This document shows positions 1-64,000 of a stretch of 64,000 nucleotides of DNA, one piece after another. Origin of the DNA: a virus. Made by a program: the position numbers and the translations under genes. The stretch's first letter is position 1. The number at the start of each line of letters is the position of its first letter. Location: IMG/VR virus record IMGVR_UViG_3300037419_001192, positions 38,691 to 102,690 of that record; one strand, written 5' to 3'. The notes beneath the pieces are model-generated. The model searched no databases. It was given only the letters and a program-made list of their open reading frames with translations, and was not told the origin of the DNA.

Positions 1-569
1 CGTTCGCGGTCGGCATCTGCGAAGGGCCAATCGTCGGGGTGCGGCGCGTCTGGGCCGATAACAAGCTGATTTACGATACCCAGAGCCCGGTGTCCGGCAG
101 CGGCTCGGCGGGGCTCGCCTTCAAAGCCAAGGGCTTTCGATTGTATTTCGGCAGTGAAAACCAGTTGCCCGATCCGCTGATGGAATCCATTGAGGGCGTT
201 GGCAACGTTCCGGCCCACCGGGGCATGGCGTACCTGATTATCGAAGACCTCGACCTGACCGAGTTTGGCAATCGATTGCCAGTGCTGAATTTCGAAGTGG
301 TCACGACGAATGGCTTGCTGCTGAAAGATGTGGTCACGCTCGTTTCCGAACGCTGCGGCTTGTCTGCCGATGATATCGATGTCTCGATGCTCGGCGCATC
401 GCTGCATGGCTATGGCATCTTGCATATGACCGGCAGGAATGCCTTGGAGCCATTGATGCAGGCATTCTTGTTCGATGCGGTGGAAAGTGGCGAAGTCGTG
501 AAGTTCGTATTGCGCGGTAATCCGCCTGTGCTCACTATTGCAGCAGAAGAACTTTTGGAGTCTGCATAA
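1..569 (+). CDS. Tail tip/baseplate hub N-terminal module, paralog 1 (5'-partial)
   Basis: Frame open from window start (FAVGICEGPI..RVWADNKLIYD..QLPDP..VPAHRGMAY..FGNRLP..FDAVESG). Motifs of GTA-like/J-like tail tip proteins. Confidence 0.8.
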   Translation, partial: FAVGICEGPIVGVRRVWADNKLIYDTQSPVSGSGSAGLAFKAKGFRLYFGSENQLPDPLMESIEGVGNVPAHRGMAYLIIEDLDLTEFGNRLPVLNFEVVTTNGLLLKDVVTLVSERCGLSADDIDVSMLGASLHGYGILHMTGRNALEPLMQAFLFDAVESGEVVKFVLRGNPPVLTIAAEELLESA

Positions 570-2656
570 TGGCATCTCTCGCACTCGGATCAATGCAAGC
601 GAATGCCGGGGTCATCATCCCCGGTGCCGGTGCATCCACCGGGTATATGTATGGCTCGTCACTGGGCACCGCGCTATTTCCCGAAGTGAAATCGGGCGGG
701 CCTAGCCTTGCCGAATTGAAATTCCAAGATTCGACGCTAGGCATGACGATCCCCATCGTGTATGGCGCATTCCGAGTCGCTGGTAATGTCATCTGGGCGA
801 CCAGCCTGAAAGTCTCGACCAAGTATCCGGGCAAAGACCCGAACCACCCGAACTACACTTGTTCGTTCGCAGTTGGCGTGTGCGAAGGCGGTAAGGGTAT
901 CCGCAAAATGTGGTTCGATTCGAAGCTGGTGTATGACGCCAGTTCGGTGAAGATCATCCATGGCTTCCATGCGTCTTCCTTCAAGATTTACATGGGCACC
1001 GAAGACCAGTTGCCCGACCCGACCATCGAAATGGATAAGGGCGTTGGCAATGTGCCAGCATTCCGGGGGCTGGCCTATGTGGTGTTCAACACGCTGGAGT
1101 TGGTCGAATATGGCAATCGATTGCCAAACATTTCTTTCGAAGTCGCGGATATCGATACTGGGCCGACGCTGACGCTGACCTACAGCCCCATCGTGGATTA
1201 CATGGGCGGCACCAGCAATCTCGCCAACATCACCTACTACCAAAGCATTGCCTACGATTCAATGTCGAATACGGTTTGGCAAATGCTGCTATACCAAGCC
1301 ATCAAGCAAGATGACCCCAAGCTGACCGGCACCTTTGCAATCATCGATGCGAAAACCATGACGGTACTTGGCACCACGACCGGGGAGCCCGGCTTTGGCC
1401 CGAATGGCATCACCGATGGCACGTTGGCTTACCAGATGGAGCCGGGCTACCTGATCGCCAACCCGAAGGCGAATCAAATGATTTACTGGGAAAACGATTC
1501 GCCTCCGATTGTCCGGGCCTATAACGCGACGACCGGAGCATGGTTGTGGGACAAAAATTTCTATGATCCGGCTCACCCGCTGCGCTTTCCAGAACCTGAC
1601 CCCTATAGCGACCCGATGGATGGCTGCTGGGTCAACCAGTACGATGGCTCGATCTGGGTTTCCAGCGTGTATGGCATCCAGCAATTGAGCAATGCCGATG
1701 GCAGCATTCTCCGTACTTTCCCGCTGCCGAGTGCCCCCGCAACGGATGATGTTTTTGAAATGACCTTTTACAAGGACAAGTTCATTTACTACACCACTTC
1801 GGGAAATTCCGGCGACTCCACTACCGGCAGTGTTGTCTTCCATGTGCGCGGCCTGAATTTGTCCACGGGGCAAGTCGTGAATTACCTGAGCGGAAACACT
1901 TCTACCTCCACGGGCTTTACAGTCAATTTTCGTAGCATTACCTGCGACACCCTGCGCAACCACTTCATCGTTCTGAAAGCCGAATCGCAAACCACGACGA
2001 CCGTGGGGGAATCGCTGCGGCTGATCGTTTATGATCCAGTTGCCATGATGGTAATCACAGATAAGCCGATCAGCTACACCACCCTCGATAACGGGGAGCA
2101 ATCGACCGCCAACCTCGTCAATGCCATCCCGCAGTACGATCTGGCCCATGATTGTGTCTGGGTAACGAATTTTGTCACCGGCATGGATTACTTAAATAAC
2201 GGCACGATTGCGAATGGCAATACCTTGGCAGCGCTCGATCCGGTGACGCTCGATTTGCTAATCCAGAGCGAGCCGATAGATATCGGCATTCAACCCGTAG
2301 CGATTGGCAACGATACGCTGCCATGCGTGTATGTGAATACGGCGAATTACAACGGCACCGCGAAATATTGCTTTGGCACCCAGTCTCCGCCCGGCCCGGC
2401 CACCCTCGGGGAAACCCTGTACGATATGTCGGCGCGGATCGGTCTGGTCGGCCAAGCGGATACCAATGGCTTGTTCCAGAAAATCAAGGGTTTCGCAGTC
2501 ACGCAGCAAATGCCTTGCCGCAGCGCAATGCAGCCGCTGATGCAAGCCTACTATGTGGATGCGGTGGAATCCGGGGAAACGGTGAAATTCGTGCAGCGCG
2601 GCCAGCCCCCGGTAACTACGATCCATATGGATAACGCGATTCCGGAGGGACAATGA
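569..2656 (+). CDS. Tail tip N-terminal module, paralog 2, with ~400-aa inserted beta-rich domain
   Basis: IPIVYGAFRVAGNVIWA, LPDP, VPAFRGLAY, YGNRLPN, then an insertion, then DAVESGETVKFV. Confidence 0.8.
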   Translation: MASLALGSMQANAGVIIPGAGASTGYMYGSSLGTALFPEVKSGGPSLAELKFQDSTLGMTIPIVYGAFRVAGNVIWATSLKVSTKYPGKDPNHPNYTCSFAVGVCEGGKGIRKMWFDSKLVYDASSVKIIHGFHASSFKIYMGTEDQLPDPTIEMDKGVGNVPAFRGLAYVVFNTLELVEYGNRLPNISFEVADIDTGPTLTLTYSPIVDYMGGTSNLANITYYQSIAYDSMSNTVWQMLLYQAIKQDDPKLTGTFAIIDAKTMTVLGTTTGEPGFGPNGITDGTLAYQMEPGYLIANPKANQMIYWENDSPPIVRAYNATTGAWLWDKNFYDPAHPLRFPEPDPYSDPMDGCWVNQYDGSIWVSSVYGIQQLSNADGSILRTFPLPSAPATDDVFEMTFYKDKFIYYTTSGNSGDSTTGSVVFHVRGLNLSTGQVVNYLSGNTSTSTGFTVNFRSITCDTLRNHFIVLKAESQTTTTVGESLRLIVYDPVAMMVITDKPISYTTLDNGEQSTANLVNAIPQYDLAHDCVWVTNFVTGMDYLNNGTIANGNTLAALDPVTLDLLIQSEPIDIGIQPVAIGNDTLPCVYVNTANYNGTAKYCFGTQSPPGPATLGETLYDMSARIGLVGQADTNGLFQKIKGFAVTQQMPCRSAMQPLMQAYYVDAVESGETVKFVQRGQPPVTTIHMDNAIPEGQ

Positions 2657-3480
2657 CTACCCTAGCCCTTTCCGGACAAACCGCCGCGCCCCCGCAAAAA
2701 ACGGCGCAGGGCGGCTTGATGACGGGCTCGCTGATCGGCTCGTCATTATTCAAGAACACGAATAACTCGGGCAGCCGGCTATCGGACTTGAAGGTGCAAT
2801 CCTCGGCTTATGGCAATGCGATCCCGATTGTGTTTGGCAGCTACCGCGTGGCCGGCAATGTGATCTGGTCTACCAATCTGCAACAGGTCGGCACCGGTAC
2901 TTCCTACATGGTGTCATGTGCGATTGCAATTTGTGCTGGCCCGGTGGTTGGCGTGACACGGGTATGGGCTGACAACAAGCTGATCTATAACGCCCGCACC
3001 GATATCGGCACCCAAGGCCAAGCCTTGCCGGTCGGCGCAGTGACGTTTTATCCGGGCAGCGAAACCCAATTGCCCGACCCCACGATTGAAGCCTATGAGG
3101 GTGCAGGCAATGTGCCGGCGCATCGCGGCATTGCTTATGTGGTGCTGACCGATTTGCAACTGGCACTCTTTGGCAATCGATTGCCAAACTTTACCTTCGA
3201 AGTCGGCGCACCGACCCCAGTGCCCTTGCCGGTACGGGATGTGGTTGCCGAACTGAGTCGGCTATGCGGCATGGCCCCGGATCAACTCGATGTCGCGTCG
3301 ATGCAATCGGTATTGCATGGCTTTGCGCTGACGCGGCAGCAACCATGCCGGGCGGCGCTGGAACCGCTGATGAAGCTTTTTCGATTCGATGCGGTAGAAT
3401 CTAGTTCCACAGTGAAATTCGTTGAACGCGGCAATCTGCCCGCCCTTGTGTTATCGATGGATACCACGATACCCGGCTAG
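2653..3480 (+). CDS. Tail tip N-terminal module, paralog 3
   Basis: SAYGNAIPIVFGSYRVAGNVIW, VPAHRGIAY, FGNRLPNF, FDAVESSSTVKFV. ATGA overlap with the previous gene. Confidence 0.8.
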   Translation: MTTLALSGQTAAPPQKTAQGGLMTGSLIGSSLFKNTNNSGSRLSDLKVQSSAYGNAIPIVFGSYRVAGNVIWSTNLQQVGTGTSYMVSCAIAICAGPVVGVTRVWADNKLIYNARTDIGTQGQALPVGAVTFYPGSETQLPDPTIEAYEGAGNVPAHRGIAYVVLTDLQLALFGNRLPNFTFEVGAPTPVPLPVRDVVAELSRLCGMAPDQLDVASMQSVLHGFALTRQQPCRAALEPLMKLFRFDAVESSSTVKFVERGNLPALVLSMDTTIPG

Positions 3481-3488
3481 GAAACCCG

Positions 3489-6400
3489 ATGAGCAAAATT
3501 AACATTGTCAGGCAACAAGAATCGGAATTGCCCGCGCTGGTATCGGTGCAGTACATCAACCAAGGTGCCAATTACCAGCAAGGGGTGCAAACCGCGAAAC
3601 GCTTCACCGCGCATAGCAGCCAGCAAGTCACGATCCAATGCCCGATTGTCTTCACCGATCTGGAAGCCAAGCAGATCGCGGAAATCCTGATGTACAACGC
3701 ATGGATCGAACGCGACCGCTTTACGCTGACGCTGCCCCGGAAATATGCGTATCTGGAGCCGACCGATGTATTCAATATCTATGATCCGATCAACTCGTTC
3801 ATCTTCACGGTGCGGATCGTATCGAAAACCGAATCCCGCACCGGCACCGTAGCGCTGGAATGCGTCGCTGACCATGCGCCGCTGTACAAGCAAAATGCCG
3901 CGACCTCGACCGTGCAGGCGCAAGTGCAGACCGGCACTGTGGCCTCGCAAACCATCGTTGCACTGATGGACTTGCCGGCGCTGACGAGCCAGAACTATTC
4001 GACCGGGTATTACCTCGCGCTGGGCGGTACGAACTCGGGGTGGACGGGCGGCTCGCTATACCAATCACTCGATGGTGGACAAACCTATACGCTGGTGCAA
4101 TCCACGGCGGGTGCCGCGACGATGGGCACAACGCTAAATGCGCTCTCGCCATTCCCTACCGGGGGTATCGATACCACCGATACGTTGACCGTTTCTATCA
4201 CCAGCGGCACCCTATCTTCCACGAATGCCACCGGCTTGGCGAACGGCGTCAATACCGCATCGGTGCAAACGGTAGGCGGCTACGAAATCATCCAGTTCCA
4301 AACCGCAACCCTGCGCAGCAGCGTCGATGGCGTCGATACCTATGTGCTGTCTGGCCTGACCCGTGGAGAATATGGCACCGAATGGGCCACGGCGGGCCAT
4401 GCGGTGGGCGACCAGTTTGTATTGCTGGATTCCAACGTGATCCGGGTGCCAATATCCACAACGCAACTCGACCAGCCGATCCTGTACAAAGCGGTATCGA
4501 CCGGGCAAAGCCTGTCCTCGGTATCATCGTTCACACTGTCGAATACCGGCGTGGCGATCAAGCCGTATGCACCGGTCAACGGCACGGCAACGCAGGCTTC
4601 CAGCGGCGATGTGACGATAAGCTGGACGCGCTCGCTGCGAGTTGGCGAAACCAGTTCTTCGACCGCGACTTACCAAGTCGAAATCTTCGATGCCACATTC
4701 AACACGCTGAAACGCACGATCACGGGTATCACCGCGTCGGGCATGACTGCCGGCACCACGTACACGGTGGCGCAGCAGACGCAGGATTTCGGCGGCGTGA
4801 TTTCCGAGTTGTATGCCCGGATTGAACAAATCGACCCGACCGTGGGCGTGGGCTACCCGGAACAAATCGATGTGCCGCTGCAAACCACGACTACCACGAC
4901 CACGGGCGGCAAGTTTGCTGGCGTGGTGGAAGCAGCCAATGCGGCAACGAGTGCCGATGCCGATCTGGTGCCGGCTGCCGTTGGCGGATCGCAATGGAAT
5001 CCTTCCGCCACTGGCCCGGCTGTGACGTTGCTGAACAACAGCTATTCGATGGAAGTGCTGGATGGTGCAATTTCCACGACTAGCTGGGAAAGCGCCCTGT
5101 CGATTACTTCGCAAACCGCTGGCAAATGGTATGCGGAAACGATCTTCAACAATGTCGGCTACTACAGCGTCGGCTTTGGCGTGGGCACGGCGGCGCAAGC
5201 TCTCACCGGCAATACCTCGCCTCCGGGCAGCAATGCGAAAAACGCCTTCATCCTCGATTCCGGCAGCAGCACCAGCAGCTTCCGCTTCAATGGTGTGACC
5301 GATAACACATTGCCGGGCATCCACAACAATGACCGCATCGCCATGGCAGTGGACTTGGATGCGCAACTGGTTTGGTACTCGGTCAATGGCGGCAACTGGA
5401 ACAACAGCGCCTCGGCCAATCCCGCTACCGGGGTGGGCGGCAAATCGTTCGCCGGGATTGCTGCCGGCCCGTACTACTTGCTCGGTACGGTAGTGTCCTC
5501 GACCGGGTACTCCAGCGGCGAAGTCACTCTCAGTTCGCAGAACTACCTGACGGTGCCAGCAGGCTTTTCGTCATGGGATAGCACCACGATCCAGCATCCG
5601 CCTAGCTCGCTGTCGGCCTCAATTACCGAAAGCAATACGGCAACGGATTCGATGGATAGCCAATGGACGCCGGCTGGCAGCGCAATCAAGGGCACGGCGG
5701 GGCTCACCAAGCTGTATGGCGATGCCAGCATGGACGATGGCTACCAGCAAATCACGATCCCATTCCCATTCAAATTCTTCAGCACCGATTACGGCAACGA
5801 TGCGAATGGCGGCGTCTTCGTCGGCTCGAACGGGTATGTCACGTTCGGCCAAAGCAACACCGCGTATTCCGGCCTGACTGCCTCGGTTCTCGGCAGGGCA
5901 CTGGCGATCCATGCCGGCGACCGCAGCCTCCAGCGCTTGTATGGTGGCATGGATGGCAGCAATTACCGTATCCGCTATGAAGGCGATATCACTTCTGGCG
6001 GCACGGCGGGCAGCCCGACCGAAGTATGGGAATTGACGTTTGCCACCGATGGCCGCATGCAATTGGCGATGGGCGTCGAAGGCACGATTGCGGCGGGCGA
6101 TGCAGGCGTATCCGGTATCTCGAATAGCATCACGATTTCCCCGACCTTCAATCCGACCACATGGACGAGCTATGTATTGACGCCGGATGCGAATGGCGCG
6201 AACTGGGTGATCACGACCGGCACGTTGACGAACGGCACTTCGGGTGGAACGTCTGGCGGCACGACGCTGACCCCAACCAAGTATGTGTCCCCGACCGGCA
6301 GCGATTCGAATCCGGGTACGCAAGCAGCACCATGGCAATCGTTTGCCAAGGCGGTTGCCAGCGCGGTGCCGGGCGATGTCGTTGCCTTCATGGATGGCAC

Positions 6401-7517
6401 TTATACCCAAGGCGAGATTGCAATCACGAATTCCGGTACGCAGGCCAATCCGATCACGTATATGTCGCTCAACAAGTGGGGCGCGGTGATCAACTCGACT
6501 TCTACCAATTCGTCTACCGGCGCACATCCGGGTATCTCGCTGTATGCAAGCTGGATTACGATCAAGGATTTCGTGATGCAGCCCGATGCCGGCACTACAC
6601 CTACCACCACATATACTTCGGCAAACTGCGATATCCGTGCATGGGACAATGGCACTCCATCGGCATCGAACGACACGACCGGCTATGTCGGCTGCCATAT
6701 CACCGGGGTCAAGTCGCTGTCCACCAGCAGCGCCCGTGCGATTGCATTCAAGTCGAATCAGGATTCGACCATCATCGAGGATTGCACTACGCATAACGTG
6801 ATTGAAATCTTCAATTCGAAAAATTCGATTGTTCGGCGCAACACGATTCTCGGCCAAGACCAGAGTGGCATTTCGCTGTTGGCGAAGGGCGGCATCCGCA
6901 GTGCGCAAATTTATGGCAATACGATCCACAATATCTTCAGCGGCGGCTGGGCGATTTGCATCGGCGGCACGACTGCGCCGGGCAACTTCTATGACAATAC
7001 CGCGCAAATCGAAGCCTACAATTGCGTCGCCTTCAGTAACGTGGTCGTCAATGAATCGTCTGGCGGCTGTGAAGCCTTGCTATTCTGCGGCGCGAAGGAT
7101 TCGGCATTCTTCAATAACACGGTGACTGGCTTCTGTACCGTGGGCTCGCGCAGCAGCCCGAACAATCTGGTGGCCTCGACCAACCCGACGCTGAAGAACA
7201 ATATCTTCAAGGGCACGGGCGGCAACTGGGAAGGAGGCTATTCCTTTGCATCGGGCTGGGCTTACAACGGTACTTCGACCATCGATTACAACGATTTCTA
7301 TAACTATGGCTCGACCCCGACGCAGACCCATGGCTTGACCAGCGATCCGCTGCTGGTGAATGCCTCGTCCGATTGGCATTTGCAATCGGGCAGCCCGTGT
7401 ATCGGTGCCGGTGCAACGCTGACCTTCACCGGCTTCTATGGCGAGTCAATTACTGTCTCGACCGATCTGGCTGGAGATACCCGCACCGCGCCATGGTCGA
7501 TGGGTGCCTACAAGTAA
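3489..7517 (+). CDS. Tail tip C-terminal part / receptor-binding protein (phage-tail, SPRY-like, NIDO-like, right-handed beta-helix domains)
   Basis: [23 protein letters not shown] (GTA tail family); [16 protein letters not shown] (SPRY-like); [15 protein letters not shown] beta-helix start; C-terminal [16 protein letters not shown]. Confidence 0.8.
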
Positions 7518-7538
7518 GCTGGCAATTGATTGCCACGG

Positions 7539-7567
7539 CCCGCACGGTACGCCCTGCGGGTTTTTTC
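7539..7567 (+). terminator. Rho-independent terminator
   Basis: CCCGCA..TGCGGG stem followed by a T run. Confidence 0.6.
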
Positions 7568-7651
7568 TTTCTGGTTAGGAAGTTTTCCGTGGTGTATTCT
7601 TGGGGGCAATTCTTTCTGGCAATCAGTTGCCGCAACCTCAAGAGGAATACC

Positions 7652-8227
7652 ATGGAAAAGATGAATGGCACCGATGCTTGCGGCGCTGCCGTGCAACGTG
7701 GCGCTGGTATGGGCGAGCAAGCCCAAGCCGAAGGTTTTTATGTGGTCGAATGCCGCGATGCGGATGGCAACCTGAAATGGGCCGATGACATTCACAATCT
7801 GGTCACGACCGAAGGCAAGAATTACAACCTCGATACCTTCCTCGCTGGCGCAGCTTATACCGCTGCATGGGCGCTGGGCCTGATTTCCTCGGTCGGCTAT
7901 TCCGCTGTCGCCGCAGGAGACACCGCTGCGCAAATCAATGGCACCAACGGCTGGAAAGAAGCCGGCAACGCCAACGCCCCGACCTACTCGCAAACGGCGC
8001 GTCCGACCCCGGCATTCTCGGCAGCGGCAGGCGGCTCGAAATCGACTTCTTCGGCAGTGGCGTTCTCGATCACTTCGAGCGGCACCGTCAAGGGTTGCTT
8101 CCTTTGCTCGTCTACGACCAAGGATGGCACGACCGGCAAACTGTACAGCGCGGGCCTGTTCTCCGGTGGCGACAAGACCGTGGGCAATGGCGACACGCTG
8201 TCCGTAACTTACGCCAGTTCCCTGTAA
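7652..8227 (+). CDS. Virion structural protein
   Basis: GAGG SD before ATG 7652. [32 protein letters not shown] is typical of small tail-associated proteins; tail context. Confidence 0.6.
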
Positions 8228-8242
8228 GCAACATTTCACCAA

Positions 8243-8288
8243 GGGCGGGGTGGAGTGGCAATTGATTGCCGCCACCCCGCTTGTTTTT
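8243..8288 (+). terminator. Terminator hairpin enclosing one copy of the 16-bp dyad
   Basis: GCGGGGTGG..CCACCCCGC followed by TTGTTTTT. Confidence 0.55.
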
Positions 8289-8306
8289 GATGCAGCGGAG
8301 TAAGGC

Positions 8307-10460
8307 ATGACGATCTTCTATCTTGACTATGAGGGCGGCAACGATACCTTGGATGGAAAATCGTTCGCTAACCGCCGTAAAACGATTTCATCGCTGACCG
8401 CAACGCAGACGCTGGCCGCAGGCGACACGGTACGGGTGATGGCATCCCCCGACCCGACGCTGGTGGGAAATGCCACATGGACGCAATACAGCAAGACCGT
8501 CACGTTGGCTGCTGCGGTGACAGCGACAATTTCCCAATGCGAAACCGCATGGACGCCCTCCACGAATATCACGGCATCGACCACGACCAGCAATAAGCAA
8601 GGTACGAATGCGATCACCCTTGCTGTGGGCGCGTCGTTTACCACCGGCAAAATGGCTTATTCGGCCACGGGCACTCTGGATTTATCGGCGTATCAACAAG
8701 TCACATTTTGGATAAAAAATACCGTTGCCATCACGGCGGGGCAGTATAGCCTGCGCCTGTGCAGCGATACCGCTGGCGCTACCTCGGTACATACGGTTGC
8801 GATCCCGGCGATACCCTCGACCTCTGAATTCGTGGCGCTGACGGTGAACCTGAGCGCGAATATGTCTTCCAGCATTCAGTCGGTTGCTATGTACCGGGAT
8901 TCCGGCACGGGCACCCCGACAATTACGCTGGATTGCATCCTCGCCTGCAAGGCATCCTCCAGCGCAGATTCACTATCGCTGACCAGCCTGATCGGCAAGA
9001 TGTGCAATTTGTCATGGGTGGCTTCGACCACCTATGCCTCGGGGGATCAGTGCCGCCCGACGCAGCCGAATCGCAATGGCTACCGTTACCAAGCCAGCGC
9101 CGGCACCACCGGCACTACGGAACCCACATGGCCTAACGAGTTGAATGCTACCGTGACCGATGGCACGGTGACTTGGACTTGCATTGGACTAGAAGATACT
9201 TGGTATTGCATCCAGTCGATCAGCGGTACGACTGTAACCTTGGATAGCGATGTAAATAGCTCAGCGACCACGGGTCAGGGCTATCCCCGCGCCACCGAAA
9301 CTGTCGCCACTTACAAGCGCGAACCCGTAGCGACTGCCATGGCAAGCAGCTCGGCAACCACGGTGCATCAAACCAACGTCGCTGGTACTTCGGAAACCGC
9401 GCTCGTTACCTATACCGGGGGGTGGAGCCGCACCGATATGTCTACGCAGACCGGCGAAACGTGGTACAGCGGGCAAAACGGTTGGGGTTACGCCTTCTTT
9501 CAGCAAAACGCGCAGCCCTTCATCAAGTTCCAGAATTTAAGCCCGGTTCGGTATAGCCAAGGATTCGGCTTGTACGGGGCCAATTCGTACCTGTTCAACT
9601 GCCACAGCAATAGCAACTCCGGGAACGGCGTCAATACCAACAATGCCAATCCGCTGATGCGGTTTGTCGGATGCTGCTTTAGTCATAACAGCACATCAAA
9701 TTTTGCGGATAGCCAATATGGCCGCAGAGAATTCATTGCCTGTAGCGCAAATTGCTCGGCCAACACGAGCGGTTGGGAATTTACGGGAACCAACGCTATT
9801 TCCGGAGAATGGAACACGATTGATGCGCTCAACAACTGGCTTTATGGCGTAAACAAAGGAAACCCTTCCCCGCTCACGATCCGTAACCTGACTACCGCGA
9901 ATAGCCATTCCACTATTGGCGTTTCCGCGCAGTCGGGCGCACTGACGTTGGTGAATCCGTCGATTGGCGAATCAACCCCGTTCAATACTCTTACCTATCC
10001 GGGCGACAGCTACGTTTATTGTCAGAAATACCAGCGCACAGCGGATAACCACTACATCGTGACCGACAGCGGCACGATCAAGTCCGCGACCGACCAACGC
10101 CATACCGCATCCGGCATCAGTTGGAAGTTCAACCCGACCGGTACAAACCGCAAGTCGGGCTACCCGCTGCGCTTGGCACTAGGACGTTACCTGCTGGCGG
10201 CTAATACCACGGCCACGTTCTCAATCTGGGTGCGGCGCGACAACACGAATATCAATGGCCGCTTGATGGTGGCCGGTGGGCAATTGCTGGGCATGCCCTC
10301 CGATACCACGGTGGACTGCGCCCCGGCGATCAATACATGGGTGCAGTACAGCCTATCGGTGACCCCGACTGAAATCGGTGTGGTGGAAGTGGTTTTCTTG
10401 TGCTGGGATGGCGTCGGCACGACGAATAGCTTGTGGATAGATGATCTAGCCAAGGTGTAA
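8307..10460 (+). CDS. Virion fibre/spike-like protein (carbohydrate-binding and beta-helix-like segments)
   Basis: 717 aa, T/S/N/G-rich; GTTGTTEPTW..VTDGTVTW motif; tail cluster. Confidence 0.6.
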   Translation: MTIFYLDYEGGNDTLDGKSFANRRKTISSLTATQTLAAGDTVRVMASPDPTLVGNATWTQYSKTVTLAAAVTATISQCETAWTPSTNITASTTTSNKQGTNAITLAVGASFTTGKMAYSATGTLDLSAYQQVTFWIKNTVAITAGQYSLRLCSDTAGATSVHTVAIPAIPSTSEFVALTVNLSANMSSSIQSVAMYRDSGTGTPTITLDCILACKASSSADSLSLTSLIGKMCNLSWVASTTYASGDQCRPTQPNRNGYRYQASAGTTGTTEPTWPNELNATVTDGTVTWTCIGLEDTWYCIQSISGTTVTLDSDVNSSATTGQGYPRATETVATYKREPVATAMASSSATTVHQTNVAGTSETALVTYTGGWSRTDMSTQTGETWYSGQNGWGYAFFQQNAQPFIKFQNLSPVRYSQGFGLYGANSYLFNCHSNSNSGNGVNTNNANPLMRFVGCCFSHNSTSNFADSQYGRREFIACSANCSANTSGWEFTGTNAISGEWNTIDALNNWLYGVNKGNPSPLTIRNLTTANSHSTIGVSAQSGALTLVNPSIGESTPFNTLTYPGDSYVYCQKYQRTADNHYIVTDSGTIKSATDQRHTASGISWKFNPTGTNRKSGYPLRLALGRYLLAANTTATFSIWVRRDNTNINGRLMVAGGQLLGMPSDTTVDCAPAINTWVQYSLSVTPTEIGVVEVVFLCWDGVGTTNSLWIDDLAKV

Positions 10461-10469
10461 GGGGGCGCG

Positions 10470-12458
10470 ATGACCGCGACAATGAATCTCGACTATGCGT
10501 TTGGCGGGCAACCCTATGCGGTGGATGCTCCCAGCGACACGACCCCGGATACCCTTGATTATGCGTTTGGCGGGCAGCCCATCTATGTACCGTCATCCTC
10601 TACGGCGTCTTCGTATTCGGTTTCCGTATCGGAATTTGCCACGGCGGCGGATACGCTGTCGGCAACGGATTCCACCGCTGCCAGCATTACCGAAGCCGCT
10701 ACGGCGGCGGATTCCCCTGCCACCACAGTTGCCACGGCGGTCAGCATTCTGGAAAGCAATACCGCCTCGGATTCCGTTACCGGGGGCAATGTCACCACGG
10801 CGGCACAATCTGAGCCCGCTGCGGCGGGGGATGCCCCCACGGTAGCGGTCAATTTTGCACCCTCGATCACCGAAGCTAATACCGCGCTCGATACACTGAC
10901 TACTGCGGTGACATCGGCAGCCACGGTATTGGAAGCCGCCACGGCGGGGGATAGCACCGATGCCGGCGACCTCGTATCCGATAGCGTGGTGGAGGCTGCT
11001 GCCAGCGCCGATACGGTTGCCGCGACTTGGCAATCGATTGCCACTGCCATGGAAGCCGCAACAGCCGCAGATGCAGTTGGGGTTTCTATACTGGGAGGTT
11101 CTTTCAGCGTTGCCGAGCCCGCCACGGCGACTGACCAAAGCAATGCGTCGGCTATTTATTTGATCAGCGAAGCGGGCGCAGCCACCGATGCGGTGTCAGC
11201 GGGGCGTATCGTTGCAGCTTCGGTTACCGAAGCGGCCACGGCGGGCGATGGCCTCGATCTGCAACAATCGCTGGGCGTCGCCATCACTGAAGCGGCGGTT
11301 GCTGCGGATAGCGAAACCGCTGCCTTCCATACCGTGCTGCGCCAAAGCGAAACGGCGGCAGCGAATTCGACGCAAGCCAGTACGTTGGTCACCGCAGCCA
11401 GCATCAATGAAGCCGCTGCTGCGACCGATAAGCTATCGGCCACGATCCCCAAGAGCCATCAAGTCAAGGCCAGCTTGGCTGAAGCGGCTGCCGCCAAGGA
11501 TACGGTATCGACCGGCCCGACCAAGACCACGGCCACCATCACTGAAAATGGCTTGGCGGCAGATCAAGTGTCTTCCAGCTATATCGGCCAAGTCACGCCG
11601 AATGCCGAGGCCATGGCTGCCTCCGATCAAGCTGGCAGCACGATGGTTACCCTTGCTACGGCGGCGGAAGCCGCGCTGGCGGATGACCTTGCCGATGGCA
11701 CGTTGGTATCGACGCAAGGGGCAGTGGATGCTGCTGCGGCGGCAGATTCCTTATCTGCTGGCGTAACAACGGCGGCTGCTGTGCTGGAGATTGTTGCGGC
11801 AGTCGAAATAGTATCGGGCACTCTCGTCACGGCGGCGGGCGTTACGGAAGCCGCTGCTGCCCTCGATACCGAACAGCAGACCAAGGCGCTGGCCCCGCTG
11901 GCAATGCATCTGGAAGTTGCGCAAGCACTGGATGTCGTGGCTGCGGATCGTATCGTGCTTGCCGATGTCGCAGAGCCGACCGACTACCTGACCGAAGCAA
12001 CTGATTCTTCGTTGATCGAACTCTCGGTGCAGCAACTCGAAAAGCTGCATGCCACCGATGCCACCGATGCCGGCTATGCGATCCCGCTGGCAGATACCGA
12101 AGCCGCGAATGCGAAAGCCATGGTATCGGCAGGCTTGCTGGCGGCAGCAGAGCAATGGGATTACGCGGCAGCACAGGATGACGTCGATGCCGGGATCACG
12201 TACCAAGTCAGCGTGGCTGAAGCCGCCTTCGCTACGGATAGTACCGATGCCGGCGTGATTCGCCTTGCCATCACTGTGGAAATCGCGGCGGCGAGCGATG
12301 CCAGCAACCGCGCCATCGAAGAAATCAAGCCGATCAAGACTGGATTGCATTTCGCCCATATCGGACACGGCAGCTTGAATTGGCAATCAATTGCCAAGCG
12401 CGAGGCGAACTTTAGTTCGGTGCGCCGTTATCAAGTACCATTTTCCGATGAGCAATAG
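10470..12458 (+). CDS. Ala/Thr-rich repetitive fibre protein
   Basis: Many ~19-aa S(I/V)xEAAxAxD repeats; duplicated LDYAFGGQP at the N-terminus. Confidence 0.65.
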   Translation: MTATMNLDYAFGGQPYAVDAPSDTTPDTLDYAFGGQPIYVPSSSTASSYSVSVSEFATAADTLSATDSTAASITEAATAADSPATTVATAVSILESNTASDSVTGGNVTTAAQSEPAAAGDAPTVAVNFAPSITEANTALDTLTTAVTSAATVLEAATAGDSTDAGDLVSDSVVEAAASADTVAATWQSIATAMEAATAADAVGVSILGGSFSVAEPATATDQSNASAIYLISEAGAATDAVSAGRIVAASVTEAATAGDGLDLQQSLGVAITEAAVAADSETAAFHTVLRQSETAAANSTQASTLVTAASINEAAAATDKLSATIPKSHQVKASLAEAAAAKDTVSTGPTKTTATITENGLAADQVSSSYIGQVTPNAEAMAASDQAGSTMVTLATAAEAALADDLADGTLVSTQGAVDAAAAADSLSAGVTTAAAVLEIVAAVEIVSGTLVTAAGVTEAAAALDTEQQTKALAPLAMHLEVAQALDVVAADRIVLADVAEPTDYLTEATDSSLIELSVQQLEKLHATDATDAGYAIPLADTEAANAKAMVSAGLLAAAEQWDYAAAQDDVDAGITYQVSVAEAAFATDSTDAGVIRLAITVEIAAASDASNRAIEEIKPIKTGLHFAHIGHGSLNWQSIAKREANFSSVRRYQVPFSDEQ

Positions 12459-12466
12459 GAGCCGCC

Positions 12467-12775
12467 ATGAGCTATACCCTTGTTGAAAATGATACCGGTG
12501 TACAACTTGAAGTCACTTGCACCGAGAACGATCCGCCGACGCCCATCGACTTGACCGATTGCACCGTGCTGATTCGCTGGCAAAACATCAATGGCACTTT
12601 CGAGCGACAGATGACGATCCTCGATATCGCCGGGGGCGTGGTCACGTATACCTTCGGCGCAGCGGAAATCGTCGCGCCTGATATGGAATTTGAATTACAA
12701 ATTACCAACCTTGCGGGCAATGTTCGTACTTCTTTGCAAACAATTCGTGAAAGAGTGCGTGAAAGACTCGGTTAA
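12467..12775 (+). CDS. BppU-like baseplate/fibre-associated protein
   Basis: NDTG..PIDLT..GGVVTYTF..EFELQIT pattern; AGGAG SD. Confidence 0.55.
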   Translation: MSYTLVENDTGVQLEVTCTENDPPTPIDLTDCTVLIRWQNINGTFERQMTILDIAGGVVTYTFGAAEIVAPDMEFELQITNLAGNVRTSLQTIRERVRERLG

Positions 12776-12855
12776 TACCAAAAATCAGAACGATTAGTGT
12801 TGTTCGGAGGAAATGGTCAGACTACGCTTCGGATAGGTAACCAACGGAGTCTGCC

Positions 12856-13101
12856 ATGCCCGGAATAGGACAACGGCCCGAAGACCATTCGGATATCAAG
12901 GTGGACATCGCCATCCTGAAGAAAGAAGTCGAAGCGGCGCGAGAAATGATGAAGCGGGAATTGGATACGGTCAATTCCACCCTGAAAACCCTTGTCACCC
13001 GGATTGAATTCACCCCGATCAAGATCATCGTGTACGGCCTCGTCGGCTCGATCATGACCGGAGTTCTCGGTGCCATCTTGGCGAATGTGATACGAAAATG
13101 A
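12856..13101 (+). CDS. Small membrane protein (holin-like)
   Basis: Coiled coil plus C-terminal TM helix; upstream of endolysin. Confidence 0.5.
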   Translation: MPGIGQRPEDHSDIKVDIAILKKEVEAAREMMKRELDTVNSTLKTLVTRIEFTPIKIIVYGLVGSIMTGVLGAILANVIRK

Positions 13102-13568
13102 TACCCCACGGCATGAAGCAAGCGGTCAGGCAAGAATTCCCGGTGCTGCTGGCAGTCTGTTTCGTCGCCCTGATCCTCGGCGGGCTCGGCGCAATCGGTT
13201 GGCTGTATGTTTTCGAACAGCCTTACCTCGAATACCGCAACATTCCCTTTCCGATCACGGACAACCCGGTGCGGGCCGGCGATTCGGTGCCGTTGACGGT
13301 ATCGCGGTGCAGCCGGGCTTCAACGCCGCGCACCTATACCCTCACGCACTCGCTGGAAAACATCAAAACGCATGCCGTGGTGCTGCTGCCCGAAACGCAA
13401 TCGTATATCCAGCCGGGTTGCTCCATCGGCCTATCCTCGCTGCATACGGTGCCGAAAGGCACTCCGACCGGGCGCTACCGCGTCTATGGCTTGGCTGAAG
13501 TCCGCACCAGTTTCCGTACCCATTACGTCGAATGGTATAGCCAAGAATTCGATGTGATTGGCAATTGA
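13098..13568 (+). CDS. Membrane-anchored lysis-module protein
   Basis: N-terminal TM helix followed by a beta-rich domain; ATGA coupling. Confidence 0.5.
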   Translation: MIPHGMKQAVRQEFPVLLAVCFVALILGGLGAIGWLYVFEQPYLEYRNIPFPITDNPVRAGDSVPLTVSRCSRASTPRTYTLTHSLENIKTHAVVLLPETQSYIQPGCSIGLSSLHTVPKGTPTGRYRVYGLAEVRTSFRTHYVEWYSQEFDVIGN

Positions 13569-13583
13569 TTGCCGGATGCCGCC

Positions 13584-14048
13584 ATGCAAATCTCCGACAA
13601 CGCCGGCAAGATACTGAAGCATTACGAGCAAGGGCCGGGCGGCGATTTTGCGCCGAATCCTTACCTGTGCCCGGCTGGCAAGAGGACGGTGGGCTGGGGC
13701 CATGTCATCCTTCCCTTCGAAAAATTCAACTTCCCGATCAGCCGCGATGAAGCGGATTCGATCCTGCAAACCGATTTGGCAAAGGCACTGATCGCCGTGA
13801 TGTCCGGCATCAAGGTAGCGCTGAACCAAGGCCAGATCGATGCCATTACCTCCTTCACGTTCAATGTCGGGGATCACGCCTTCCTGACATCCACGATGCT
13901 CAAGTACATCAACGCCTCGAAATTCCAGTTGGCTGCCGCCGAGTTTGGCAAATGGGTCTTCGCGGGCGGCATGGTGCTGCCGGGACTGGTGCGGCGCAGA
14001 AACTGCGAGTCCCATTTGTTTTTAACCGGGGAATTGCTGCTGTTCTAA
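13584..14048 (+). CDS. Endolysin, GH24 lysozyme
   Basis: E..YLCPAGKRTVGWGH, LNQGQIDAITSFTFNVG, LPGLVRRR. Confidence 0.92.
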   Translation: MQISDNAGKILKHYEQGPGGDFAPNPYLCPAGKRTVGWGHVILPFEKFNFPISRDEADSILQTDLAKALIAVMSGIKVALNQGQIDAITSFTFNVGDHAFLTSTMLKYINASKFQLAAAEFGKWVFAGGMVLPGLVRRRNCESHLFLTGELLLF

Positions 14049-14060
14049 CAGGGAGGGGCT

Positions 14061-14543
14061 ATGGAAAAGCTGATATTGTTTTTTCAGTTGTTTCGCCAAG
14101 GGTCTGAAGTCGCTGATCCTGCAAAGTGGAAGTCGCGCCAGATCACGGCCACGATGCTCGTCGGCGTGTTCGTCATCCTGCAAAAAATTGCCAAGAGCTT
14201 CGGCTATGAAATCCCGCTCAATGAAGGCGACATGGCTACGGTGGGCGGCGCGATTGTGGTTATCGTCAATGTGGTGCTTACCATGGTCACCAGCAAGCGG
14301 GCAGGCTTTCCCATCCCCGCCGACCAACCCCCATTCCAGCCTGTGGAGCCAGACCGGGTTATCGGCACCGAATCTCGCGGCCCTGTCACGGTTGCAACCG
14401 GCAACAATGAAGACATTGCCTCGTTCACCGTCACGACCAAGAAGCGGGATCAAACTGGAGTGGATCGACCCGCTGCCAAGGCAGACGCGCCATTGCAGCC
14501 CGTCGCTAGAACCCCTCGCCCGGACGATACCTATTTCGGGTAG
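14061..14543 (+). CDS. Putative holin (two TM helices)
   Basis: WKSRQI followed by two hydrophobic segments; directly after endolysin; GGAGG SD. Confidence 0.55.
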   Translation: MEKLILFFQLFRQGSEVADPAKWKSRQITATMLVGVFVILQKIAKSFGYEIPLNEGDMATVGGAIVVIVNVVLTMVTSKRAGFPIPADQPPFQPVEPDRVIGTESRGPVTVATGNNEDIASFTVTTKKRDQTGVDRPAAKADAPLQPVARTPRPDDTYFG

Positions 14544-14629
14544 TATTGCGGTGCAGCTACCTTCCGGTGGGGAAATCTATCTGACCGGTATCCAATTCAA
14601 GATCAAATGCATTTACTAAGGAGTGTGAA

Positions 14630-14902
14630 ATGAGCAATTTTACCGATATCGTCAAAGCCGCCGCCGAAATCCTGCCGGTCGTTGCCTCGCTCGTGCAAGC
14701 CGTGGAAGCGGTGATGCCGCAATCGGGCCAAGGCTCGGTCAAGCTGGCTGCGGTGCGCGTGATGCTGCAAAACGCTTACAACCAAGTCGAACATGCTTCC
14801 GCCGCCTTCGATCAGGTATGGCCGCTGGTACAGCCGGCGATTGCCGCAATGGTCACTGTCTACAATGCAACTGGCCTGTTCCACAAGCCGCAGCAGGCTT
14901 GA
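14630..14902 (+). CDS. Small lysis-cluster protein
   Basis: AAGGAG SD; VEAVMP.SGQG.VKL motif common next to phage lysis genes. Confidence 0.5.
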   Translation: MSNFTDIVKAAAEILPVVASLVQAVEAVMPQSGQGSVKLAAVRVMLQNAYNQVEHASAAFDQVWPLVQPAIAAMVTVYNATGLFHKPQQA

Positions 14903-14927
14903 CAAACAGATCGGTCGGTGCTAACCT
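14899..14927 (+). promoter_or_regulatory. sigma70-type promoter (TTGACAAAC class)
   Basis: TTGACA-17-TAACCT. Confidence 0.55.
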
Positions 14928-14967
14928 GAATTTGGTTTAACCGACCGAAGCATTCTCTACTCTGCCA

Positions 14968-15003
14968 ACCCCGATGCGTGTAATAGCCATCGGGGTCTTT
15001 TTT
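14968..15003 (+). terminator. Rho-independent terminator
   Basis: CCCCGATG..CATCGGGG followed by TCTTTTTT. Confidence 0.7.
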
Positions 15004-15006
15004 CGC

Positions 15007-15270
15007 CTATGCAGGATCGTATTCCGCCACTACCAGCGGCGCGTTAGCTTCCTTCGGTCTGACGATCCTGCCATCTTCATCGACGTAGGTTCTCGGATCG
15101 ACAGAATGGACGCGCCAGCCTTTCGGGGCTCGGTATTGCCCGGCTTCCTTCAAGGCCAGTTTTGCCGCAGCGATATCCTTGCCCTTGCCCCAGTAACCGG
15201 AGGAAGTGCTGATCAATAGGAAGTCACCTTCGCGGGCAGGGACGAGCGTGTTCGGGATTGGTTTAGCCAT
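15007..15270 (-). CDS. Hypothetical protein (only clear minus-strand gene)
   Basis: Phage-typical CAATGGAGTGAGAA-ATG leader and its own promoter on the minus strand. Confidence 0.7.
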   Translation of the reverse strand: MAKPIPNTLVPAREGDFLLISTSSGYWGKGKDIAAAKLALKEAGQYRAPKGWRVHSVDPRTYVDEDGRIVRPKEANAPLVVAEYDPA

Positions 15271-15318
15271 TTCTCACTCCATTGATATCCGGCAGGAACA
15301 ATTCCCACCGACAAACCC

Positions 15319-15347
15319 AGTATAACACACAACAAATGGTTTGTCAA
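15319..15347 (-). promoter_or_regulatory. sigma70-type promoter, leftward
   Basis: TTGACA-17-TATACT on the minus strand. Confidence 0.75.
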
Positions 15348-15381
15348 ATACAACCGTGCGGCAATCGATTGCCAAAACCCT

Positions 15382-15409
15382 TTGACAAACCGTATAGATG
15401 TGATAATAT
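15382..15409 (+). promoter_or_regulatory. sigma70-type promoter, rightward
   Basis: TTGACAAAC..TG-a-TAATAT. Confidence 0.7.
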
Positions 15410-15447
15410 GAAGTCGTAGTGATGACCAACGATCAATGGAGTGAGAA

Positions 15448-15648
15448 ATGACTGGTAACGAGATTGTCCGAAAAGTTCGCGCCCATCGCGGCAAAGTGCA
15501 GATGCCGGTGCTGTTCCCGAATGACACGGTGTATATGTACGTCGAAAAAGCCGACATCATCGATAGGTTCAAACGGTACGGAAATGAAGATTCGGAAATG
15601 GTTTTCGAGATTAGGGGCGAGGATGCCTATATCGACCGCGCTTACTGA
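15448..15648 (+). CDS. Hypothetical protein
   Basis: GGAG SD, downstream of promoter. Confidence 0.6.
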   Translation: MTGNEIVRKVRAHRGKVQMPVLFPNDTVYMYVEKADIIDRFKRYGNEDSEMVFEIRGEDAYIDRAY

Positions 15649-15690
15649 CCAGAAACAGGTTTATACTGGGCAACTTCTACGGAGGTTGCC

Positions 15691-15972
15691 ATGCAACGAA
15701 TCGATCTGTCGAAACATCATGTTGTGCGCGGCATCGCCAGCAACAAGTCTGATTGGCATGAAATGCCGTACAAGATTCAATGGCAGCAGCCGGACTCGTT
15801 AGATTTGTGGATTCTCACAGAGCCCGGCTTATACCAGTGGCGCGGCTTGATCAACAAGGTCACCGGCCAGCGCATGACCTATCAGCATGATTGGGTTGGA
15901 GCGCTCGGGCAATTCCAATTCTTTGGCGGCATCCTCGGCGTGGAGTATGATTTGGTGCTTGTCGTGAAGTAA
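15691..15972 (+). CDS. Hypothetical protein
   Basis: GGAGG SD. Confidence 0.6.
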   Translation: MQRIDLSKHHVVRGIASNKSDWHEMPYKIQWQQPDSLDLWILTEPGLYQWRGLINKVTGQRMTYQHDWVGALGQFQFFGGILGVEYDLVLVVK

Positions 15973-15990
15973 GACCTTCAAGGAGTGAAC

Positions 15991-16218
15991 ATGACTGCCC
16001 AGCAAGCCCGCGTCTTGAAAATACTGATTGCCCGCGACCGTTTGTACCGCAGCAAAGTGTTTTATCAAGTCCCTGTCGAAAAGAAAGACATGGGCGTGGC
16101 AATCGGCGTGGTGGCGAATCGCCAGACCGCTGATTCCCTCGTTGCATGCGGCTTGGCTGAAGTCCGAGACTTTGATGGCCGGCTGTATGTGTGTTTGAAA
16201 AGTAACCTTGGCAATTGA
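15991..16218 (+). CDS. Hypothetical protein
   Basis: AAGGAG SD. Confidence 0.55.
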   Translation: MTAQQARVLKILIARDRLYRSKVFYQVPVEKKDMGVAIGVVANRQTADSLVACGLAEVRDFDGRLYVCLKSNLGN

Positions 16219-16242
16219 TTGCCATTTTCAATGGAGTGGCTG

Positions 16243-17439
16243 ATGCTCATTGAAACTGCCTTGAAGGCAAAATTTCCTGTGATTGCTGTTACCACGGACG
16301 ATTGCATATCCGTGCCGCAAGTGCTGACCGCATGGACTGGATTCAAAGCCGCCGAACTATCCAGCAAGACCCAGATACCGGCGATCCACACGATTTACTA
16401 TTGCTTCGATGCCGACCTGATCACGATCAAGCTGTATGAGAAATTCAAGGATGCGGGCCGCAGCGTCGTGCTGGTGAATCCAGAAAAGAAATGTCAGATG
16501 GCATTCGAGGCCGGCGAACTGACGGTGCCGGAAGCGATGTTCCGCGAACATCTTGCCGCCCTGACCAATGAAGAAGTTGGCGGCATGCTGTACCCGGTAT
16601 TGAAAGGCTTGTCGTTAAAAACCGCTGAAGAAGTGTTGATGATTGCGCAAGTGCAATTCAATTCGGTGCTGCCCGCCGATGTGAAGCGGGCGCGGACGAT
16701 GTTGAAAGGGCTGGAGCATGGACTGCATACCATCGATACCGATTATGATTTCTATCTGTTCCCGGAAAAGCTGAAGGAATGGCTGGAACTCAACCGGGAT
16801 TACTTCCTGAATCCGAAAACACCGGCCAAGCTGGTGCCGCGTGGCGTGATGCTCGAAGGCTATCCCGGCACCGGCAAGTCGATGGCGGCAAAAGCAATTG
16901 CCCGCTATTTCGGGGTGCCGCTATACCGGCTCGATGTTTCCACCGCCATTACGAAATACCAAGGGGAATCGGAAAACCGCGTCGCCCGCATTCTTGCCTC
17001 GCTGGAAAAGGAAGCCCCGTGCGTGTTGTTGCTCGATGAAGTCGAAAAGATTTTCTCCGGTATATCCGGGGAATCCACCGGGGTCATCACCCGTATCCTG
17101 TCGCAACTGCTATGGTGGCTGGCCGAGCATCGCAGCCGTATTATCACGGTGATGACCACCAATAATTTGACGCACATCCCCCCGGAGTTGTACCGCAGTG
17201 GCCGTTGCGACATGGTAATGAAAATCCCTCGCATGAGCCTGCAAGAAGCGCATTGCTTTGCTATTCGAGTGTACGAGAGTGTTTTAGGGCAAAAACCTTC
17301 AATGAAGGTTACAACGATGCTAAAAGAGGCATTGAAAACCCAGAATGCCGCCGAGTTCGCCCATAGCGATGTTGCTGAAGTGGTCTATTTCCTGATAAAA
17401 AAACACAACTGGTTATCCCATGGCTCAATTTCCGTTTAA
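16243..17439 (+). CDS. AAA+ ATPase
   Basis: Walker A GYPGTGKS, Walker B LLLDEVEK, MTTN..PPELYRSGRCD. Confidence 0.9.
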   Translation: MLIETALKAKFPVIAVTTDDCISVPQVLTAWTGFKAAELSSKTQIPAIHTIYYCFDADLITIKLYEKFKDAGRSVVLVNPEKKCQMAFEAGELTVPEAMFREHLAALTNEEVGGMLYPVLKGLSLKTAEEVLMIAQVQFNSVLPADVKRARTMLKGLEHGLHTIDTDYDFYLFPEKLKEWLELNRDYFLNPKTPAKLVPRGVMLEGYPGTGKSMAAKAIARYFGVPLYRLDVSTAITKYQGESENRVARILASLEKEAPCVLLLDEVEKIFSGISGESTGVITRILSQLLWWLAEHRSRIITVMTTNNLTHIPPELYRSGRCDMVMKIPRMSLQEAHCFAIRVYESVLGQKPSMKVTTMLKEALKTQNAAEFAHSDVAEVVYFLIKKHNWLSHGSISV

Positions 17440-18034
17440 AGACCTGACTTTCCAAACTTTTGGAAAGTTAAAAGTTTTGTACCAGTCTGCTATTAAGAAA
17501 CATAACCGGGTGACTTGGGTATGCCGGTGTTCTTGTGGAAACCAATGCTTGGTCACTGGAAATGCTCTTGTTATGGGTAATACGTCTTCTTGCGGGTGTG
17601 GGCATTACGAGGGGATAACTACCCACGGCCTTTCAAAAACTCCAACCTATAAGAGTTGGAATGCCATGGTGGGCCGCTGCACAAAACCCAACTGGAAGGA
17701 TTATGCGCGTTATGGGGCAATAGGTATCACGGTATGTGGGCGGTGGCTGGGGGAAAAGGGATTTGAAAATTTCCTTGCCGATATGGGTACTCGTCCGGAA
17801 GGAACTACCCTTGACCGCTACCCTAATAATGCTGGCAATTATGAGCCCGGAAACTGCCGATGGGCTACTCCACAGCAGCAAAACACTAATCAAAGGCATC
17901 TAGTGTTTTATGAACACGAGGGCAAGAGAATGACAATCACCGAATGGGAACGTGAACTAGGGTTTAAAAAGACAACCCTCCGCGCCCGGATACAACGGTA
18001 TGGCATGACCTTTGAAGAAGCCATAAAGAAATGA
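17420..18034 (+). CDS. HNH homing endonuclease
   Basis: FGKLKV..WVCRCSCG..SCGC..FLADMG.RP..TLDR..GNYEPGNCRWAT; AT-richer than neighbours. Confidence 0.85.
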   Translation: MAQFPFKDLTFQTFGKLKVLYQSAIKKHNRVTWVCRCSCGNQCLVTGNALVMGNTSSCGCGHYEGITTHGLSKTPTYKSWNAMVGRCTKPNWKDYARYGAIGITVCGRWLGEKGFENFLADMGTRPEGTTLDRYPNNAGNYEPGNCRWATPQQQNTNQRHLVFYEHEGKRMTITEWERELGFKKTTLRARIQRYGMTFEEAIKK

Positions 18035-18062
18035 TTGACAAACCGGATAGTGAGAGTAAGAT
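18035..18062 (+). promoter_or_regulatory. sigma70-type promoter
   Basis: TTGACAAAC..TAAGAT. Confidence 0.6.
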
Positions 18063-18097
18063 GGGTCTGTCGCAAACAACCAACCAATGGAGTGAAA

Positions 18098-18667
18098 ATG
18101 ACTGAATTTTTGAAATCCGTTCTTGGCGATTACAAGCCATTCGAATTCATCCACGGCACCGGCAACCGCTACATTGTCATCGGGAAAGTCGGTGACAATA
18201 AAGTGGCGATCCATATCGAAGCCGGCACCGGGGCCGTACCGTACAAGGGCAACAAGCTGGCAACGACCGGGCTGGCGCTGCGGCTAATCGAAATCGGGGA
18301 AGATTCCCTGCTGGGTAAAGCCTTCGGGCATCGCGGCCATGCGCAGTTCGCCACCCCGGATGGGGAAGTCCTCGAAGGGCATCGGCTGATCAAGACCTTT
18401 TTGCCGGTCACCAACTACCCGACTTCCGGCGCGACGTTCCACAAGTTTCTGGCTGTAGCACTGCCGAAACTCGCCACTTTCATCAAGGAAAAACTCGAAG
18501 GCGCGGGCGGCAAACTGACGATTTCCCTCGATGAACTGGAAACCGCAATGAAATGCAACCTCGATCTGTACGATAACCCCGACCTCGATCTGTTCCATTT
18601 GCCGGGGCAAAAGCCGGATTGGCTCGAAGCCAAGAAACCGGAACCGCCTGCCGAGAGTGGCAATTGA
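18098..18667 (+). CDS. Hypothetical protein
   Basis: CAATGGAGTGAAA-ATG leader. Confidence 0.65.
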   Translation: MTEFLKSVLGDYKPFEFIHGTGNRYIVIGKVGDNKVAIHIEAGTGAVPYKGNKLATTGLALRLIEIGEDSLLGKAFGHRGHAQFATPDGEVLEGHRLIKTFLPVTNYPTSGATFHKFLAVALPKLATFIKEKLEGAGGKLTISLDELETAMKCNLDLYDNPDLDLFHLPGQKPDWLEAKKPEPPAESGN

Positions 18668-19241
18668 TTGCCACGATTGACCGGTTCTTCCTATGGTCGG
18701 GAGCCACCCATTTTTTCTTGCTCCTGACCTTCGGCTTCGATGCCATACTTGCTGTTTTCTTAATCAACCATTGGAGATTATCCGTGTCGCACAAGTGTTC
18801 CAAATGCACGATGAAGTTCAATTCCGCCAAGCAAGCGCAGTGTTCCCGGATCGGCTGCCCCGGCAATCGGGTCACGAAGAATTTGCAGGAAACTGCGGAT
18901 ATTCCCGAGTATGACTTCGGCGGCATCTTGCAAATGGATTCAACGAGCGAACCACTGGCTGATCGGGGAGAAATAGATGGGTACTGAAGCGCATGCAGCC
19001 CGGCATGGCTGCTACAACCGGCAGGTAAGCAATACCTTGGTCGTGCAAGTCGGCTGGACACGGGTCAGCAATTACGGCATGGGTTACACCACCCGCGAGC
19101 CGTTATTGAAGGAAATCCCGAGCCTGATGAGCAAGGATTGCAAATATAGCAAAGAGCATTACGACCCCAAGTGTTCCGGGTGCCTTTGGAACACAACCAA
19201 CCTGAAGTCCAACCCGTAGTTCACCTAAAGGAGTAGTCAAA

Positions 19242-19670
19242 ATGAAAAGTGCAACCGACAAAGACCAAAGCGCCGAAGAATTCTTTTACAACCGGGGCTT
19301 CAAGCCATGCTTCCACGATGGCTTGTGCAGCCACCATACCTATCTGGTCGTGGCCTGCAAGGAAGCCCGCGCCTACAACTGCATCGGCATCCGCAATGTC
19401 GGCAGGTATTTCCGCGTCCATGCTTACCCCAGCTTCGAATTCTTCGGCCTGACCGATATCGATTCCTATGGCCCGAAAGAAGATGTGAACGGCATCAGCT
19501 ATGAAGGCGTCCATTTCAACCAGCAACAAATCATCGCCATGCTGACAACACTGCAAGAAGATGATCTGGTGAAAGTCGCGCCGCTCGACCAGATATTCAG
19601 CGTGGTCGATCAGGGGTATGATCCCGAGTCGGCGGACAGTGCCAACGAACAGGTGAGCGAAGACGACTGA
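19242..19670 (+). CDS. Hypothetical protein
   Basis: AAGGAG SD, 142 aa. Confidence 0.6.
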   Translation: MKSATDKDQSAEEFFYNRGFKPCFHDGLCSHHTYLVVACKEARAYNCIGIRNVGRYFRVHAYPSFEFFGLTDIDSYGPKEDVNGISYEGVHFNQQQIIAMLTTLQEDDLVKVAPLDQIFSVVDQGYDPESADSANEQVSEDD

Positions 19671-20091
19671 GCGGCCCGTGGCGGCACGAACGCCACCGGG
19701 TTGATACCTGCCTACTACCCCGCTCGGAAAACCTCCCAGCGGGGCTTCCTTTTGGAGACAGCCGTGACAATAAAAATGAAGCTGGCATTCGAACAATGGA
19801 AACGTCTTGCGGTAGAGCATGTTGGAGCCCATTGGCCGACATGGTGCGGTGCTTGGATCATCCAGCAACAAGAAATCGACCGCTTGATTTGCGAAAACAT
19901 GCGACTGGAGCGCCGCTTGAACGAACTGGAGAAAAACAATGGAAATCAAATGGCTTTGCATCATGGCAGCGGTAATGATGGTAGCGATGTTCGGCTCGAT
20001 AGGCGTAACGGAATACCAGAAGGGCCAAGCCAAGATCGCTTGCTATGAAGCGGCAAAGACCAACCCGAAAATCAATTGCAAGGAGTGAACC

Positions 20092-20352
20092 ATGACAACG
20101 TGGAATTATCGGGTGATGGACATCCGCCACAACGATGGCAGCGGTGGGGTGGAAACGATCCGTGCCATTCATGAAGTCTATTACAACGAGCATGGCGAGC
20201 CGATCAGTTACACGCTGAACCCGGTGCAAGTGCTGACGGTGCTGGAAACCGATTCTCCGAATGCGCTGATGGAAACGCTGGACAAGATGCGCGAAGCCCT
20301 GTCGAAGCCGGTGATGACGCCGGTAGATTTCCATAGCCAGAAAGCCCCTTGA
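20092..20352 (+). CDS. Conserved phage hypothetical protein
   Basis: WNYRV..IHEVYY..GEP..ALSKPV. Confidence 0.65.
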   Translation: MTTWNYRVMDIRHNDGSGGVETIRAIHEVYYNEHGEPISYTLNPVQVLTVLETDSPNALMETLDKMREALSKPVMTPVDFHSQKAP

Positions 20353-20585
20353 AGGAGATACCCGTGATTGGAAAATGGGATCACCGAGTCGTGGAAGTGC
20401 AGAACGGTGCGGAAACCGTAAAAATGATTTGCGAAGTGTTCTATGACGCTTATGGCAAGCCATGGGGGCGCAACGATGGGGCGGTAGTGTTTTGGGGCGA
20501 AGGTCAAGACCCGCTGGGCTACATCGAGATGATGAAGACCGCTCTGGATAAGCCGGTGCTGACCGATAAGGATTTCAGGAAGTGA
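20349..20585 (+). CDS. Paralog of the preceding gene
   Basis: WDHRV..ICEVFY..GKP..ALDKPV. Confidence 0.6.
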   Translation: MKEIPVIGKWDHRVVEVQNGAETVKMICEVFYDAYGKPWGRNDGAVVFWGEGQDPLGYIEMMKTALDKPVLTDKDFRK

Positions 20586-21694
20586 ATATTTCACCATATC
20601 AATTGCTGAACCTGATCGAAGGGGGTGGCGCAGCCACTTCCCTCCGTATGGTGTACGTCGATATCGCTGGTGGGGACATCAATGCTGGCTTGCTGCTAAC
20701 CCAGATCGCTTACTGGAACAAGCCGGACAAGGGCGGAAACGATACCAAGTTGCGGGTGGAAAAGAATGGCAGGCTATGGCTGGCAAAGAAGCGCACCGAC
20801 TGGTACGCGGAAATCCGCCTGACAGAGAAGCAATACGACCGGGCCATCCGCATTCTGCAAGACCTTGGCATCGTGGAAGTCCAACTGTTCAAGTTCAACG
20901 GGCACCCAATACCGCATATTTGGCTCAATATCGACACGCTTTACCATCTTGTCGGCCAGATTCAGTACGGTAAGGATGGACTCCCCATTTTACCTAAACA
21001 GGAAAATGGACTTTCCCCAAACGGTAAAATGAGTTTTACCCAAACGGTAAAATCTTTAACAGAGACTACTACAGAGAGTACAACAGAGACTACAGACCTT
21101 GGGCTTTGCCCAACCCCACCCGATGTTAAAAAAGAATTAAAACCGGGCAAGGAAGATTTTAAGATAGGAGTAGAAAAAATGGCAACGGTTAAAGAGGTAT
21201 TGGAAAATAAGCAAATTAAGAAAAGTGAAAATTTGGCTACCCCGAAGTTGGCTGCCAAGAAGTCGGATTTATACCTGCGCTGGAAACAGCAAGCTGCCCA
21301 ATACCATGGCGGCAAAGCCAAGGAGTTGACTGGCAAGGATGAGGGGCAACTGAATCATGTGTTCAAGGCGGTTGGTGCGGATTCGATTCGGCTGATCGAT
21401 TTTGTCTGGGGCCATTGGAAGAAATTCGCCAACAAGGTCGCGGAGAACAAGGGGATTGCTCTTATCCCCGGTGAGCCTTCGCTGCCGTACTTCTGCACCC
21501 ACTACGATGTGGCGTGGCAATTGATTGCCAAAGCTGATGCTGCCCAACAACCGGTAAAAAAATTACAACCTGCAATTGACAAACAAGGTAAAGTCAACGA
21601 CACTCCGGGTATTAAGGAAAAGCCGTACATCCCTTCCCCGGAAGAACTGGCTGCACTTTCTGAAAGTCTGAAGAAGCCGGGGGTGGAAATTTAA
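20582..21694 (+). CDS. Replication initiator (lambda O-like architecture)
   Basis: N-terminal wHTH (LLLTQIAYW..W..K.RTDW..EI.LT), iteron-bearing linker, TETTTESTT; upstream of loader and helicase. Confidence 0.75.
   Translation: MNISPYQLLNLIEGGGAATSLRMVYVDIAGGDINAGLLLTQIAYWNKPDKGGNDTKLRVEKNGRLWLAKKRTDWYAEIRLTEKQYDRAIRILQDLGIVEVQLFKFNGHPIPHIWLNIDTLYHLVGQIQYGKDGLPILPKQENGLSPNGKMSFTQTVKSLTETTTESTTETTDLGLCPTPPDVKKELKPGKEDFKIGVEKMATVKEVLENKQIKKSENLATPKLAAKKSDLYLRWKQQAAQYHGGKAKELTGKDEGQLNHVFKAVGADSIRLIDFVWGHWKKFANKVAENKGIALIPGEPSLPYFCTHYDVAWQLIAKADAAQQPVKKLQPAIDKQGKVNDTPGIKEKPYIPSPEELAALSESLKKPGVEI
20988..21054. repeat. Three 23-bp-period iterons, putative replication origin
   Basis: TTTTACCTAAACAGGAAAATG / CTTTCCCCAAACGGTAAAATG / TTTTACCCAAACGGTAAAATC, followed by an A-rich tract. 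Confidence 0.65.
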
Positions 21695-21704
21695 GGAGCA
21701 TTTG

Positions 21705-22256
21705 ATGGGAACTTTCGAAAATTCGATTCTCGACCCGGAGCGCCATGCTGCGATTTTGCGCAACAAGGACATGATCCTCCGTGTTGCCAATTTGAATGAG
21801 AAATACCTGCACCAATCGATGAAGAATGGGGTATCCACCCAATCCGAAATCGATTGGGTCAAGAATTTCAATATCCATCGCAAAAATAATGTCGCCGGGC
21901 TGGCAATGGTTGGCGTCGAGAATGCTTCCGAGAAACAGATGGAAATGTGCGGCGCACTGCTGCGTTACTTCATCGATGGCCGGGTGATGACGCTGACCAA
22001 TGTGCTGGGGCATTTGGAAGATGGCAACATGCCCGAGCCTTCGGCACTGTTCATCCCGAACTTCTTCGTGAAGATGCCGGGAGGCAGCCCGCTGCCCGGT
22101 TTCAAGCTGGGCTGGCTGTACGATCTGCTGCTGGATCGGCATATCGCCAACAAGCCTACCTGCCTGTATATCGAAAGCATGGCTGGGATGACCGATGCCT
22201 ATGGCTCTGCCATGGCTGATCTTATCAAGGGGCAATACCTTATCGCGGAGGATTAA
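21705..22256 (+). CDS. DnaC-like helicase loader (degenerate P-loop)
   Basis: Lies between initiator and DnaB; LYDLLLDR..NKPT resembles IstB/DnaC. Confidence 0.5.
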   Translation: MGTFENSILDPERHAAILRNKDMILRVANLNEKYLHQSMKNGVSTQSEIDWVKNFNIHRKNNVAGLAMVGVENASEKQMEMCGALLRYFIDGRVMTLTNVLGHLEDGNMPEPSALFIPNFFVKMPGGSPLPGFKLGWLYDLLLDRHIANKPTCLYIESMAGMTDAYGSAMADLIKGQYLIAED

Positions 22257-23558
22257 GTGTCTTTCAAGGTCGGTTACAAACTATTAAAACGGTTGTGCCA
22301 AGATCAAAAACCACTCGCTTGGCACCAATGCAAACTCACCAAAGAGTTGTTTGACGGAACGGAAGAACAGCAAGCGTATCAATGGGTCGATGCCCATATC
22401 ACGAAGCACCATGCCTTGCCCTCGGTCGATACGCTGGGGCAGGCATTTCCCGAGTTCAAGCAATTCGATGCACCCGAGCCGGTCAGCTATTACCTCGAAA
22501 CGGTAGAGCGGCGCTTCAAGATGCGGGTCATGAACCAAGCCAATATCGCCAGCCAAGCGATTTTGAAAGAAGCGCAATCGGATTTGGTTGGCGCTCCTGC
22601 CAAGGTCGAAGAAGCGGCAAAGATATTGCGCGAAGCCACTGACAAAATTACCCGGAATGCTTTCCGCACGAAGCTGATCGATTTCGGTGTCGAAGGCCCG
22701 AGCCTTGTGTTGCAGGAATACCACTCGCTGAATGCGAAGGAAAGCAAGGTCGTCTTTGGCTGGCCGTATCTCGATGATCAATCCGGTGGAGCGCTGCCCG
22801 GCGATTTGATTTCCTTCGTTGGTCGCCCGGCATCCGGCAAGACGTTCATGGGCTTGAATGCGGCACTGAAGAATTGGATTCAGGGCGCGAACATCTTGTT
22901 CGTTTCCATGGAAATGAACCCGATGGCAATTTCGCAGCGCTTGACCGCGATGTATGCCCATGTGTCATTGACCGCGCTGAAAACGAGTGGCTTTCCGACT
23001 GCCAGCTACAAAAAATTTGCCGGCAGCCTGCAATCAATTGCCAATGAAAAGGCGAAGTTGTATATCGTCAATGGCAACTTGGCCGCGACTTGCGAAGACA
23101 TTTATACGCTGGCCGATCAACTGCAAGTCGATGCGGTGTTCAACGATGGCGCGTATTTGATGAAGCACAAGAATCCCCGGCTGGATCGCTTCACGAAAGT
23201 GGCCGAGAACACCGAAATGATGAAGCACTTTACCGAAGTGCTTGCCATCCCGACATTTGCTTCATGGCAGTTGAACCGTGAAGCGGCCAAGAAAGTCAAG
23301 AAAGACAAGGAAACCGTTGGACTCGAAGATATTTCAATGTCCGATGCGATTCCCCAAGCATCCTCGATGGTGCTAGGATTGTTCCAAGAAGAAAGTGTCG
23401 AAACCAGTGAAGGCCGGATCATCGAAGTCATGAAAGGCCGCGATGGGCAAGTGGGCCGGTTCTTGATCCACTGGGATTTCGAAAAAATGAATTTCGATCA
23501 AATCGTGGATACGGAAGCGGCACCGCTGCCATCCCCGGAAGATGAACAATACATCTAG
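22257..23558 (+). CDS. dnaB: Replicative DNA helicase, DnaB family
   Basis: GRPASGKT, FVSMEM, DGAYLM, QLNR, SDAI, KGRDG. Confidence 0.9.
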   Translation: MSFKVGYKLLKRLCQDQKPLAWHQCKLTKELFDGTEEQQAYQWVDAHITKHHALPSVDTLGQAFPEFKQFDAPEPVSYYLETVERRFKMRVMNQANIASQAILKEAQSDLVGAPAKVEEAAKILREATDKITRNAFRTKLIDFGVEGPSLVLQEYHSLNAKESKVVFGWPYLDDQSGGALPGDLISFVGRPASGKTFMGLNAALKNWIQGANILFVSMEMNPMAISQRLTAMYAHVSLTALKTSGFPTASYKKFAGSLQSIANEKAKLYIVNGNLAATCEDIYTLADQLQVDAVFNDGAYLMKHKNPRLDRFTKVAENTEMMKHFTEVLAIPTFASWQLNREAAKKVKKDKETVGLEDISMSDAIPQASSMVLGLFQEESVETSEGRIIEVMKGRDGQVGRFLIHWDFEKMNFDQIVDTEAAPLPSPEDEQYI

Positions 23559-23588
23559 TAACAGCTAGTCACCACAACGGAGTGAGAC

Positions 23589-23882
23589 ATGCTTTCCTTG
23601 AGTTCGATCAATGGTTGGCACTTGCTGGTTGCCTCTGGGTCATTGTTGCTCCTATTCTGTATCCTGTTGTACAGCAAGCCCCCCAGTAGTGCGAAGGGCC
23701 GGTGGATCGCAGAAGTCTGGACTGTCTCCCCGTTCAACCATGGCACTCAAGTCCGCTGGCGACGCCGCTATAAATACCGCTGGCAAGCCGTATGGGCAGC
23801 CAAAGCCGAAGCCCGGTTGATGGATCATATCGGCGCGGTTCACTGGGAATTCGGTATCGACTGGGGAGTGCGCGGGCTTTGA
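23589..23882 (+). CDS. Hypothetical membrane protein
   Basis: GGAG SD; N-terminal TM helix. Confidence 0.5.
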   Translation: MLSLSSINGWHLLVASGSLLLLFCILLYSKPPSSAKGRWIAEVWTVSPFNHGTQVRWRRRYKYRWQAVWAAKAEARLMDHIGAVHWEFGIDWGVRGL

Positions 23883-23907
23883 CAAACTGGTGAGTGTCGT
23901 TTATACT
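23879..23907 (+). promoter_or_regulatory. sigma70-type promoter
   Basis: TTGACA-17-TATACT. Confidence 0.7.
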
Positions 23908-23940
23908 TCCATCTGATCAATCAAACCATGGAGGGGCAAA

Positions 23941-24411
23941 ATGACACTCGTAGTCAAACGCAAGGCAGGCACCGTCACCATTACCGAAACCGAGCAAGTC
24001 GCGCAGCCGGTTGCCAAGATCAAGTCCGGCATCATTACCGAAGAACAGCAGAAGATCGACCGATTCGTTGCACTGAACCAACAGATCGAGGATTCGGGCA
24101 TCTTGCCGCTGATCGAGGAACGCGAAACGCTCAAGAAGGAATTGGCTGCCGTTGCCAAGGATTACCCACCCGAAAAGAATGTGGTTCTAAAGGGAACCAT
24201 CGGGGAAGCCGAATTTTCCCGCGCCAGCAACACCACCGAGATTGTCGATAAAGCTGGTTTGATCGAGAAATTGGGTCAAGCCGTTTTCAATGAATGCGCC
24301 AAGATCGGTATCGAGGAATTGAAGAAATACCTTTCCGAAAACGAACTGGCGCAGTTCACAGCATCGGGCTATGGATCGCGCCGCTTACAGGCGATCCGTC
24401 CCTATGAATGA
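23941..24411 (+). CDS. Hypothetical coiled-coil protein
   Basis: GGAGG SD after promoter. Confidence 0.65.
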   Translation: MTLVVKRKAGTVTITETEQVAQPVAKIKSGIITEEQQKIDRFVALNQQIEDSGILPLIEERETLKKELAAVAKDYPPEKNVVLKGTIGEAEFSRASNTTEIVDKAGLIEKLGQAVFNECAKIGIEELKKYLSENELAQFTASGYGSRRLQAIRPYE

Positions 24412-24585
24412 TGCCCAACTCCCCCCGCTATCCGAAGCGCTTCAACGTGTGAAATATGCAGTCCGTCCGGATGTCATTGATTTCTTCCGGACGCTGCATG
24501 GCAAGCTGGATCAAGCCACCACCGTCGATGAATTGAAACCGATCATTGAAGTCCTGATGCTGACCCTTTTTGACGAGAGGCACTA

Positions 24586-25026
24586 ATGGCAACAAGAAAA
24601 ATTGGCAAGACCAAGGCTGGCGCAATCATCACGATTGGCCGCAGCGATTCGAAAGGGCTGGAAGGCACTTACGAGAATTGCGATGACCATGCGGAAAACC
24701 TGATCCCGCTGGTGAAGTCGCTGCTGCCGATGGCGAAAACCGTCGATGTGAAAGAATGGCGTCAGTTCAACAATGTCCACTATCTGTTTTGCCATAGCGG
24801 GCGCATCCTATTCTTCGAAGGCCACAAGGTCAACCGGGAATATGTTGGCATTCGCTTCGGTATCAAATACTGCGGCTTGAAGGTGCCGCTGTTCTTGTAC
24901 ACCGACACGGAACAGCTACTCGATTTCTGGCAATTGATTGCCATCCTCGCCGCCGAGCCGAACATCATCGGCAAATCGATCATCAATCTGGAAACGCAAG
25001 AATCCTGCGAAGAAGCCAAAGTTTAA
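24586..25026 (+). CDS. Hypothetical protein
   Basis: TAATG coupling; followed by a terminator. Confidence 0.6.
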   Translation: MATRKIGKTKAGAIITIGRSDSKGLEGTYENCDDHAENLIPLVKSLLPMAKTVDVKEWRQFNNVHYLFCHSGRILFFEGHKVNREYVGIRFGIKYCGLKVPLFLYTDTEQLLDFWQLIAILAAEPNIIGKSIINLETQESCEEAKV

Positions 25027-25048
25027 GCTGGGTTGGACGCCAAGCTTT

Positions 25049-25073
25049 CCCCCGCTTTCGGGCGGGGTTTTTT
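25049..25073 (+). terminator. Rho-independent terminator
   Basis: CCCCGCT-TTCG-GGCGGGG followed by a T run. Confidence 0.75.
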
Positions 25074-25103
25074 ACATCCCTACTATTACCAAGAGGAAAC
25101 GCT

Positions 25104-26609
25104 ATGTCAGTCGCTCGTTTGAATAGCACCCTGTATGACTCGGTTCGAGCCGCCTGCGATGCAATGAGTGCGGGCATCACCGAAACCGTTGAAGTCCTGC
25201 AATCCATTGTCGGTGCCAATGGGTTTGGCTTGATCAACCAGCCGGGCGGCAAGAAAATCACCGGTATCCAGCAGCCGGATGGCTCGTATCCTGTACTCGT
25301 TGCGCTCGGTTCGGCAGAACGCCTGACATGGGGCAAGGCGATCATCGATGTGGAACAGGGCGATGCCGAGATTTCGTACCTGCAATTCGTCGGCGCAGCC
25401 GTGGGCGCTGGCGATGGTGCGAATGGCGCGGGCATCCGCATCAACCAGAATGTCAATTCAGCCTATGTCCACCATGTCAGTTTCAATTCCTGTCAAGATG
25501 GTGTGCTGTCTAACGGCGTAGACAACCCGAACCAATCGCTGCTGTTCGAAGATGCAACATGGGATAAGTGCGGCACCGGGGATATTGGCAAGACGCACAA
25601 TATCTATATCGGCAAATGCAAGGAAGCCGTATTCCGCCGCATCACCAGTACGAATTCCCAAGTCGGCCATGACTTGAAATCGCGGGCGCTGATTACCCGT
25701 GTCGAAAATGCCTTGATCGGCGGCTCGGCCACCGGGCGGGCACTCGATCTATCGAATGGCGGCATCTGGATATCGAAGGGCTCGGCCTACCTGAAGCCTG
25801 CCGATGCGACCCAAAACAACCTGATCCATATTGCGCCCGAAGGCACCGATGGCCGACCGGAGCAATACGAATCGACCAACGACCTATTCCAAATCGATAT
25901 CCCTGCCGATGGCAGGGCGCTGCAATTCATCAATAATCAAGGAAATGCGCCATGCATTGTGACCGATCCGAAATTCATCCTGAACGGCAAGGAATTGACG
26001 CCGGAAGAAACCAAGCCGTATCTGGTGGGCGATGTGCAAATCAAGCTGACCGGCCAGCCGACCGGCCCGCAAGCCGACTATGGCAACAAGACGACGCTGA
26101 CGAGCGGCAGCCCCGTTGCTACGCCTACCCAGCCCGCTCAACCGGCCCCGACGCCTGCGCCGCAGCCTACACCACCCTCGTCATCCGTACCGCCGACGAC
26201 CTCTGGGAATACGCCGCCCGCATCCTCAACGCCCGTTGCTGCGACTGATCCGCATCCGGATGAAGGTGTACCGGGCAAATGGTTTTTCCTCGGCCATGAA
26301 CGCGATCCCGCCATTCCTGTCGATGAAGTCAATGGCATGGGCCTCCTGTGCTATGGCATCAACAACAGTTGGGTGCAAAAGGAATTCTCCGGGCATCTGG
26401 TCGTGGAAACCACGAATGAATTCTTCGGCACCGACCCGGCACCCGGCATCCAAAAGGAAATCTGGCAATTCCACCCGGATGCAGCCCCGGAAGCACCGCC
26501 ACAAGCCCCCACTACCGAAGAAGAAGTCACCCATCTGGAAACCGCGATGATCAAAGGCATGGAGGCCTTCCTCGGCCACTACGGCATCACGCTGAACTAC
26601 CCGAAGTAA
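25104..26609 (+). CDS. Beta-helix (pectin-lyase fold) protein with Pro/Thr linker and C-terminal carbohydrate-binding-like module
   Basis: NGAGIR..QDGVL..G.G.THNIYIG..GHDLKSRA; P/T linker; YG...W..TNEFFGTDPAPGIQK. Confidence 0.7.
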   Translation: MSVARLNSTLYDSVRAACDAMSAGITETVEVLQSIVGANGFGLINQPGGKKITGIQQPDGSYPVLVALGSAERLTWGKAIIDVEQGDAEISYLQFVGAAVGAGDGANGAGIRINQNVNSAYVHHVSFNSCQDGVLSNGVDNPNQSLLFEDATWDKCGTGDIGKTHNIYIGKCKEAVFRRITSTNSQVGHDLKSRALITRVENALIGGSATGRALDLSNGGIWISKGSAYLKPADATQNNLIHIAPEGTDGRPEQYESTNDLFQIDIPADGRALQFINNQGNAPCIVTDPKFILNGKELTPEETKPYLVGDVQIKLTGQPTGPQADYGNKTTLTSGSPVATPTQPAQPAPTPAPQPTPPSSSVPPTTSGNTPPASSTPVAATDPHPDEGVPGKWFFLGHERDPAIPVDEVNGMGLLCYGINNSWVQKEFSGHLVVETTNEFFGTDPAPGIQKEIWQFHPDAAPEAPPQAPTTEEEVTHLETAMIKGMEAFLGHYGITLNYPK

Positions 26610-26629
26610 GCGGCAACTGATTGCCACCA

Positions 26630-26653
26630 GCCCGGCCTAGCGCCGGGTTTTTT
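26630..26653 (+). terminator. Rho-independent terminator
   Basis: GCCCGGC..GCCGGGT followed by a T run. Confidence 0.7.
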
Positions 26654-26708
26654 CTGCCTCTTTGACAAACGCTTCAAGTATGGTAATCTAGGCGAAAAGG
26701 AGGCGAGT

Positions 26709-27680
26709 ATGAAACCAGAACAAGCTGCAAAATTCCTGCAAGCCATCGGCAGCCAACCCGAGCCCTACAGTGGCGGGGGCTGGGTGCGCTCGCATTGCCC
26801 CCTTGCCCCGTGGACACATGCCAACGGCAAGGATAGCAACCCAAGCTTTGGTATCTCGGTGCATGAAGGCAAGCACAGCCACTTCAATTGCTTCGCCTGC
26901 GAATCCGGCAGCGTCGAAAAGCTACTGCAACTGGTAGAGTTTTACCACGGCAAGAATCCCTACATCGGCAAGAAGTACAACTTCGATGCCGCCCGCGCCC
27001 TGCTGGAACAAGAAGATTTGGATGTGTTCCCGCTTGGCGAATTCACCGAGTTTCCCAATGATGAATTCAACCACTTCGAAGAATGGCCGGAATGGATGGC
27101 TGACCACTACCCGCTGGCTTCGGAAGTGCCGGCAGCCTATGCCTACCTCCGTGGCCGGAAAGTTACGGACGAGCAAATACAAAGGCATTCCATTCGTTAC
27201 GATGCCTATCGGGAAATGGTCGCCTTCCCCTTCCGCACCGTGTATGGAAAATTGGCCGGCATGCGTGGCAGACGGATTAACGATTTCGGCCCGCAACACT
27301 ATGACTATTCTTTCAATGGGACGAACAATACCCACAACACATGGCTCAATGAACCCGTTCTGGAGCGTGAGCAAATTGTTGTCATCGTAGAAGGGCAGTT
27401 CGACATGCTGACCGTCGAGCGGGTGTACCCGTATGTGCTTGGCAATCTGACCGCAAGGGCGATGCCGGCGAAGCTAAAAAAGCTGCAAGGAAGCCCCGGC
27501 GTGATCCTGATGCTCGACAACGATCTGACCGGCAAGAGTGCTGCGCAGAAATACATCACCTACTTCGAGAAGCACCAGATACAATACGCGATCCCAAGCT
27601 TGCCTGATGGCATCAAAGACCCAGACCAAGCCGGGGAAGACGTAGTGCGGCAAGTGCTATCGCAGTTCATCAGCATTTGA
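26709..27680 (+). CDS. DNA primase (Zn finger + TOPRIM)
   Basis: CPLAPWTH..D.NPSF..NCFAC; IVEGQFD; LDND; KDP. TTGACAAAC promoter at 26662. Confidence 0.88.
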   Translation: MKPEQAAKFLQAIGSQPEPYSGGGWVRSHCPLAPWTHANGKDSNPSFGISVHEGKHSHFNCFACESGSVEKLLQLVEFYHGKNPYIGKKYNFDAARALLEQEDLDVFPLGEFTEFPNDEFNHFEEWPEWMADHYPLASEVPAAYAYLRGRKVTDEQIQRHSIRYDAYREMVAFPFRTVYGKLAGMRGRRINDFGPQHYDYSFNGTNNTHNTWLNEPVLEREQIVVIVEGQFDMLTVERVYPYVLGNLTARAMPAKLKKLQGSPGVILMLDNDLTGKSAAQKYITYFEKHQIQYAIPSLPDGIKDPDQAGEDVVRQVLSQFISI

Positions 27681-27769
27681 CAAACCACGATAGTTGCTGT
27701 ATCGTTGATCTTGGGTTCATTCAGCAACCCACAATCCAGTGCTAAAAGGCACATCTAAAGGAGATTCAC

Positions 27770-28519
27770 ATGACTGCATCATGGCTCAAATCCGGCGCGG
27801 AATCCGAAAACCTCGCCAAGAAACACGAAGCGGCCCAGAAAGCCAAGCAAGACCAGCAAGGCAAGGCATTCCGCTTCTGGCTCAACTACGGTGAAGAAGC
27901 CCGCATTACCTTCGTGGATGGCGAACTCGATGAAAACGGGCTGTTCAATCCGCCCCGCGTCGTGGAGCACAATTGCCAAATGAATGGCAGTTGGAACAAT
28001 TATTTCGTCTGTCAGGCGAAATCCGACCCGGATGCCGGTCATGTGTGCCCGATCTGCGAAGGCGGTGACAACCCGAGCCTGCTGGCGCTGTTTACGGTCA
28101 TCGACCACCGTGTTGTGCCGAGCAAGAAAGAGCCGGGCAAGACTTATACCGATACCGTGAAGCTGCTGGCCGCGAAGCCACAGACTTTCGAAATCCTGAA
28201 GAAACTGGCACTGAAGCGCGGCGGACTCGCCGGCTGCACATTCGATGTCTCCCGCATCGGTGACAAGGCCGCTGCCGTGGGCTCGATGTTCGACTTCATT
28301 TCGAAGGAAGACGACCTCGATGTGCTGCGCCAGAAGTATGTCCGCAAGTGGGTGGACAAGGAAGGCCAAGAGCATGTGACGAAACTGTTCGTGCCGCTGA
28401 ATTATGCCGAACAACTCGTTGCCAAGACCGAAGCGGAACTGCGGGCAATGGGATTCGGCAAATCGACCCTCGGCGGTGCAACGAAGCCGGCCAATTCCAG
28501 TTACGCGGCGCAGTTGTGA
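27770..28519 (+). CDS. Single-stranded DNA-binding protein (gp32-like, Zn-binding)
   Basis: RFWL..EHN..FVC..CPIC..VIDHR..FDVSRIG; promoter at 27677; replication cluster. Confidence 0.65.
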   Translation: MTASWLKSGAESENLAKKHEAAQKAKQDQQGKAFRFWLNYGEEARITFVDGELDENGLFNPPRVVEHNCQMNGSWNNYFVCQAKSDPDAGHVCPICEGGDNPSLLALFTVIDHRVVPSKKEPGKTYTDTVKLLAAKPQTFEILKKLALKRGGLAGCTFDVSRIGDKAAAVGSMFDFISKEDDLDVLRQKYVRKWVDKEGQEHVTKLFVPLNYAEQLVAKTEAELRAMGFGKSTLGGATKPANSSYAAQL

Positions 28520-28855
28520 TTTAAGGGGCAATCAGGCACGAGGGCAATCTTGTGGTTGCCTTTGGGTAAAGTCCTAGCCAGTGGGACGGTGCCGAATACA
28601 TTGGCTTTAGCCCCACCTATTCAAAGGAGTGAACATGACAATAAAAAAAGAAGATATCGAAGTCGTATTCCTGCCGAAAGTACGCGGGTTGACTATCAAG
28701 GGGTATGGTTTCCTTGGTGCCGTACAAGGTAAGAGCGGAAAGTGGTCAATCACCAGCAGGGGCCGCACCACTGAAATGACTGCCGAAGAAGCCCGCGAAG
28801 CCATGCTGGCGATTGCCCATCGGTTGATGGCCGCAGCCAACTTCTAGGAGCCCAC

Positions 28856-30151
28856 ATGCTCGTTACCCATGACCAACCGTTGCGCACTGGTGGCATGTCG
28901 GAATACCCGTATGACGCCGGGCTGGAAGCCGCCTTCCGCGTAGTGCCGAAATATGAAGAACCATTTTCGATGGCGAAGCGGGTCGGCAACATCTTGCAGG
29001 TGCCGCGCAATCTGGTGCCAGTGGGGAAAGAGGATTTCCGGGTTCATTACCCCGAAGTGGCAATTGATTGCCAGATCGAGCCGCGTGACCTAGACCAAGC
29101 TGTTGCGATCAACAAGTCCATCGAACTATTGAAATCTGGGCACAACCATATCCTCGAAGCCCCGACCGGCTGGGGCAAGACGTATGCGGGGATCAAGATC
29201 GCATGCGGCATTGGTGCGCCGACGCTGATCGTGGTCACGAAATCTGACTTGATCCCGGCATGGCACAAGGCAATCCGTGCAGCCGGGTATGGGCCAGAAG
29301 CCATCGGCCATCTGCAAGCCGACAAGTGCATCTGGAAAGGCAAGCAATTCGTCTTGGCAATGGTGCAAAGCCTGATCATCGAAGGCAAGTATGAGCCGGA
29401 AATGTTCCGCTACTTCGGCATGGTGATCTTCGATGAAGTCCATCGGATGGCTGCCGACAAGTTTTCGATTGCTGCCGGCTTGTTCCCGGCGTATCACCGT
29501 CTTGGCTTATCCGCGACGCCAGATAGGAAAGACGGTAAAGACCCGGTGCTGGAAGCCCATATCGGCCCGATGCTGGTCAAGGGCAAAGTCGTGCCGATGG
29601 CCCCGAAGGTGTTGGTCAAGAAAACTGGCTGGAAATGCCCGGTGCAAGCCTTCCTGAATCCCGGCAAGATGATGGGCGCGTACAAGATGATGACGAAAAG
29701 CGCCGCTAGGAATAAGGAAATCGCGGATTTCGTCGTGTCCTGCTACAACGCGGGCCGGACTGTCGTGGTAATGCACGATCTGGTCGATAACGGCATCAAG
29801 CCGATGTTCCATGTGCTGGTACAAGCGGGAATCCCCGGAGAAGCCATCGGGGAATATATCTCGGGCAAAAAGCCTGACCAATTGGAAGCTGCCGCCCATA
29901 GGCCGGTGGTGCTGACAACTAAAAAGATGTGCAGTGAAGGCACGAATTATGAGCATTGGGATTCCCTAGTTTTATGCACCCCCAGTGCTGATGTAGAGCA
30001 AATGATCGGTCGTATCATGCGCCGGAAAGAAGGAAAGAAACAACCGGTGTTTCTCGATCTGGTGGATGCCGACAGCATCATGAAGGCATACCACTACACT
30101 CGGCTCAAGACTTACGCAAAAGTCGGGGCCGAAGTGGTTTCCATGGATTAG
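28856..30151 (+). CDS. SF2 (DExH) helicase
   Basis: APTGWGKT, DEVH, LSATPDRKD, QMIGRIMR. Confidence 0.92.
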   Translation: MLVTHDQPLRTGGMSEYPYDAGLEAAFRVVPKYEEPFSMAKRVGNILQVPRNLVPVGKEDFRVHYPEVAIDCQIEPRDLDQAVAINKSIELLKSGHNHILEAPTGWGKTYAGIKIACGIGAPTLIVVTKSDLIPAWHKAIRAAGYGPEAIGHLQADKCIWKGKQFVLAMVQSLIIEGKYEPEMFRYFGMVIFDEVHRMAADKFSIAAGLFPAYHRLGLSATPDRKDGKDPVLEAHIGPMLVKGKVVPMAPKVLVKKTGWKCPVQAFLNPGKMMGAYKMMTKSAARNKEIADFVVSCYNAGRTVVVMHDLVDNGIKPMFHVLVQAGIPGEAIGEYISGKKPDQLEAAAHRPVVLTTKKMCSEGTNYEHWDSLVLCTPSADVEQMIGRIMRRKEGKKQPVFLDLVDADSIMKAYHYTRLKTYAKVGAEVVSMD

Positions 30152-30154
30152 AAA

Positions 30155-30580
30155 ATGATGACGACCCAAAAAGCAAACCGGGGTTATTTTGGTAAATGGT
30201 ACGAAAAGAACAAAGATGTACTTTCGGCCAAGCGCAAGGAGCGTTACCAAAACGATCCGGTGTACCGGCAGCAGCAACTCGAAAACCGCCGCCGCCAATT
30301 GGCGAAGCAACGTGGCGTGAGCCCGCTCGACCCGGCATACACCACCACGTTTTCCGAAGCTGCCGAAGAATTAGGAATCACGCTCTGGAGATTACGGAAT
30401 TGGCGCAACAACAGTTATTTTCCGGAGCCCCATTCGTATGGAAAATTCTTGTATTTCACTGATAATCAAGTGGGTTTGCTGAAAAAGCTGGCGCAATTCA
30501 TTGCTGACAAACCGCGCTTGAATGCAGACGACAAGGATAAGCTGCAAGACCTCGTACAGTTTATCTATGGCAACTGGTAG
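30155..30580 (+). CDS. HTH (MerR-like) DNA-binding protein
   Basis: FSEAAEELGITLWRLRNW..FPEP. Confidence 0.65.
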   Translation: MMTTQKANRGYFGKWYEKNKDVLSAKRKERYQNDPVYRQQQLENRRRQLAKQRGVSPLDPAYTTTFSEAAEELGITLWRLRNWRNNSYFPEPHSYGKFLYFTDNQVGLLKKLAQFIADKPRLNADDKDKLQDLVQFIYGNW

Positions 30581-30603
30581 AAAGACAACTAATGGAGTAG
30601 AGC

Positions 30604-30978
30604 ATGGCAATCGAATATAAAAGTGGCGGTAGCAAGGTCGGTAAGCCGAGTTCCTATGACAAGCATTTGCAGGGCGAGCAAGGCATAGCGCATACCACGA
30701 TCATCAAGGAAAAAACTAGCCATGGTGAAAAGCATGCCACTACGGTCAAGGATGAATCCGAAACCGTGCATCCCGGCGTGGTGGCCCCGGAAGCCGAACT
30801 GTGCAAAATCGCAGTCGGCGGCAACCGCACGATCAATCTCGGCAATTTTGAGTCGGCCAAGATATCCGTGTCACTGACGATGCCTTGTACCAAGGAAACG
30901 TTGGAAGAAACGTACACGTTTGTCACCGAATGGATTTCCGACAAGCTGGATAAGGCTATCGGCCAATCGAAGGAATGA
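30604..30978 (+). CDS. Conserved phage protein
   Basis: RTINLGNFESAKISV motif. Confidence 0.6.
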   Translation: MAIEYKSGGSKVGKPSSYDKHLQGEQGIAHTTIIKEKTSHGEKHATTVKDESETVHPGVVAPEAELCKIAVGGNRTINLGNFESAKISVSLTMPCTKETLEETYTFVTEWISDKLDKAIGQSKE

Positions 30979-31165
30979 TCATGGATATCCAAAAAGAGCG
31001 CGAACGCTTCGAGCGCTGGTTTCGCCATAGCGTCAGTTCCTATGCACCCCTGCAAGGCACGGAAGGGGGCCGAGTCGGCTGGTATTACTTCGATATCCCC
31101 GAGTTAGATATTCAGACCTATTGGCTCGCTTGGCTGGCCGGGCAGACTTTCGAGAAGGAATAATC

Positions 31166-32305
31166 ATGGCAATCACAATCAACGGTGGCAATCAATTGCC
31201 AAAGGATGAGCCTGTGCAGGAAGAAAAGAAAGGCAGCGGCGTCACGCTGGCAGCGGTACTTGCGGGTATCAAGAAGGAAAAGGGCGACAAGGTAGCAGTC
31301 ACCGCCCGCAACATTCCGCTGGTCAAGCGCATCCCAACCAATATCTTCGAATTCGATCTGGCAACCGGTGGCGGCTTTCCCTGCGCCCGGTATTCCATCG
31401 TCTATGGGCCAGAGTCATCCGGCAAAACCAATGCGGTATTTTGCGCCATTGCAGCAGCGCAAAGGATGCCTCCCCCATGCAATAAAGCGGTGTTCGTTGA
31501 TCTGGAAAGTGCATTTGATCCGGCGTGGGCTGCCCAGTTCGGCATCAATATCGATGAATTGATTGTGATCCGCCCAGCCTATGGCGAAGAAGCCTGCGAT
31601 CTGGTGGATGCCGTGGTGCGGGCCGAAGACGTTGCTTTCGTTGCGGTCGATTCCCTCGCTGCGATTATCGGCATCAAGGAAGTCGAACAAAGCGCCGAGA
31701 AATTCGATGTCGGCACTTCCCCGCTGCTGATCAAACGGATGTGTACCAAGTTGGTGGCTGCACTATCGGCAGAAGAAAAGAATGGGCACACCCCGGCAGT
31801 CGTATTGCTGAACCAGACCCGCATGGAAATCGGCAAGATGTTTGGCAACCCGGAGAAGATGCCGGGCGGCAAAGCAATGCTGTTTTATTCCTGCCTGACG
31901 GTGCGGCTATCCGGCAAGAACAAGGTGGTCAAAGCGCTGGGCGTCGATGTGCCCGCCTTCAAGGAAACCAGCGCCCGCATCGTCAAGGCCAAGGTGCAAG
32001 TCATTCGCTCCGAGTTCGAATATGACCTGTGCATGCTGCCGCACGAAAACCTGAAAGTCGGTGACACCGATAGCTGGAATAGCGTCGCCGCCTATCTGAA
32101 ATCAATGGGCATGCTGGCAAAGGCCGACAATGGCAAGGGCTGGGATTTATTCGGCATGAACAAACCGACATTGGTGTATTACCAAGATATGTATGCAACC
32201 GATCCAGCATTCAAGTTGCAATGCCAACAAGCCATTGTCGATTTCCAAAGCAAGCAATCCGGCTTCACCATCGAAGCCCCTGCGGAAGAATCCGGCAAGG
32301 AATAA
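31166..32305 (+). CDS. recA: RecA-family recombinase
   Basis: GPESSGKT, DLESAFD, VDSLAA, NQTR..FGNPEKMPGG. Confidence 0.92.
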   Translation: MAITINGGNQLPKDEPVQEEKKGSGVTLAAVLAGIKKEKGDKVAVTARNIPLVKRIPTNIFEFDLATGGGFPCARYSIVYGPESSGKTNAVFCAIAAAQRMPPPCNKAVFVDLESAFDPAWAAQFGINIDELIVIRPAYGEEACDLVDAVVRAEDVAFVAVDSLAAIIGIKEVEQSAEKFDVGTSPLLIKRMCTKLVAALSAEEKNGHTPAVVLLNQTRMEIGKMFGNPEKMPGGKAMLFYSCLTVRLSGKNKVVKALGVDVPAFKETSARIVKAKVQVIRSEFEYDLCMLPHENLKVGDTDSWNSVAAYLKSMGMLAKADNGKGWDLFGMNKPTLVYYQDMYATDPAFKLQCQQAIVDFQSKQSGFTIEAPAEESGKE

Positions 32306-32327
32306 CTTTTCATCAATGGAGTGAACC

Positions 32328-32582
32328 ATGAAGACTTTTTATCATACGAATGAAGTGGCGGAAGCCGAGCACGTTACCCCGGAGAATTTGGATGCGGTGG
32401 CGGCATGGTGCAACGGCGCGGTGAAGGGCACCCGACTCCCCGCCGAGCAACGGGAAATCGAATTGAAAGTGCATTCCGGTGAATGGGAACGTGCGGTCGT
32501 GGGCAACTGGATTGTGAAAGAGTCCGGCATCTTCACGATCTATCCGGATGATGTATTCCAAGTCCTGTTCGGGAAGGAGTGA
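32328..32582 (+). CDS. Conserved phage hypothetical protein
   Basis: VAAWC.G..GNWIVK..PDDVF. Confidence 0.6.
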   Translation: MKTFYHTNEVAEAEHVTPENLDAVAAWCNGAVKGTRLPAEQREIELKVHSGEWERAVVGNWIVKESGIFTIYPDDVFQVLFGKE

Positions 32583-32850
32583 ATCATGAATCTGGAATGC
32601 CTCTACCATTTCAATGCCAAGGTATGCCTGCGTTCGGCTGGCAATGAGAGCCGAGGCAATATCGTCGCAGTTAAATTCTCCGCTTCGGGAGGCGAGCCGG
32701 AATATACGGTGCGTCGTTATGACGGGGTTGCCTACGACGCTGCCGAGTCCGAACTTCTTTCCTACTAATAATGCGATTCATCAAATCCGTACTGGGCTGG
32801 GTAGCAGGGGTCTGGTTGCTGCTGGTTTGCATCCGCAAAATCGTGGAGGC

Positions 32851-33255
32851 ATGGCCGTGGTAAGCCGCAACCCTTTCCTGAACCGCCAGCAGGAAGCCCC
32901 TAAAAACGCGCATGGCAAGCGCAGCGAGGAACGACTAGCCAAGTCCCTCGGCATGCGCCTGACGCCCGCCAGCGGGGCTGTAGCGGGTCTGAAAGGGGAT
33001 ATGCGTACCCAGCAAGGCATCAAGGTGCTGCTGGAAGCGAAAAGCACGACTGCGACCACGATGCCCATTGATCTGGCGTGGCTCATCAAGATCAAGGGCG
33101 AAGCGCTCGGCAAGCGCAGCATTCCCGCCGTTTCGATATCATTCGTGCTGCCGGACGGGAAGCCAAGAGGCAATGCCTCGGAATGGGTGATGTTGCCGAA
33201 AACCGAATACGAAGACTTGCTGGAGAAAGCGAATGATTCAATGGCTGCAAAATAG
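32851..33255 (+). CDS. PD-(D/E)XK nuclease (Hjc/resolvase-like)
   Basis: E..LA..SGA..KGD..EAKST. Confidence 0.7.
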   Translation: MAVVSRNPFLNRQQEAPKNAHGKRSEERLAKSLGMRLTPASGAVAGLKGDMRTQQGIKVLLEAKSTTATTMPIDLAWLIKIKGEALGKRSIPAVSISFVLPDGKPRGNASEWVMLPKTEYEDLLEKANDSMAAK

Positions 33256-34123
33256 CGTAGCAAAAGCCCATGCGCCGCAGCACTCGATCATCGATGTGCT
33301 GGTAAAGAATATGGGGGGTTATCAAAAAGCAAGAAGTCATAAAACGGTACATGCATCAGACATTACGAAACCGGATTTCTGCCCCAGAAAGCTGGCGTTG
33401 CTGGATATCACTGGCAAGGATAAGAAAGACGAATACATATCGACTGCGCTGCAAGCCACGTTCGATCTGGGCAATGCAGTCTCCGATCTATTCCGCGAGC
33501 AATGGGCCGGGCAAGCCGCGCATGGCTTCTGGCAATGCCCTTCCTGCGGTTGGCTATCGCCATTCGGCACGAAGCCATCACATATTTGTAATAGCAAGCA
33601 AGGGCAACTCAAGTATATCGAACCCAGATTCGTTTCCAAGGAATACGGAATCTCGGGCTCGCTCGATGTCGTGATGAACCTCGGTGCGCCGAAGCTATTC
33701 GTCACCGAGTTGAAGATCATCGCGCCGGACGCATTTGATACGCTTGCCGCCCCATTATCCGAGCATCGGATTAGAACCGGGCTCTACCTGAAGATCATCG
33801 AAGATGATGATAATTTCCTAAAGGAACGCATCAACCTGCAAGAAGCCAAGGTCTGCTATGTCAGCCGGGGCCACGGTAGGAAACATCCGGTGCATGGGGA
33901 AGTGCTGCCGTTCCGCGAATTCGATATCAAGCGTGACGATGCCGGCCTGCAACCGATACTGGAGAAGGCCAAGGCAATCAAGCTATTCCGCGATGCCGGC
34001 ACCATCCCGGCAGGTATCTGCAACACGATGGCGGATAAGACAGCGAAGAATTGCCAGATGTGTTCAACCTGTTTTTCGGGGGAGCATAAGGCTGGAGCAA
34101 CATTTACGCAGGAAAAGGAATGA
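33233..34123 (+). CDS. Cas4-like PD-(D/E)XK exonuclease
   Basis: HASD..CPR; SGSLD..ELK; C-terminal C..C..C cluster. Confidence 0.7.
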   Translation: MIQWLQNSVAKAHAPQHSIIDVLVKNMGGYQKARSHKTVHASDITKPDFCPRKLALLDITGKDKKDEYISTALQATFDLGNAVSDLFREQWAGQAAHGFWQCPSCGWLSPFGTKPSHICNSKQGQLKYIEPRFVSKEYGISGSLDVVMNLGAPKLFVTELKIIAPDAFDTLAAPLSEHRIRTGLYLKIIEDDDNFLKERINLQEAKVCYVSRGHGRKHPVHGEVLPFREFDIKRDDAGLQPILEKAKAIKLFRDAGTIPAGICNTMADKTAKNCQMCSTCFSGEHKAGATFTQEKE

Positions 34124-34662
34124 GAATTCTCGGCTTGGATGTGTCCACATTCGTCGGCATGTGCCTCTTGGTTGACCCGGATCAAACCGATAGTCAAGTT
34201 AAAAGTTTACTAATCAATTACCCCAAGCTGCGCGGCTACGAGCGGCTGCAATCAATTGCCAGAGGCGTGGCAATGGTTGTGGATGAATGGCAACCAGATG
34301 TCGTGTTCATCGAATGGTATGCGTTCGGCGGTTGCCAGATTGTGCAGATGGTAGAAGTTGGCACTTTTATACGAAAAGTGCTTTACGACCGTGGCCTCGA
34401 TTGGTACGATTGCACGCCTTCTACAGTCAAACTGTTCACAACTGGTAAAGGCAATGCCAAAAAGCCTGATATGGCGGCAGCCGTGCAACAGCGATGGGGC
34501 TTTACCCATAAGAGCGATGATGTGATTGACGCTTTCGCAATCGCCAAGCTGGGCCAGCATGTCTTAACCCTACCCGAAACCCCCAAAGGAGTGAAAAAAT
34601 GGAACGATGGAAGTCAATCGAAGGCTGCCCGTTCTACGAAGTCTCAAGCGAAGGCAATGTAA
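34120..34662 (+). CDS. ruvC: RuvC-like Holliday junction resolvase
   Basis: ILGLD, VFIE, VK..TGKGNA.K, DD.IDA. Confidence 0.85.
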   Translation: MRILGLDVSTFVGMCLLVDPDQTDSQVKSLLINYPKLRGYERLQSIARGVAMVVDEWQPDVVFIEWYAFGGCQIVQMVEVGTFIRKVLYDRGLDWYDCTPSTVKLFTTGKGNAKKPDMAAAVQQRWGFTHKSDDVIDAFAIAKLGQHVLTLPETPKGVKKWNDGSQSKAARSTKSQAKAM

Positions 34663-35120
34663 GAGTCCGCCCTCGTTTTTCAAAGAATGGGAGGAAACTG
34701 CAAGGCAGGTATATTCCTATCCGAAAAAACGCGGGCGGGTATCTAGTCTTTAGTGTTTCCGTAGGTGGGGTCGCAAAAACGTTGTACCTGCATCACGTAA
34801 TGCTGGAAGTTTTTGTCGGCCCAAGACCGGAGGGGCTACTGGTATGCCATAACAACGGCATACGTGACGATTGTAGGCTTGACAACTTACGCTATGATAC
34901 CCCGAAGGGAAATGCAGACGACACCCTTCGCCACGGAACTAGAAGCATGGGGGAGTCACACCCATCAACTAGGCTATCTGATAAGAACTGCATATCAGCA
35001 CTTAACCTTCTGAGAGAGGGCTGGAGCAAAAGAAGGGTGGCTCGGTATTTTGGTGTTGCCCATACCGCAATCGTCAACTTATCTCGGGGTAAGTCCCGAA
35101 AATATTTAACCAAGGAGTGA
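34599..35120 (+). CDS. NUMOD4-HNH homing endonuclease
   Basis: W..I.G..YEVS..G.V; VCHNNG...D.RLDNL.Y. Confidence 0.85.
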   Translation: MERWKSIEGCPFYEVSSEGNVRVRPRFSKNGRKLQGRYIPIRKNAGGYLVFSVSVGGVAKTLYLHHVMLEVFVGPRPEGLLVCHNNGIRDDCRLDNLRYDTPKGNADDTLRHGTRSMGESHPSTRLSDKNCISALNLLREGWSKRRVARYFGVAHTAIVNLSRGKSRKYLTKE

Positions 35121-35123
35121 ATC

Positions 35124-35753
35124 ATGGATTTAGCAACTTACCGCAAAAACGTCTTCAAAACCCTCTCCATCAAAAATGCCAAAGAAGGCATGCGCAAAGT
35201 AGCGCGGCGCACCCCGACCACGAATATCGCGCATGCCATCGTCGGCTTATCCACCGAAGTCGGAGAATTGCTGGAAGGCTTGCAACCGTATCTGCTGGGC
35301 TTCCAATTCACCGATGAACTGAAGCGCAATGCCCGCGAAGAACTCGGTGACATCAGTTATTACACGGTAGTCCTGTGCAAGATGCTGAAGATCAAGATGC
35401 CGACTTCCACGAAGAAAGTGGCATTGAAGGGCATGACGCCGACGAAGGCATTGCTGACGCTGCACAAGATCAGCAACGATTTGCTGGATCAATACAAGAA
35501 ATCTTTTTATGGCCGCGACATGGATGTGCAATTGATTGCCGAAATCGCGCAGCCGCTGCCGAACCTGCTGTATGCGATCCATTTCTGGATGTTCCACGAG
35601 CCGATTGCTTCCACAATGGCTGGAAATATCGCTAAACTAGCGGCCCGGTATCCGGAAGGCACGTTCGACAGCGATGCCCAACATGCCCGTAACAAGGATG
35701 TTGAACTGAATGCGATGGATGATGCAGCCGCACAACATGCAGCGGCAGCGTAA
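35124..35753 (+). CDS. MazG-like nucleoside triphosphate pyrophosphohydrolase
   Basis: GLSTEVGELL..EELGD..NIAKL.ARYP. Confidence 0.8.
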   Translation: MDLATYRKNVFKTLSIKNAKEGMRKVARRTPTTNIAHAIVGLSTEVGELLEGLQPYLLGFQFTDELKRNAREELGDISYYTVVLCKMLKIKMPTSTKKVALKGMTPTKALLTLHKISNDLLDQYKKSFYGRDMDVQLIAEIAQPLPNLLYAIHFWMFHEPIASTMAGNIAKLAARYPEGTFDSDAQHARNKDVELNAMDDAAAQHAAAA

Positions 35754-35830
35754 AAAGTCATTGACAAACAAAATCGTTGCTGTAGAATCGAGGTCGTGAT
35801 GGATGCGAAACCACTGAAAGGAGTCAGAAA

Positions 35831-36658
35831 ATGAGTGAAAACGAACAATCCCAAGAGGTAGTCGAGGAAAAGGTTGCCAAGGCGAAAGTCAAGAAGACCC
35901 ATACCGGCGACCTGATCCACGACATCGCTGCCGAAGTCGAGCATCTGACGAAGGACAAGGCGCTGAAGCAAGCCGACTCGCTGGCCGAAGATATCGAAAC
36001 GAATTACTTCAAGCTCGGCGGCATCCTGAACAAGATTCAGGAGCAAGGCTGGTACGAAGGCTTCGGCACGTTCCAAGAATACGCCGAAGAAAAATTCGGC
36101 ATCAAGGATCGCACGATCCGCTACATGATCCGCATTTACAAGGATTTGGTCGAAAAGCAAATCCCGTGGGAAAAGGTGGCGCATCTGGGCTGGACGAAGC
36201 TGAAAGAATTGTCCGGCGTGTTCAAGGTCAACGAGGATGGCACCGATAACGTCGATGAATGGGTTGAAAAGGCTGAAAAGCTGACCGTCAAGGAACTGCA
36301 AGCGCTGCTGAAGCAAGAAGGTGGCGACGACGAAACTTCGGGCAAGCAAACCACTCAAATCACGGTACTGAAATTCAAGCTGATCAACGACCAAACCGAC
36401 ACGGTGCAATCCGCACTGGCGAAGGCGAAGGGTGAAGTCAGCACCGACCATGATGAAGTGGCGCTAGAATCGATCTGCGGCGCATACCTCGGCAATGCAA
36501 TCACGATCCAAAAGCAAGAAGCGGCCACCGATCTGGTCGAAGCGCTGAAAGCCCTGTCATGGGAAGATGCGCTGAACCTGCTCGATGCTTCCCATCCGGA
36601 ACTGAAGATCGCGGTCACGGTTGGCGACGATATCCAAGTCGATGTGAAGGCGGCGTGA
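35831..36658 (+). CDS. DUF3102-like HTH DNA-binding protein
   Basis: FKLGGILNKI..FGTFQEYAEEKFGIK.RT..YMI.IY; strong SD; promoter TTGACAAAC at 35761. Confidence 0.55.
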   Translation: MSENEQSQEVVEEKVAKAKVKKTHTGDLIHDIAAEVEHLTKDKALKQADSLAEDIETNYFKLGGILNKIQEQGWYEGFGTFQEYAEEKFGIKDRTIRYMIRIYKDLVEKQIPWEKVAHLGWTKLKELSGVFKVNEDGTDNVDEWVEKAEKLTVKELQALLKQEGGDDETSGKQTTQITVLKFKLINDQTDTVQSALAKAKGEVSTDHDEVALESICGAYLGNAITIQKQEAATDLVEALKALSWEDALNLLDASHPELKIAVTVGDDIQVDVKAA

Positions 36659-36735
36659 AGCCAAGCTGGCAATCAATTGCCAGCCGCCCTTCGCAAGAGG
36701 GGCAACAAGGATGGTGAATGCGCAGGCTGATGCGC

Positions 36736-36811
36736 GGGGTGGGTTTCATGGCCGGGCGAGGCTGCAACCCTCGCGGTGCCCGGATTGGGTTCGACTCCCA
36801 GCACCCTTGCA
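36736..36811 (+). tRNA. tRNA-like element, anticodon GCA (Cys), non-canonical
   Basis: CGAGG-CTGCAAC-CCTCG anticodon arm, TGGG-TTCGACT-CCCA T-arm, 6-bp acceptor; atypical D arm; no CCA. Confidence 0.45.
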
Positions 36812-37960
36812 ATGCCGGGGATCAGCGCCGGCCACCATCCTTGTTGGGAATGCCTATCAATAGGCGCAAGAAGTGTAGCCTGAAAGTGCGTATATCCCGG
36901 TAACCAGTACCCGCAACGGCTACGGTACAAAGCTGGTTACATGCTTCGCTGGAGATAAGCGCCAGCCCCAACATTGCTGGATTCATGCGATATGGAATCA
37001 TGCCATTGCCGAGAGCAAGCTGCGTTCAGGTATGAGGGGGTTGCATGGAGCAAGAGCTAGGGTTGCGACTTAGCATCCAGCCATGTTGGTAGTGCGGAGT
37101 GCTGATCCGCAACGGGCGAGAACCGTGTGTTTTGGGAGTCTCGGCCTCTTATGACCGCGCAAGCGCGAGGGGGATGGATGGGCGCATAGGCTGGGTTCAG
37201 CACCAGCACCAACAAGCGTGATGGGTTAGACGGTTGGAACGCGGTCGTGGGTCGCTCCCCTTCTGCTGTGACCGAGACAGGCTCCCCTGACGAGCTACCC
37301 ATCACCCTTGTTGGTTCAAGATATCTGGGGCCACCGGATTCGAGCGGTTCGAGCAACGCACCGTTCAAGTTCTCCCAAGGCTAAGGTGTTTCCGGTGAAT
37401 GCGATGCTGGCGTTGCGCACCAGCCCCCAGATATGTTGGATCAACATCGAACCGTTAGCTCAGAAAGCGGTAAGCCGAAGGCCAAGGCAACCCCGCACGG
37501 CAGAGCCCCGAATATCTAATTCGGTTGTCGCTGGTAATAGACCTTCCAGCACGGTTCGATGTTGGGCCATACGCGGGAGTAATCCCAAACTAGCTTGGAT
37601 GTGCGCCTGAAGGGCTGAAAAGGATCGTATGGAAACGCCAAAGCGGGAGTTGCGTACCCGCCCCAGCACCCAACAGTTAGCGAACTGTAATAAGGCAGAG
37701 CCGGCATCACCCTGTCGGCCTGATAAGTCCTATATCCAGTGGGATGCTGCCCGAATAGATTGGATGAAACATGGCAACTCCGGGAGTCTTCGGGCTCCTC
37801 GTTACCCCCGCTTCTACCCAGTGGGAGATTGCCAAAATAGACTGGGATAAGCAGTTCGCTAACTGGTGGGGTCATCCGGATGTACTCGGGACTGAGGCTG
37901 TCCGGCTGGAGCAAGAGGCGGAATTGCGACCCGCCCTCCATCATTGTGTGGCAATGTCGG

Positions 37961-37998
37961 GACTGCGGGTGGCGGGGATGCTTCCCGCAGTCTTTTTT
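37961..37998 (+). terminator. Rho-independent terminator
   Basis: GACTGCGGG..CCCGCAGTC followed by T6. Confidence 0.75.
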
Positions 37999-38014
37999 GT
38001 TGTATGCTGCGGCA

Positions 38015-38554
38015 ATGCTGACCGAATACGACCCCACCCTACCGCCCACCGATCCGCGCAGCCTGCATGAACAATGGCGCGATGTCCCCGGCTACGAAGG
38101 CAAATACCAAGTCTCCAATCACGGCCAAGTGAAATCCGTGGGCCGGCATATCCCGGTACGCGGCGGCAAGACCCGCTGGCAACCGCAGCAAATGCGCAAC
38201 CGCCAAATGAATACCGGCACCGATTTCTGGTGCGTCCTGCTATACAACAAAGGCAAGGCGCGGCACCACTACATTGCCAATCTGGTGCTGGAAGCGTTCG
38301 GTCATCCGCGCCCGCCAGCAGCCCGCGTCACTTACCTCGATGGCGATTGCGATAACCTGCATTATTCGAATCTGGCATGGTCGGATGAGCGCGTGGTGCG
38401 GCACAAAACGCCGGATGCAATAGAAGCGCAAGTGATGACGTTCCTGAACAGTGGCATATCGCTGCGCAAGACTGCCAAGCTATTTGGTATTGCCTACAAC
38501 ACGGCATGGCGCATCAAGCATCGGCATATTGCTGCCCAACAATCCGGCAGCTAG
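38015..38554 (+). CDS. NUMOD4-HNH-like protein with C-terminal HTH (catalytic His replaced)
   Basis: EQWRDVPGYEGKYQVSNHG.VKS; VTYLDGD..N...SNL.W. Confidence 0.75.
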   Translation: MLTEYDPTLPPTDPRSLHEQWRDVPGYEGKYQVSNHGQVKSVGRHIPVRGGKTRWQPQQMRNRQMNTGTDFWCVLLYNKGKARHHYIANLVLEAFGHPRPPAARVTYLDGDCDNLHYSNLAWSDERVVRHKTPDAIEAQVMTFLNSGISLRKTAKLFGIAYNTAWRIKHRHIAAQQSGS

Positions 38555-38843
38555 AATCTGGCAATCAATTGCCAAATGGAGTTGCCATGTCTCACTTCGC
38601 TGACTGGATTGCCGCGCAACCAACCCCACCGACGCCGGAAGACGCTTTCAATTACGCGTTGATGCTGGCGGCAAGCGTTTGCCTAGAGAAATTCGAGGGC
38701 CATGGCGCGGCCAGCAAAAAGCGCCTCGCCGCCGTGCAATGTGCCGATGAAATTCTGTTGTATCAGGAGCGTAAAACAGATTGACAAACAACTTGGTTGT
38801 GCTAAGATAAGTACAACCCAAGTCGCTAAACAATGGAGTGGAA

Positions 38844-39143
38844 ATGGCAAAAATTCACAATCCCAACCTCGGGATGCCGCAGGATTTCACGAAACCTCCG
38901 CAGATAGAAATCGTTGACCCAAATTACATCGGCCCTGACCCCATCGGCAGCGAGCCCTTTTGCTGTAACCCAAAATGCCGACACCATAAGCATCAGGTGC
39001 AGCCGACCACAAGCGGTATTGTCATCAAGGGCCAAGACACGAAGATCATGCGCCAAGAAGTCGTGCGTATCGTGCAAGGCGTACCAATCACCGGCAAGTT
39101 CTGTCAGGTATGTCTTGAAGTCATCAAGATGTTCAACCTATGA
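38844..39143 (+). CDS. CxNPxC..CxxC Zn-finger family protein
   Basis: FCCNPKCRHH..FCQVC; promoter at 38781. Confidence 0.6.
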   Translation: MAKIHNPNLGMPQDFTKPPQIEIVDPNYIGPDPIGSEPFCCNPKCRHHKHQVQPTTSGIVIKGQDTKIMRQEVVRIVQGVPITGKFCQVCLEVIKMFNL

Positions 39144-39382
39144 GCCGGCCTTTTTGCGAAAACCCATGCTGCTATCTGCATGAGTATTGTGTAGAAGACC
39201 ATCAGCAATGGGTGAAATTATTCAATAAGTCCTCATACAAGGGCATGCTGGATGCGCAGGCAAAAGGGTTGCCGCCCCCCATCGAGCAATATCACCGCTG
39301 TATCGTGGTCGATGACTGGAATCAAAAGACTTTCTTGTGCGAGGGTTGCTACAACGTCACCCATATGCTTAGGGGTATTTGA
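39140..39382 (+). CDS. CxNPxC..CxxC Zn-finger family protein
   Basis: FCENPCCYLH..LCEGC. Confidence 0.6.
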   Translation: MSRPFCENPCCYLHEYCVEDHQQWVKLFNKSSYKGMLDAQAKGLPPPIEQYHRCIVVDDWNQKTFLCEGCYNVTHMLRGI

Positions 39383-40411
39383 ATGGGACTGCCACCAAAA
39401 TCACAAAAGGGTTACAAGCCGGGCAAGGCCGACTTTAAGGCAAATAAATTCGGCAATAACGGCCAAAGCCCGAAACCGAAGAAAGACAAGAGTTTTGCGC
39501 AATGGGAAGTCAAGCTGGGCTATGCCATGAAAGATGAAGACGCCAGCAAATCATTCAGTCAAATGCTCGATGAATTAGCCATGAGTACCGCTGAAATCAA
39601 TGCTGACAAGACATATAACGCCAGTATGTATTCGAACGGGGGGTGGGTATCGGCAGAAAAATGCAAGCCCATTATCCAAGAACAGGAATGCAGTTACCCA
39701 GAACCAGATATCAATGAACTCGCCAAGGGATTGACGCCAGAAGAAATCAAGGATTTGGAATACATCACCGGCAAGAAGGTCAGCATCGACACTTTCGTTG
39801 AAACCAAAATCGCAACAAACACGGTAACGCTAAATCTAAATGGGGTAACCACCGGAACCGTTACCGGGTTTTGGCAGCAACAACATAAGCTGCCCGAAGG
39901 AATTATTGCCCTCCCTGACCCAAAACTAAACTACAAGCAAGGCGACTCCTACAATTACCAAGGCAGCTTTTATATCGTGCTGTGCGTCGAGGAAGGCACG
40001 ATGTACCTCCTGAAAGGGGTCATCCATAGCGCCACCGAAATACAAACCGCGATGCAAAGCCTGAAATGGGCTGCCTACAAGGCAGTCTATGGCGGGGGTG
40101 TATCGACTAAGCCAGTAGAAAAAACAATCCAATATAACGTGTTTGAAAACGGGGCGCTGGGAGTGGAACCGTTTTGTTTCAATCCGAAATGCCGGTACTA
40201 CGATGCCAAGTCAGATGGGAATAAGACCTATATTTATGTAAAAGGGGACAATTCCCCTAGCTTTCTGGAAATCATCGACCGCTGGCACTTCGAGGGCGGC
40301 AAATTCTGCCCGGCATGCGCCACGGTATTGCAAATGATGGGTCTGGAACCTGTGCCCATGACAACAGGTAAGAAACCTACTAAGGAGAAACCATGGAACC
40401 CGAAAAAGTAG
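39383..40411 (+). CDS. Hypothetical protein with C-terminal CxNPxC..CxxC domain
   Basis: FCFNPKCRYY..FCPAC. Confidence 0.6.
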   Translation: MGLPPKSQKGYKPGKADFKANKFGNNGQSPKPKKDKSFAQWEVKLGYAMKDEDASKSFSQMLDELAMSTAEINADKTYNASMYSNGGWVSAEKCKPIIQEQECSYPEPDINELAKGLTPEEIKDLEYITGKKVSIDTFVETKIATNTVTLNLNGVTTGTVTGFWQQQHKLPEGIIALPDPKLNYKQGDSYNYQGSFYIVLCVEEGTMYLLKGVIHSATEIQTAMQSLKWAAYKAVYGGGVSTKPVEKTIQYNVFENGALGVEPFCFNPKCRYYDAKSDGNKTYIYVKGDNSPSFLEIIDRWHFEGGKFCPACATVLQMMGLEPVPMTTGKKPTKEKPWNPKK

Positions 40412-41013
40412 TGCGGCGCAAGCGCTACAAGGCGGTAATCCCCCCGCAAATGACATTGCCCACCAATTTGCGCAAGGGCACAAATAATCCGGCGAGGTAC
40501 GGCACTCCACCGGAACCGCCCCCGGAAAATAACTTGTATTACGAAGGGGGCATACCGCTAAACCGGACAGCCATGCTGGTGACATTACCGGATGCCGATC
40601 CCTATACCCCAGATAAGAAGCTGGCAATGCCGCACTGGCAAGTGCCGCCAGAAATGGTGGATTTGGATGCGATCAAATACTGGGGGCCGGGCAACGACAA
40701 GCCCAAGAACTGGGCTGGCACCAAGATCGGCAGACTTACCGTGGTCGGCTATTGGGGCGCAGGAAAGCGCTACAAGGGCTCTGGCATGAAGCATGGCACC
40801 GAGAGACATAAGTGGGTCGTGCGCTGCGCCTGCGGCATCTATACGATCCGCACGGCCAAGACGATCAAGAAGGCAGTAGAACGCGGGCAGGCATGGGATA
40901 TGTGCGAATTCTGCAAGCACCAAGAACGGCTGAAGCGGAATGATATCTGGCACCGCACCGGCAAGCATATGGATAGAGAATTTACCCCAACCAAGGAGAA
41001 ACATCATGGATGA
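40393..41013 (+). CDS. Protein with HNH-endonuclease N-terminal-like Zn domain
   Basis: GTKIGRLTVVG..WVVRCACG..CEFC. Confidence 0.55.
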   Translation: MEPEKVVRRKRYKAVIPPQMTLPTNLRKGTNNPARYGTPPEPPPENNLYYEGGIPLNRTAMLVTLPDADPYTPDKKLAMPHWQVPPEMVDLDAIKYWGPGNDKPKNWAGTKIGRLTVVGYWGAGKRYKGSGMKHGTERHKWVVRCACGIYTIRTAKTIKKAVERGQAWDMCEFCKHQERLKRNDIWHRTGKHMDREFTPTKEKHHG

Positions 41014-41329
41014 GAAAGAACTCGATAAATACCTGAAAGAAAAAAGCTTCGAAGATTTCCTGAATGCCGCCCGCGCCATGGGCATCCAGCAATGTTTCGC
41101 CCGTTTATGCATGATCGTGGATGCCATTGATGATGGCCTAGCAGCACAAAAAGACAGCACAGAAGACGCCAAGCTGATCCGCGAGCAAGTCTTCCAGAGC
41201 ATCCGCGCCAGCTTCGCGTTCGACTATGAGAAATTCGCCAACAAATATGCAGAAGAATTGAAAATGGGGCAGGCAGTATTGAGTGGCTATGTCGAACAAC
41301 CGGATGAAGCCCCCATCGTCAAACACTAG
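41006..41329 (+). CDS. Hypothetical protein
   Basis: AAGGAG SD. Confidence 0.55.
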   Translation: MDEKELDKYLKEKSFEDFLNAARAMGIQQCFARLCMIVDAIDDGLAAQKDSTEDAKLIREQVFQSIRASFAFDYEKFANKYAEELKMGQAVLSGYVEQPDEAPIVKH

Positions 41330-41337
41330 GAACCATC

Positions 41338-41523
41338 ATGGAACCGCGCAGCCATAAATGCGATAACCCAGCATGCGAACATCATATCGAGGAAGAAGAT
41401 GACGAATCCGTATTGATGTTCGCTGGCTGGGGCATCAATGGCATACCCGTGATGTTCCTGCTGTGCCCGGCATGCAGCGTCGTCATCGCGCTGCTGCACC
41501 CGACGCATCTGAATTGGGATTAA
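41338..41523 (+). CDS. CxNPxC..CxxC Zn-finger family protein
   Basis: KCDNPACEHH..LCPAC. Confidence 0.6.
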   Translation: MEPRSHKCDNPACEHHIEEEDDESVLMFAGWGINGIPVMFLLCPACSVVIALLHPTHLNWD

Positions 41524-41552
41524 CCGGCAATCAATTGCCAAAGGAGTGGCGC

Positions 41553-41831
41553 ATGGCGTTATTTTATCAGGGGCAAGAGTTCTATGACCCCTACAAGACC
41601 TATATCGAATACGGGGTGCTGCGGGCCTGCTTCAACCCAAAATGCGAAAGCCATCATTTTCCACTAGAAATGCCACAATACGAGGAGGCAATTCTATTTT
41701 ATGGCAAGCCACCAGTGCAGTACATCGAGAAACAAGGCACCCCGCATGTGAAGTTCGAACTCGATGGACAGAAATACATACTGTGCCATTCCTGCGCCAG
41801 CGTCTATGGCATGTTGAAAGGATACCTATGA
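41553..41831 (+). CDS. CxNPxC..CxxC Zn-finger family protein
   Basis: ACFNPKCESH..LCHSC. Confidence 0.6.
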   Translation: MALFYQGQEFYDPYKTYIEYGVLRACFNPKCESHHFPLEMPQYEEAILFYGKPPVQYIEKQGTPHVKFELDGQKYILCHSCASVYGMLKGYL

Positions 41832-43021
41832 ACAAGAATTCAAAATATGCATTTGCAGCACTGGTAGGCTGGACAATCATGGCCGGCATCGCGTGGCATG
41901 GCATAGCCAAGCTATTTGGCGGTGGTGGGGCAGCCACCATCATCACCAGCTTGTTGAACCTTGCCACCGGCATGTGGATGGGCAGCGAAATGGGCCGGCA
42001 ATCAATTGCCACACCCAAGCGTAAGATGGAACTGGAAATTCTGATCCCAAAAGACAAATACGAAGAAGCAATCAACCAATTAAGACAGGCGGGCCTGCAC
42101 ATCGAGGAAATGGTTGACTACGAACCGGGAGGAAGAAAAGGAACCCAGCAATGACCAAGAGCTACCGAGAACAAAGTAACGAGGCCAAGGCAGCCAAGCG
42201 CGGCATCACCGAACAACGGCGCGGGGCCGGCAAGAATAAGAAAGACAAACCCTTCATCTTGGAATACCGAATCACTCCAGATGAAAACCGCTTCATCGGC
42301 CCGCCAAGAGGCTGGCATGACTGGAGCAAATGGGGCAGCTACAGAACCATGGAAGAACTCCTAGCCACGAAAGAAAAACAAGAGCGCAAAGGAGATTTCT
42401 TCGAATACCGCATAAAAGGAGAAAGTAATGAGTGAATTAACCAAGGCACTGATAGAAATTGGGCTGGAAGAAATCAGAACCCAACGGGGGCATGGTATGG
42501 ACAAGGATGAGCAAATCGAAGCGCTAAAAGCCGAAGTGGCAGCACTCATGGCGCAGAATCACTTTGACTACAGCCGCAGCCATGCGTTGCGCATCGAAGT
42601 AGAAAAACTACTGAATGTGGCCGGCATCAAGTTCGTCAATGAAGATAGAAAAGTCAGGCCACAAATCGAACGCGTCAAGGAATTGACAGAAAAATTGCGG
42701 GGCAAGCAAAAGCCTGTAGCATGGTTCCGAGACAAGCAAGGCATCACCACCTTCCTAGAGCATGAACCGGGGCCAGAGTATGGATCAGGATGGACACCCC
42801 TATACCCCAAGGATTCGGGAGCCAGCAATGAATGAAGAAATCGAAAAATATGTCGCCAAGTATGGCGAGCAATACCGGGGCACGATAGAAAGAGCCTTCG
42901 CTTTCATCGAAGAAAGAAAAGAAATCTGGGGGCCGGAACATGCCTTGAAAGACATGAACATGGATATCTATATCGAAGAAGGCATGAAGAAGGTCTGTTA
43001 CCCAACATCGGCGGGCCGTAA

Positions 43022-43267
43022 ATGATAAAGCGATATAACTTGGTTGACCCCGCAGCAGAAGTGAAACGACATATCCGCCGAAGGTACAAAACACAAGTGG
43101 CGGCAGCAAGGGCATGGGGCGTCACCCCTGCTTTCGTGAACATGGTGGTGCAAGGGATAAAAAATCCCACCGAGATAATGCTGCAAGAAATGGGCGTATT
43201 ACGGAAGACGATTTATTACCGAGAACGGCGGGGCCGCGCAGCGGGCAGCGGGGTTAAAGATGATTGA
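43022..43267 (+). CDS. Cro/Xre-like HTH protein
   Basis: TQVAAARAWGVTPAFVNMVVQG.KNP. Confidence 0.7.
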   Translation: MIKRYNLVDPAAEVKRHIRRRYKTQVAAARAWGVTPAFVNMVVQGIKNPTEIMLQEMGVLRKTIYYRERRGRAAGSGVKDD

Positions 43268-43466
43268 TAGAGCATGCAGCAACAAGGAGTGCGAATACCA
43301 TCACAGGGATCACAAGGATGCAATACTGCACGACTACGAGTATTACACCCATGAGGTATGGCGCGACCCCGTGTTCTACCCAAAGGTGAAGCTATGCCCC
43401 ACATGCGCACAAGTAATCAGGACATTGAAAGGCTGGACTGATAATAAGAGGATATTCCTGCTATGA
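43260..43466 (+). CDS. CxNPxC..CxxC Zn-finger family protein
   Basis: ACSNKECEYH..LCPTC. Confidence 0.55.
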   Translation: MIDRACSNKECEYHHRDHKDAILHDYEYYTHEVWRDPVFYPKVKLCPTCAQVIRTLKGWTDNKRIFLL

Positions 43467-43672
43467 ACAGGCTATGTGATAACCCCGAGTGCGAATGGCA
43501 TCTAGTCGCGTCATATGTAAGCTTAGACCCCAAAATCAAAGTAAAAAGAAATATCGTGGAATACCACATATGGGAAGAATGCAAGATCACTCCCACATAT
43601 ATCTGCAAGGGATTGTGCCCCTCCTGCCTAGAGGTATTCAATCTCTTAGCTGAATCAAAGCCATACTGGTAA
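43463..43672 (+). CDS. CxNPxC..CxxC Zn-finger family protein
   Basis: LCDNPECEWH..LCPSC. Confidence 0.6.
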   Translation: MNRLCDNPECEWHLVASYVSLDPKIKVKRNIVEYHIWEECKITPTYICKGLCPSCLEVFNLLAESKPYW

Positions 43673-43783
43673 CTGGCAATCAATTGCCAAGATTTTCCCT
43701 ACCCACCACCCTCACGTTGTTTGTTAGTTGCCTTTCGGCCAGATCACGCCTAACATTGCCTCCTGTCAAGCAAGGAGTGAGCA

Positions 43784-44404
43784 ATGCCGGCGAAGAAGCA
43801 TCAAGTCAAAGTTGATATCGAAAACATAGCAGCAGTAGTCGATCAGCTTCCCGTTCCAGCCCCAAAGCGCCGAGCCTCGAATGCCCGCACCAATTATTTT
43901 GGCTTGCGGTTGCAGTGGTTCAAGCGCAACTTGGATATCCACAATCCGGATCACTACACGATTGAGCAACTTGCTCTCGATAACAAGCTGAACCCGGATA
44001 CAGTCAAGGTGCAAGCTGCGCAAGAGGGGTGGCAAGCCCAGCTTCATGAATTGCGCGAAGAAGTTGCCGAGCAAGCGCGGCGGCAATTGATTGCCAAATC
44101 CGGATTCGATGAATTGGAAGTCCGGAAGAAGCATGCGAAGTTTGCCAACATCGCCATGTCGAAGGCGATCCTTGGCTTGATGCAACTCGATCCCGCAACG
44201 CTATCCCCAAAAGAAATTGCGATTCTCCTACAGCTAGGATTGTCCGAAGAACGCAAGGCATACGGCATGGTGGAATCCGTGACTGCCACGATCAAGGGTG
44301 GCGAGGGCGGCACGATTCAAACCGCAGCGCAGGCAGCAATGGATATCTTGCAGCGCCGCCAGCAAGGCATGAAGACGATAGGGGAAGACGATGGGGCCGT
44401 TTGA
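43784..44404 (+). CDS. Probable terminase small subunit
   Basis: HTH (TIEQLA..TV..A..EGW) plus helical oligomerisation region; overlaps the start of TerL. Confidence 0.6.
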   Translation: MPAKKHQVKVDIENIAAVVDQLPVPAPKRRASNARTNYFGLRLQWFKRNLDIHNPDHYTIEQLALDNKLNPDTVKVQAAQEGWQAQLHELREEVAEQARRQLIAKSGFDELEVRKKHAKFANIAMSKAILGLMQLDPATLSPKEIAILLQLGLSEERKAYGMVESVTATIKGGEGGTIQTAAQAAMDILQRRQQGMKTIGEDDGAV

Positions 44405-46313
44405 CTACGATTCCTTCTTTGCCCAAGTCCAAGAATTCCTGCGGGCAGAAATCGGTGGCGACGATGGGCAGCAACTGTGGCTGGCCGGGCAATCAATTGC
44501 CGATCCCGACGAGCGCGTGAAATTCTATTCGATGCTGGTGGAAGATATTGCGCGGGGCAGCCTCGATGCTTTGAGCAAGGAAGCGGTGTACAAGTGGGAG
44601 CCGGTCGGCGTCGAAGAATTCGTTTGCGGTGAATACTATCTGAACAAGAAAGCCGAAATCTATCCGAAAGTATTAGAGGAACTGATAGAAATCAATACGC
44701 CGGGCAAGTATATCGAAATCGTTTTGACTGGTGGGATTGGATCGGCCAAAACCACTACCGCACTGTATTCCACCGCGTATCAAGTGTATCTGCTGTCGTG
44801 CATGCACTCGCCGCACAAGGCATTCGGGCTCGATCCTAGCTCGGAAATCATGCTGATCTTCCAATCGATCAACAAGGGTATCAGCAGCGCCAGCTACAAG
44901 CGCTTCAAGTCGATGATCGAAGACTCCCGCTACTTCAAGGAGTGTTTCCCATTCGATAAGAATATCGATAGCCGGATGGTCTTCCCGCACCGCATTGAAA
45001 TCGTGCCAATCAGCGGCATGGAAACCGCAGCCATCGGCCAGAACGTCATTGGCGGCATGATCGATGAATTGAACTATATGAGCGTGGTCACCAAGAGCAA
45101 GCAATCGGTCGATCAAGGGACTTATGATCAAGCGGTCGCCTTGTACAACTCGATTGCGCGACGCCGCAAGACCCGCTTCATGTTGGGCGGCAAGATGCCG
45201 GGCCTGCTGTGCCTCGTATCTTCGAAACGCTATCCGGGCCAATTCACTGATTTGAAAGCCGAAGAAGCCGAAAGGGAAAAGGCCAAGCATGGATACTCCA
45301 CAATCTATATCTATGATTACCGCGTCTGGGATATCAAGCCGGAAGGCAGCTTCACGCGTGGTATGTTCCGCGTTTTTGCTGGCGACGTTACTCGTAAGCC
45401 TCGAATACTTCAGGCTGGAGAAACAGTTGAGCCAGATGACGAAAAGCTCGTCGTGGAAGTGCCTGAAGATTTCCGCGAAGACTTCGAAAAAGACATCATC
45501 AATGCCTTGCGCGAAATTGCCGGCGTTTCCACCCTCTCCCGTCATCCCTACTTTGTGGATGTGGAAAAGGTTACCGCAGCCTTCGGTCATCATGAATCCT
45601 GCTTTTCCCGAGAAGCGGTCGATTTCGTGCAGTCAAAGCTCGCAATCTTTCCGAAGCGGGTACACCGGCCTGATCTGCCAAGGTTCGCGCATGTGGACTT
45701 AGCCATCAGTGGCGACAGTGCAGGCGTCGTGATTGGCACCGTGACTGGATTCAAATCGATGAAGGAACTGGGCTTCGGCGGCAATGGCGATGAAATGATG
45801 CCGATGATTCATATCGATGCGATTCTGGAAGTAAAACCCCCCAAAGGCGGGGAGATTCTGTTCTGGAAAATCAGGGAAGTCTTGAACAAGCTGCGCGAAC
45901 TCGGCGTGAATATGCGCTGGGTCACGTTCGACTCGTTCCAATCGAAAGATAGCCAGCAAATCCTGCGGCAGACCGGCTTCACCACGGGCGAGCGCTCGAT
46001 GGATCGCACTCCAGAAGCGTATGACATCCTGAAGTCCGCGATTTACTCGGGCAGGGTGGCGATGCCGCAGCATGCGAAATGCCAGATTGAAATGATATCG
46101 CTGGAAAAGGATACGAAGACTGGCAAGATCGACCACCCGGCCACCGGTTCAAAAGATTGCTCAGATGCATTAGCTGGCGTAGTGTATGGATTGACGATGC
46201 GCCGCGAAATCTGGGGCATGTATGCGATCCCAGTCATCCGCATCCCGGACAGCATCAGATTCACGAAAGATAAGAAGCAAGAAGACCCGGAGAAAGAGCA
46301 TGAGTATGCCTAA
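44391..46313 (+). CDS. terL: Terminase large subunit
   Basis: GGIGSAKT, IDE, LVSS; nuclease HVDLA..D..TFDSFQS..KIDHP..GSKD.SDA.AG. Confidence 0.88.
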   Translation: MGPFDYDSFFAQVQEFLRAEIGGDDGQQLWLAGQSIADPDERVKFYSMLVEDIARGSLDALSKEAVYKWEPVGVEEFVCGEYYLNKKAEIYPKVLEELIEINTPGKYIEIVLTGGIGSAKTTTALYSTAYQVYLLSCMHSPHKAFGLDPSSEIMLIFQSINKGISSASYKRFKSMIEDSRYFKECFPFDKNIDSRMVFPHRIEIVPISGMETAAIGQNVIGGMIDELNYMSVVTKSKQSVDQGTYDQAVALYNSIARRRKTRFMLGGKMPGLLCLVSSKRYPGQFTDLKAEEAEREKAKHGYSTIYIYDYRVWDIKPEGSFTRGMFRVFAGDVTRKPRILQAGETVEPDDEKLVVEVPEDFREDFEKDIINALREIAGVSTLSRHPYFVDVEKVTAAFGHHESCFSREAVDFVQSKLAIFPKRVHRPDLPRFAHVDLAISGDSAGVVIGTVTGFKSMKELGFGGNGDEMMPMIHIDAILEVKPPKGGEILFWKIREVLNKLRELGVNMRWVTFDSFQSKDSQQILRQTGFTTGERSMDRTPEAYDILKSAIYSGRVAMPQHAKCQIEMISLEKDTKTGKIDHPATGSKDCSDALAGVVYGLTMRREIWGMYAIPVIRIPDSIRFTKDKKQEDPEKEHEYA

Positions 46314-46495
46314 ACCGATGCGCGTCTACTACCGCAGCCGCAAGCCCGGTGGCAATCAATTGCACCGCATCGATGTCGAGTGCATCAATGGCGCGGGCGC
46401 AAAAGAAGCAATGCAGGAAGTGCAGGATTTCTTGACAAGCAACAAGCTGAAATTCTTTGGTGCCGTGCTGGCAGTCGTCAAATAGGAGAAATGCC

Positions 46496-46852
46496 ATGTG
46501 GGTCAAATACGATGGGCAAGACATGATCCACGGCAAAGAGTATTTCGTGCTGTGGCGCGAGAAAACCCGGCTGTATCTGGAAAGAACCTTTTGGGATGAC
46601 GAATGCCGGGGCTTCGTAAAAGAGGTTGGTAACAAGAAGCCATTGAAGCGCGTCGAGTTTTTCAGCCGCGAGCCCGAAGAATTCGAAGCGCCGGCAGCGC
46701 CGCCCTCCATACCGATCAACAAAGTCGATTTGATGACGCTGTGGTTTTCGCTATCGCTGATCGGCAGCGCGGTATTCCTATTCGTCACGAAAGGGCTGTA
46801 TGGCCTGATCGATTATCTGGGGGGCTGGCAATGGTTATCTTTGCATTGGTGA
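46496..46852 (+). CDS. Hypothetical membrane protein
   Basis: AGGAG SD; C-terminal TM helix. Confidence 0.5.
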   Translation: MWVKYDGQDMIHGKEYFVLWREKTRLYLERTFWDDECRGFVKEVGNKKPLKRVEFFSREPEEFEAPAAPPSIPINKVDLMTLWFSLSLIGSAVFLFVTKGLYGLIDYLGGWQWLSLHW

Positions 46853-46977
46853 TGGGCTGGTGGATTGTGTGGTCGTGCGAGTGGGCGTTGGCCTGCGAAG
46901 ATTTGGCAATCGATTGCCAAACGGTGCGGCAACTCATTGTGTAAATCCCGCAAGGAGTGCGTCGGCATGGAGCCAAC

Positions 46978-47334
46978 ATGGAAACGTTTGACCTCGTATC
47001 GGCCACATCCTTCGATGCCGCATTTCTGAAGGAATACACCCAGATGGATGTATATGCGTCCATCATGATCAATTCGCTGCAAGACGATATCGATGGCAAG
47101 GAAGACACCGAGCAATTCGATTGCCTCGATGAAGATCGGGAGCATCTGGAACAAGTCTTGACCTCGGTGCTGGGCCAAGCGGTATTTCATTACGAACAAC
47201 CCATCGAAGCGCATTTCATGACAAAAGGTGATTATGCGACAACGATGTGTGTGCATCGGCTCAGTTCTGACTGGAATAACGGTTCGGTGGTGTTGCTGTG
47301 GGGCATAAAGCTGTTATCATGCGGCAACTGCTAA
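46978..47334 (+). CDS. Hypothetical acidic protein
   Basis: GGAG SD. Confidence 0.55.
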   Translation: METFDLVSATSFDAAFLKEYTQMDVYASIMINSLQDDIDGKEDTEQFDCLDEDREHLEQVLTSVLGQAVFHYEQPIEAHFMTKGDYATTMCVHRLSSDWNNGSVVLLWGIKLLSCGNC

Positions 47335-47471
47335 GGAGTGATGCATGGAACAGAAATGCTGCAAGTGCTGCGTGAAGCCCGGTTGGATATTGCGGTTCAA
47401 CGATGATGGCGTGAAAGTGTATTGCACTCCTTGCTCCGAAGAACTGATCCGCAACCAACCCCAACCAACCA

Positions 47472-48218
47472 ATGAAAAACCGACTCTGGCTTCTGGTGCC
47501 CTTCGTTCTACCGTCCGCGATGGCTTTCGCGTCATGCGGGAACGGGGGGAATGATGTACCGGCAAATGGCTGCACTCCTGCGATCATTGCTCCCGCAGCG
47601 TCCACCGTTACCTCCAGCGCGGCCACTGCCGCCGCTACCGCAAATCTCTCCGTCGATAACCGCCTATCCCAAAGCCAACTCGCGGTGGGTATCGGTGCAG
47701 GCGGCGCAGGCGGCTCGGCAACAAGCACTGCAATCGGCGGCGCAGGGGGCCAAGCAACGGGCGGCAGTGCTACGGCAACGGGCGGCACCGGATATGGGGG
47801 TATAGGCAATGGCGGAGCCGGTGGTATTGGCATTGGCGGCAGCGGTGGCGTTGCTACTGGTGGAAGCGTTGGTGCTATTTCTATATCCGCGAACGCTGCA
47901 CGTAATCCGGTCGCATCTGCAATCGCCCCAAGCATTAGCCCTACTGCAACTTGCGCTATTCCGCTTAGTGGCGGCATTTCTGTGTTTGGTTTTAGCGGTT
48001 CCGCTGGTTCTGCTTATATCGATTCTAGCTGTGTACTCTTGGAGCAAGCCAAGGCTGCGGCAGCGCTCGGTGACGTTGAAGTGGCGCAGGAAATGATGTG
48101 CGCCCAGCCAGCGTATCGGGCAGCCAGAAAGCGCATGGGCCGACCCTGCATGGAAGTCGAATACAAACCAATCTCCAGCGCCGAGCAACGCGACTGGATC
48201 GACCACTGGGAGCGATGA
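47472..48218 (+). CDS. Exported Gly-rich protein
   Basis: Signal peptide (..AMAFASC), Gly/Ala repeat, PVASAIAPS..C..SGG..D..C C-terminal domain. Confidence 0.65.
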   Translation: MKNRLWLLVPFVLPSAMAFASCGNGGNDVPANGCTPAIIAPAASTVTSSAATAAATANLSVDNRLSQSQLAVGIGAGGAGGSATSTAIGGAGGQATGGSATATGGTGYGGIGNGGAGGIGIGGSGGVATGGSVGAISISANAARNPVASAIAPSISPTATCAIPLSGGISVFGFSGSAGSAYIDSSCVLLEQAKAAAALGDVEVAQEMMCAQPAYRAARKRMGRPCMEVEYKPISSAEQRDWIDHWER

Positions 48219-48685
48219 TGAGTCCGGAAGAATGCAAAACCGTAGCGGAAAACCTGCGAGTGATGGGGCCGAAGGCAGTCGAAACCGAAGTGCTGGTAGG
48301 AATATTGGCACTGGTGATAAGCAATGCGCGGCAGTATCCGGATAAATCCTTCTACGAAATCATCAAGGAGTGCTGGCAGGGCTGGGAAACCGGGGAAGGC
48401 CAGCCGCTATTACCAACATGGAAAGAGTAGCGATGATGACAGGCAAGGAGATAACCAACTTGGAAGATAACCTTGCCCGCATCCTGCCTGTGGCAATTGA
48501 TTGCCATATGGTCGTCGCCATCATGGCCGCGCTCGTCGTTGCCACGAAAGACAATCCCCAGCTATCAACCTACGATCTGATCCGCAGCGCCTGCACCGAT
48601 TGGCACAACAATAAGCTGCCGGAATGGAATCAATTGTGGAGCAAGTGGTGATACACTAACCCCGCCAATGCGTACTGTACTTGAA

Positions 48686-48713
48686 AGCCGGGCCGGAATC
48701 CCGGCTCTTTTTT
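48686..48713 (+). terminator. Rho-independent terminator
   Basis: AGCCGGG..CCCGGCT followed by CTTTTTT; promoter at 48727 downstream. Confidence 0.65.
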
Positions 48714-48794
48714 CGCCCAAATCCCTTTGACAAACAGATCAAGTGTGATAAGATTCAGTCGTGGGTTGAAGATAAACAGTCAATGGAGTGACAA

Positions 48795-49250
48795 ATGAAC
48801 GTGATCAATATGGCAGCGAACGGCATCGGCAACATGGATATGGCTCTTGCCGCAGCGCATATGTCGATGGGCGTGTTCTTCGCCATTTCGGGCGGCAACA
48901 AGCTGTTCGTCGCGGGTCGGCATGCAACCCTGAAAGCCGAACTCGTCAAGGATAAAATCCCGGCAATCAATTTCATGGAATGGTGGGTGCCGGGCTGGGA
49001 ATTCGCGGGTGGCTTGATGCTGCTGGCTGGTGTGTTCTCGGCGTTCGCGGCAGCGGTGCTGGCAATCATTTGCGGCGTAGCGATTTGCTGCAATGCCAAG
49101 AAGATCGTGGAGGGCTATGCTCCGATCAATGAGCCCGACCGCATTGCCGATTATCTTTACTTGCCCGAAGTGCTGTATGTGGTCTTGCTGATGATCCCGA
49201 TGTTCTGCGGTGCCGGCAAGTTCTCGATGGATTACCTGATGTTCAACTAA
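48795..49250 (+). CDS. DoxX-family membrane protein
   Basis: GVFFAISG.NKL..EFAGGLMLLAG..GAGKFSMD. Confidence 0.8.
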   Translation: MNVINMAANGIGNMDMALAAAHMSMGVFFAISGGNKLFVAGRHATLKAELVKDKIPAINFMEWWVPGWEFAGGLMLLAGVFSAFAAAVLAIICGVAICCNAKKIVEGYAPINEPDRIADYLYLPEVLYVVLLMIPMFCGAGKFSMDYLMFN

Positions 49251-50073
49251 GCAAGGAGTGCATATGAAATTCGAATTGGAACTCGAAGGCCACAACAAGA
49301 TGGTGTACAAAACCGATGCCATCGCCAAGGTGCTGGCGCGGGAACTGGGCGGCAAATGGAATGTGAAGGAAATCCCATCCGAGCCGATCCCCTACCCGAT
49401 TGAAGATCAAGTCAACGATTTCGTGCAGGGGGCTCAAGACCGGGCGGGCAGGCCGTGACCAAACCGAAGCGCCCAGTGCTGGCCCCGTGCCCGAAATGCA
49501 AGCGGCGCGGCATCGGGGAATACAAGCCCGTGGTAACGATGGGCGTGTTCATGGGCTATATCGCTAACTGCCGCTATTGCCAGCATCCGCAGCGGCGCAA
49601 ATCTGAATACTAGGAGGCACTATGTATGCATTTTGGTATGACTACTATGGGCAAAATAGGTGCGAGCGGTTCGATTCCCTCAAGACTGCGCAATTTTGGT
49701 ACGACCGCTTGAAAGCGGAAGGGCACCGCATGCTTTCCCCCCGACCACAAGACAAGGAGCAATGAATGGCACACCGACCCAATGCTGATCCCGTGCAAGA
49801 GCATAGCGCGGGCGCACTGTACCCGTATGTGATTTATCGCAGGCAAAAGGATGATGGCTATATCTGGGGCTTGCTCGGGCCGTATATCAAGGATGGGCTC
49901 GAAATCTTCAGCAGCTATGACAAGGCAGCACGAATGGCGCAGGATATGAAGAATGCCAAGTTCCACATCCGCAATACCCAGCCACTGCAAACGCTGGATC
50001 GGCGGGCGCATTCAAGAAAGCCGCTATCGCATATCCCGGTCGTGCCGCCAAAGACCGTCTATTAGGAGAGACT

Positions 50074-50292
50074 ATGGCATTCCAAGATCGTATCAAACGC
50101 AAGTACGAAACTACGGATGGGCAAGTTTTTGAAGACTATGACGTTGCCCGCAACCACCAAAAAGACCTAGACACCAATGAGGCATTGGCAAATTTCGCTA
50201 AGGAAAATGCGGGCGCTGGCCTGAATGAGCATAAGCTGCGCGAATTGTTAATTGAAAAAAGGCATGACCTACTCGGCATCTTACTGTCGTAA
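50074..50292 (+). CDS. Hypothetical protein (YxTTDG family)
   Basis: YETTDGQVF..A..HQ. Confidence 0.6.
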   Translation: MAFQDRIKRKYETTDGQVFEDYDVARNHQKDLDTNEALANFAKENAGAGLNEHKLRELLIEKRHDLLGILLS

Positions 50293-50328
50293 TTTGGCAA
50301 TCAATTGCCACCTCCAATGGAGTGAACC

Positions 50329-50559
50329 ATGAGTTCCTATCAAAAAGTCAAAGCCACCTATACCACGACTGATGGCAAGCAATTCGATACCTCGCAGGAG
50401 GCATATGAGCATCAGCGGTATCTTGATATCGCGGAAAAGCTGACCGAGTTCGCCAAGAAGTATGCGACGGAAGACATGCCTACCGGGCAGCGCGTCGATC
50501 AGGAATTGCTGGCCCGCATCCTGATCGCCAAGCAAGATGAATTACGCGACATCCTATAA
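50329..50559 (+). CDS. Paralog of the preceding gene
   Basis: YTTTDGKQF..A.EHQ. Confidence 0.6.
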   Translation: MSSYQKVKATYTTTDGKQFDTSQEAYEHQRYLDIAEKLTEFAKKYATEDMPTGQRVDQELLARILIAKQDELRDIL

Positions 50560-50778
50560 GGAGCCCGCCATGGATACCGGGCAACGTGATTTCAAAGAAC
50601 TATGCGAAGTTTTCAATGACTCGGAAGAAATAGCCGAGCGCCTGAATGAATTGGCCCACGATACACGGGGCGATACCGGCTATTACCTAGCCGAAGCCGC
50701 TGTGCAAATTCAAGGGATGTGGCAACTTATCAAGGAATTGATGGAAGTCCACGAGCCCGGCTCAACGGAAGGGTGGAA

Positions 50779-51156
50779 ATGATGGATAAATACCTCGAAG
50801 CGGAAAAGCGGCTGGCCGCATTGGTATTGGCTGGCGAGCTACAGCCAAATGATGAGCTTGTCCTTGTCAATGATAGGACGCACATCAAGCGCCCCTTTGG
50901 CAATGCGTGGCAACTCATATCGACGCCTAGCTGGACAAGAGACAATGCCGCCGCCTTTGCCTTGATGGTGGAGCATGGCGTCGATGTGATGTTCGGTGAC
51001 CCAGCACAAGCTTTCGCTGCCGTGGGGTTGGCTGGCCCGGAGGGAGAAACCGCAGCCGAAGTGATCGAATACCATGCCGACCACCCCAACAAGGAAACTG
51101 CCGTGCGGTATGTCATCGTGCAAGCGGTGATTGCCAAACTGGAAGCTGGCAACTGA
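50779..51156 (+). CDS. Hypothetical protein
   Basis: P.WTRD..AAF.L motif seen in NinX-like phage proteins. Confidence 0.5.
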   Translation: MMDKYLEAEKRLAALVLAGELQPNDELVLVNDRTHIKRPFGNAWQLISTPSWTRDNAAAFALMVEHGVDVMFGDPAQAFAAVGLAGPEGETAAEVIEYHADHPNKETAVRYVIVQAVIAKLEAGN

Positions 51157-51621
51157 TTGCCAAAATCTCTTTGACAAACAGCTTAGTTGTGCTAATATGA
51201 AGGCGTGGGTTGAACGAAAACGAAAAAGGAGATCGGAATGGATTTCATGATGCTTGTTTCGGGTTTCTTGGCTTCCGCCTTCATGGCTTACGGTTTGATG
51301 GAAGTGCGGCGCAGCAAGATGCGCAAAGTGCGGGCAGCAATGGCATACCGCGCCCGGTAACAAAACCAACCTCAATGGAGTGAAAAATGGGTTACGAAAT
51401 CATCTTTCATGCAGCAGTCATCGCCTCGGCAATCTGGGCCATGGGCGTCGCAGTCTACGCGATCATGGAGGGCTGCCTCGAATGCTGAAACATGCCTTGT
51501 TGGCGGTCGCCGTGATCGCCGTGACTTTTGCGGTGGGCCTTGAAGGCGCTGCCGCCCTGAAGACCCTGCTGGCCCCGGCGCTGGCACTGATCCACTAACG
51601 AAACCATTCAATGGAGTGAAT

Positions 51622-52170
51622 ATGGAAATCTCGAATGCGGTGCGCGAAGCCGCCGCCTATGTGTTGGCAAGGGAAGCGGTCGATGGCAATGAGCATGGCG
51701 TATTGCTCGATGCTGATGGCAAATGCATCTTCACTGTCGATGGCGATGAAAATCATATCGAAGTCATCATGACGCCCGACCTGCAAAAACGCGCCAAGAT
51801 CATGGTGCATAACCACCCCGGCAATAGCAGCCTGTCGCTCGAAGACATCATGAATGCGACGATGACCGGCATCGAAGTGTATGCGGTCGGCATGGATGGC
51901 AGTTTCTATGCGAGCCGTGGCTTCAATCGGCAAGAAAACGAAGATATCCGCACCTATCGCCAATGCGATGACAAGGTAGTGACGCTGGCAGCAATGGCAT
52001 ACAGTTTCGGCGCGGCCACCGGCAGCATCAAGGATTTGCTCGGCCACCTGACCAATGAAGTGATGTCGAAGAAAGGCTATTACGATTACCGCTTCTTGCT
52101 GTCGGAGCAAGCGAAGGCATACTATGCCCAGAACCGGGATGTGATCACCCGGATCAAGGATTCGGTATGA
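51622..52170 (+). CDS. JAB/MPN-like domain protein
   Basis: E..G.. HNHP...SLSLEDI metal motif. Confidence 0.65.
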   Translation: MEISNAVREAAAYVLAREAVDGNEHGVLLDADGKCIFTVDGDENHIEVIMTPDLQKRAKIMVHNHPGNSSLSLEDIMNATMTGIEVYAVGMDGSFYASRGFNRQENEDIRTYRQCDDKVVTLAAMAYSFGAATGSIKDLLGHLTNEVMSKKGYYDYRFLLSEQAKAYYAQNRDVITRIKDSV

Positions 52171-53319
52171 ACATGACAGCATACGACCAAGGCATCAGCG
52201 ATTTCCATGCGGGCCGATATAGGAATCCCTATATCGCCGGCAGCAGGGATCACCATGATTACCAATGCGGCTACCGGGGCGCGGAACAAGACTTCGTGCA
52301 GGAAGTGACCGGGCAACCATACCATGACAAGACCGATTGGGCGGCAAAGCAAGCGAGTTGCCAGCATGAATACGAAAGCGATTACGATGGCGGGGGCCAG
52401 CCATACCGGCGCTGCCGCAAATGTTTGAAGTACGCATAACTGGCAATTGATTGCCAACCATGGAGGGAACATGAACCAAGAGCAAGCTAGGCAGGACTTG
52501 GAGTACGTTATTGGGCTTGCAGAAAACCTAGCCCTTACATGCGAGAAATGGAAAGACCTGTATGATCGGCAGCGAAAACTGCTCGAATCGTTGCAATCTC
52601 GGTTGAATCACTATGAGCGCATGGGGTTCTGGGCGCGATTGCGCTTCGCATTTCTAGGAGATTGACATGAATGCCCGCCAAGCCCAGACCCAAGCGGCAG
52701 AGCAAGGATTTCGTTTTGCCAAGACCCAGCTTGGGTACTGGACGCTATACCAGCCGGGTCAAGCACCGGGGCAGCGGCTATGCATCCACTTCGGGGCCAA
52801 GCGCCTTGCCAAGATGGATGCTGGTACGCTGCGCAAATTCATCAAGCTGCTGGAAATCCGGCAGGAAAGGAAGCTTTATCATGACACGAAAGCAAAAACG
52901 CGAACTGCTGCGCATCGCCGGCATGCTGTCGTATGACATCGCTGGCATCGGCATTTGTTTCCTAATGCTCGTCGCCATGAGCGAAGGCCATATCTTATCG
53001 GCAGTCGTGTTTGCCGTGATCGCCGCCGTTCTGGTGGATCGGCAGCGCCGCTATTACCCGAAGGCCAAGCAATGATATTGATTCACCGCAGCAGCCTGTA
53101 TATCGTGCTGGCACCGATCTTTGCCGTGGGCTTGACTGCATTGTTATTGCTGCTGGCAGGAGCAACAGGATACTGGATGGGCAAGGCAGCAGCGCCGCCA
53201 CAAGCCGTTTGCACCCCGACCCAAGCCGACATACCAACCCAGCCACCGCAACCGCGCTATGAGCCCCCTAGCGAGCCACCAGACCGGGCGCTGGGGTTGG
53301 ATAAACCACCAAGGAGAAA

Positions 53320-53640
53320 ATGATGACGATAGAACGATTGGAGAAAGATGGACTAGTTGCTGTGGTGTATTCCCCCGGCTTTGGCGCAGGCTGGAGTACA
53401 TGGAACAGCGAGCAAGGAGAGTTGCTGGCGCTGGATAAGGATATTGCCCAAGCGGTGATGGATGGCGACTTGAAGCGGGCCGCAGAAATTGCCAAGCAAA
53501 AAGCCCCAGACACCTATCTGGGTGGGGCGGATGACTTGACGATACGCTGGATTCCCAAAGGAACTGCATTCCATATCAATGAATATGATGGCAATGAATC
53601 CGTTGAAATCATCGGGGAAATTTCCTATTACATTGCATAG
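53320..53640 (+). CDS. Conserved phage protein
   Basis: VAVVYSPGFGAGWSTWN..F.INEYDG.E. Confidence 0.7.
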   Translation: MMTIERLEKDGLVAVVYSPGFGAGWSTWNSEQGELLALDKDIAQAVMDGDLKRAAEIAKQKAPDTYLGGADDLTIRWIPKGTAFHINEYDGNESVEIIGEISYYIA

Positions 53641-53649
53641 GAGAAAATT

Positions 53650-54003
53650 ATGGATTTGATCCTAAATGGCAAGAAGCATTACCTGTACCAGTTTTCGTGG
53701 GGCGAATACTCCGATTACCGCGTCGGCGGCGTGTTTCTCTGTGACCATGAAGTAACCCTAGAAGAATGGGGTGCCCACGAGTCGGTGTACTCGGAAGAAG
53801 CGGGCAAGCGCAGCCGGGAATTCAATATCAAATGGCAACACGCCACCTATGACAAGCGCAAAGCTGATCCAGATTTGGATAAAGCCTATAGGGCCGAATG
53901 GGAAGCCTTGAATCAATGGCGCAAGGATAATGACCCGGAAGAATCCTTTGTCAAGCTGCACAACATGGTTCCCATTCAATGTATTGAATTACGCAAGGAG
54001 TGA
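53650..54003 (+). CDS. Hypothetical protein
   Basis: GEYSDY motif; AGGAG SD. Confidence 0.6.
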   Translation: MDLILNGKKHYLYQFSWGEYSDYRVGGVFLCDHEVTLEEWGAHESVYSEEAGKRSREFNIKWQHATYDKRKADPDLDKAYRAEWEALNQWRKDNDPEESFVKLHNMVPIQCIELRKE

Positions 54004-54223
54004 ATATGAGCAACGATACTCTCGGCTATCACCGGGATATGAGCGCCGCGATCTTCGGCGTCGATTCCGAAGCCACCAAATATCTGGACGAGAAGATTGC
54101 CGAAGCCCCGCGAGGCCGCGAGGAAAAGGTCATCGCCCATGAAGACCAATTCGTGCATCTGCTGTTGAGCCTGCATCTGCGCGGCATCGAATCGGCCACC
54201 GAAGTCACCCCAAGGAGAGCCTG

Positions 54224-54700
54224 ATGGATCAAGAAAAAGTGATAGCCACCGAAGACATCGAATTGACACTGCCTTATGAAACCATCGGCAGGCTGTTTTG
54301 CAAGGCGCAAGCCGAAGGCAAGACGATGGATCAACTGGTGGCCGAAGCCCTAGAACAAGAACTGGCGCGGCTCGAAGCGATTCATGGGCCATTGGCTGAA
54401 GCCAGCCTTGCCTACGATGATTTGCAAGCCGAGCATGAACGACTCAGCAAGGATTATGAATTGCTGCGGGCTGACAATGAAAGGCTCAAAAAGAACAATG
54501 ACCGGCTATCCGAAGAAAACGTGATACTGGCACGGGAGCGCGACAAGGCACGGGGCGCAACGAAGGTGATGGCAAACCAGATCGCGCAGCTACGCACCCG
54601 GCTGATTGTGGTGAAAGACTATCTGCGCTCCGCTGAACGCTTGAGCCGCGAGCATGCCGATATGAACGACGCCCTACTGCGGGACACAACCCAAACCTGA
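54224..54700 (+). CDS. Coiled-coil protein with RHH-like N-terminus
   Basis: Heptad repeats; AAGGAG SD. Confidence 0.5.
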   Translation: MDQEKVIATEDIELTLPYETIGRLFCKAQAEGKTMDQLVAEALEQELARLEAIHGPLAEASLAYDDLQAEHERLSKDYELLRADNERLKKNNDRLSEENVILARERDKARGATKVMANQIAQLRTRLIVVKDYLRSAERLSREHADMNDALLRDTTQT

Positions 54701-55481
54701 TTTGGCAATCAATTGCCAGAACAATTTGCCCGCTGGTAATATAGGCGGGCTTCTCACTTGTAACCCGGAGTCAATATGGAAGTCGAAATCAAGCCGCTGC
54801 CCGCTCCCTTTAATCCATTCGAACTCAGCATTAAAGTTGAAAGCCAGCAAGAGGCGCTATGCTTGCTGGAATTGTTTTCGGAAGCCAGCAAATTTACCGA
54901 GAACACGACGCTTGCCCGCCTATCAACACAAATATTTGGGCAGTTAAGAAATGCGGCGAAGAAATAGGCTCGGATGCGAACTAGTTGTCCTTCTTTAATT
55001 CTTACACTTAATGTAGGGAAATGTCCTACGCGAATAACATAAGAATTAAAGAGCCGCAAGGGCCAAAAGTACCGTTCATATCAAAATAAAGTTGTGCAGA
55101 CAGCTTAATTCTGCTTAGACAAACTCGCTTCTTGGTGTATAATCGCTTCAAATCTAGTGCAAGGAGTGCGCTAAACGTCTGGAAGTGAACAGTAATTTCA
55201 CTTGTAATGCGATTGTCAGTTAACTTTACTGACGACAATGAATTCCTGTAGTAAATTGATTTCCTCCAGCCTATACTGGAACGCCCGACTGTTGCCGCAA
55301 AAAAGGAGTGATTTAAATGCAAGGGTCTACCGACCAGTCATCTTTCGATGACGTAGCCAATACATCCCCGCTCGAATCCGAAGAAAGCATTGCACTCAGG
55401 ATGGCGTATTTTGAATATCTGGAATGGATGCTCGATCACCAGCGCAATAACCGCGAATACTACCTGCACTAGACCAAACCA

Positions 55482-55508
55482 AGGCTTGCCCAAACGGCAG
55501 GCTTTTTT
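55482..55508 (+). terminator. Rho-independent terminator
   Basis: GCTTGCC..GGCAGGC followed by T6. Confidence 0.6.
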
Positions 55509-55549
55509 ATTTGGCAATTGATTGCAACTCACAAAAAGGAGAAGGCATT

Positions 55550-56536
55550 ATGGCCCATCACAATGTTCGTATCGTGGCAGACAGCATCACGGACTCAACC
55601 GAACCCACCCGCATCACCACGTTCATGCTTCGTTACTGGAGAGCGTTTCATGGCGAACTGCTGACGCATCGCGTGTTTTCCCGGTGCAGCGGCAGCAGCC
55701 GTGCGATCCCGACGAAGAAGATCATCGGTGAAGTCTGGCATGACCCGGCTGGCCCAAGCTTCTGGGGCGCAAATCAGCCCGGCATGCAGTCGATGGAAGA
55801 ATTGAAGGGCTGGCGGCTATGGGCGGCGCAAAAGCTGTGGAAAGCCGCTTCCCGCTGTGCCTGCGGCTTTGCATGGGCACTGAATCGCGTGGGACTGCAC
55901 AAGCAATATGCGAACAGGGGACTGGAGCCATACCAATACCTTTCCGTTATGGTGACTTCGACCGAATACGAAAACTTCTTCAAGCTGCGCAATCACAAGG
56001 CAGCGATGCCGGAATTCAAGAATCTGGCTGCCGACATGCAACGGGCGATGCTGGGCAGCACTCCGAAATTGCTGAAGGATGGCGAATGGCATTTGCCGCT
56101 GGTGGGCGAGCCCATCGCATCTGGTCTTGATACCAAGACCAACCTGAAAATCTCTGCGGCCCGGCATGCTCGCGCCAGCTACAACCGCCACGATGGCACT
56201 CCCGCACCGCTGCATGAAGATTTGAATTTGCATGAACGCCTTGTCGGGGATGATCCGATGCATGCCTCCCCGACCGAGCATCAAGTGCTGTTCACGAAGA
56301 CGGTGATGCCGTGCCGGCGCAAGCACGATGCGCAAGACCATATGGTTGCTGGCACTGATCTGCAAGGCAATCTGCGCGGCAACGGGCTGGTGCAATACCG
56401 CAAATTGCTGGAAAACGTCGATGCCTACCGCTTCTATCTCGGCAGGGATGAATGGAGCGAAGGCGAACGCTTTGCCGAGCATAAGGCGTTGCAAGACAAG
56501 ATCGCAGCGCATCCGCAAGCGGGGGTATCCGCATGA
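55550..56536 (+). CDS. thyX: Flavin-dependent thymidylate synthase-like protein
   Basis: ELLTHRVFSR..SSRAIP, HKQYANR.LEP, NFF.LR, HASP.EH. Confidence 0.8.
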   Translation: MAHHNVRIVADSITDSTEPTRITTFMLRYWRAFHGELLTHRVFSRCSGSSRAIPTKKIIGEVWHDPAGPSFWGANQPGMQSMEELKGWRLWAAQKLWKAASRCACGFAWALNRVGLHKQYANRGLEPYQYLSVMVTSTEYENFFKLRNHKAAMPEFKNLAADMQRAMLGSTPKLLKDGEWHLPLVGEPIASGLDTKTNLKISAARHARASYNRHDGTPAPLHEDLNLHERLVGDDPMHASPTEHQVLFTKTVMPCRRKHDAQDHMVAGTDLQGNLRGNGLVQYRKLLENVDAYRFYLGRDEWSEGERFAEHKALQDKIAAHPQAGVSA

Positions 56537-56733
56537 TGGCCGCGCCTGCAATCGGCAGCCGGTGGAAGCACAAGAACGGCAACGTGTACAAGGTGCTGCT
56601 GGTGACTTCCGAGCCCGACCCGGAGAAAGCCGACAAATTCCCAGTTACCGTCATCTATCAAGGCCCGGATTGGCGCATCTGGCCGCGCCGCCTCGATAGC
56701 TGGTATGCCAGCATGACCCCAGTGGAGGATTGA
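56533..56733 (+). CDS. DUF1653-like protein
   Basis: WKHKNGNVYKV..VIYQ..W.R. Confidence 0.65.
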   Translation: MMAAPAIGSRWKHKNGNVYKVLLVTSEPDPEKADKFPVTVIYQGPDWRIWPRRLDSWYASMTPVED

Positions 56734-57263
56734 TGGAGTGCTACCTGAAGGGTGACAAGATCGAAGGGGAAATCTGGCAATCAATTGCCGGCTTCCCCGG
56801 TTACGAAGTATCGCATCTGGGCCGGGTGCGGCGCTTCATCCGCAAGGAAAAAGGTCACCGCTATTACAAGATCAAGACGTTGAGCCTGAATGCGGTCGGC
56901 AATCTGCTGGTCGGCATGAAAGATGAGAATGGCGTGAATACCACCCGAACGGTATCTTATCTGGTGGCTGCCGCCTTCCTCGATCCGGGCGAAGAAGGGC
57001 AAGCAATCCGCTACAAGGATGGCAATAACATGAATTGCTGCGCCAGCAATTTGTACTACCAGCCGGATAACAACCCGGCGCAAATCATCGTCGGGCCAGC
57101 GCAACCGAAGCGCGGCAATGCCTCGATCACCGAAGATCAAGCACGGGAAATCCGGCAATTGATTGCCAGCGGCATCCGGCGTCAGCGCGTGATGGCCCTG
57201 ACTGGCTGCACCGTGCATATTTACAAAAACATCCAACGGGGGAAATCATGGACGCATGTGTGA
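56730..57263 (+). CDS. NUMOD4-HNH-like protein (catalytic His replaced)
   Basis: EIWQSIAGFPGYEVSHLGRVR; IRYKDGN..N..ASNL; C-terminal HTH. Confidence 0.75.
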   Translation: MMECYLKGDKIEGEIWQSIAGFPGYEVSHLGRVRRFIRKEKGHRYYKIKTLSLNAVGNLLVGMKDENGVNTTRTVSYLVAAAFLDPGEEGQAIRYKDGNNMNCCASNLYYQPDNNPAQIIVGPAQPKRGNASITEDQAREIRQLIASGIRRQRVMALTGCTVHIYKNIQRGKSWTHV

Positions 57264-57679
57264 CATCGACCACGGGCAAAGAAATCGATCCCACCGGGGT
57301 CGCTGTTGCTGCCCACTACAACAAGCACCCATCGGGCGTGGAAACGATTGAAATCACGCGCCATATGTGCAACAACTTGGGCAATGCGATGAAATACATC
57401 TGGCGGCTCGAAGACAAGGAGGGGCCGCTGAAGAATGCCAAGAAAGCGCTGTGGTATATCAACGATGAACTCAATTACTTCCAGCCGCTGGCAATCCTGC
57501 CCGAGCCCGAAGCCCTTGTGATCATCAATCCGCTGATGCGCGATGTCCTATCGTTCACGAACGACAAGGGCCAGCGCGAAGCGATGCGCTATATCTATCT
57601 GGCGAACCTGACGCGGGATCGGTATTACTTCCTGCAAGCGCATATCTATGTATCCCGGCTGATCGCCATTCATGGATAA
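57248..57679 (+). CDS. DUF3310 family protein
   Basis: HY..HPSGVE.IE..LGNA.KYIWR..K..KA.WY. Confidence 0.8.
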   Translation: MDACVTSTTGKEIDPTGVAVAAHYNKHPSGVETIEITRHMCNNLGNAMKYIWRLEDKEGPLKNAKKALWYINDELNYFQPLAILPEPEALVIINPLMRDVLSFTNDKGQREAMRYIYLANLTRDRYYFLQAHIYVSRLIAIHG

Positions 57680-58100
57680 GAAGATGGTTCACGAAGGCGT
57701 CTGCATCGCTTGCCTGCACTATACGCTGGTGGATAACCATGAAGGCGTGTGCCGCGAATGCTGGGATCGGGATGCCCGCCACGGCGCAATCCGACAAGGG
57801 CAACTCGATGTGCCATGGGAAGCCTTGGTCTGGTCGGGTTGCATGATCATGCTGGGCGTCATCATCGGACTGGTGCTGGCGCAATATCTATGAGGCTACG
57901 ATGCGCGTAAAAGAACAAGCCATTTCGGATTTGAATCAGTGCCTGAAAGAAAGCCGAGACTCCAGCATGCCGCTGAACTATATCGCGCTGCGCATGAAAC
58001 AGTTCGGCTGGCAGACCGTCAACAAAGACAATCTGCTGGATACCGCTCGCGGGCTCGGCTTCACCGTGGTAGGCACCACTATCTATCCTTGGGGAACGGA

Positions 58101-58367
58101 ATGAAACTTACATGGGTCAATCTCTGGTTGCTGATCCTGTTGGCTTGTGCCGTAGTGCTGGTGATGGGGTGCGAAATTCAAACTACCGAGCAAGCCCGCG
58201 CCGTCACCCGGCAACAGATACAGGCGATGCAAAACCTGATTGCTTCCTGCGACAAGAACGGCGGCATCGCCATCTTCCGCGAGCGCAGAGTTGGCAAGGG
58301 TAGCTATAGCGGCACCTACGCAATTTGTGAAGATGGCATGAGCGGCCCCGCCTACGACATCCGCTAA
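58101..58367 (+). CDS. Putative lipoprotein
   Basis: Hydrophobic signal ending LVMGC. Confidence 0.5.
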   Translation: MKLTWVNLWLLILLACAVVLVMGCEIQTTEQARAVTRQQIQAMQNLIASCDKNGGIAIFRERRVGKGSYSGTYAICEDGMSGPAYDIR

Positions 58368-58443
58368 TCCGGCAATTGATTGCCAATTGTTCGGGGTGGC
58401 TGCCCCGCCTATAATGGGCCAACAATTTCCACAGGGCAGCCCT

Positions 58444-59280
58444 ATGTTTTCCAAAATCCTGAAGGCGAATCCGCTGCGCCGCATCGTGTTTGCCGATGTG
58501 CTGAAATTCGATCCCCGGCAACCGCGTGATGAGCGAGGCCGCTGGACGCGGGAAGGTGGCGGCAAGAACCTCGATGAACAAGGCAAGGTGCATGCCTTGT
58601 TTTCATCGCAGGCAATGCGACTGCCGAAGATTGCCCATCAACCGTTCCATGACCCGGATACGCTGTATTCTGCTTCCGCAGCCTCGCTGCAATACCTGAA
58701 GCAATGGCTGAATCAAGGCCAAGGCTTGGCGGATCAAATGGGGTACAAGACGATGGCCGGCAGCCCGGATGACGCAATCAAGTCTGGCGAAATGAACCAA
58801 CCCGGAGGCCAGTTGTATATCGCCAAGCTGAAAGACCGGTATGGCCGCGCCGCAACAAAAGTGGCGCAGGATTACAAGGGCGACTGGTCGAAGCTGCTGG
58901 ATGTGACAAGGGCTTCGATAGCAGTGGATAACCTCGACCAAGTGCGGCAAACCATCGATACGCTAACGAAGGGCGGCATGGTGCTGGCGAAGCGTCCGAA
59001 AAACCGTTTCGAGAATCCGACCAATGAGCATTACCGCGATACGCTGCTGAACGTGAAGTTTCCAAACGGCTCAATTGGCGAGATTCAAGTGCATTTAAAG
59101 CCGATGCTGATTGCAAAAGCTGAAGGTCACCCCCATTATGAAGTCATCCGGGGTCTACTCGGCAAGTATGGGGAAACCTCCGACCGCAGCACATGGTCGG
59201 TGGAAGACCAGCAAGCCTTCAACAAGGCCACGGCAGCGTCGCGGGCTCTGTATGACGCGGCATGGAAAAAATCCATCTAA
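58444..59280 (+). CDS. RelA/SpoT-like small alarmone synthetase (toxSAS/Apk-like) with VLK-FDPxQPRDxxGRWT leader
   Basis: LK....A..K..D..LLDVTR..KNRF..YRD..N..GEIQ synthetase motifs. Confidence 0.75.
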   Translation: MFSKILKANPLRRIVFADVLKFDPRQPRDERGRWTREGGGKNLDEQGKVHALFSSQAMRLPKIAHQPFHDPDTLYSASAASLQYLKQWLNQGQGLADQMGYKTMAGSPDDAIKSGEMNQPGGQLYIAKLKDRYGRAATKVAQDYKGDWSKLLDVTRASIAVDNLDQVRQTIDTLTKGGMVLAKRPKNRFENPTNEHYRDTLLNVKFPNGSIGEIQVHLKPMLIAKAEGHPHYEVIRGLLGKYGETSDRSTWSVEDQQAFNKATAASRALYDAAWKKSI

Positions 59281-59289
59281 GGAGGGAGC

Positions 59290-59469
59290 ATGGAGTACAA
59301 ATATTACGAATATGACAATGCCTTCTACCGACGACCAGCATCGGTCAACAATCCGGTGGTAACTGAAGTCAAGACCCCGCTGGGCTGGAAGCCGTATGAC
59401 GGTGACAAAATTGCTCCGGTTTTCTTTGGCGATGAAGTTTCTGCGGAAGATGCCGGCGAAAAATTCTAA
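59290..59469 (+). CDS. 59-aa putative immunity protein (not in ORF track)
   Basis: AAGGAGGG SD. MEYKYYEYDNAFYRRP..GWKPY..GDEVSAEDAGEKF; immediately after the synthetase. Confidence 0.6.
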   Translation: MEYKYYEYDNAFYRRPASVNNPVVTEVKTPLGWKPYDGDKIAPVFFGDEVSAEDAGEKF

Positions 59470-59530
59470 AAGGTTTTGACAAACCACTTAATTGTGATAA
59501 ACTAGGTTCGTCAGGAAAGGAGTCCGACAT

Positions 59531-60061
59531 ATGAACCTAGTGGAAAAAGCAGAAAGATACGCTGCTGAAGCCCACAAACTGCATGTCCGGAAATTTACTG
59601 GCGAGCCGTACATTACCCACCCCGCTGAAGTCGTCGCAATATTGAAAGAATTTGGGGAAGATGATCCGGATGTACTGGCCGCTGGCTGGCTGCATGATGT
59701 GGTGGAAGATTGCCCCGGTTATACGATTGATCGTATCGCTGCCGACTTCAATCCGGAAGTCGCGGCACTGGTCAAGGATGTCACCGGCAACCCAAGGCCA
59801 GCAAAGGAAACGAAGGAAGAAAAATCGATCCGCAAACTCGATGACGCTTACCGGTTAGGCCATGCTGTACCGAAGGCCAAGAATTTGAAAGCTGCCGATA
59901 TGCTATCGAACCTGCGAGCCGCCAAGAATGCCTCGAAAGACTTCCTGAGAGGCTACTTACCCAACAAGGTATTCGTGTTGGGAGCGCTGGGTGCCATCCC
60001 GAACCGGGCGCTATATGAAGCGGTCTGGGGGGAATTGCGGGAAGCCAAGAAGTATTTGTAA
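59531..60061 (+). CDS. HD-domain (p)ppNpp hydrolase (SpoT/Mesh1-like)
   Basis: AH...RK.TGEPYITHP.EV..AAGWLHDVVED..K.AD..SN; own promoter at 59476. Confidence 0.85.
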   Translation: MNLVEKAERYAAEAHKLHVRKFTGEPYITHPAEVVAILKEFGEDDPDVLAAGWLHDVVEDCPGYTIDRIAADFNPEVAALVKDVTGNPRPAKETKEEKSIRKLDDAYRLGHAVPKAKNLKAADMLSNLRAAKNASKDFLRGYLPNKVFVLGALGAIPNRALYEAVWGELREAKKYL

Positions 60062-60083
60062 TCAACCTCAATGGAGTGAATCA

Positions 60084-60698
60084 ATGTCAATTGGAGCCGT
60101 GGCGCAAAACGCGCCGCCCACAGCAATCAAGATTGGTTTCCTGTTTTACCAACGACTCGAAACCTACCTGAAGAACGCGGATGCTGAAGACCCGCTGACT
60201 GCGCCCGAAGCATTTGCCCAGCCTGATATCAAAGAAGTCTGCCGGGGCATTTATCAAGTGCGCAAAGCTTGCGATTATTTCGTGACCATTGGCTTGGCAC
60301 GTAAAGTGCAAACCAAGAAGCTCGGCTATGAGCGCGGTGTCGGCTATTACTGGAATCCCGACCGCATCAAAGAAAATGTGCCCGAGCCTAACAATAGCGT
60401 CGGCAAGCTTTCCCCGAAGCGCAAGAAGCATGGGAAGGCTGGCCTGCCCTATACCCCCATCCCGAAACCTGAACCTGCCCCGGAGACTGTCATGAATGAA
60501 CCCATTACCGCTGTGCGCCGCATCCACCGTACTCGCAGCCCCGAAGTCGAAACCATCATCGATTCGGATGTCCAGCACGAAAAGCGCGTCAACCTCGACT
60601 TCGCCGGCCTGCTGTTCACCGGCCCGGAAGGCAGCAAAGTCAATGTCCAAACCGATGACGAAGGCACCATTGTCGTCACGTTCAAGGTGAAGCAATGA
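60084..60698 (+). CDS. Hypothetical protein (wHTH-like N-terminus)
   Basis: CAATGGAGTGA leader. Confidence 0.55.
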   Translation: MSIGAVAQNAPPTAIKIGFLFYQRLETYLKNADAEDPLTAPEAFAQPDIKEVCRGIYQVRKACDYFVTIGLARKVQTKKLGYERGVGYYWNPDRIKENVPEPNNSVGKLSPKRKKHGKAGLPYTPIPKPEPAPETVMNEPITAVRRIHRTRSPEVETIIDSDVQHEKRVNLDFAGLLFTGPEGSKVNVQTDDEGTIVVTFKVKQ

Positions 60699-61033
60699 CT
60701 GGCAATCGATTGCCAAAGAAGCGGCGGGAACCGGAGCCGGGCACCCCGCTGCACCAAGCCTTTGAATCGATCCACAAGAACAGGCACAAGTTCACCGTGG
60801 ATGCGATCAACAAGATGATGGAATTGCGCAAGAGGAAGAAGCCATGAACCTGACCGTGTTTGAATATGAGACATTGCAGAAGGTCGTGGAAGCAGCCTTC
60901 CGCGATCCCGTCCTATCTCTGGCCGATGTTGGGCTGGACAAGGAAGAACAAAAGGCAATGGGCCGGGTGCAACGCAAGTTGACGATGTGCCGAAATTCAC
61001 TATTACAGGGGCAGCCGGGGGCGAGCCGGTATC

Positions 61034-61345
61034 ATGAATGAAGAAAATGAAAAACTGGTCAAGGAACTAAAGGAAGGCAACCCCACTTACCTGACCTATC
61101 TGGAAATGCCGGATGGCTCGCTATGCTGCATCGCCCGGTTCGCATTCACCTATGCGATTCTTTCCGGCCTGAATAACTGGGGGTATGAAGACCGTTGGTG
61201 CTATCACGATATCACCACGGCGCTGCAAGCCCTGATTGAGTGGGCTGAGTTTTACGATACGCAAGACGAGCCCCGGCATTGGCATCGCCATCCAAAAACA
61301 GGAAGAAGGATCGATGAACATGGAAACGAATACATCAATTTCTGA
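61034..61345 (+). CDS. Conserved phage protein
   Basis: F.FT..GYEDRWCY..EP..W.RH..TGRR. Confidence 0.65.
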   Translation: MNEENEKLVKELKEGNPTYLTYLEMPDGSLCCIARFAFTYAILSGLNNWGYEDRWCYHDITTALQALIEWAEFYDTQDEPRHWHRHPKTGRRIDEHGNEYINF

Positions 61346-62049
61346 ATGTCCAACCCGCAAGCACGACTATGAATTTCTGGGAAACCACAAGATAGTCAAA
61401 GCCCAGTATGGCCCGAATGGTAGCCGGGTGCAGTTTTCGGTGCGGGCATTCTATAAGTGCCGGAAGTGTGGCAAACAACGGATCGCGGCAGGTAACCCCA
61501 AAGCCCCGTGGCCCCAATTTTAAGGAGTGAACCATGATCCCAGCAATCCTATTGATCACGTTGATGATGTCTCTGTCTGGCGGCTTCGGCAAACTGATTT
61601 CCTATTGCTGGGAAGAAGATTGCCGCTCGATCTTGCCGATGATGCTGATGGGCGCTGCCACGATTGTCGTCGTCTGTGCAGAGCCGATGGGACACGCACT
61701 GGTATTCGTTGCCAGCGGCGGCACAACCGGGGTACTCGCATGAAAGAGAAAATTTTTAATGCATGGCGCTTCTTGCAATTCATCAGCATGACCTTTGCTG
61801 TGATGTGGAAAGCCATACGCGGCGGCTGGTTCGTCTATCGGGACTACCCTGAATGGTTCGTCGTCATGATGAAGGATGGCTACGAGTACAAAGAATCGGT
61901 CAAAGGAAAGCTGGATGACTTTGATATGAACCTGTTGCAGCAGGCACGGGAAGAATTGTCGTTGCGCAATCGTGGCAATCAATTGCCAAGTTGAGCATAG
62001 GAAATAACAGCAGGGAAGCCTATACTGCCTCGAATTACTGGAGGCAAGC

Positions 62050-62337
62050 ATGTTCAAACCGGGCGATATCGTAGTGGGCTGCAATTTCCGTCATGACCGT
62101 GATTTGAATGGCATGCCGGGCATGGTGCTGACAGAAGTGCGGCATCGCTGGATGTTCCACTGGGCCACGAAGACGTTTTCCTGCGAGCCCTGTTGCAAGG
62201 TGGTGTGGGCCGACGATACGACCGATAGGATTGCGCTGCGCTTCTTGCGTCCGCATGATCCGACGCCGGATGACTTGCAATGGGCCAGCTACAAGGTGTT
62301 GCAAGTGACGATGCCTATGCCGCTGCTACCTGAGTAG
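62050..62337 (+). CDS. Hypothetical protein (SH3/KOW-like)
   Basis: MFKPGDIV; GGAGG SD. Confidence 0.5.
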   Translation: MFKPGDIVVGCNFRHDRDLNGMPGMVLTEVRHRWMFHWATKTFSCEPCCKVVWADDTTDRIALRFLRPHDPTPDDLQWASYKVLQVTMPMPLLPE

Positions 62338-62379
62338 TTGCTGTTGGGCTATACTTGGGCGACTTTCTGGAGCCGCCCT

Positions 62380-64000
62380 ATGTTCGCCACCGTACTCAAG
62401 TTCAATTCGCATCACGATCCGAAGGATGGCAAGTTCACCACGGCGGATGGTGCCAAGGTATCGGGTGCGGCCCGCAGCAAACTGCACAGCATGTTCGACC
62501 GCATCGGCCAGCCCGATGGCGGCTTTACTTATCAACCGATGACCGGCAGCGAACCGAGCGCGGGCTATGCGTTATCGATCTATCCGGAGAAGTCATTCGC
62601 CAAACCCGCCGATCAATTGAAATTCAAGGATTTGGTTGATTATTACCTGAAGAACCGCGATGTCTTCAGCCAGCCTGACCATTTCATCGGCGCATGGCAT
62701 GACCCGGCCAGCCACAATGTCTTCCTCGATGTCTCGGTAGTAAAGGATTCGGAGGAAGAAGCAACCAAGCTGGCGCTGGCGCATGACCAGATCGCCTATT
62801 TCGACTTGAAGAATTTCAAGTCGATCACTGTCAACCCGGATGCGAAATCGGGTGTATTGAAAGGAAATCATGGACAAACCGAAACTGGTGCTGGCAAAGC
62901 CGACCGATGCGAAGACATTGGAGACACTGGCGCAACTCTACCGGCAACTGACAGGGCGGGAGCCGACGCCGGAAGAATTGGCGGAAGCGGAGCAGTGGAT
63001 CAAAGATCACCCCTTGCAAAGCAAGGATTATGGCAATCAATTGCCAAAGTCCTGAAGTTCAACAAATACCACGACGACCAAGGCCGCTTTACCACCAAGG
63101 ATGGGGCGGTGCAGCCGGGCCACAAAGCCGTGCCCACCGTCAATGCAATGGCACAGGCGCTCGATAAAGTCGGGCCAGATCAATTCGAGCGCATGGTCAC
63201 CGCACACATGCAGCAAGTCCATGGCGATAAACTTTCCCCGAATGACTACGCGCACGAAATCGAGCGGGTTGCCCGGCAGATACTAGGCCGGCAATCGATT
63301 GCCAGAGTCTTGAAGTTCAACAAATGGCACGACCCGCATACCGGGGAATTCACGTTTGCCGACCATGCTGCATTCAAGGATGCATTGAAAGCGATGGGGC
63401 ATAACCCCGACCAGCACCCGAATATCCTGCAAGCCTCGGTGGCCGGCAAAAAGATTTTTGCGAATGGCGAAAGCCTTGGCATCCCGCGTGGCAACATGCC
63501 GCAAATCCCTGCCGAAGACTACCCGGAATTCTTCAAGAGCCTTGGCGTGGCTGTCACGCGGCATGATGTCGATCCGAATACGCTGAAGCCGACGCAAAGC
63601 GAAATCGATGGCTTCAAAACCGCCAAGCTGTATCAGCAAATCAAACACGGCAGCCACAACAAGACCATCCTTGCTTCCAAGGAAGGCTATATCCTCGATG
63701 GGCATCACCACTGGGCAGCGCATGTGGTGCGCTCGATGACGCATCCGGACGATAAGATTTCCGTTGATGTGATCGACATGGATACGAAGTCGCTGCTGGA
63801 GCGGGCGCATGAGTTCGATAAGGCGCATGGCATCGAATCCAAGGACATCACCAAGCATGACTTTGCTGCAATCTTGAAGGAAGACCCATACCATGACCCA
63901 AAAAACGGACAATTCACTACCGCAGCCGGCGCAGGACATAGCGGAAGCAGCGTATCAGGAAATGGCGGCATCGCACTCCGACCGCAGCAACCCGACGCCC
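62380..64000 (+). CDS. Multidomain polyprotein (3'-partial, absent from ORF track), including a ParB/Srx-like domain
   Basis: GGAG SD, ATG 62380, no stop to window end by manual translation; four (V/I)LK-xxxxHD-x2-3-GxFT repeats; LKPTQ..ILDGHHHWAA. Confidence 0.8.
   Translation, partial: MFATVLKFNSHHDPKDGKFTTADGAKVSGAARSKLHSMFDRIGQPDGGFTYQPMTGSEPSAGYALSIYPEKSFAKPADQLKFKDLVDYYLKNRDVFSQPDHFIGAWHDPASHNVFLDVSVVKDSEEEATKLALAHDQIAYFDLKNFKSITVNPDAKSGVLKGNHGQTETGAGKADRCEDIGDTGATLPATDRAGADAGRIGGSGAVDQRSPLAKQGLWQSIAKVLKFNKYHDDQGRFTTKDGAVQPGHKAVPTVNAMAQALDKVGPDQFERMVTAHMQQVHGDKLSPNDYAHEIERVARQILGRQSIARVLKFNKWHDPHTGEFTFADHAAFKDALKAMGHNPDQHPNILQASVAGKKIFANGESLGIPRGNMPQIPAEDYPEFFKSLGVAVTRHDVDPNTLKPTQSEIDGFKTAKLYQQIKHGSHNKTILASKEGYILDGHHHWAAHVVRSMTHPDDKISVDVIDMDTKSLLERAHEFDKAHGIESKDITKHDFAAILKEDPYHDPKNGQFTTAAGAGHSGSSVSGNGGIALRPQQPDA
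62870..63055 (+). CDS. Small gene nested in the +1 frame of the polyprotein linker
   Basis: AAGGA SD; helical 61-aa product (LAQLYRQLTGREPTPEEL). Confidence 0.55.
   Translation: MDKPKLVLAKPTDAKTLETLAQLYRQLTGREPTPEELAEAEQWIKDHPLQSKDYGNQLPKS

Follow-up and report, generated by a model that had tools for sequence, protein, structure and literature searches.

The genome of a soil phage carries a short palindrome, TGGCAAT-YR-ATTGCCA, which recurs at even spacing over the whole chromosome, is under selection as DNA, and is co-inherited with a replication–recombination module and a 275-aa protein. With moderate confidence, we propose that dimers of this candidate protein dock on the palindromes, marking the phage chromosome.

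An evenly spaced palindrome lattice

The stretch of DNA analyzed here (the window: 64,000 nt, positions 38,691–102,690 of IMGVR_UViG_3300037419_001192) is part of a 102,690-bp record that has an end repeat of 127 bp. Within the window, there are 23 exact matches to TGGCAATNNATTGCCA, against 0 in 100 dinucleotide shuffles, and 43 copies of TGGCAAT-YR-ATTGCCA at up to two mismatches (shuffle mean 0.6, maximum 2). A first-pass annotation of the window had listed at least 43 copies; 42 of its 43 coordinates were recovered at this threshold, the copy at 35526 being weaker (Table 1), and its tally of centers (CA 17, TG 17, CG 9, TA never) was the same in our recount. The scan returned an extra match at 2215 with a poor right arm, which is probably due to chance. 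Over the whole genome, there are 64 sixteen-mers at up to two mismatches and 65–76 cores at up to one mismatch. Within called genes, 25 exact cores were found (mean 1.4, maximum 5 in 30 synonymous-codon shuffles). The proposal of a genome-wide lattice held over the whole genome, where the sites are evenly spaced: gap lengths have a coefficient of variation of 0.68 (about 1 if sites were placed at random), and not one of 5000 simulations matched the evenness of the phage lattice. Both orientations are used equally, as had been claimed, at 32:28. Gene junctions hold around one-third of the sites; a stop codon lies within 20 bp of the site center at 20 of 65 sites (null mean 3.3, maximum 11), and six TG-centered sites provide the TGA stop of their own gene. 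We found no publication describing such a palindrome lattice.

Table 1. Palindrome sites and associated features of the window (window coordinates)
Feature	Position	Strand	Remarks
Site	266..281	.	center CG, exact; GNRLP of tail paralogue 1
Site	1111..1126	.	center CG, exact; GNRLP of tail paralogue 2
Site	3171..3186	.	center CG, exact; GNRLP of tail paralogue 3
Site	6333..6348	.	center CG, 1 mismatch
Site	7520..7535	.	center TG, exact; directly 3' of stop, 1342-aa tail gene
Site	7617..7632	.	center CA, 2 mismatches
Site	8256..8271	.	center TG, 1 mismatch
Site	11028..11043	.	center CG, exact
Site	12381..12396	.	center CA, exact
Site	13559..13574	.	center TG, 1 mismatch; TGA is stop codon of gene
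Site	15359..15374	.	center CG, 1 mismatch; TTGACAAAC promoter 16 bp downstream of site center
Site	16209..16224	.	center TG, exact; TGA is stop codon of gene
Site	18658..18673	.	center TG, exact; TGA is stop codon of gene
Site	21515..21530	.	center TG, exact; within O/DnaD-like initiator gene; codon position kept in DLP5, G219
Site	23028..23043	.	center CA, 2 mismatches; within DnaB
Site	24928..24943	.	center TG, exact
Site	26611..26626	.	center TG, 2 mismatches; directly 3' of stop codon
Site	29058..29073	.	center TG, exact; within SF2 helicase; codon position kept in G005, DLP5, G219
Site	31186..31201	.	center CA, exact; within UvsX/RecA gene
Site	34246..34261	.	center CA, 2 mismatches; within RuvC; codon position kept in G005, DLP5, G219
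Weak copy	35526..35541	.	center TG; 14-bp core with 1 mismatch, plus outer-base mismatches
Site	36667..36682	.	center CA, exact; 16-mer begins 9 bp past stop of candidate reader gene
Site	38559..38574	.	center CA, exact; directly 3' of stop codon
Site	41525..41540	.	center CA, 1 mismatch
Site	41996..42011	.	center CA, 1 mismatch
Site	43674..43689	.	center CA, exact
Site	44081..44096	.	center TG, 1 mismatch
Site	44487..44502	.	center CA, 2 mismatches; within TerL
Site	46350..46365	.	center CA, 2 mismatches
Site	46904..46919	.	center CG, exact
Site	48491..48506	.	center TG, exact
Site	50295..50310	.	center CA, exact; directly 3' of stop codon
Site	51147..51162	.	center TG, 1 mismatch; TGA is stop; promoter 17 bp downstream of center
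Site	52441..52456	.	center TG, exact; directly 3' of stop codon
Site	54703..54718	.	center CA, exact; directly 3' of stop codon
Site	55512..55527	.	center TG, 1 mismatch
Site	56775..56790	.	center CA, 1 mismatch
Site	57153..57168	.	center TG, 1 mismatch
Site	58370..58385	.	center TG, 1 mismatch
Site	60700..60715	.	center CG, exact; gene junction
Site	61973..61988	.	center CA, exact
Site	63031..63046	.	center CA, exact
Site	63289..63304	.	center CG, 1 mismatch
Replication–recombination module	16219..36658	+	inherited together with lattice
Sigma-70-like promoter	35761..35795	+	TTGACAAAC, then TAGAAT-type -10; 70 bp upstream of candidate reader gene
Candidate reader gene, 275-aa protein	35831..36658	+	residues ~40–167 ParB/KorB/Noc DNA-binding-domain-like fold, then C-terminal helical part

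Conservation across the phage clade

Site positions are retained in homologous genes of relatives. At 83% nucleotide identity, 33 of 41 DLP5 sites are still in place in DLP3, where ~16% would be expected, and 7 of 14 soil-phage sites have a DLP5 counterpart at the homologous codon (null 0.11); some positions are kept between proteins of just 45% identity. Amino-acid identity at site codons is ~0.8 where the soil phage and the compared phage both have the site, and 0.13–0.35 where the soil phage alone has it. The sites are under purifying selection, which overrides the protein sequence and fixes the local peptide. Together with the synonymous-codon shuffles, the homologue comparison supports the earlier claim that selection acts on the DNA and not on the protein.

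Across the clade, the lattice takes the general form N-GCAA-N-YR-N-TTGC-N, of which the soil-phage palindrome is a local spelling. The Stenotrophomonas phages DLP5, DLP3, and Summit have it, as do phages of Rhodobacter, Rhizobium, Vibrio, and Aeromonas and the majority of ~40 uncultured relatives, at one palindrome per 1.3–6 kb. Spelling varies among the lineages of this large clade: GGCAAT in the soil phage, TGCAAT in DLP5, DLP3, Summit, and G005, TGCAAC in L338C and HJ05, TGCAAT-CG in RcTiptonus, CGCAAT in G219, and CGCAAG in G215, with one half-site dominating the site forms of VHS1 and SIO-2. The shift in spelling takes in all sites of one genome together, lineage by lineage. Relatives differ more than 10-fold in site density, the majority of their sites are intragenic, and those of RcZahn are unidirectional (CA 12 vs. 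TG 0).

The lattice is co-inherited with the replication–recombination module and the 275-aa protein. The module encodes an AAA ATPase, an O/DnaD-like initiator, DnaB, a primase, an SSB-like 249-aa protein, an SF2 helicase, a MerR-like regulator, UvsX, resolvases, a Cas4-like exonuclease, MazG, and the candidate reader. Only PolA, portal, protease, MCP, AAA ATPase, DnaB, SF2 helicase, UvsX, exonuclease, TerL, and the 275-aa protein were present in 11 of 11 relatives. G219 has kept the lattice and the replication module, with MCP, portal, and TerL homologues undetectable, and G215 has just eight genes in common with the soil phage, the 275-aa protein among them. The module genes that travel with the lattice are those for DnaB, the SF2 helicase, UvsX, a Cas4-like nuclease, and the 275-aa protein. 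All sampled phages with the 275-aa protein gene carry the lattice, save one divergent lineage (L349–L352), in which no GCAA lattice was found, only another imperfect palindrome.

The candidate reader

Among the binders suggested in the first-pass annotation, the strongest candidate is the gene at 35831, which occurs in every sampled relative and whose product has a ParB/KorB/Noc-like core fold. Its “DUF3102” label was not borne out, as the protein matched no Pfam family even at E up to 5; nor was a ParB-like domain in a “polyprotein”, with PF02195 unmatched genome-wide and the polyprotein ORF having no Pfam match. Residues ~40–167 were aligned by VIA-align to the DNA-binding domain of ParB on parS (6S6H; Z 8.3), to Spo0J (Z 7.9), and to the DNA-binding domain of KorB (Z 7.3 on its operator, and 6.2), with unrelated rows at Z ≤5.8, and a Z of 7–8 for an all-helical domain may reflect a common arrangement. 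The Rubisco factor Raf1 outscores ParB and KorB in this comparison (Z 9.1). Foldseek and the ESM Atlas agree weakly with a ParB-type fold; no sequence-level or Pfam link to ParB was found, and no ParB_N CTPase domain. These comparisons show a ParB-like fold in the core, without a CTPase domain. In 14 of 43 distinct homologues, a site lies 150–220 bp upstream of the conserved core of the gene (~6% expected), which counts as weak evidence because the homologue lineages are related. Comparing lineages brought out no simple correspondence between residues and bases; K95T/A96I, a change seen in the soil phage alone, is a single case.

We suggest that a protein docks at the palindrome, which is maintained by selection as DNA and spread evenly over the whole phage chromosome. 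Its likeliest reader would be the phage's own 275-aa protein, whose predicted ParB/KorB/Noc-type helix–turn–helix domain is followed by a C-terminal helical part, and which would bind each 14–16-bp site as a dimer. The lattice may serve as a genome-wide “self” mark or organizer during replication and recombination. This role is favored over classical operator repression because promoter-located sites are few, and because the lattice/protein pair travels with DnaB, SF2 helicase, UvsX, and the Cas4-like nuclease, and not with capsid or packaging genes.

Alternative explanations

The same docking lattice could be used for global transcriptional silencing or roadblocking, or for segregation in a plasmid-like prophage or carrier state, which we regard as rather unlikely. 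DLP5 is a phagemid lysogen and DLP3 forms stable lysogens (PMC7326821), the nearest folds of the 275-aa protein are KorB, Noc, and ParB, and silencing by KorB extends to promoters as distant as 1.5 kb (PMC11790492). The sites at gene junctions and the one-directional sites of RcZahn would also fit. However, the soil phage has no such orientation bias, and the ParB_N domain that sliding would call for was not found. A site center lies 16–17 bp upstream of three promoters, but 15 of the 18 strong promoters lack a neighboring site, and the distances from promoters to sites are not distinguishable from random (P = 0.16).

That another module protein reads the sites, either the MerR-like HTH regulator (30155–30580) or the O/DnaD-like initiator (20582–21694), is improbable; in the initiator's case, the palindromes would act as numerous weak origins or as sites of helicase loading. 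Both proteins belong to the co-inherited module, are predicted to bind DNA, and could be the reader, and G219 keeps both. One conserved site lies within the initiator gene, much as the sites of the lambda O protein lie inside O's own gene, and the 1.3–5 kb spacing is near Okazaki fragment length; however, the sites are solitary, and not clustered with AT-rich DNA as is usual for origins. Moreover, both genes fall below the 8/11-relatives cut-off and were not found in G215, which the low sensitivity of tblastn for short proteins could partly explain.

It is very improbable that, instead of docking a protein, the sites are substrates on which a phage nickase or endonuclease, or an enzyme modifying DNA at specific sequences, would act. 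DLP3 DNA is resistant to all 15 restriction enzymes tried and may be modified (PMC7326821), yet ~65 sites are insufficient to explain such resistance. The soil phage has a PPDK-like kinase and ThyX cluster, but this was not found in the lattice-bearing L338C, RcTiptonus, and HJ05; its NUMOD4-HTH homing-endonuclease-like gene fell under the conservation cut-offs applied. Known methylase sites are far shorter than a 14–16-bp palindrome.

We give hardly any weight to a host factor, such as the LacI-type repressor suggested in the first-pass annotation, or to a generic host or selfish repeat passively carried. The CG variant is similar to LacI-family operators, but CG centers are a minority (9 of 65), in three cases imposed by a conserved peptide, GNR(L/I)P. 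Some Xanthomonadales genomes have a conserved pair of TGCAATCGATTGCA sites, yet 121 Lysobacterales-order and 81 Vibrio genomes hold 0–3 copies each, and a GTDB scan gave only single scattered matches among the matches listed. The palindrome is not a host repeat, and the hosts have no lattice. One core common to phages of Alpha- and Gammaproteobacteria, and the genome-wide shifts in spelling, likewise argue against a host reader.

Gene-end hairpins that terminate, stabilize, or process long + strand transcripts are scarcely credible, despite the sixfold site excess at stop codons and the location of nearly all genes on one strand, as the hairpin is weak (−6.8 kcal/mol in the soil phage, −3.5 for the TGCAAT spelling) and T-runs come after only 3 of 65 sites, the stem is invariant without covariation, the relatives' sites are mostly intragenic, and an Rfam search gave no match.

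Comparison with known systems

A docking lattice read by the 275-aa protein would resemble KorB and its 12 OB operators on the IncP plasmid RK2 (PMC11790492; 1R71, 8QA8), likewise a mobile element with a dispersed short palindrome and its own ParB-superfamily HTH protein as reader, here a candidate one. KorB, however, carries an N-terminal CTPase domain, acts as a sliding clamp, and cooperates with KorA at 12 mostly promoter-near sites, whereas the phage has no ParB_N that we could find and 65–76 evenly spaced sites, most of them intragenic or at stop codons, without promoter association. Noc on NBS and ParB on parS, the latter being the best DNA-binding fold match to the candidate reader, are further cases of 14–16-bp palindromes recognized by a ParB-type HTH dimer, and Noc sites are numerous and dispersed over the chromosome. 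Unlike the candidate reader, which lacks a CTPase domain and lies within a replication–recombination module, these proteins are clamps that depend on CTP and are known to function in segregation and nucleoid occlusion, and their site density is ~100 times lower than that of the phage lattice.

The stoperators of Cluster A mycobacteriophages (L5, Bxb1) are likewise present in dozens of short copies genome-wide, often in short intergenic gaps, and are read by one phage protein, as we would expect of the candidate reader. They are asymmetric and oriented with transcription, and the immunity repressor binds them as a monomer; the lattice sites, in contrast, are palindromic, without orientation bias in the soil phage, and in many cases inside ORFs, and some members of the lattice clade are called lytic in their papers. 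Chi sites and DNA uptake sequences are similarly over-represented, even, and placed inside genes in all frames, and they identify self DNA to the recombination or uptake machinery. These words are short, asymmetric, and carried by host genomes, where they are read directly by RecBCD/AddAB or an uptake receptor, whereas the lattice is built of a 14–16-bp palindrome confined to the phage.

Lattice density, spacing, and selection on the DNA

The window carries 23 exact copies of the palindrome TGGCAATNNATTGCCA against none in shuffled sequences, and 43 copies at up to two mismatches against a shuffle mean of 0.6. The first-pass annotation had listed 43 coordinates, 42 of which were recovered at the latter threshold, the remaining one (35526) being a weaker copy. 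The window spans bases 38,691–102,690 of the viral record. Over the complete record of this soil phage (102,690 bp, with a 127-bp end repeat), there are 64 sixteen-mers at up to two mismatches and 65–76 GGCAAT-NN-ATTGCC cores at up to one mismatch. The annotation's description of the center also holds genome-wide: it is CA or TG (one site, read on either strand) or CG, essentially never TA, and both orientations are used, with 32 CA against 28 TG on the + strand. Half-sites on their own show no notable abundance, and the unit is therefore the whole palindrome. The claimed enrichment survives a codon-aware null in which all protein sequences are kept, which yields 1.4 exact cores in genes (maximum 5) against the 25 observed, and the sites are spaced more regularly than random placement would give (coefficient of variation of the gaps 0.68; none of 5000 simulations as even). 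A stop codon lies within 20 bp of the site center in 20 of 65 sites (null mean 3.3), and at six TG-centered sites the TGA that ends the gene is part of the palindrome; sites away from stop codons are found inside genes, in several frames.

The earlier proposal that selection acts on the DNA rather than on the protein is upheld by this codon-aware excess together with the conservation of site positions and the peptides that the sites dictate. Between the Stenotrophomonas phages DLP5 and DLP3 (83% nucleotide identity), 33 of 41 sites retain their position, against about 16% expected. When this phage is compared with DLP5, whose proteins are 40–65% identical to its own, 7 of 14 intragenic sites occupy homologous codons (null 0.11). 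Relatives more distant than DLP5 have no site positions in common with this phage; individual sites are thus gained and lost, and the lattice as such endures. At sites present in both phages, identity of the encoded peptide (LQSIA, AAIDC) is about 80%, in proteins that are 41–47% identical as a whole; at sites that only this phage has, it is 13–35%. The DNA word thus dictates the peptide. The outer base has gone from T to G at nearly all sites of this phage, position-kept sites included, a switch that matches what an altered reader specificity would produce.

The CG-centered sites at 266, 1111, and 3171 all fall at the same conserved GNRLP peptide in three tandem tail-tip paralogues, the counterpart of which in Rhodobacter phage RcZahn is GNRIP. 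At these positions, a protein motif, GNR(L/I)P, and the DNA motif coincide, and this accounts for three of the six CG-centered sites clustered in the tail region.

Distribution in the phage clade and in host genomes

Ranked by major capsid protein, DLP5, DLP3, and Summit come first among the named relatives (68% identity), ahead of RcZahn, Rhizobium phages, and the Vibrio SIO-2 group. Some version of the site is present in all of these named relatives, and spacing is significantly even in most of the tabulated relatives' genomes. RcZahn alone is one-sided in center orientation (12:0).

Forms of the lattice site in relatives, and copies of the repeated promoter in this phage
Feature	Genome	Form	Copies	Window positions
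Lattice site	DLP5, DLP3, Summit	TGCAAT-CA-ATTGCA	34–36	
Lattice site	G005 (uncultured, 97.8 kb)	TGCAAT-CA-ATTGCA	48	
Lattice site	RcZahn	TTGCAAT-YA-AYTGCAA	20	
Lattice site	RHph_Y1_11	GTGCAA-YWWA-TTGCAC	18	
Lattice site	L338C	TGCAAC-NN-GTTGCA	47	
Lattice site	RcTiptonus	TGCAAT-CG-ATTGCA	27	
Lattice site	HJ05	TGCAAC-NN-GTTGCA	16	
Lattice site	SIO-2, VHS1	one half-site dominates forms	about 26–29	
Lattice site	G219	CGCAAT	22	
Lattice site	G215	CGCAAG-YR-CTTGCG	28	
Promoter, in window	This phage			14899, 15382, 18035, 21576, 23879, 26662, 27677, 35761, 38781, 48727, 51171, 59476
Promoter, rest of genome	This phage		6	

Rhizobium phage L338C (L297–L302) has 12 copies of TGCAAC-N1-GTTGCA, one base shorter, beside the 47 with a 2-bp center, and its sites are densely packed at 70.6–77.3 kb. 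Among the IMG/VR relatives L349–L352 and L346, a divergent lineage of the candidate reader gene described below (38–40% identity) has imperfect palindromes of the TTTGAT-CTTAGT-ATCAAA type instead, and another lineage has GTGCACT-CA-AGTGCAC. Both forms may be re-spelled lattices.

The form TGCAATYRATTGCA occurs zero to three times per genome across 121 genomes of the order Lysobacterales and at most once per genome across 81 Vibrio genomes, both of them host clades of the named relatives. A GTDB-wide scan with the 16-mer of this phage gave scattered single matches, at most one per 8-kb locus among the matches listed, and the exact 16-mer in IMG/VR gave single chance matches only, with one copy in each of four contigs of about 100 kb that were checked. 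As judged from this distribution, the lattice is probably a property of the phage clade and not a host genome-wide repeat of the HIP1, USS/DUS, REP, or Chi kind. The host LacI-type reader once suggested for the CG variant fares poorly, as CG is the center of only 9 of the 65 sites and the site is nearly absent from the host-clade genomes of named relatives.

When 20 kb of the window were compared with the phage collection by megablast, no match was obtained. Window 30001–40000 is present in full in seven soil/rhizosphere metagenome runs, which suggests that the host of this phage is from soil; two further runs contain it in part, and none of the runs listed is an RNA run. Several Xanthomonadales genomes carry a conserved pair of TGCAATCGATTGCA with about 8.68 kb between the sites (for example, G072:C1:704726 and 713413; G044:C1:3696895 and 3705579), which may represent paired operators or mark where an element starts and stops.

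A candidate reader with a predicted ParB-like fold

The phage has about 137 genes, and for eleven of them a counterpart could be detected in each of the 11 named or complete relatives: those for PolA, portal, protease, major capsid protein, an AAA ATPase, DnaB, an SF2 helicase, UvsX, a Cas4-like exonuclease, TerL, and a 275-aa protein (35831–36658, + strand). The last of these, already among the binders proposed in the first-pass annotation, is the best candidate for the reader. In the relative G219, a lattice runs at even intervals through the whole genome. The replication-recombination module is all that G219 and this phage have in common, and homologues of the major capsid protein, portal, and TerL were not detectable in G219. 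G215 has eight genes in common with this phage; the 275-aa protein is encoded by one of them, and DnaB, the SF2 helicase, UvsX, and the exonuclease by others. The 275-aa protein is found in only 50 phage records, all within this group; one search returned 333 metagenomic homologues and another 3,122 representative clusters at 50% identity. Its gene has its own strong sigma-70-type promoter. A near-universal 124-aa protein was set aside as reader, having given no DNA-binding lead.

The AlphaFold model of the 275-aa protein is confident at residues 28–163. Over alignments of 105–110 residues, this domain resembles the DNA-binding domain of ParB on parS (6S6H, Z 8.3), Spo0J (1VZ0, Z 7.9), and the DNA-binding domain of KorB on its operator (1R71, Z 7.3); unrelated entries in the same comparison reached Z 5.8 at most, but Raf1 reached 9.1. 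Foldseek and the ESM Atlas returned the same ParB-type neighbors weakly, with no Foldseek match at E ≤ 0.001, and neither Pfam nor a profile search of PDB sequences gave a link to ParB. The protein has no Pfam family, and ten longer homologues are also without a Pfam domain. ParB_N (PF02195) has no match anywhere in this genome at E ≤ 0.01 and was found in 11 of 14 control genomes. Only about 40 residues precede the DNA-binding domain. As a candidate pairing, the 14–16-bp palindrome fits the 13–16-bp palindromic site of the ParB/KorB/Noc superfamily. We infer both that the 275-aa protein binds the sites and what such binding may do.

Two labels from the first reading are not supported. Pfam on the wrap-around ORF of the large "polyprotein" found no ParB-like domain, in keeping with the lack of PF02195 in the genome. 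For the 275-aa protein, DUF3102 (PF11300) has no match at E ≤ 0.01, nor any in 25 family members at E ≤ 5, and the DUF3102 leads in the Atlas are weak (feature score 0.86; structural TM 0.38–0.46).

Residues 95 and 96, within the helix that is best conserved, are K and A almost throughout the family; in this phage they are T and I. Comparison of reader with site across lineages revealed no simple code of covariation, and we give this single case little weight for that reason. The homologues P0020, P0021, and P0044 carry an RT-type helix; metagenome and IMG/VR scans yielded none of the contigs that encode them.

Function of the lattice and comparison with known systems

For a lattice that is present, selected, and genetically linked to the candidate reader gene, we favor a role as a self-mark or organizer used in replication and recombination, because lattice and candidate reader are inherited alongside DnaB, UvsX, the SF2 helicase, and the Cas4-like nuclease. 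A more specific proposal, on which we would place rather long odds, is a "self" code private to the phage, which the replication-recombination module would read as a protein-based counterpart of Chi, with reader and sites re-spelled jointly. Dimers of the ParB-domain protein, every 1–5 kb and in both orientations, would serve as Chi-like sites or as loading pads for the SF2 helicase, Cas4-like nuclease, UvsX, and DnaB. On phage DNA, they would halt or prime resection and recombination-dependent replication, host DNA without sites would be degraded, and the whole site set of a lineage would be re-spelled along with its reader.

The main functional rival is silencing of the KorB or stoperator kind, or the upkeep of a plasmid-like state such as that reported for DLP5 (PMC7326821). 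The genome has 18 near-identical sigma-70-type promoters, consisting of TTGACAAAC followed about 17 bp on by a TAnnAT-type −10 element. Three of them have a lattice site centered exactly 16–17 bp upstream, two of these within the window (15382 and 51171). Operator-type control is unlikely, since the other 15 promoters have no adjacent site, and the association of promoters with sites in this genome is not significant (P = 0.16). Among known systems, KorB and its OB operators (PMC11790492) come closest. Unlike KorB, the candidate reader has no CTPase domain, and the sites are far denser than OB operators, evenly spaced, inside ORFs, and not associated with promoters. Stoperators are asymmetric and oriented with transcription, whereas the sites of this phage are palindromic, with CA and TG in comparable use (32 vs. 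28).

A role in packaging is unlikely, since a TerL homologue is not detectable in the lattice-bearing G219. Intrinsic terminators were rejected, the hairpin reaching −6.8 kcal/mol (−3.5 in relatives) and a T-run following 3 of 65 sites. Rfam gave no match over the window.

Our literature search found no paper describing the lattice, and a search of the DLP3 and RcZahn papers turned up no mention of a palindrome. If the self-mark reading is true, a very large phage group, including cultured Stenotrophomonas, Vibrio, Rhizobium, Rhodobacter, and Aeromonas phages, uses a dense, even DNA code that overrides protein-coding sequence. Its reader would be an uncharacterized, CTPase-less relative of ParB/KorB that puts the DNA-binding fold of ParB to a new use, and the whole would amount to a new principle of viral genome marking. 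This reading is directly testable in cultured DLP3 and DLP5. The lattice also provides a sequence signature for recognizing the clade in metagenomes, and in phages considered for therapy it has a bearing on carrier states and plasmid-like persistence.

Neighboring genes and a second short motif

After the candidate reader gene comes a stretch of about 1.2 kb free of ORFs (36686–37998), where ARAGORN places one 81-nt tRNA-Cys (36730–36810) and Rfam has no match at gathering score. A 224-aa gene at 37880–38554, with a NUMOD4 motif and HTH domains, is homing endonuclease-like and is present in fewer than four of seven relatives, under the conservation cut-offs.

Outside the window, at 1186–7232 of the genome (L243), lie a PPDK-like kinase gene, a ThyX-like gene, and conserved genes of unknown function. 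The PPDK-like/ThyX cluster is common to the DLP phages and absent from the lattice-bearing L338C, RcTiptonus, and HJ05. DNA of the DLP phage DLP3 resists 15 restriction enzymes (PMC7326821), and since the cluster is shared with these restriction-resistant phages, it may encode a pathway for DNA hypermodification.

The leader word CAATGGAGTGA, which contains a GGAG Shine-Dalgarno sequence, occurs about 20 times in this genome and 15 times in DLP5, and is a second short motif conserved in the clade.

What the first reader, a model, noticed from the sequence alone, without database searches (positions are those of the whole stretch)
36686..37998. Candidate giant (~1.3 kb) multi-domain structured ncRNA
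Seen: the only long ORF-free stretch in a gene-dense genome, built of consecutive domains each closed by a long helix: 36703-36716/36833-36846 (14/14), 36900-36907/36933-36940, 36968-36982/37075-37089 (14/15), 37208-37226/37297-37315 (18/19), 37321-37330/37425-37434 (10/10), 37442-37455/37551-37564 (14/14), 37567-37573/37626-37632 and 37669-37687/37852-37870 (18/19). It also has internal hairpins, a GCAA tetraloop (36693), cUUCGg (37788), a possible pseudoknot (37138-37144 with 37272-37278) and a 3' terminator. It begins right after a dyad site and the DUF3102-like gene. Known: phages carry large ornate RNAs (GOLLD, ROOL), often tRNA-linked and typically under 1 kb. Inference: an unusually large member or a new class, possibly an RNA scaffold, decoy or ribozyme.
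Basis: partly seen in the sequence, partly recalled or inferred. Interest (0 to 1): 0.88.

Follow-up and report, generated by a model that had tools for sequence, protein, structure and literature searches.

The report
Array of stem-closed phage RNA cassettes
The 1.3-kb gene-free stretch of this uncultured 103-kb phage looks like a chain of at least six small folded RNA modules rather than one giant RNA; each module is clamped by its own long stem that starts and ends with the same six letters, a design that recurs in unrelated phages, matches no catalogued RNA family and has no known job.

Summary
Window 36659-38014 is non-coding, and it holds 5-6 of the 12 long inverted repeats of the whole 102.7-kb phage. 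There is a sigma-70-like promoter upstream and one strong terminator at the 3' end.

The "giant RNA" reading is not supported. Only six modules (105-200 nt) fold better than shuffles; the three stretches between them do not. Relatives of this phage group carry 0-5 such modules at the same place, mixed with tRNAs, tRNA-like T-arms and in one case a permuted tmRNA. This is therefore a small-RNA slot holding a variable array.

Each closing stem is 15-19 bp. The outer box CCAACA/UGUUGG is invariant and the inner sequence is free but paired (94% paired against 66% in shuffles). Three modules start on a "5-bp hairpin-N-CCA" end of the RNA before them.

The same scaffold, with cargo of 4 to 107 nt, occurs in at least six unrelated IMG/VR phage contigs and in an Undibacterium chromosome. 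Rfam has no match.

My best reading (about 55%) is a co-transcribed array whose stems are processing and stability scaffolds, probably cut by host RNase III, that release small RNAs including tRNA mimics. Expression and cleavage are untested. This scan has noted similar stem-closed cassettes in other phages, with other stems.

The parts
35761..35788 (+). Sigma-70-like promoter (TTGACA-16-TAGAAT), the likely start of the transcript that runs through the upstream gene into the array
   Evidence: 11 of 12 consensus positions. There is no other plus-strand promoter-like site before 38781.
35831..36658 (+). Upstream gene (275 aa, phrog_17202), conserved in the phage group. It marks the small-RNA slot and probably binds DNA rather than acting as an RNA partner.
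36660..36703 (+). Lead-in: a dyad built on the genome-wide palindrome (36660-36679), then a GCAA-loop hairpin (36686-36703) that abuts the first closing stem. No U-tract, so not an intrinsic terminator.
36703..36846 (+). Module M1. It has a 14-bp closing stem. Its cargo is two hairpins plus a tRNA-like element with no D-arm (36737-36807): T-arm UUGGG-UUCGACU-CCCAG, a 6-bp anticodon stem with loop CUGCAAC, a 5-bp acceptor, U after the acceptor and no CCA.
   Evidence: (z -2.42)
36850..36970 (+). Inter-module RNA X1. It ends in the hairpin GCUGG-AGAUAAGCG-CCAGC (36948-36966), then C, then CCA; this CCA is the first three bases of the stem of M2.
   Evidence: the hairpin resembles a rydB hairpin, 18.9 bits, E 0.48; z -0.43
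36968..37089 (+). Module M2, with a 15-bp closing stem (1 mismatch) and 92 nt of cargo
   Evidence: z -3.08; minus strand only -0.93
37093..37211 (+). Inter-module RNA X2. It ends in the hairpin GCUGG-GUUCAGCA-CCAGC (37190-37207), then A, then CCA.
   Evidence: (z +0.88)
37208..37315 (+). Module M3, with a 19-bp closing stem (1 mismatch) and 70 nt of cargo
   Evidence: z -4.02
37317..37438 (+). Module M4, with a 14-bp closing stem (its box reads CAAGA/UGUUG). Its last internal hairpin has a GUUGCG loop and is paralogous to that of M2.
   Evidence: D1, I1; z -3.56
37441..37565 (+). Module M5, with a 14-bp closing stem that extends to 19 bp including a U-G pair, and 95 nt of three-hairpin cargo
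   Evidence: z -5.19
37566..37671 (+). It ends ...CCAGC-AC-CCA at the start of M7.
   Evidence: z +0.52
37669..37870 (+). Module M7, with a 19-bp closing stem (1 mismatch; 3' box UGGUGG) and 162 nt of cargo. The cargo holds a cUUCGg hairpin and two paralogous hairpins (37733-63 and 37815-45) that differ by compensatory changes.
   Evidence: D2, I3; z -4.55
37874..37998 (+). Tail: three hairpins, then the intrinsic terminator (stem 37957-37992 with a U6 tail to 37998)
   Evidence: z -2.22
38015..38554 (+). NUMOD4/HNH-type homing endonuclease gene just after the terminator. It is not part of the RNA array. The listed 224-aa ORF from 37880 would run through the terminator, so the real start is probably the ATG at 38015.

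Best explanation
The interval 36659-38014 is the phage's small-RNA operon. It is a plus-strand array of six stem-closed cassettes (M1-M5, M7; 105-200 nt each), interleaved with three RNAs of about 110 nt that end in a 5-bp hairpin, one nucleotide and CCA.

Inferred steps:
- The array is transcribed from the promoter at 35761 together with the upstream gene and stops at the terminator at 37998.
- Each 15-19 bp closing stem (constant CCAACA/UGUUGG box, free inner sequence) makes its cargo fold on its own and serves as a double-stranded processing and stability element.
- The stems are most likely cut by the host's RNase III.
- The cut releases the cargo RNAs. It also leaves the RNA in front with a short 3' tail, which exonucleases trim back to CCA as in tRNA maturation.

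The cargo RNAs are the working parts. At least one is a tRNA mimic with a Cys (GCA) anticodon loop. Their job is unknown; decoys or substitutes in the contest over host tRNA-targeting defences is a guess.

Shown: the anatomy, the non-coding nature, the enrichment, the conservation of the slot and of the scaffold, and pairing with free sequence. Inferred: transcription, cleavage by RNase III, trimming to CCA, and any function of the cargo.
For: 1. Real and non-random structure.
2. Non-coding.
3. Plus-strand RNA unit. All genes are on the plus strand. There is a promoter at 35761 and a single plus-strand terminator at 37972-98. The plus strand folds at -564.6 against -514.7 kcal/mol for the minus strand. 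GNRA and UUCG loops and a canonical T-arm are readable only on the plus strand.
4. Conserved slot with variable content. In 126 non-redundant relatives, long stem-closed elements pile up in the 500 nt after the homologous gene (14-18 per 103 loci, against 0-4 in other bins). T-arm motifs number 31 downstream on the plus strand, against 2 upstream and 1+1 on the minus strand. tRNAs lie downstream in 13 relative loci. In phages Summit and DLP5 the modules sit between tRNA genes. Relative L031 carries a permuted tmRNA there.
5. Scaffold with swappable cargo. The tag-N-CCAACA...UGUUGG design occurs in unrelated phage contigs (no shared proteins): arrays of 3 in L178 and L375, single copies in L185, L374, L381 and L384. 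It also occurs in Undibacterium (L315 with 2 modules, and L362 as an empty hairpin).
6. Pairing is selected, sequence is not. On 17 modules, 94.2% of cells pair against 66.5% in shuffles and 35-48% when the partner is slid; 10 of 16 pairs change on both sides. The orthologues L010 and L017 keep 42 of 45 cargo bases while the stem is rewritten with compensatory changes. L095 and L134 differ by two A-U to G-U changes on the gene strand. Non-Watson-Crick cells split 10 G-U against 4 A-C on the gene strand.
7. The phage has no RNase III, CCA-adding enzyme, RtcB or reverse transcriptase of its own, so processing would fall to host enzymes.
Against: - No expression data.
- RNase III is named by analogy only. 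The host is unknown, the stems are 15-19 bp rather than about 22, and I could not match them to the E. coli proximal and distal box rules (PMC1540722).
- The stems are almost purely Watson-Crick (227 WC, 10 G-U). Energy z-scores do not separate the strands for four of the five modules tested. A DNA-level hairpin is therefore not excluded by the stems alone.
- Modules were picked for complementarity, so the covariation numbers are partly circular.
- The cargo of this phage's own modules has no detectable homologue anywhere I could search, so no cargo structure is supported by covariation.
- The constant 6-bp box is not explained by a generic RNase III site and may point to another, specific factor.
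Confidence: 0.55

Rival explanations
1. It is one large multi-domain RNA (about 1.3 kb) that works as a single folded particle, like GOLLD or ROOL. In this reading the closing stems are domain helices, not processing sites.
For: The helices are nearly contiguous: every closing stem is abutted 5' by another helix. There is a single promoter and terminator pair. The whole-region fold is very stable on the plus strand.
Against: No Rfam hit to GOLLD, ROOL or any large RNA. A third of the length folds no better than shuffles. There is no significant long-range helix between modules. The number of modules varies from 0 to 6 among relatives, and the order is not conserved. The same stem carries 4-107 nt of cargo in unrelated phages. 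The proposed pseudoknot is at chance level.
Confidence: 0.1
2. These are DNA-level elements: hairpin or cruciform-forming sites such as integron attC-like recombination sites, or miniature inverted-repeat insertions that piled up at a hotspot. The AAC...GTT core would be recognised by a recombinase or transposase.
For: The outer boxes contain AAC...GTT, as attC R'' and R' do, with structure conserved and sequence free. The stems are almost purely Watson-Crick. Strand z-scores are similar. Two homing endonuclease genes flank the region. The scaffold is spread across unrelated phages.
Against: The phage has no tyrosine recombinase or integrase. There are no cassette ORFs between the sites. The stems lack the unpaired central spacer and extrahelical bases of attC. 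The tag hairpin lies on one side only, always on the gene strand. Cargo holds canonical T-arms in the gene orientation. G-U outnumbers A-C on the gene strand. No element has a second copy, as a mobile repeat family would.
Confidence: 0.08
3. It is a Y-RNA-like array. Each module would be a small RNA whose terminal stem, with its constant box, docks one protein (a host Ro60/Rsr-like ring or another RNA-binding protein), and whose variable loop tethers a second partner, as in bacterial Y RNAs.
For: Y RNAs are 80-130 nt and are closed by a long stem of the 5' and 3' ends that holds a conserved protein site. They can mimic tRNA, come in several copies, and in Deinococcus are made as a polycistronic precursor with a tRNA (PMC4201824). 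The modules here share the size, the terminal stem with an invariant box, T-arm cargo and tandem arrangement.
Against: No hit to Rfam Y RNA or YrlA models even at E up to 10. The phage has no TROVE/Ro60 gene. The box CCAACA/UGUUGG does not resemble the Ro-binding helix as I recall it (own knowledge, not tested). Most cargo has no tRNA-like domain.
Confidence: 0.1
4. It is the decayed remains of a tRNA or small-RNA cluster with no present function. The stems would persist only because hairpins are slow to erode or serve as terminator-like punctuation.
For: The only tRNA-like element is defective: 21.5 bits against the Rfam tRNA clan, no D-arm, no CCA. The cargo has no homologues. Relatives often have an empty slot.
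Against: Six stems of 14-19 bp with at most one mismatch each would not survive drift. The box is invariant across unrelated phages. Orthologues show compensatory changes. The paralogous hairpins inside M7, and those of M2 and M4, keep pairing through changes on both sides. A 1.3-kb useless insert in a packed 103-kb genome is unlikely.
Confidence: 0.1

Closest known systems
RNase III processing stems: phage T7 early sites R0.3-R1.3, rRNA leader-trailer stalks, and 23S rRNA intervening sequences (PMC1540722; the rest from own knowledge)
   Same: Long double-stranded stems formed by sequences that flank a functional RNA inside a polycistronic transcript. Sequence is largely free and pairing is required. 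Cutting the stem frees the enclosed or neighbouring RNA.
   Different: Here the stems are 15-19 bp with an invariant 6-bp outer box. They are repeated six times in a row around unrelated cargo, and several start on a hairpin-N-CCA end. Cleavage is not shown, and the E. coli box rules could not be matched.
Phage T4 tRNA cluster with the stable species 1 and 2 RNAs (rnaC, rnaD), and the T5 stable RNAs (own knowledge)
   Same: Phage operons that mix tRNAs with small stable RNAs of unknown function, made as one precursor and cut by host enzymes.
   Different: Those RNAs are not wrapped in a shared closing stem. This phage has no bona fide tRNA, only a tRNA mimic.
Bacterial Y RNAs (YrlA, Yrn1, Yrn2) with Ro60/Rsr (Chen et al. 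2014, PMC4201824)
   Same: Size, a terminal stem of the 5' and 3' ends with a conserved site, tRNA-like domains, several copies, and co-transcription with tRNA.
   Different: No Rfam match, no Ro60 gene in the phage, a different conserved box, and most cargo is not tRNA-like.
GOLLD and ROOL large ornate RNAs of phages and prophages (Rfam)
   Same: Phage-borne, structured, often near tRNAs, function unknown.
   Different: Those are single conserved architectures of 400-800 nt. This is a variable chain of independent units, and neither model hits it.
Integron attC sites
   Same: Imperfect palindromes of about 60-140 bp with conserved outer boxes containing AAC...GTT. Structure is conserved and sequence is free.
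   Different: No integrase, no cassettes, no unpaired spacer or extrahelical bases, a one-sided tag, and tRNA-like cargo oriented with transcription.
Rfam RF03046 Pseudomonadales-1 RNA (candidate sRNA, function unknown)
   Same: Its hairpin at model positions 83-140 begins GCCAAC and ends GUUGGUGAGUAGC. One Undibacterium module (L315:813-935) matches these flanks base for base.
   Different: The match scores only 14.7 bits (E 1.3, gathering score 68). It covers one hairpin of the 164-nt model, the module has 74 nt where the model has a 9-nt loop, and the window itself gives no hit.

Membership tests
GOLLD (RF01998) / ROOL (RF03087) large phage RNAs | Match to the family covariance model | tested here: not met
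   cmscan of the whole window at gathering score gave 0 hits. cmscan of 36400-38300 at E up to 10 gave only three weak, unrelated hits.
GOLLD / ROOL | One conserved multi-domain architecture shared by homologues | tested here: not met
   Module number and content vary from 0 to 6 among about 126 relatives, and there is no sequence similarity between them.
tRNA (M1 cargo, 36737-36807) | Score above the Rfam tRNA clan gathering threshold | tested here: not met
   The best clan hit is tRNA-Sec at 21.5 bits against a threshold of 47.
tRNA (M1 cargo) | T-arm with a UUCRANY loop; 7-nt anticodon loop with U33 and a purine at position 37 | tested here: met
   UUGGG-UUCGACU-CCCAG, and loop CUGCAAC on a 6-bp stem.
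tRNA (M1 cargo) | 7-bp acceptor stem, D-arm, and a 3' CCA (encoded or addable) | tested here: not met
   The ARAGORN acceptor has three mismatches and the best alternative is 5 bp. There is no D-stem and no CCA follows.
Bacterial Y RNA / YrlA | Match to an Rfam Y RNA or YrlA model | tested here: not met
   No hit at E up to 10.
Bacterial Y RNA / YrlA | Ro60/Rsr (TROVE) gene nearby | tested here: not met
   PF05731 is absent from the complete 102.7-kb phage, and the control genomes responded. The host genome is unknown.
Bacterial Y RNA / YrlA | RNA of 80-130 nt closed by a long stem of its 5' and 3' ends that holds a conserved protein site | tested here: inconclusive
   The stem and the invariant box are present. 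Whether a protein binds the box is unknown.
RNase III processing stem | Continuous dsRNA of roughly 1.5-2 helical turns flanking an RNA inside a longer transcript | tested here: met
   Stems are 15-19 bp with 0-1 mismatch.
RNase III processing stem | Staggered cleavage by RNase III in vivo or in vitro | not testable with these tools
   No read data could be obtained.
Integron attC | Integron integrase, or cassette ORFs between the sites | tested here: not met
   PF00589 is absent. Modules abut one another and there is no coding potential between them.
Integron attC | R and L boxes separated by an unpaired spacer, with extrahelical bases | tested here: not met
   The stems are continuous, and at most a single mismatch occurs at varying positions.
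Retron ncRNA | Adjacent reverse transcriptase | tested here: not met
   PF00078 is absent from the phage.
Permuted tmRNA (RF04321) | Match to the model | tested here: not met
   No hit in the window, although relative L031 has one at 73 bits. The ARAGORN tmRNAp calls appear only at a relaxed threshold.

The most novel reading that the evidence does not exclude
The modules belong to an undescribed, portable RNA scaffold: a short tag hairpin, one nucleotide, then CCA running into a CCAACA...UGUUGG stem. Phages of unrelated lineages, and at least one betaproteobacterial chromosome, would use this scaffold to load, express and exchange small RNAs, including anticodon-bearing tRNA mimics. The invariant box would be read by a dedicated processing or binding factor rather than by generic RNase III. 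This phage, with six copies, would be the richest example found here.
Probability: 0.3. Interest if true: 0.75.

Novelty: new variant of a known kind. Interest (0 to 1): 0.6.

Why it matters
Phage tRNA regions are usually annotated for tRNAs only, and the rest is left blank. This locus suggests the blank can be a dense operon of small RNAs built on a reusable stem scaffold that also turns up in unrelated phages and a bacterium.

If the cassettes are expressed and processed, three things follow:
- They would be a simple natural way to package many small RNAs in one transcript, which is of interest for RNA engineering.
- They would be a pool of uncharacterised phage RNAs, some shaped like tRNAs, that are plausible players in the contest with host tRNA-targeting defences.
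- The invariant six-base-pair box gives a concrete handle for finding the factor that reads it.

The finding also corrects the more exciting reading: this does not look like a new giant ribozyme-like RNA.

Tried and rejected
Homology of the region
- blastn against 50,697 phage records: no match.
- blastn and short-word blastn against about 150 related loci: nothing beyond the genome-wide palindrome and 12-13-mers at chance level. Two stem-sequence matches in L051 and L038 lie in coding DNA.

Known families
- Rfam at gathering and at E up to 10: no family.
- TROVE, RtcB, RNase III, CCA-adding enzyme, reverse transcriptase and tyrosine recombinase: all absent from the phage.
- ARAGORN at a relaxed threshold gives several contradictory tmRNAp and tRNA calls on both strands. 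I treat these as noise.

Other ideas
- Antisense targets of the cargo in the phage genome: only 12-14-mers at chance level.
- The upstream protein as RNA partner: no Pfam family, and the fold is weakly ParB/Noc-like, so it more likely binds DNA.
- The tag-loop hairpin GCYGGRGAUMAGYGCCRGC as a bacterial RNA motif: the 6 hits in 301 genomes are the reverse strand of a conserved coding motif. This is a dead lead.
- The first loose pattern scan of IMG/VR was mostly chance hits (2 real of 120). Tighter patterns worked.
- The proposed pseudoknot (37138-44 with 37272-78): a 7-bp match is expected many times in 1.3 kb.

Tools not available
- Complex prediction was not used, because no protein-binding claim is made.
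Full report
WHERE IT IS

The window is bases 38691-102690 of a complete 102,690-bp IMG/VR phage record with direct terminal repeats. All long genes run on the plus strand. The finding lies in the DNA-metabolism region, after a Cas4-like exonuclease, a RuvC-like resolvase, an HNH endonuclease, a MazG-like protein and a 275-aa protein of PHROG family 17202 (35831-36658). It is followed by a second NUMOD4/HNH homing endonuclease. The nearest cultured relatives by that 275-aa protein, at 36-49% identity among the nearest, are Stenotrophomonas phages Summit, DLP5 and DLP3, Rhizobium and Rhodobacter phages, and many Vibrio siphoviruses.

Yes.
- Helices.
- Enrichment. A scan of the whole genome finds only 12 inverted repeats of at least 13 bp (at most 1 mismatch, 40-260 nt apart). 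Five of them are in this 1.3 kb, and a sixth appears with a shorter seed. About 0.15 are expected, so P is about 6e-7.
- Non-coding. In 36640-37960 no frame scores above 0.05 on a codon-usage log-odds that gives 0.3-0.6 in the flanking genes. None of the seven chance ORFs hits Pfam or PHROGs.
- Fold stability of the modules, with dinucleotide shuffles: M1 z -2.42, M2 -3.08, M3 -4.02, M4 -3.56, M5 -5.19, M7 -4.55.
- Fold stability of the stretches between them: no better than random, at -0.43, +0.88 and +0.52.
- Smaller features. The GCAA and UUCG loops and the terminator are there. The 7-bp "pseudoknot" is at chance level.

STRAND AND TRANSCRIPTION UNIT (INFERRED)

- A near-consensus sigma-70 promoter sits at 35761-88.
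- The only plus-strand terminator between it and 39000 is at 37972-98.
- The dyad after the stop codon has no U-tract.
- The plus strand folds 50 kcal/mol better than the minus strand.
- The tetraloops and the T-arm read correctly only on the plus strand.

The likely unit is therefore promoter, gene 35831-36658, RNA array, terminator. The homing endonuclease gene probably starts at 38015, just behind the terminator.

ANATOMY

There are six modules: 36703-36846, 36968-37089, 37208-37315, 37317-37438, 37441-37565 and 37669-37870. Each is closed by a stem of 14-19 bp with at most one mismatch. All stems share the outer box 5'-(C)CAACA...UGUUG(G)-3', and their inner 8-13 bp all differ.

M1 encloses a tRNA-like element. 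It has a canonical T-arm, a 6-bp anticodon stem with loop CUGCAAC, a 5-bp acceptor followed by U, no D-arm and no CCA. ARAGORN calls it tRNA-Cys with a poor acceptor. Rfam gives only 21.5 bits. It is the only tRNA-like gene of the phage.

M2, M3 and M7 begin exactly where the preceding stretch ends in a short hairpin, one or two bases and CCA. In M2 and M3 the hairpin is GCUGG-loop-CCAGC. The CCA is the first part of the box.

Some internal hairpins are paralogous and differ by compensatory changes. Examples are the GUUGCG-loop hairpins of M2 and M4, and the two 31-nt repeats inside M7. The array therefore grew partly by local duplication.

RELATIVES: A SLOT, NOT A MOLECULE

I fetched about 150 loci around homologues of the upstream gene from IMG/VR and JGI metagenomes. 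None shares sequence with the region. The place, however, is conserved as a home for small RNA genes.
- Long stem-closed elements are concentrated in the first 500 nt after the gene (14-18 per 103 loci, against 0-4 in any other 500-nt bin).
- T-arm motifs occur 31 times downstream on the gene strand, against 2 upstream and 1+1 on the other strand.
- ARAGORN finds tRNAs in 14 of the 152 loci scanned, one of which is this phage itself, always downstream of the gene.
- In Summit and DLP5 the modules sit between and beside five tRNA genes.
- L031 holds a permuted tmRNA at 73 bits and about five modules.
- L115 has three modules with their own shared flanks, which pair through G-U only on the gene strand.

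Module number thus ranges from 0 to 6 and content is not conserved. That argues for an array of separate units and against one giant RNA.

PAIRING IS SELECTED

- L010 and L017 carry the same cargo (42 of 45 bases identical), yet the closing stem differs at many positions with compensatory changes.
- L095 and L134 differ by two A-U to G-U changes on the gene strand.
- On an alignment of 17 modules in register, 94.2% of cells pair against 66.5% in shuffles (0 of 500) and 35-48% when the partner is slid.
- In that alignment the outer six pairs are invariant or nearly so, and ten inner or flanking pairs change on both sides.

Because the modules were chosen for complementarity, these figures describe the family more than they test it. 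The orthologue pairs are the independent evidence. Among non-Watson-Crick cells, G-U outnumbers A-C by 10 to 4 on the gene strand, a weak hint of RNA-level selection.

THE SCAFFOLD ELSEWHERE

Pattern scans for tag-N-CCAACA...UGUUGG found true, fully paired modules in several places.
- IMG/VR contigs L178 and L274 (the same element): an array of three.
- L375: an array of three.
- L185, L374, L381, and L380 and L384 (the same element): single copies.
- The chromosome of Undibacterium sp. TJN19: two modules at L315 and an empty 18-bp hairpin at L362.

L178 and L185 share no detectable protein similarity with this phage. L185 lies between exonuclease and helicase genes, and L178 lies at the end of an operon facing an endolysin gene. 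Cargo ranges from a 4-nt loop to 107 nt. In L375 and L315b the cargo ends in a canonical T-arm directly before the 3' arm, so there the closing stem takes the place of a long acceptor stem. In every locus where flanking genes were mapped, the tag lies on the 5' side with respect to them. One Undibacterium module matches a hairpin of Rfam RF03046 (Pseudomonadales-1) including its flanks, but at only 14.7 bits.

WHAT IT MOST LIKELY IS

I read it as a co-transcribed array of stem-closed small-RNA cassettes. The stems insulate the folds and act as double-stranded processing and stability elements. The obvious enzyme is host RNase III, as for T7 early RNAs, rRNA stalks and 23S intervening sequences. 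The phage encodes no RNase III, CCA-adding enzyme, RtcB, Ro60, reverse transcriptase or integrase of its own. A cut in a stem that starts on CCA would leave the upstream RNA with a short tail that exonucleases trim to CCA, as in tRNA maturation (own knowledge).

These steps are inferred. I could not match the stems to the E. coli proximal and distal box rules (PMC1540722). The invariant box may instead be read by a specific factor. The function of the cargo is unknown; tRNA mimicry in M1 and in two foreign modules suggests decoys or substitutes in conflicts over host tRNAs, but that is a guess. I put about 55% on the array-and-processing reading. I put about 10% each on a single large RNA, a Y-RNA-like protein-docking array (PMC4201824) and functionless decay, and about 8% on a DNA-level element.

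NOVELTY

No Rfam family and no paper I could find describes this scaffold. Earlier notes of this scan describe stem-closed cassettes in the tRNA operons of other, mostly freshwater phages, with different constant stems, also read as RNase III-type sites. I treated these as leads. This case adds a different box, a phage group without true tRNAs at the site, and members in unrelated phages and a bacterium. I class it as a new variant of a known kind (processing-stem-flanked RNAs in phage RNA operons), of moderate to high interest, and not as a giant ornate RNA.

LIMITS

I therefore have neither near-identical genomes nor expression data. The host is unknown.

Noticed in passing
whole window, e.g. 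7522-7533, 36669-36680, 38561-38572: The 12-mer palindrome GCAATYRATTGC occurs about 45 times in 64 kb, inside genes and between them (96 strand-hits against 5.6 expected, with none of 100 shuffles reaching that number). The same palindrome recurs in distant relatives of the phage group. It looks like a genome-wide protein-binding or modification site.
   Followed up: partly
35831-36658: The gene before the array has no Pfam family (so it is not detectably DUF3102). Its AlphaFold model (pLDDT 78.5) weakly resembles the ParB/Noc/Spo0J HTH DNA-binding domains. It is a candidate binder of the dispersed palindrome, one copy of which sits 10 nt after its stop codon.
   Followed up: partly
34599-35120 and 38015-38554: Two NUMOD4/HNH-type homing endonuclease genes bracket the region. 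The second starts right after the array's terminator, and its listed 224-aa ORF (from 37880) overruns the terminator.
   Followed up: partly
L031:2844-3134: A related metagenomic phage contig carries a permuted (two-piece) tmRNA gene in the same slot (Rfam RF04321 at 73.2 bits; alpha_tmRNA at 50.6 bits).
   Followed up: no
L006:5679-5784, 6702-6804, 6942-7032 (Stenotrophomonas phage Summit) and L113 (DLP5): Cultured Delepquintavirus phages have unannotated stem-closed modules of 90-115 nt with 17-23 bp stems, beside and between their five tRNA genes. An extra T-arm motif lies after the last module. These phages are experimental handles for this kind of element.
   Followed up: partly
L315:452-935 and L362 (Undibacterium sp. 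TJN19): A bacterial chromosome carries two loaded modules and one empty hairpin with the same tag and box, among small phage-like genes. One module matches the flanks of a hairpin of Rfam RF03046 Pseudomonadales-1 (14.7 bits). This may hint at the host range of the scaffold.
   Followed up: partly
36948-36965: The tag hairpin of M2 (GCUGGAGAUAAGCGCCAG) is almost identical to a hairpin of the E. coli sRNA RydB model (18.9 bits, E 0.48). A variant, GCCGG-GGAUCAGCG-CCGGC, sits inside M1, and GCCGG-AGAUCAGUG-CCGGC sits in the unrelated contig L374. The meaning is unknown.
   Followed up: partly

What the first reader, a model, noticed from the sequence alone, without database searches (positions are those of the whole stretch)
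62854..63055. Overprinted partner (immunity-like) gene inside the polyprotein linker
Seen: right after domain 1 the polyprotein becomes a low-complexity G/A/D/T linker bounded by two VLK sites. The +1 frame holds a 61-aa ORF with its own AAGGA SD, which stops inside the next VLK codons. Inference: an effector-plus-partner cassette was absorbed into the polyprotein by reading through the partner gene in another frame, keeping both. The layout mirrors synthetase plus small gene at 58444-59469.
Basis: partly seen in the sequence, partly recalled or inferred. Interest (0 to 1): 0.7.

Follow-up and report, generated by a model that had tools for sequence, protein, structure and literature searches.

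The report
Small gene nested in phage polyprotein
A real, conserved 61-codon gene sits one base out of frame inside the spacer of a multi-domain soil-phage protein, so the same DNA encodes both a floppy linker and a separate small protein that normal annotation misses.

Summary
ATG 62870 to TGA 63053-55 is a 61-codon ORF ("B") in the +1 frame of a 723-aa, four-module phage protein. It has AAGGA four bases upstream, and its stop lies inside the next VLK codons.

B is a real gene. It follows the phage's codon usage where the polyprotein frame does not. It belongs to an unnamed family of about 50-aa proteins, with 570 clusters at E<=1e-3.

In the loci that have B, it lies after homologues of domain 1 ("A") in four layouts:
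- a separate gene, 13 clusters
- partly overlapped, 4
- fused in frame, 1 cluster plus 3 database proteins
- nested in the +1 frame of a long read-through ORF, 11 clusters plus one more with an intervening module

Across nested lineages the B frame is 42% identical and the polyprotein frame 22%.

The "immunity" label is not supported: B is highly conserved, occurs fused to A, and occurs at the N-terminus of other multi-domain proteins. I infer a docking or assembly partner, without a direct test.

Openness of the polyprotein frame across B is only weakly improbable. This scan has already noted similar nested genes in other polyvalent genes on other DNA.

The parts
62380..64000 (+). Multi-module ('polyvalent-type') protein gene. 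It is 723 aa in all and runs over the end of the circularly permuted record.
   Evidence: The ORF starts at ATG 62380 and continues into the first 678 bases of the record (127-bp terminal repeat). Four modules each begin with an (V/I)LKxxxxHDxxGxFT motif, at aa 5, 224, 310 and 498.
62380..62862 (+). Module 1 = domain A, an alpha/beta domain known only from phages, ending ...SITVNPDAKSGVLK
   Evidence: 41 homologues of 88-282 aa. AlphaFold model pLDDT 85.5. No solved relative: Foldseek found nothing at E<=1e-3 and the best VIA Z was 3.8. BFVD gave 23 phage proteins at E<=1e-3, including multi-domain proteins of 767-1102 aa. No Pfam, NCBIfam or PADLOC family.
62861..62865 (+). Shine-Dalgarno-like AAGGA, 4 nt before the start codon of B
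   Evidence: A purine-rich SD-like run precedes the B start in about 9 of 10 nested lineages, often inside the conserved Ser-Gly-Gly codons at the end of A.
62870..63055 (+). Gene B: 61 codons, +1 frame relative to the polyprotein; product is an extended N-terminus (KPxLxL) plus a two-helix hairpin (LTGRxPTPEE turn)
   Evidence: Codon usage follows this frame. The profile finds 570 representative proteins at E<=1e-3, most of them stand-alone at 46-80 aa. There is a single copy in this genome, 74.7 bits. In a natural A-B fusion the B part is modelled at pLDDT 92-97.
62863..63048 (+). Polyprotein spacer (aa 162-223): the out-of-frame reading of gene B, G/A/R/D/T-rich and not conserved
   Evidence: Across 45 pairs of nested lineages the same alignment columns are 42% identical in the B frame and 22% in this frame, and B is higher in 45 of 45 pairs. 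Composition: G 16%, A 13%, R 11%.
63032..63045 (.). One copy of the genome-wide 14-bp palindrome GGCAATCAATTGCC. It encodes the C-terminal tail of B (GNQLP) and QSIA of the polyprotein.
   Evidence: A second copy at 63290-63303 sits just before the next module motif. Whether it has any role in this locus is unknown.
63049..64000 (+). Modules 2-4 of the polyprotein: a small helical module, a ParB-like module, and the start of module 4
   Evidence: phrog_2859 matches aa 344-494 (E 2e-25). There is no ATG, GTG or TTG in this frame between 63049 and 63108, so the conserved module-2 leader can only be translated by read-through from upstream.

Best explanation
The 61-codon ORF is a genuine gene (B) with its own translation start, lying entirely inside the gene for a 723-aa multi-module phage protein, one base out of frame. 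B is an old, widespread small protein of about 50 aa: an extended N-terminus plus a helical hairpin. In other phages it is encoded immediately after domain A as a separate, translationally coupled gene.

In this lineage the A frame has no stop. It reads through B in the -1 register relative to B and joins A to the next modules. This out-of-frame reading yields an unconserved, glycine/alanine/arginine-rich spacer. One mRNA stretch therefore gives two products: a linker in the polyprotein, and free B made from the internal AAGGA-ATG.

Shown here: the anatomy, the family, the four layouts, and selection on the B frame.

Inferred: B acts by binding domain A, and possibly other polyvalent modules, as a small non-covalent docking or assembly subunit. 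I rate a partner role at about 0.6. A role in assembly or virion loading is more likely than inhibition (about 0.35 against 0.15), because B is highly conserved, is promiscuously fused, and in the two-gene layout sits just upstream of scaffold or prohead-protease genes.
For: Reality of the gene:
- Codon usage supports the B frame: +0.28 per codon against -0.17 for the polyprotein frame.
- The B profile finds 570 representative proteins at E<=1e-3, mostly stand-alone at 46-80 aa with the consensus KPxLHL...LYxxLTGRxPTPEExxEA.

Linkage to A. In a survey of 116 loci (67 clusters) chosen by domain A alone:
- B separate: 13 clusters, mostly ATGA-type overlap
- B nested in +1: 11 clusters, with A-frame ORFs of 322-1472 codons running 42-1258 codons past the B stop
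- B partly overlapped: 4 clusters
- B fused in frame: 1 cluster, plus the fused proteins P0055, P0060 and P0180
- L054 adds a nested B that lies after an extra module.

Independent translation and selection:
- Nested B genes start with ATG (GTG in L034) and about 9 of 10 have an SD-like run.
- They score higher against the family profile than non-nested ones, 55 against 40 bits on average.
- Identity is 42% in the B frame and 22% in the polyprotein frame, with B higher in 45 of 45 pairs.
- A B-frame stop lies 3-4 codons before the ATG in the window, L005 and L017.

Function:
- B fusions exist with zincin (P0031, P0106), a ParB-like domain (P0044) and 2xGNAT plus topoisomerase IB (P0124).
- In the separate layout a scaffold-like gene or an HK97-type protease follows.

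Sequence reliability: separate assemblies show no indels.
Against: - There is no expression or protein evidence. No RNA run holds the stretch.
- No binding test was possible because the complex predictor was closed.
- The fusion model gives only pTM 0.62, and no inter-domain error map was available, so A-B contact is not shown.
- Openness of the polyprotein frame across B is only weakly improbable: 0.036-0.14 for this genome, combined P 0.064, and 8 of 18 non-nested B genes have it open too.
- 33 of 67 A clusters have no detectable B. B is also far more widespread than A, so B cannot be specific to A.
- In this phage the gene lies among replication and nucleotide-metabolism genes, not in the head module.
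Confidence: 0.6

Rival explanations
1. B is an inhibitor ('immunity' or antitoxin-like protein) that keeps effector domain A silent in the producing cell.
For: B lies immediately downstream of A with translational coupling. The neighbouring locus at 58387-60061 has a RelA/SpoT-like protein, a small gene and an HD hydrolase, so effector-plus-antidote logic exists in this genome. Polyvalent effectors could harm the phage's own replication if they acted early.
Against: A has no recognisable toxin or enzyme fold or family. B is strongly conserved across phages whose A domains are only 35-40% identical. B is fused in frame to A in four clusters and to the N-terminus of unrelated modules. Half of the A clusters lack B.
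Confidence: 0.15
2. B is not initiated on its own. A programmed +1 ribosomal frameshift at the end of A makes an A-B fusion that terminates at 63055, alongside the full-length polyprotein.
For: Natural in-frame A-B fusions exist (L007/P0172, P0055, P0060, P0180). In all 11 nested clusters B is in the same relative frame, +1.
Against: In the window, L005 and L017 a B-frame stop lies only 3-4 codons before the ATG. This leaves almost no room for a shift site. The sequences there are not conserved between distant lineages. All but one of the nested copies keep an ATG (one has GTG) and most keep an SD. No slippery heptamers were found.
Confidence: 0.07
3. B is a dead relic: the former downstream gene now serves only as linker-coding DNA and is no longer translated.
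For: The B family has low T-ending codon use everywhere, so the -1 frame is often open by chance (8 of 18 non-nested). A fusion could therefore arise and persist without selection on B.
Against: In 11 nested clusters the B ORF is intact with a start codon. It scores higher against the family profile than free-standing copies (55 against 40 bits). It is twice as conserved as the linker frame. Codon usage follows B.
Confidence: 0.05
4. The polyprotein is not real. The open frame across B is chance, A ends functionally here, and the later modules are expressed in some other way.
For: Openness across B alone is only weakly improbable.
Against: The A frame has no stop for 723 codons. The conserved leader motif of module 2 precedes any ATG, GTG or TTG in its frame. 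In the nested clusters whose contig reaches the A-frame stop, the A frame continues for 42-1258 codons into further modules. BFVD holds multi-domain phage proteins of 767-1102 aa that contain domain A.
Confidence: 0.05

Closest known systems
Phage lambda Rz/Rz1 spanin genes and their equivalents (embedded, overlapped and separated architectures; PMC6139136)
   Same: A small gene lies wholly inside a larger one, on the same strand, in the +1 frame, with its own start. The same gene pair occurs in different phages as separate, overlapped or embedded genes. A one-polypeptide spanin also exists, though it is unrelated in sequence, whereas the A-B fusions here are true in-frame fusions.
   Different: There is no sequence or functional relation. 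B has no signal peptide, lipobox or cysteine, and A is not a membrane protein. Here the host frame across the small gene is an unconserved spacer between domains of a multi-domain protein, not a functional part of the larger protein.
Polyvalent proteins of phages and conjugative elements (Iyer, Burroughs, Anand, de Souza, Aravind 2017; PMC5512222)
   Same: Several unrelated modules sit in one polypeptide, including a ParB-like module, and a RelA/SpoT-like protein with the same leader motif is nearby. Relatives of A lie inside phage proteins of 800-1500 aa.
   Different: At 723 aa this protein is short for the class. No zincin peptidase was detected in it. Searching the text of that paper for 'linker' and 'frameshift' found no occurrence, so it does not appear to describe genes nested in the linkers.
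Virus gene overprinting in general (review PMC8227390)
   Same: Two proteins are read from the same nucleotides in different frames.
   Different: In classical overprinting a new gene is born inside an old one. Here the nested gene is the old, conserved one, and the young, unconstrained frame is the host's linker, created by gene fusion.
MuF-type phage toxin plus immunity gene cassettes
   Same: A small gene sits directly downstream of a phage effector-like module.
   Different: There is no MuF or known toxin domain in A. B is conserved and occurs fused to its partner, which is unlike immunity proteins.

Membership tests
Embedded gene pair of the Rz/Rz1 type (architecture only) | Small gene wholly inside a larger gene, same strand, different frame, with its own SD and start | tested here: met
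   B at 62870-63055 lies in the +1 frame of the ORF that starts at 62380, with AAGGA 4 nt before the ATG.
Embedded gene pair of the Rz/Rz1 type (architecture only) | The same pair is found as separated, overlapped and embedded genes in other phages | tested here: met
   13 separate, 4 partial, 11 nested, 1 fused cluster.
Spanins (Rz/Rz1 proper) | Outer-membrane lipoprotein signal (lipobox Cys) in the embedded product | tested here: not met
   The B sequence has no Cys and no hydrophobic signal.
Polyvalent proteins (Iyer et al. 2017) | Two to fifteen unrelated domains in one polypeptide of a phage or conjugative element | tested here: met
   Four modules with different sequences in a 723-aa phage ORF.
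Polyvalent proteins (Iyer et al. 2017) | Presence of hallmark domains (zincin MPTase, DdrB-like ParB, and others) | tested here: inconclusive
   Module 3 matches phrog_2859 and carries a ParB-like 'ILDGHHHW' stretch, but there is no Pfam hit. No HExxH motif occurs in the 723 aa.
Polyvalent proteins (Iyer et al. 2017) | Packaged in the virion and delivered with the DNA | not testable with these tools
   Needs virion proteomics. The only hint is a weak match of A to an 'internal virion protein' of cyanophage SS120-1.
Toxin/effector-immunity pair | Upstream partner is a recognisable toxin or enzyme | tested here: inconclusive
   No family or solved fold was found for A. Absence of a match does not exclude an enzyme.
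Toxin/effector-immunity pair | Small partner is specific to, and co-varies with, its effector | tested here: not met
   B keeps LTGRxPTPEE across A domains only 35-40% identical. B is also fused to zincin, ParB-like and GNAT-topoisomerase IB proteins.
Programmed ribosomal frameshift site | Conserved slippery sequence at the frame junction | tested here: not met
   No X XXY YYZ heptamer near the B 3' ends. Junction sequences at the 5' end differ between lineages, and a B-frame stop lies 3 codons before the ATG.
Sigma-70 region 3 (Pfam PF04539) | Score above the Pfam gathering threshold over the domain | tested here: not met
   17.9 bits against a cut-off of 25.3, covering 16 residues only. 9 of 79 family members reach E<=0.05.
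Ribbon-helix-helix DNA-binding proteins | Beta strand, helix, G-x-S/T turn, helix; forms a dimer | tested here: inconclusive
   The order of secondary structure is compatible. However, the N-terminal segment is not modelled as a strand, the strand-to-helix loop is long, no RHH family was hit, and no dimer model was possible.

The most novel reading that the evidence does not exclude
Multi-domain 'polyvalent' genes of phages routinely hide independent small genes in their linkers. B would be a widespread docking hairpin that assembles non-covalently with domain A and other modules, for example to load them into the capsid. The pair would switch freely in evolution between separate, overlapped, nested and fused layouts. 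This would define a class of phage genes that gene callers miss by design, and a new small-protein/module interaction.
Probability: 0.3. Interest if true: 0.75.

Novelty: new variant of a known kind. Interest (0 to 1): 0.6.

Why it matters
Same-strand genes wholly nested in another frame are rare in bacteria and phages when backed by good comparative evidence. Here the nested gene belongs to a large, unnamed family (570 clusters). It is found in all four possible layouts with its partner, which gives a natural experiment on how genes fuse and how dual coding arises: an old gene is turned into a linker for a new fusion without being lost.

In practice, gene callers cannot report such genes, so phage small-protein inventories are biased. 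The A-B pair also offers a defined, testable interaction inside the poorly understood polyvalent or internal-protein systems of phages.

Tried and rejected
Family and fold searches:
- No family for B in Pfam, PHROGs, NCBIfam or PADLOC.
- The ESM Atlas gave no usable hit.
- A PDB sequence search with the B profile matched only the short GRxPTxEE turn, in citrate synthase, troponin C and RpoD.
- The resemblance to sigma-70 region 3 is below threshold and seen in 9 of 79 members. I treat it as a shared helix-capping motif.
- Domain A has no solved structural relative.

Database scans that added nothing:
- The degenerate-pattern scan of bacterial genomes returned 120 loci that all match only that motif (sigma-like), with no true B or A.
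- The search for homologous proteins with 'longer' lengths found nothing.
- tblastn of B against isolated phages found no match.

Statistics and signals:
- Stop-codon avoidance in the polyprotein frame is only weakly significant and partly circular. I do not rest the case on it.
- No slippery heptamers.
- No + strand promoter or terminator consensus in 61900-63400.
- The tree of A is poorly resolved. Nesting needs 5 changes on the quick tree, but well-supported branches force only 1.

Expression: no RNA holder is listed, and only contigs could be laid.

Technical points: a first combined alignment (A4) misplaced B and was replaced by A5. The look-up of encoding contigs and complex prediction were closed, so the neighbourhoods of free-standing B genes and A:B binding could not be tested.

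Full report
**What is there.** The window is the last 64 kb of a 102,690-bp virus record with a 127-bp terminal repeat. It comes from soil and rhizosphere metagenomes.

An ORF starts at ATG 62380 and runs over the record's end for 723 codons. It has four modules, each opened by an (V/I)LKxxxxHDxxGxFT motif at aa 5, 224, 310 and 498.

After module 1 (here 'A', 62380-62862) the frame gives GVLK at 62854-62862. It then reads a 62-codon G/A/D/T/R-rich stretch, then VLKFNKYHD from 63049.

In the +1 frame there is:
- a stop at 62858-60
- AAGGA at 62861-65
- ATG at 62870
- 61 codons, then TGA at 63053-55 inside the next VLK codons

**Is the small ORF ('B') a gene?**
- *Codon usage.* Scored against 65 long ORFs of this genome, usage is gene-like in the B frame (+0.28 per codon) and negative in the polyprotein frame (-0.17) over the same bases. 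In A and in module 2 it is the polyprotein frame that scores positive.
- *Family.* A profile of B and four relatives found 570 cluster representatives at E<=1e-3 among 1.84 billion proteins. Nearly all are free-standing proteins of 46-80 aa with the consensus KPxLHL ... LYxxLTGRxPTPEExxEA.
- *Annotation.* No Pfam, PHROG, NCBIfam or PADLOC model covers the family.
- *Sequence reliability.* Two 102,591-base contigs, each assembled from a different run, carry the stretch with no difference or gap, and a third, partial contig agrees over 62694-63400. This excludes a frameshift artefact, though these runs may be the source samples.

**Relation to domain A.** I sampled loci by domain A alone: 116 loci from viral and metagenome contigs, forming 67 clusters at about 90% identity.

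| Layout of B relative to A | Clusters |
|---|---|
| Not detected (mostly distant A clades) | 33 |
| Separate gene, usually ATGA-type stop/start overlap | 13 |
| Nested in the +1 frame of an A-frame ORF that runs on | 11 |
| A frame stops inside B (partial overlap) | 4 |
| Fused in frame to the end of A | 1 |

- In the nested clusters the A-frame ORF is 322-1472 codons long and extends 42-1258 codons beyond the B stop.
- Three more in-frame fusions exist as database proteins: P0055, P0060 and P0180.
- L054 adds a nested B that follows A only after another module.
- Wherever B is nested, it is in the same relative frame.

**Which frame is under selection?**
- Nested B genes keep a start codon (ATG; GTG in L034) and about 9 of 10 keep an SD-like purine run. 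This run often lies in the conserved Ser-Gly-Gly codons that end A.
- They score higher against the family profile than free-standing copies, 55 against 40 bits on average.
- Over the same alignment columns they are 42% identical in the B frame and 22% in the polyprotein frame, with B higher in all 45 pairs.
- The polyprotein reading is G/A/R-rich and unconserved.

So B is the old, constrained gene, and the linker is the young by-product of a fusion. This is the reverse of classical overprinting (PMC8227390).

**A caution on the open frame.** That the polyprotein frame is open across B is not strong evidence by itself.
- For this genome P is 0.036 by synonymous resampling and 0.14 by a within-gene test. 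The combined P over 11 lineages is 0.064.
- B genes in general use few T-ending codons, and 8 of 18 non-nested copies have this frame open too.

The case for a real read-through rests on other points:
- A has no stop codon.
- The module-2 leader precedes any start codon in its frame.
- Long downstream ORFs follow in 11 clusters.
- Large multi-domain phage proteins contain A.

**How B is made.** Independent initiation is the best reading.
- A B-frame stop lies 3-4 codons before the ATG in the window, L005 and L017.
- Junction sequences differ between distant lineages.
- No slippery heptamers occur.
- No + strand promoter or terminator consensus lies nearby, so B is probably translated from the polyprotein mRNA.

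**What B does.** This part is inference.
- In a natural A-B fusion, AlphaFold places an extended N-terminal segment and two helices at pLDDT 92-97. No inter-domain confidence was available, and the complex predictor was closed.
- A is a phage-only alpha/beta domain without a solved relative.
- Adjacency, translational coupling and in-frame fusions argue that A and B work together physically.

Several points count against an immunity role:
- B is highly conserved across A domains that are 35-40% identical.
- B is fused to A.
- B is also the N-terminal domain of zincin, ParB-like and GNAT-topoisomerase IB proteins.
- Half of the A clusters lack B.

In the two-gene layout the pair lies just upstream of a scaffold-like gene or an HK97-type prohead protease. 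A weak relative of A is annotated as an internal virion protein. I therefore favour a small docking or assembly partner, perhaps for virion loading, over an inhibitor, but with low confidence. In this phage the gene lies among replication genes.

**Comparison with known systems.** The architecture parallels lambda Rz/Rz1 and its embedded, overlapped and separated equivalents (PMC6139136), without any homology. The host gene fits the polyvalent-protein concept (PMC5512222). A text search of that paper for 'linker' and 'frameshift' found no occurrence, so it does not appear to describe nested genes.

Earlier notes of this scan report similar small genes nested in linkers of other polyvalent genes on other DNA. 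The phenomenon is therefore recurrent within the scan. I could not tell whether any of those is the same family.

**Verdict.**
- Observation: confirmed.
- Structural interpretation: supported.
- 'Immunity' label: not supported.
- Novelty: a new variant of a known kind (embedded phage genes) involving an undescribed small-protein family.

Noticed in passing
whole window, e.g. 267, 1112, 3172 ... 61974, 63032, 63290: A 14-bp palindrome GGCAAT-YR-ATTGCC occurs 49 times in the 102.6-kb genome, where about 0.2 matches per 64 kb are expected by chance. 17 sites are intergenic although only 13% of the genome is non-coding, and 9 more lie within 40 nt of a gene end. A relative (L005) has a similar GCGCAATTGATTGCGC at the same place, at the end of B. 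It is probably a binding site for a phage DNA-binding protein. Function unknown.
   Followed up: partly
62392, 63049, 63307, 63871; also 58507-58560: The leader motif (V/I)LKFNxxHDxxGxFT, with a variant xHPRxPxGxxGGxF, opens every module of the polyprotein and the neighbouring RelA/SpoT-like protein. It also opens free-standing homologues of domain A in other phages. It looks like a shared tag (processing, packaging or delivery signal) of this protein class.
   Followed up: partly
62845-62865 and equivalent places in L014, L045, L035, L043: The conserved C-terminal '(A/K)TSGG' of domain A is encoded by purine-rich codons (for example TCGGGAGGC) that double as the Shine-Dalgarno sequence of B. 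Part of that protein motif's conservation may therefore be at the RNA level.
   Followed up: partly
58387-60061: A weakly RelA/SpoT-like protein (Pfam E 0.01, below cut-off) carries the same leader motif. It is followed by a non-overlapping 59-aa ORF unrelated to B and by an HD_4 hydrolase (E 3e-18). This is a possible alarmone synthetase / small gene / hydrolase triad, the subject of another note.
   Followed up: partly
B genes in all loci (L005-L120): B genes use T-ending codons at only 7-8%, against 15-19% in the adjacent A domains, in nested and free-standing copies alike. This keeps their -1 frame unusually free of stops and may predispose the gene to being read through.
   Followed up: partly
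L054:4170-4370: In one metagenome contig B is nested in the +1 frame 766 nt after A, behind an extra module and just before a coiled-coil, scaffold-like continuation of the long ORF. B therefore marks the end of a unit and does not always follow A directly.
   Followed up: partly
genome 27644-35428 (outside the window, locus L121): A 2594-codon ORF matches tape-measure, lytic tail protein and 'internal virion protein with endolysin domain' PHROGs. A MuF-like head morphogenesis gene lies at genome 19738-21213. The structural module is thus far from the polyprotein studied here.
   Followed up: no
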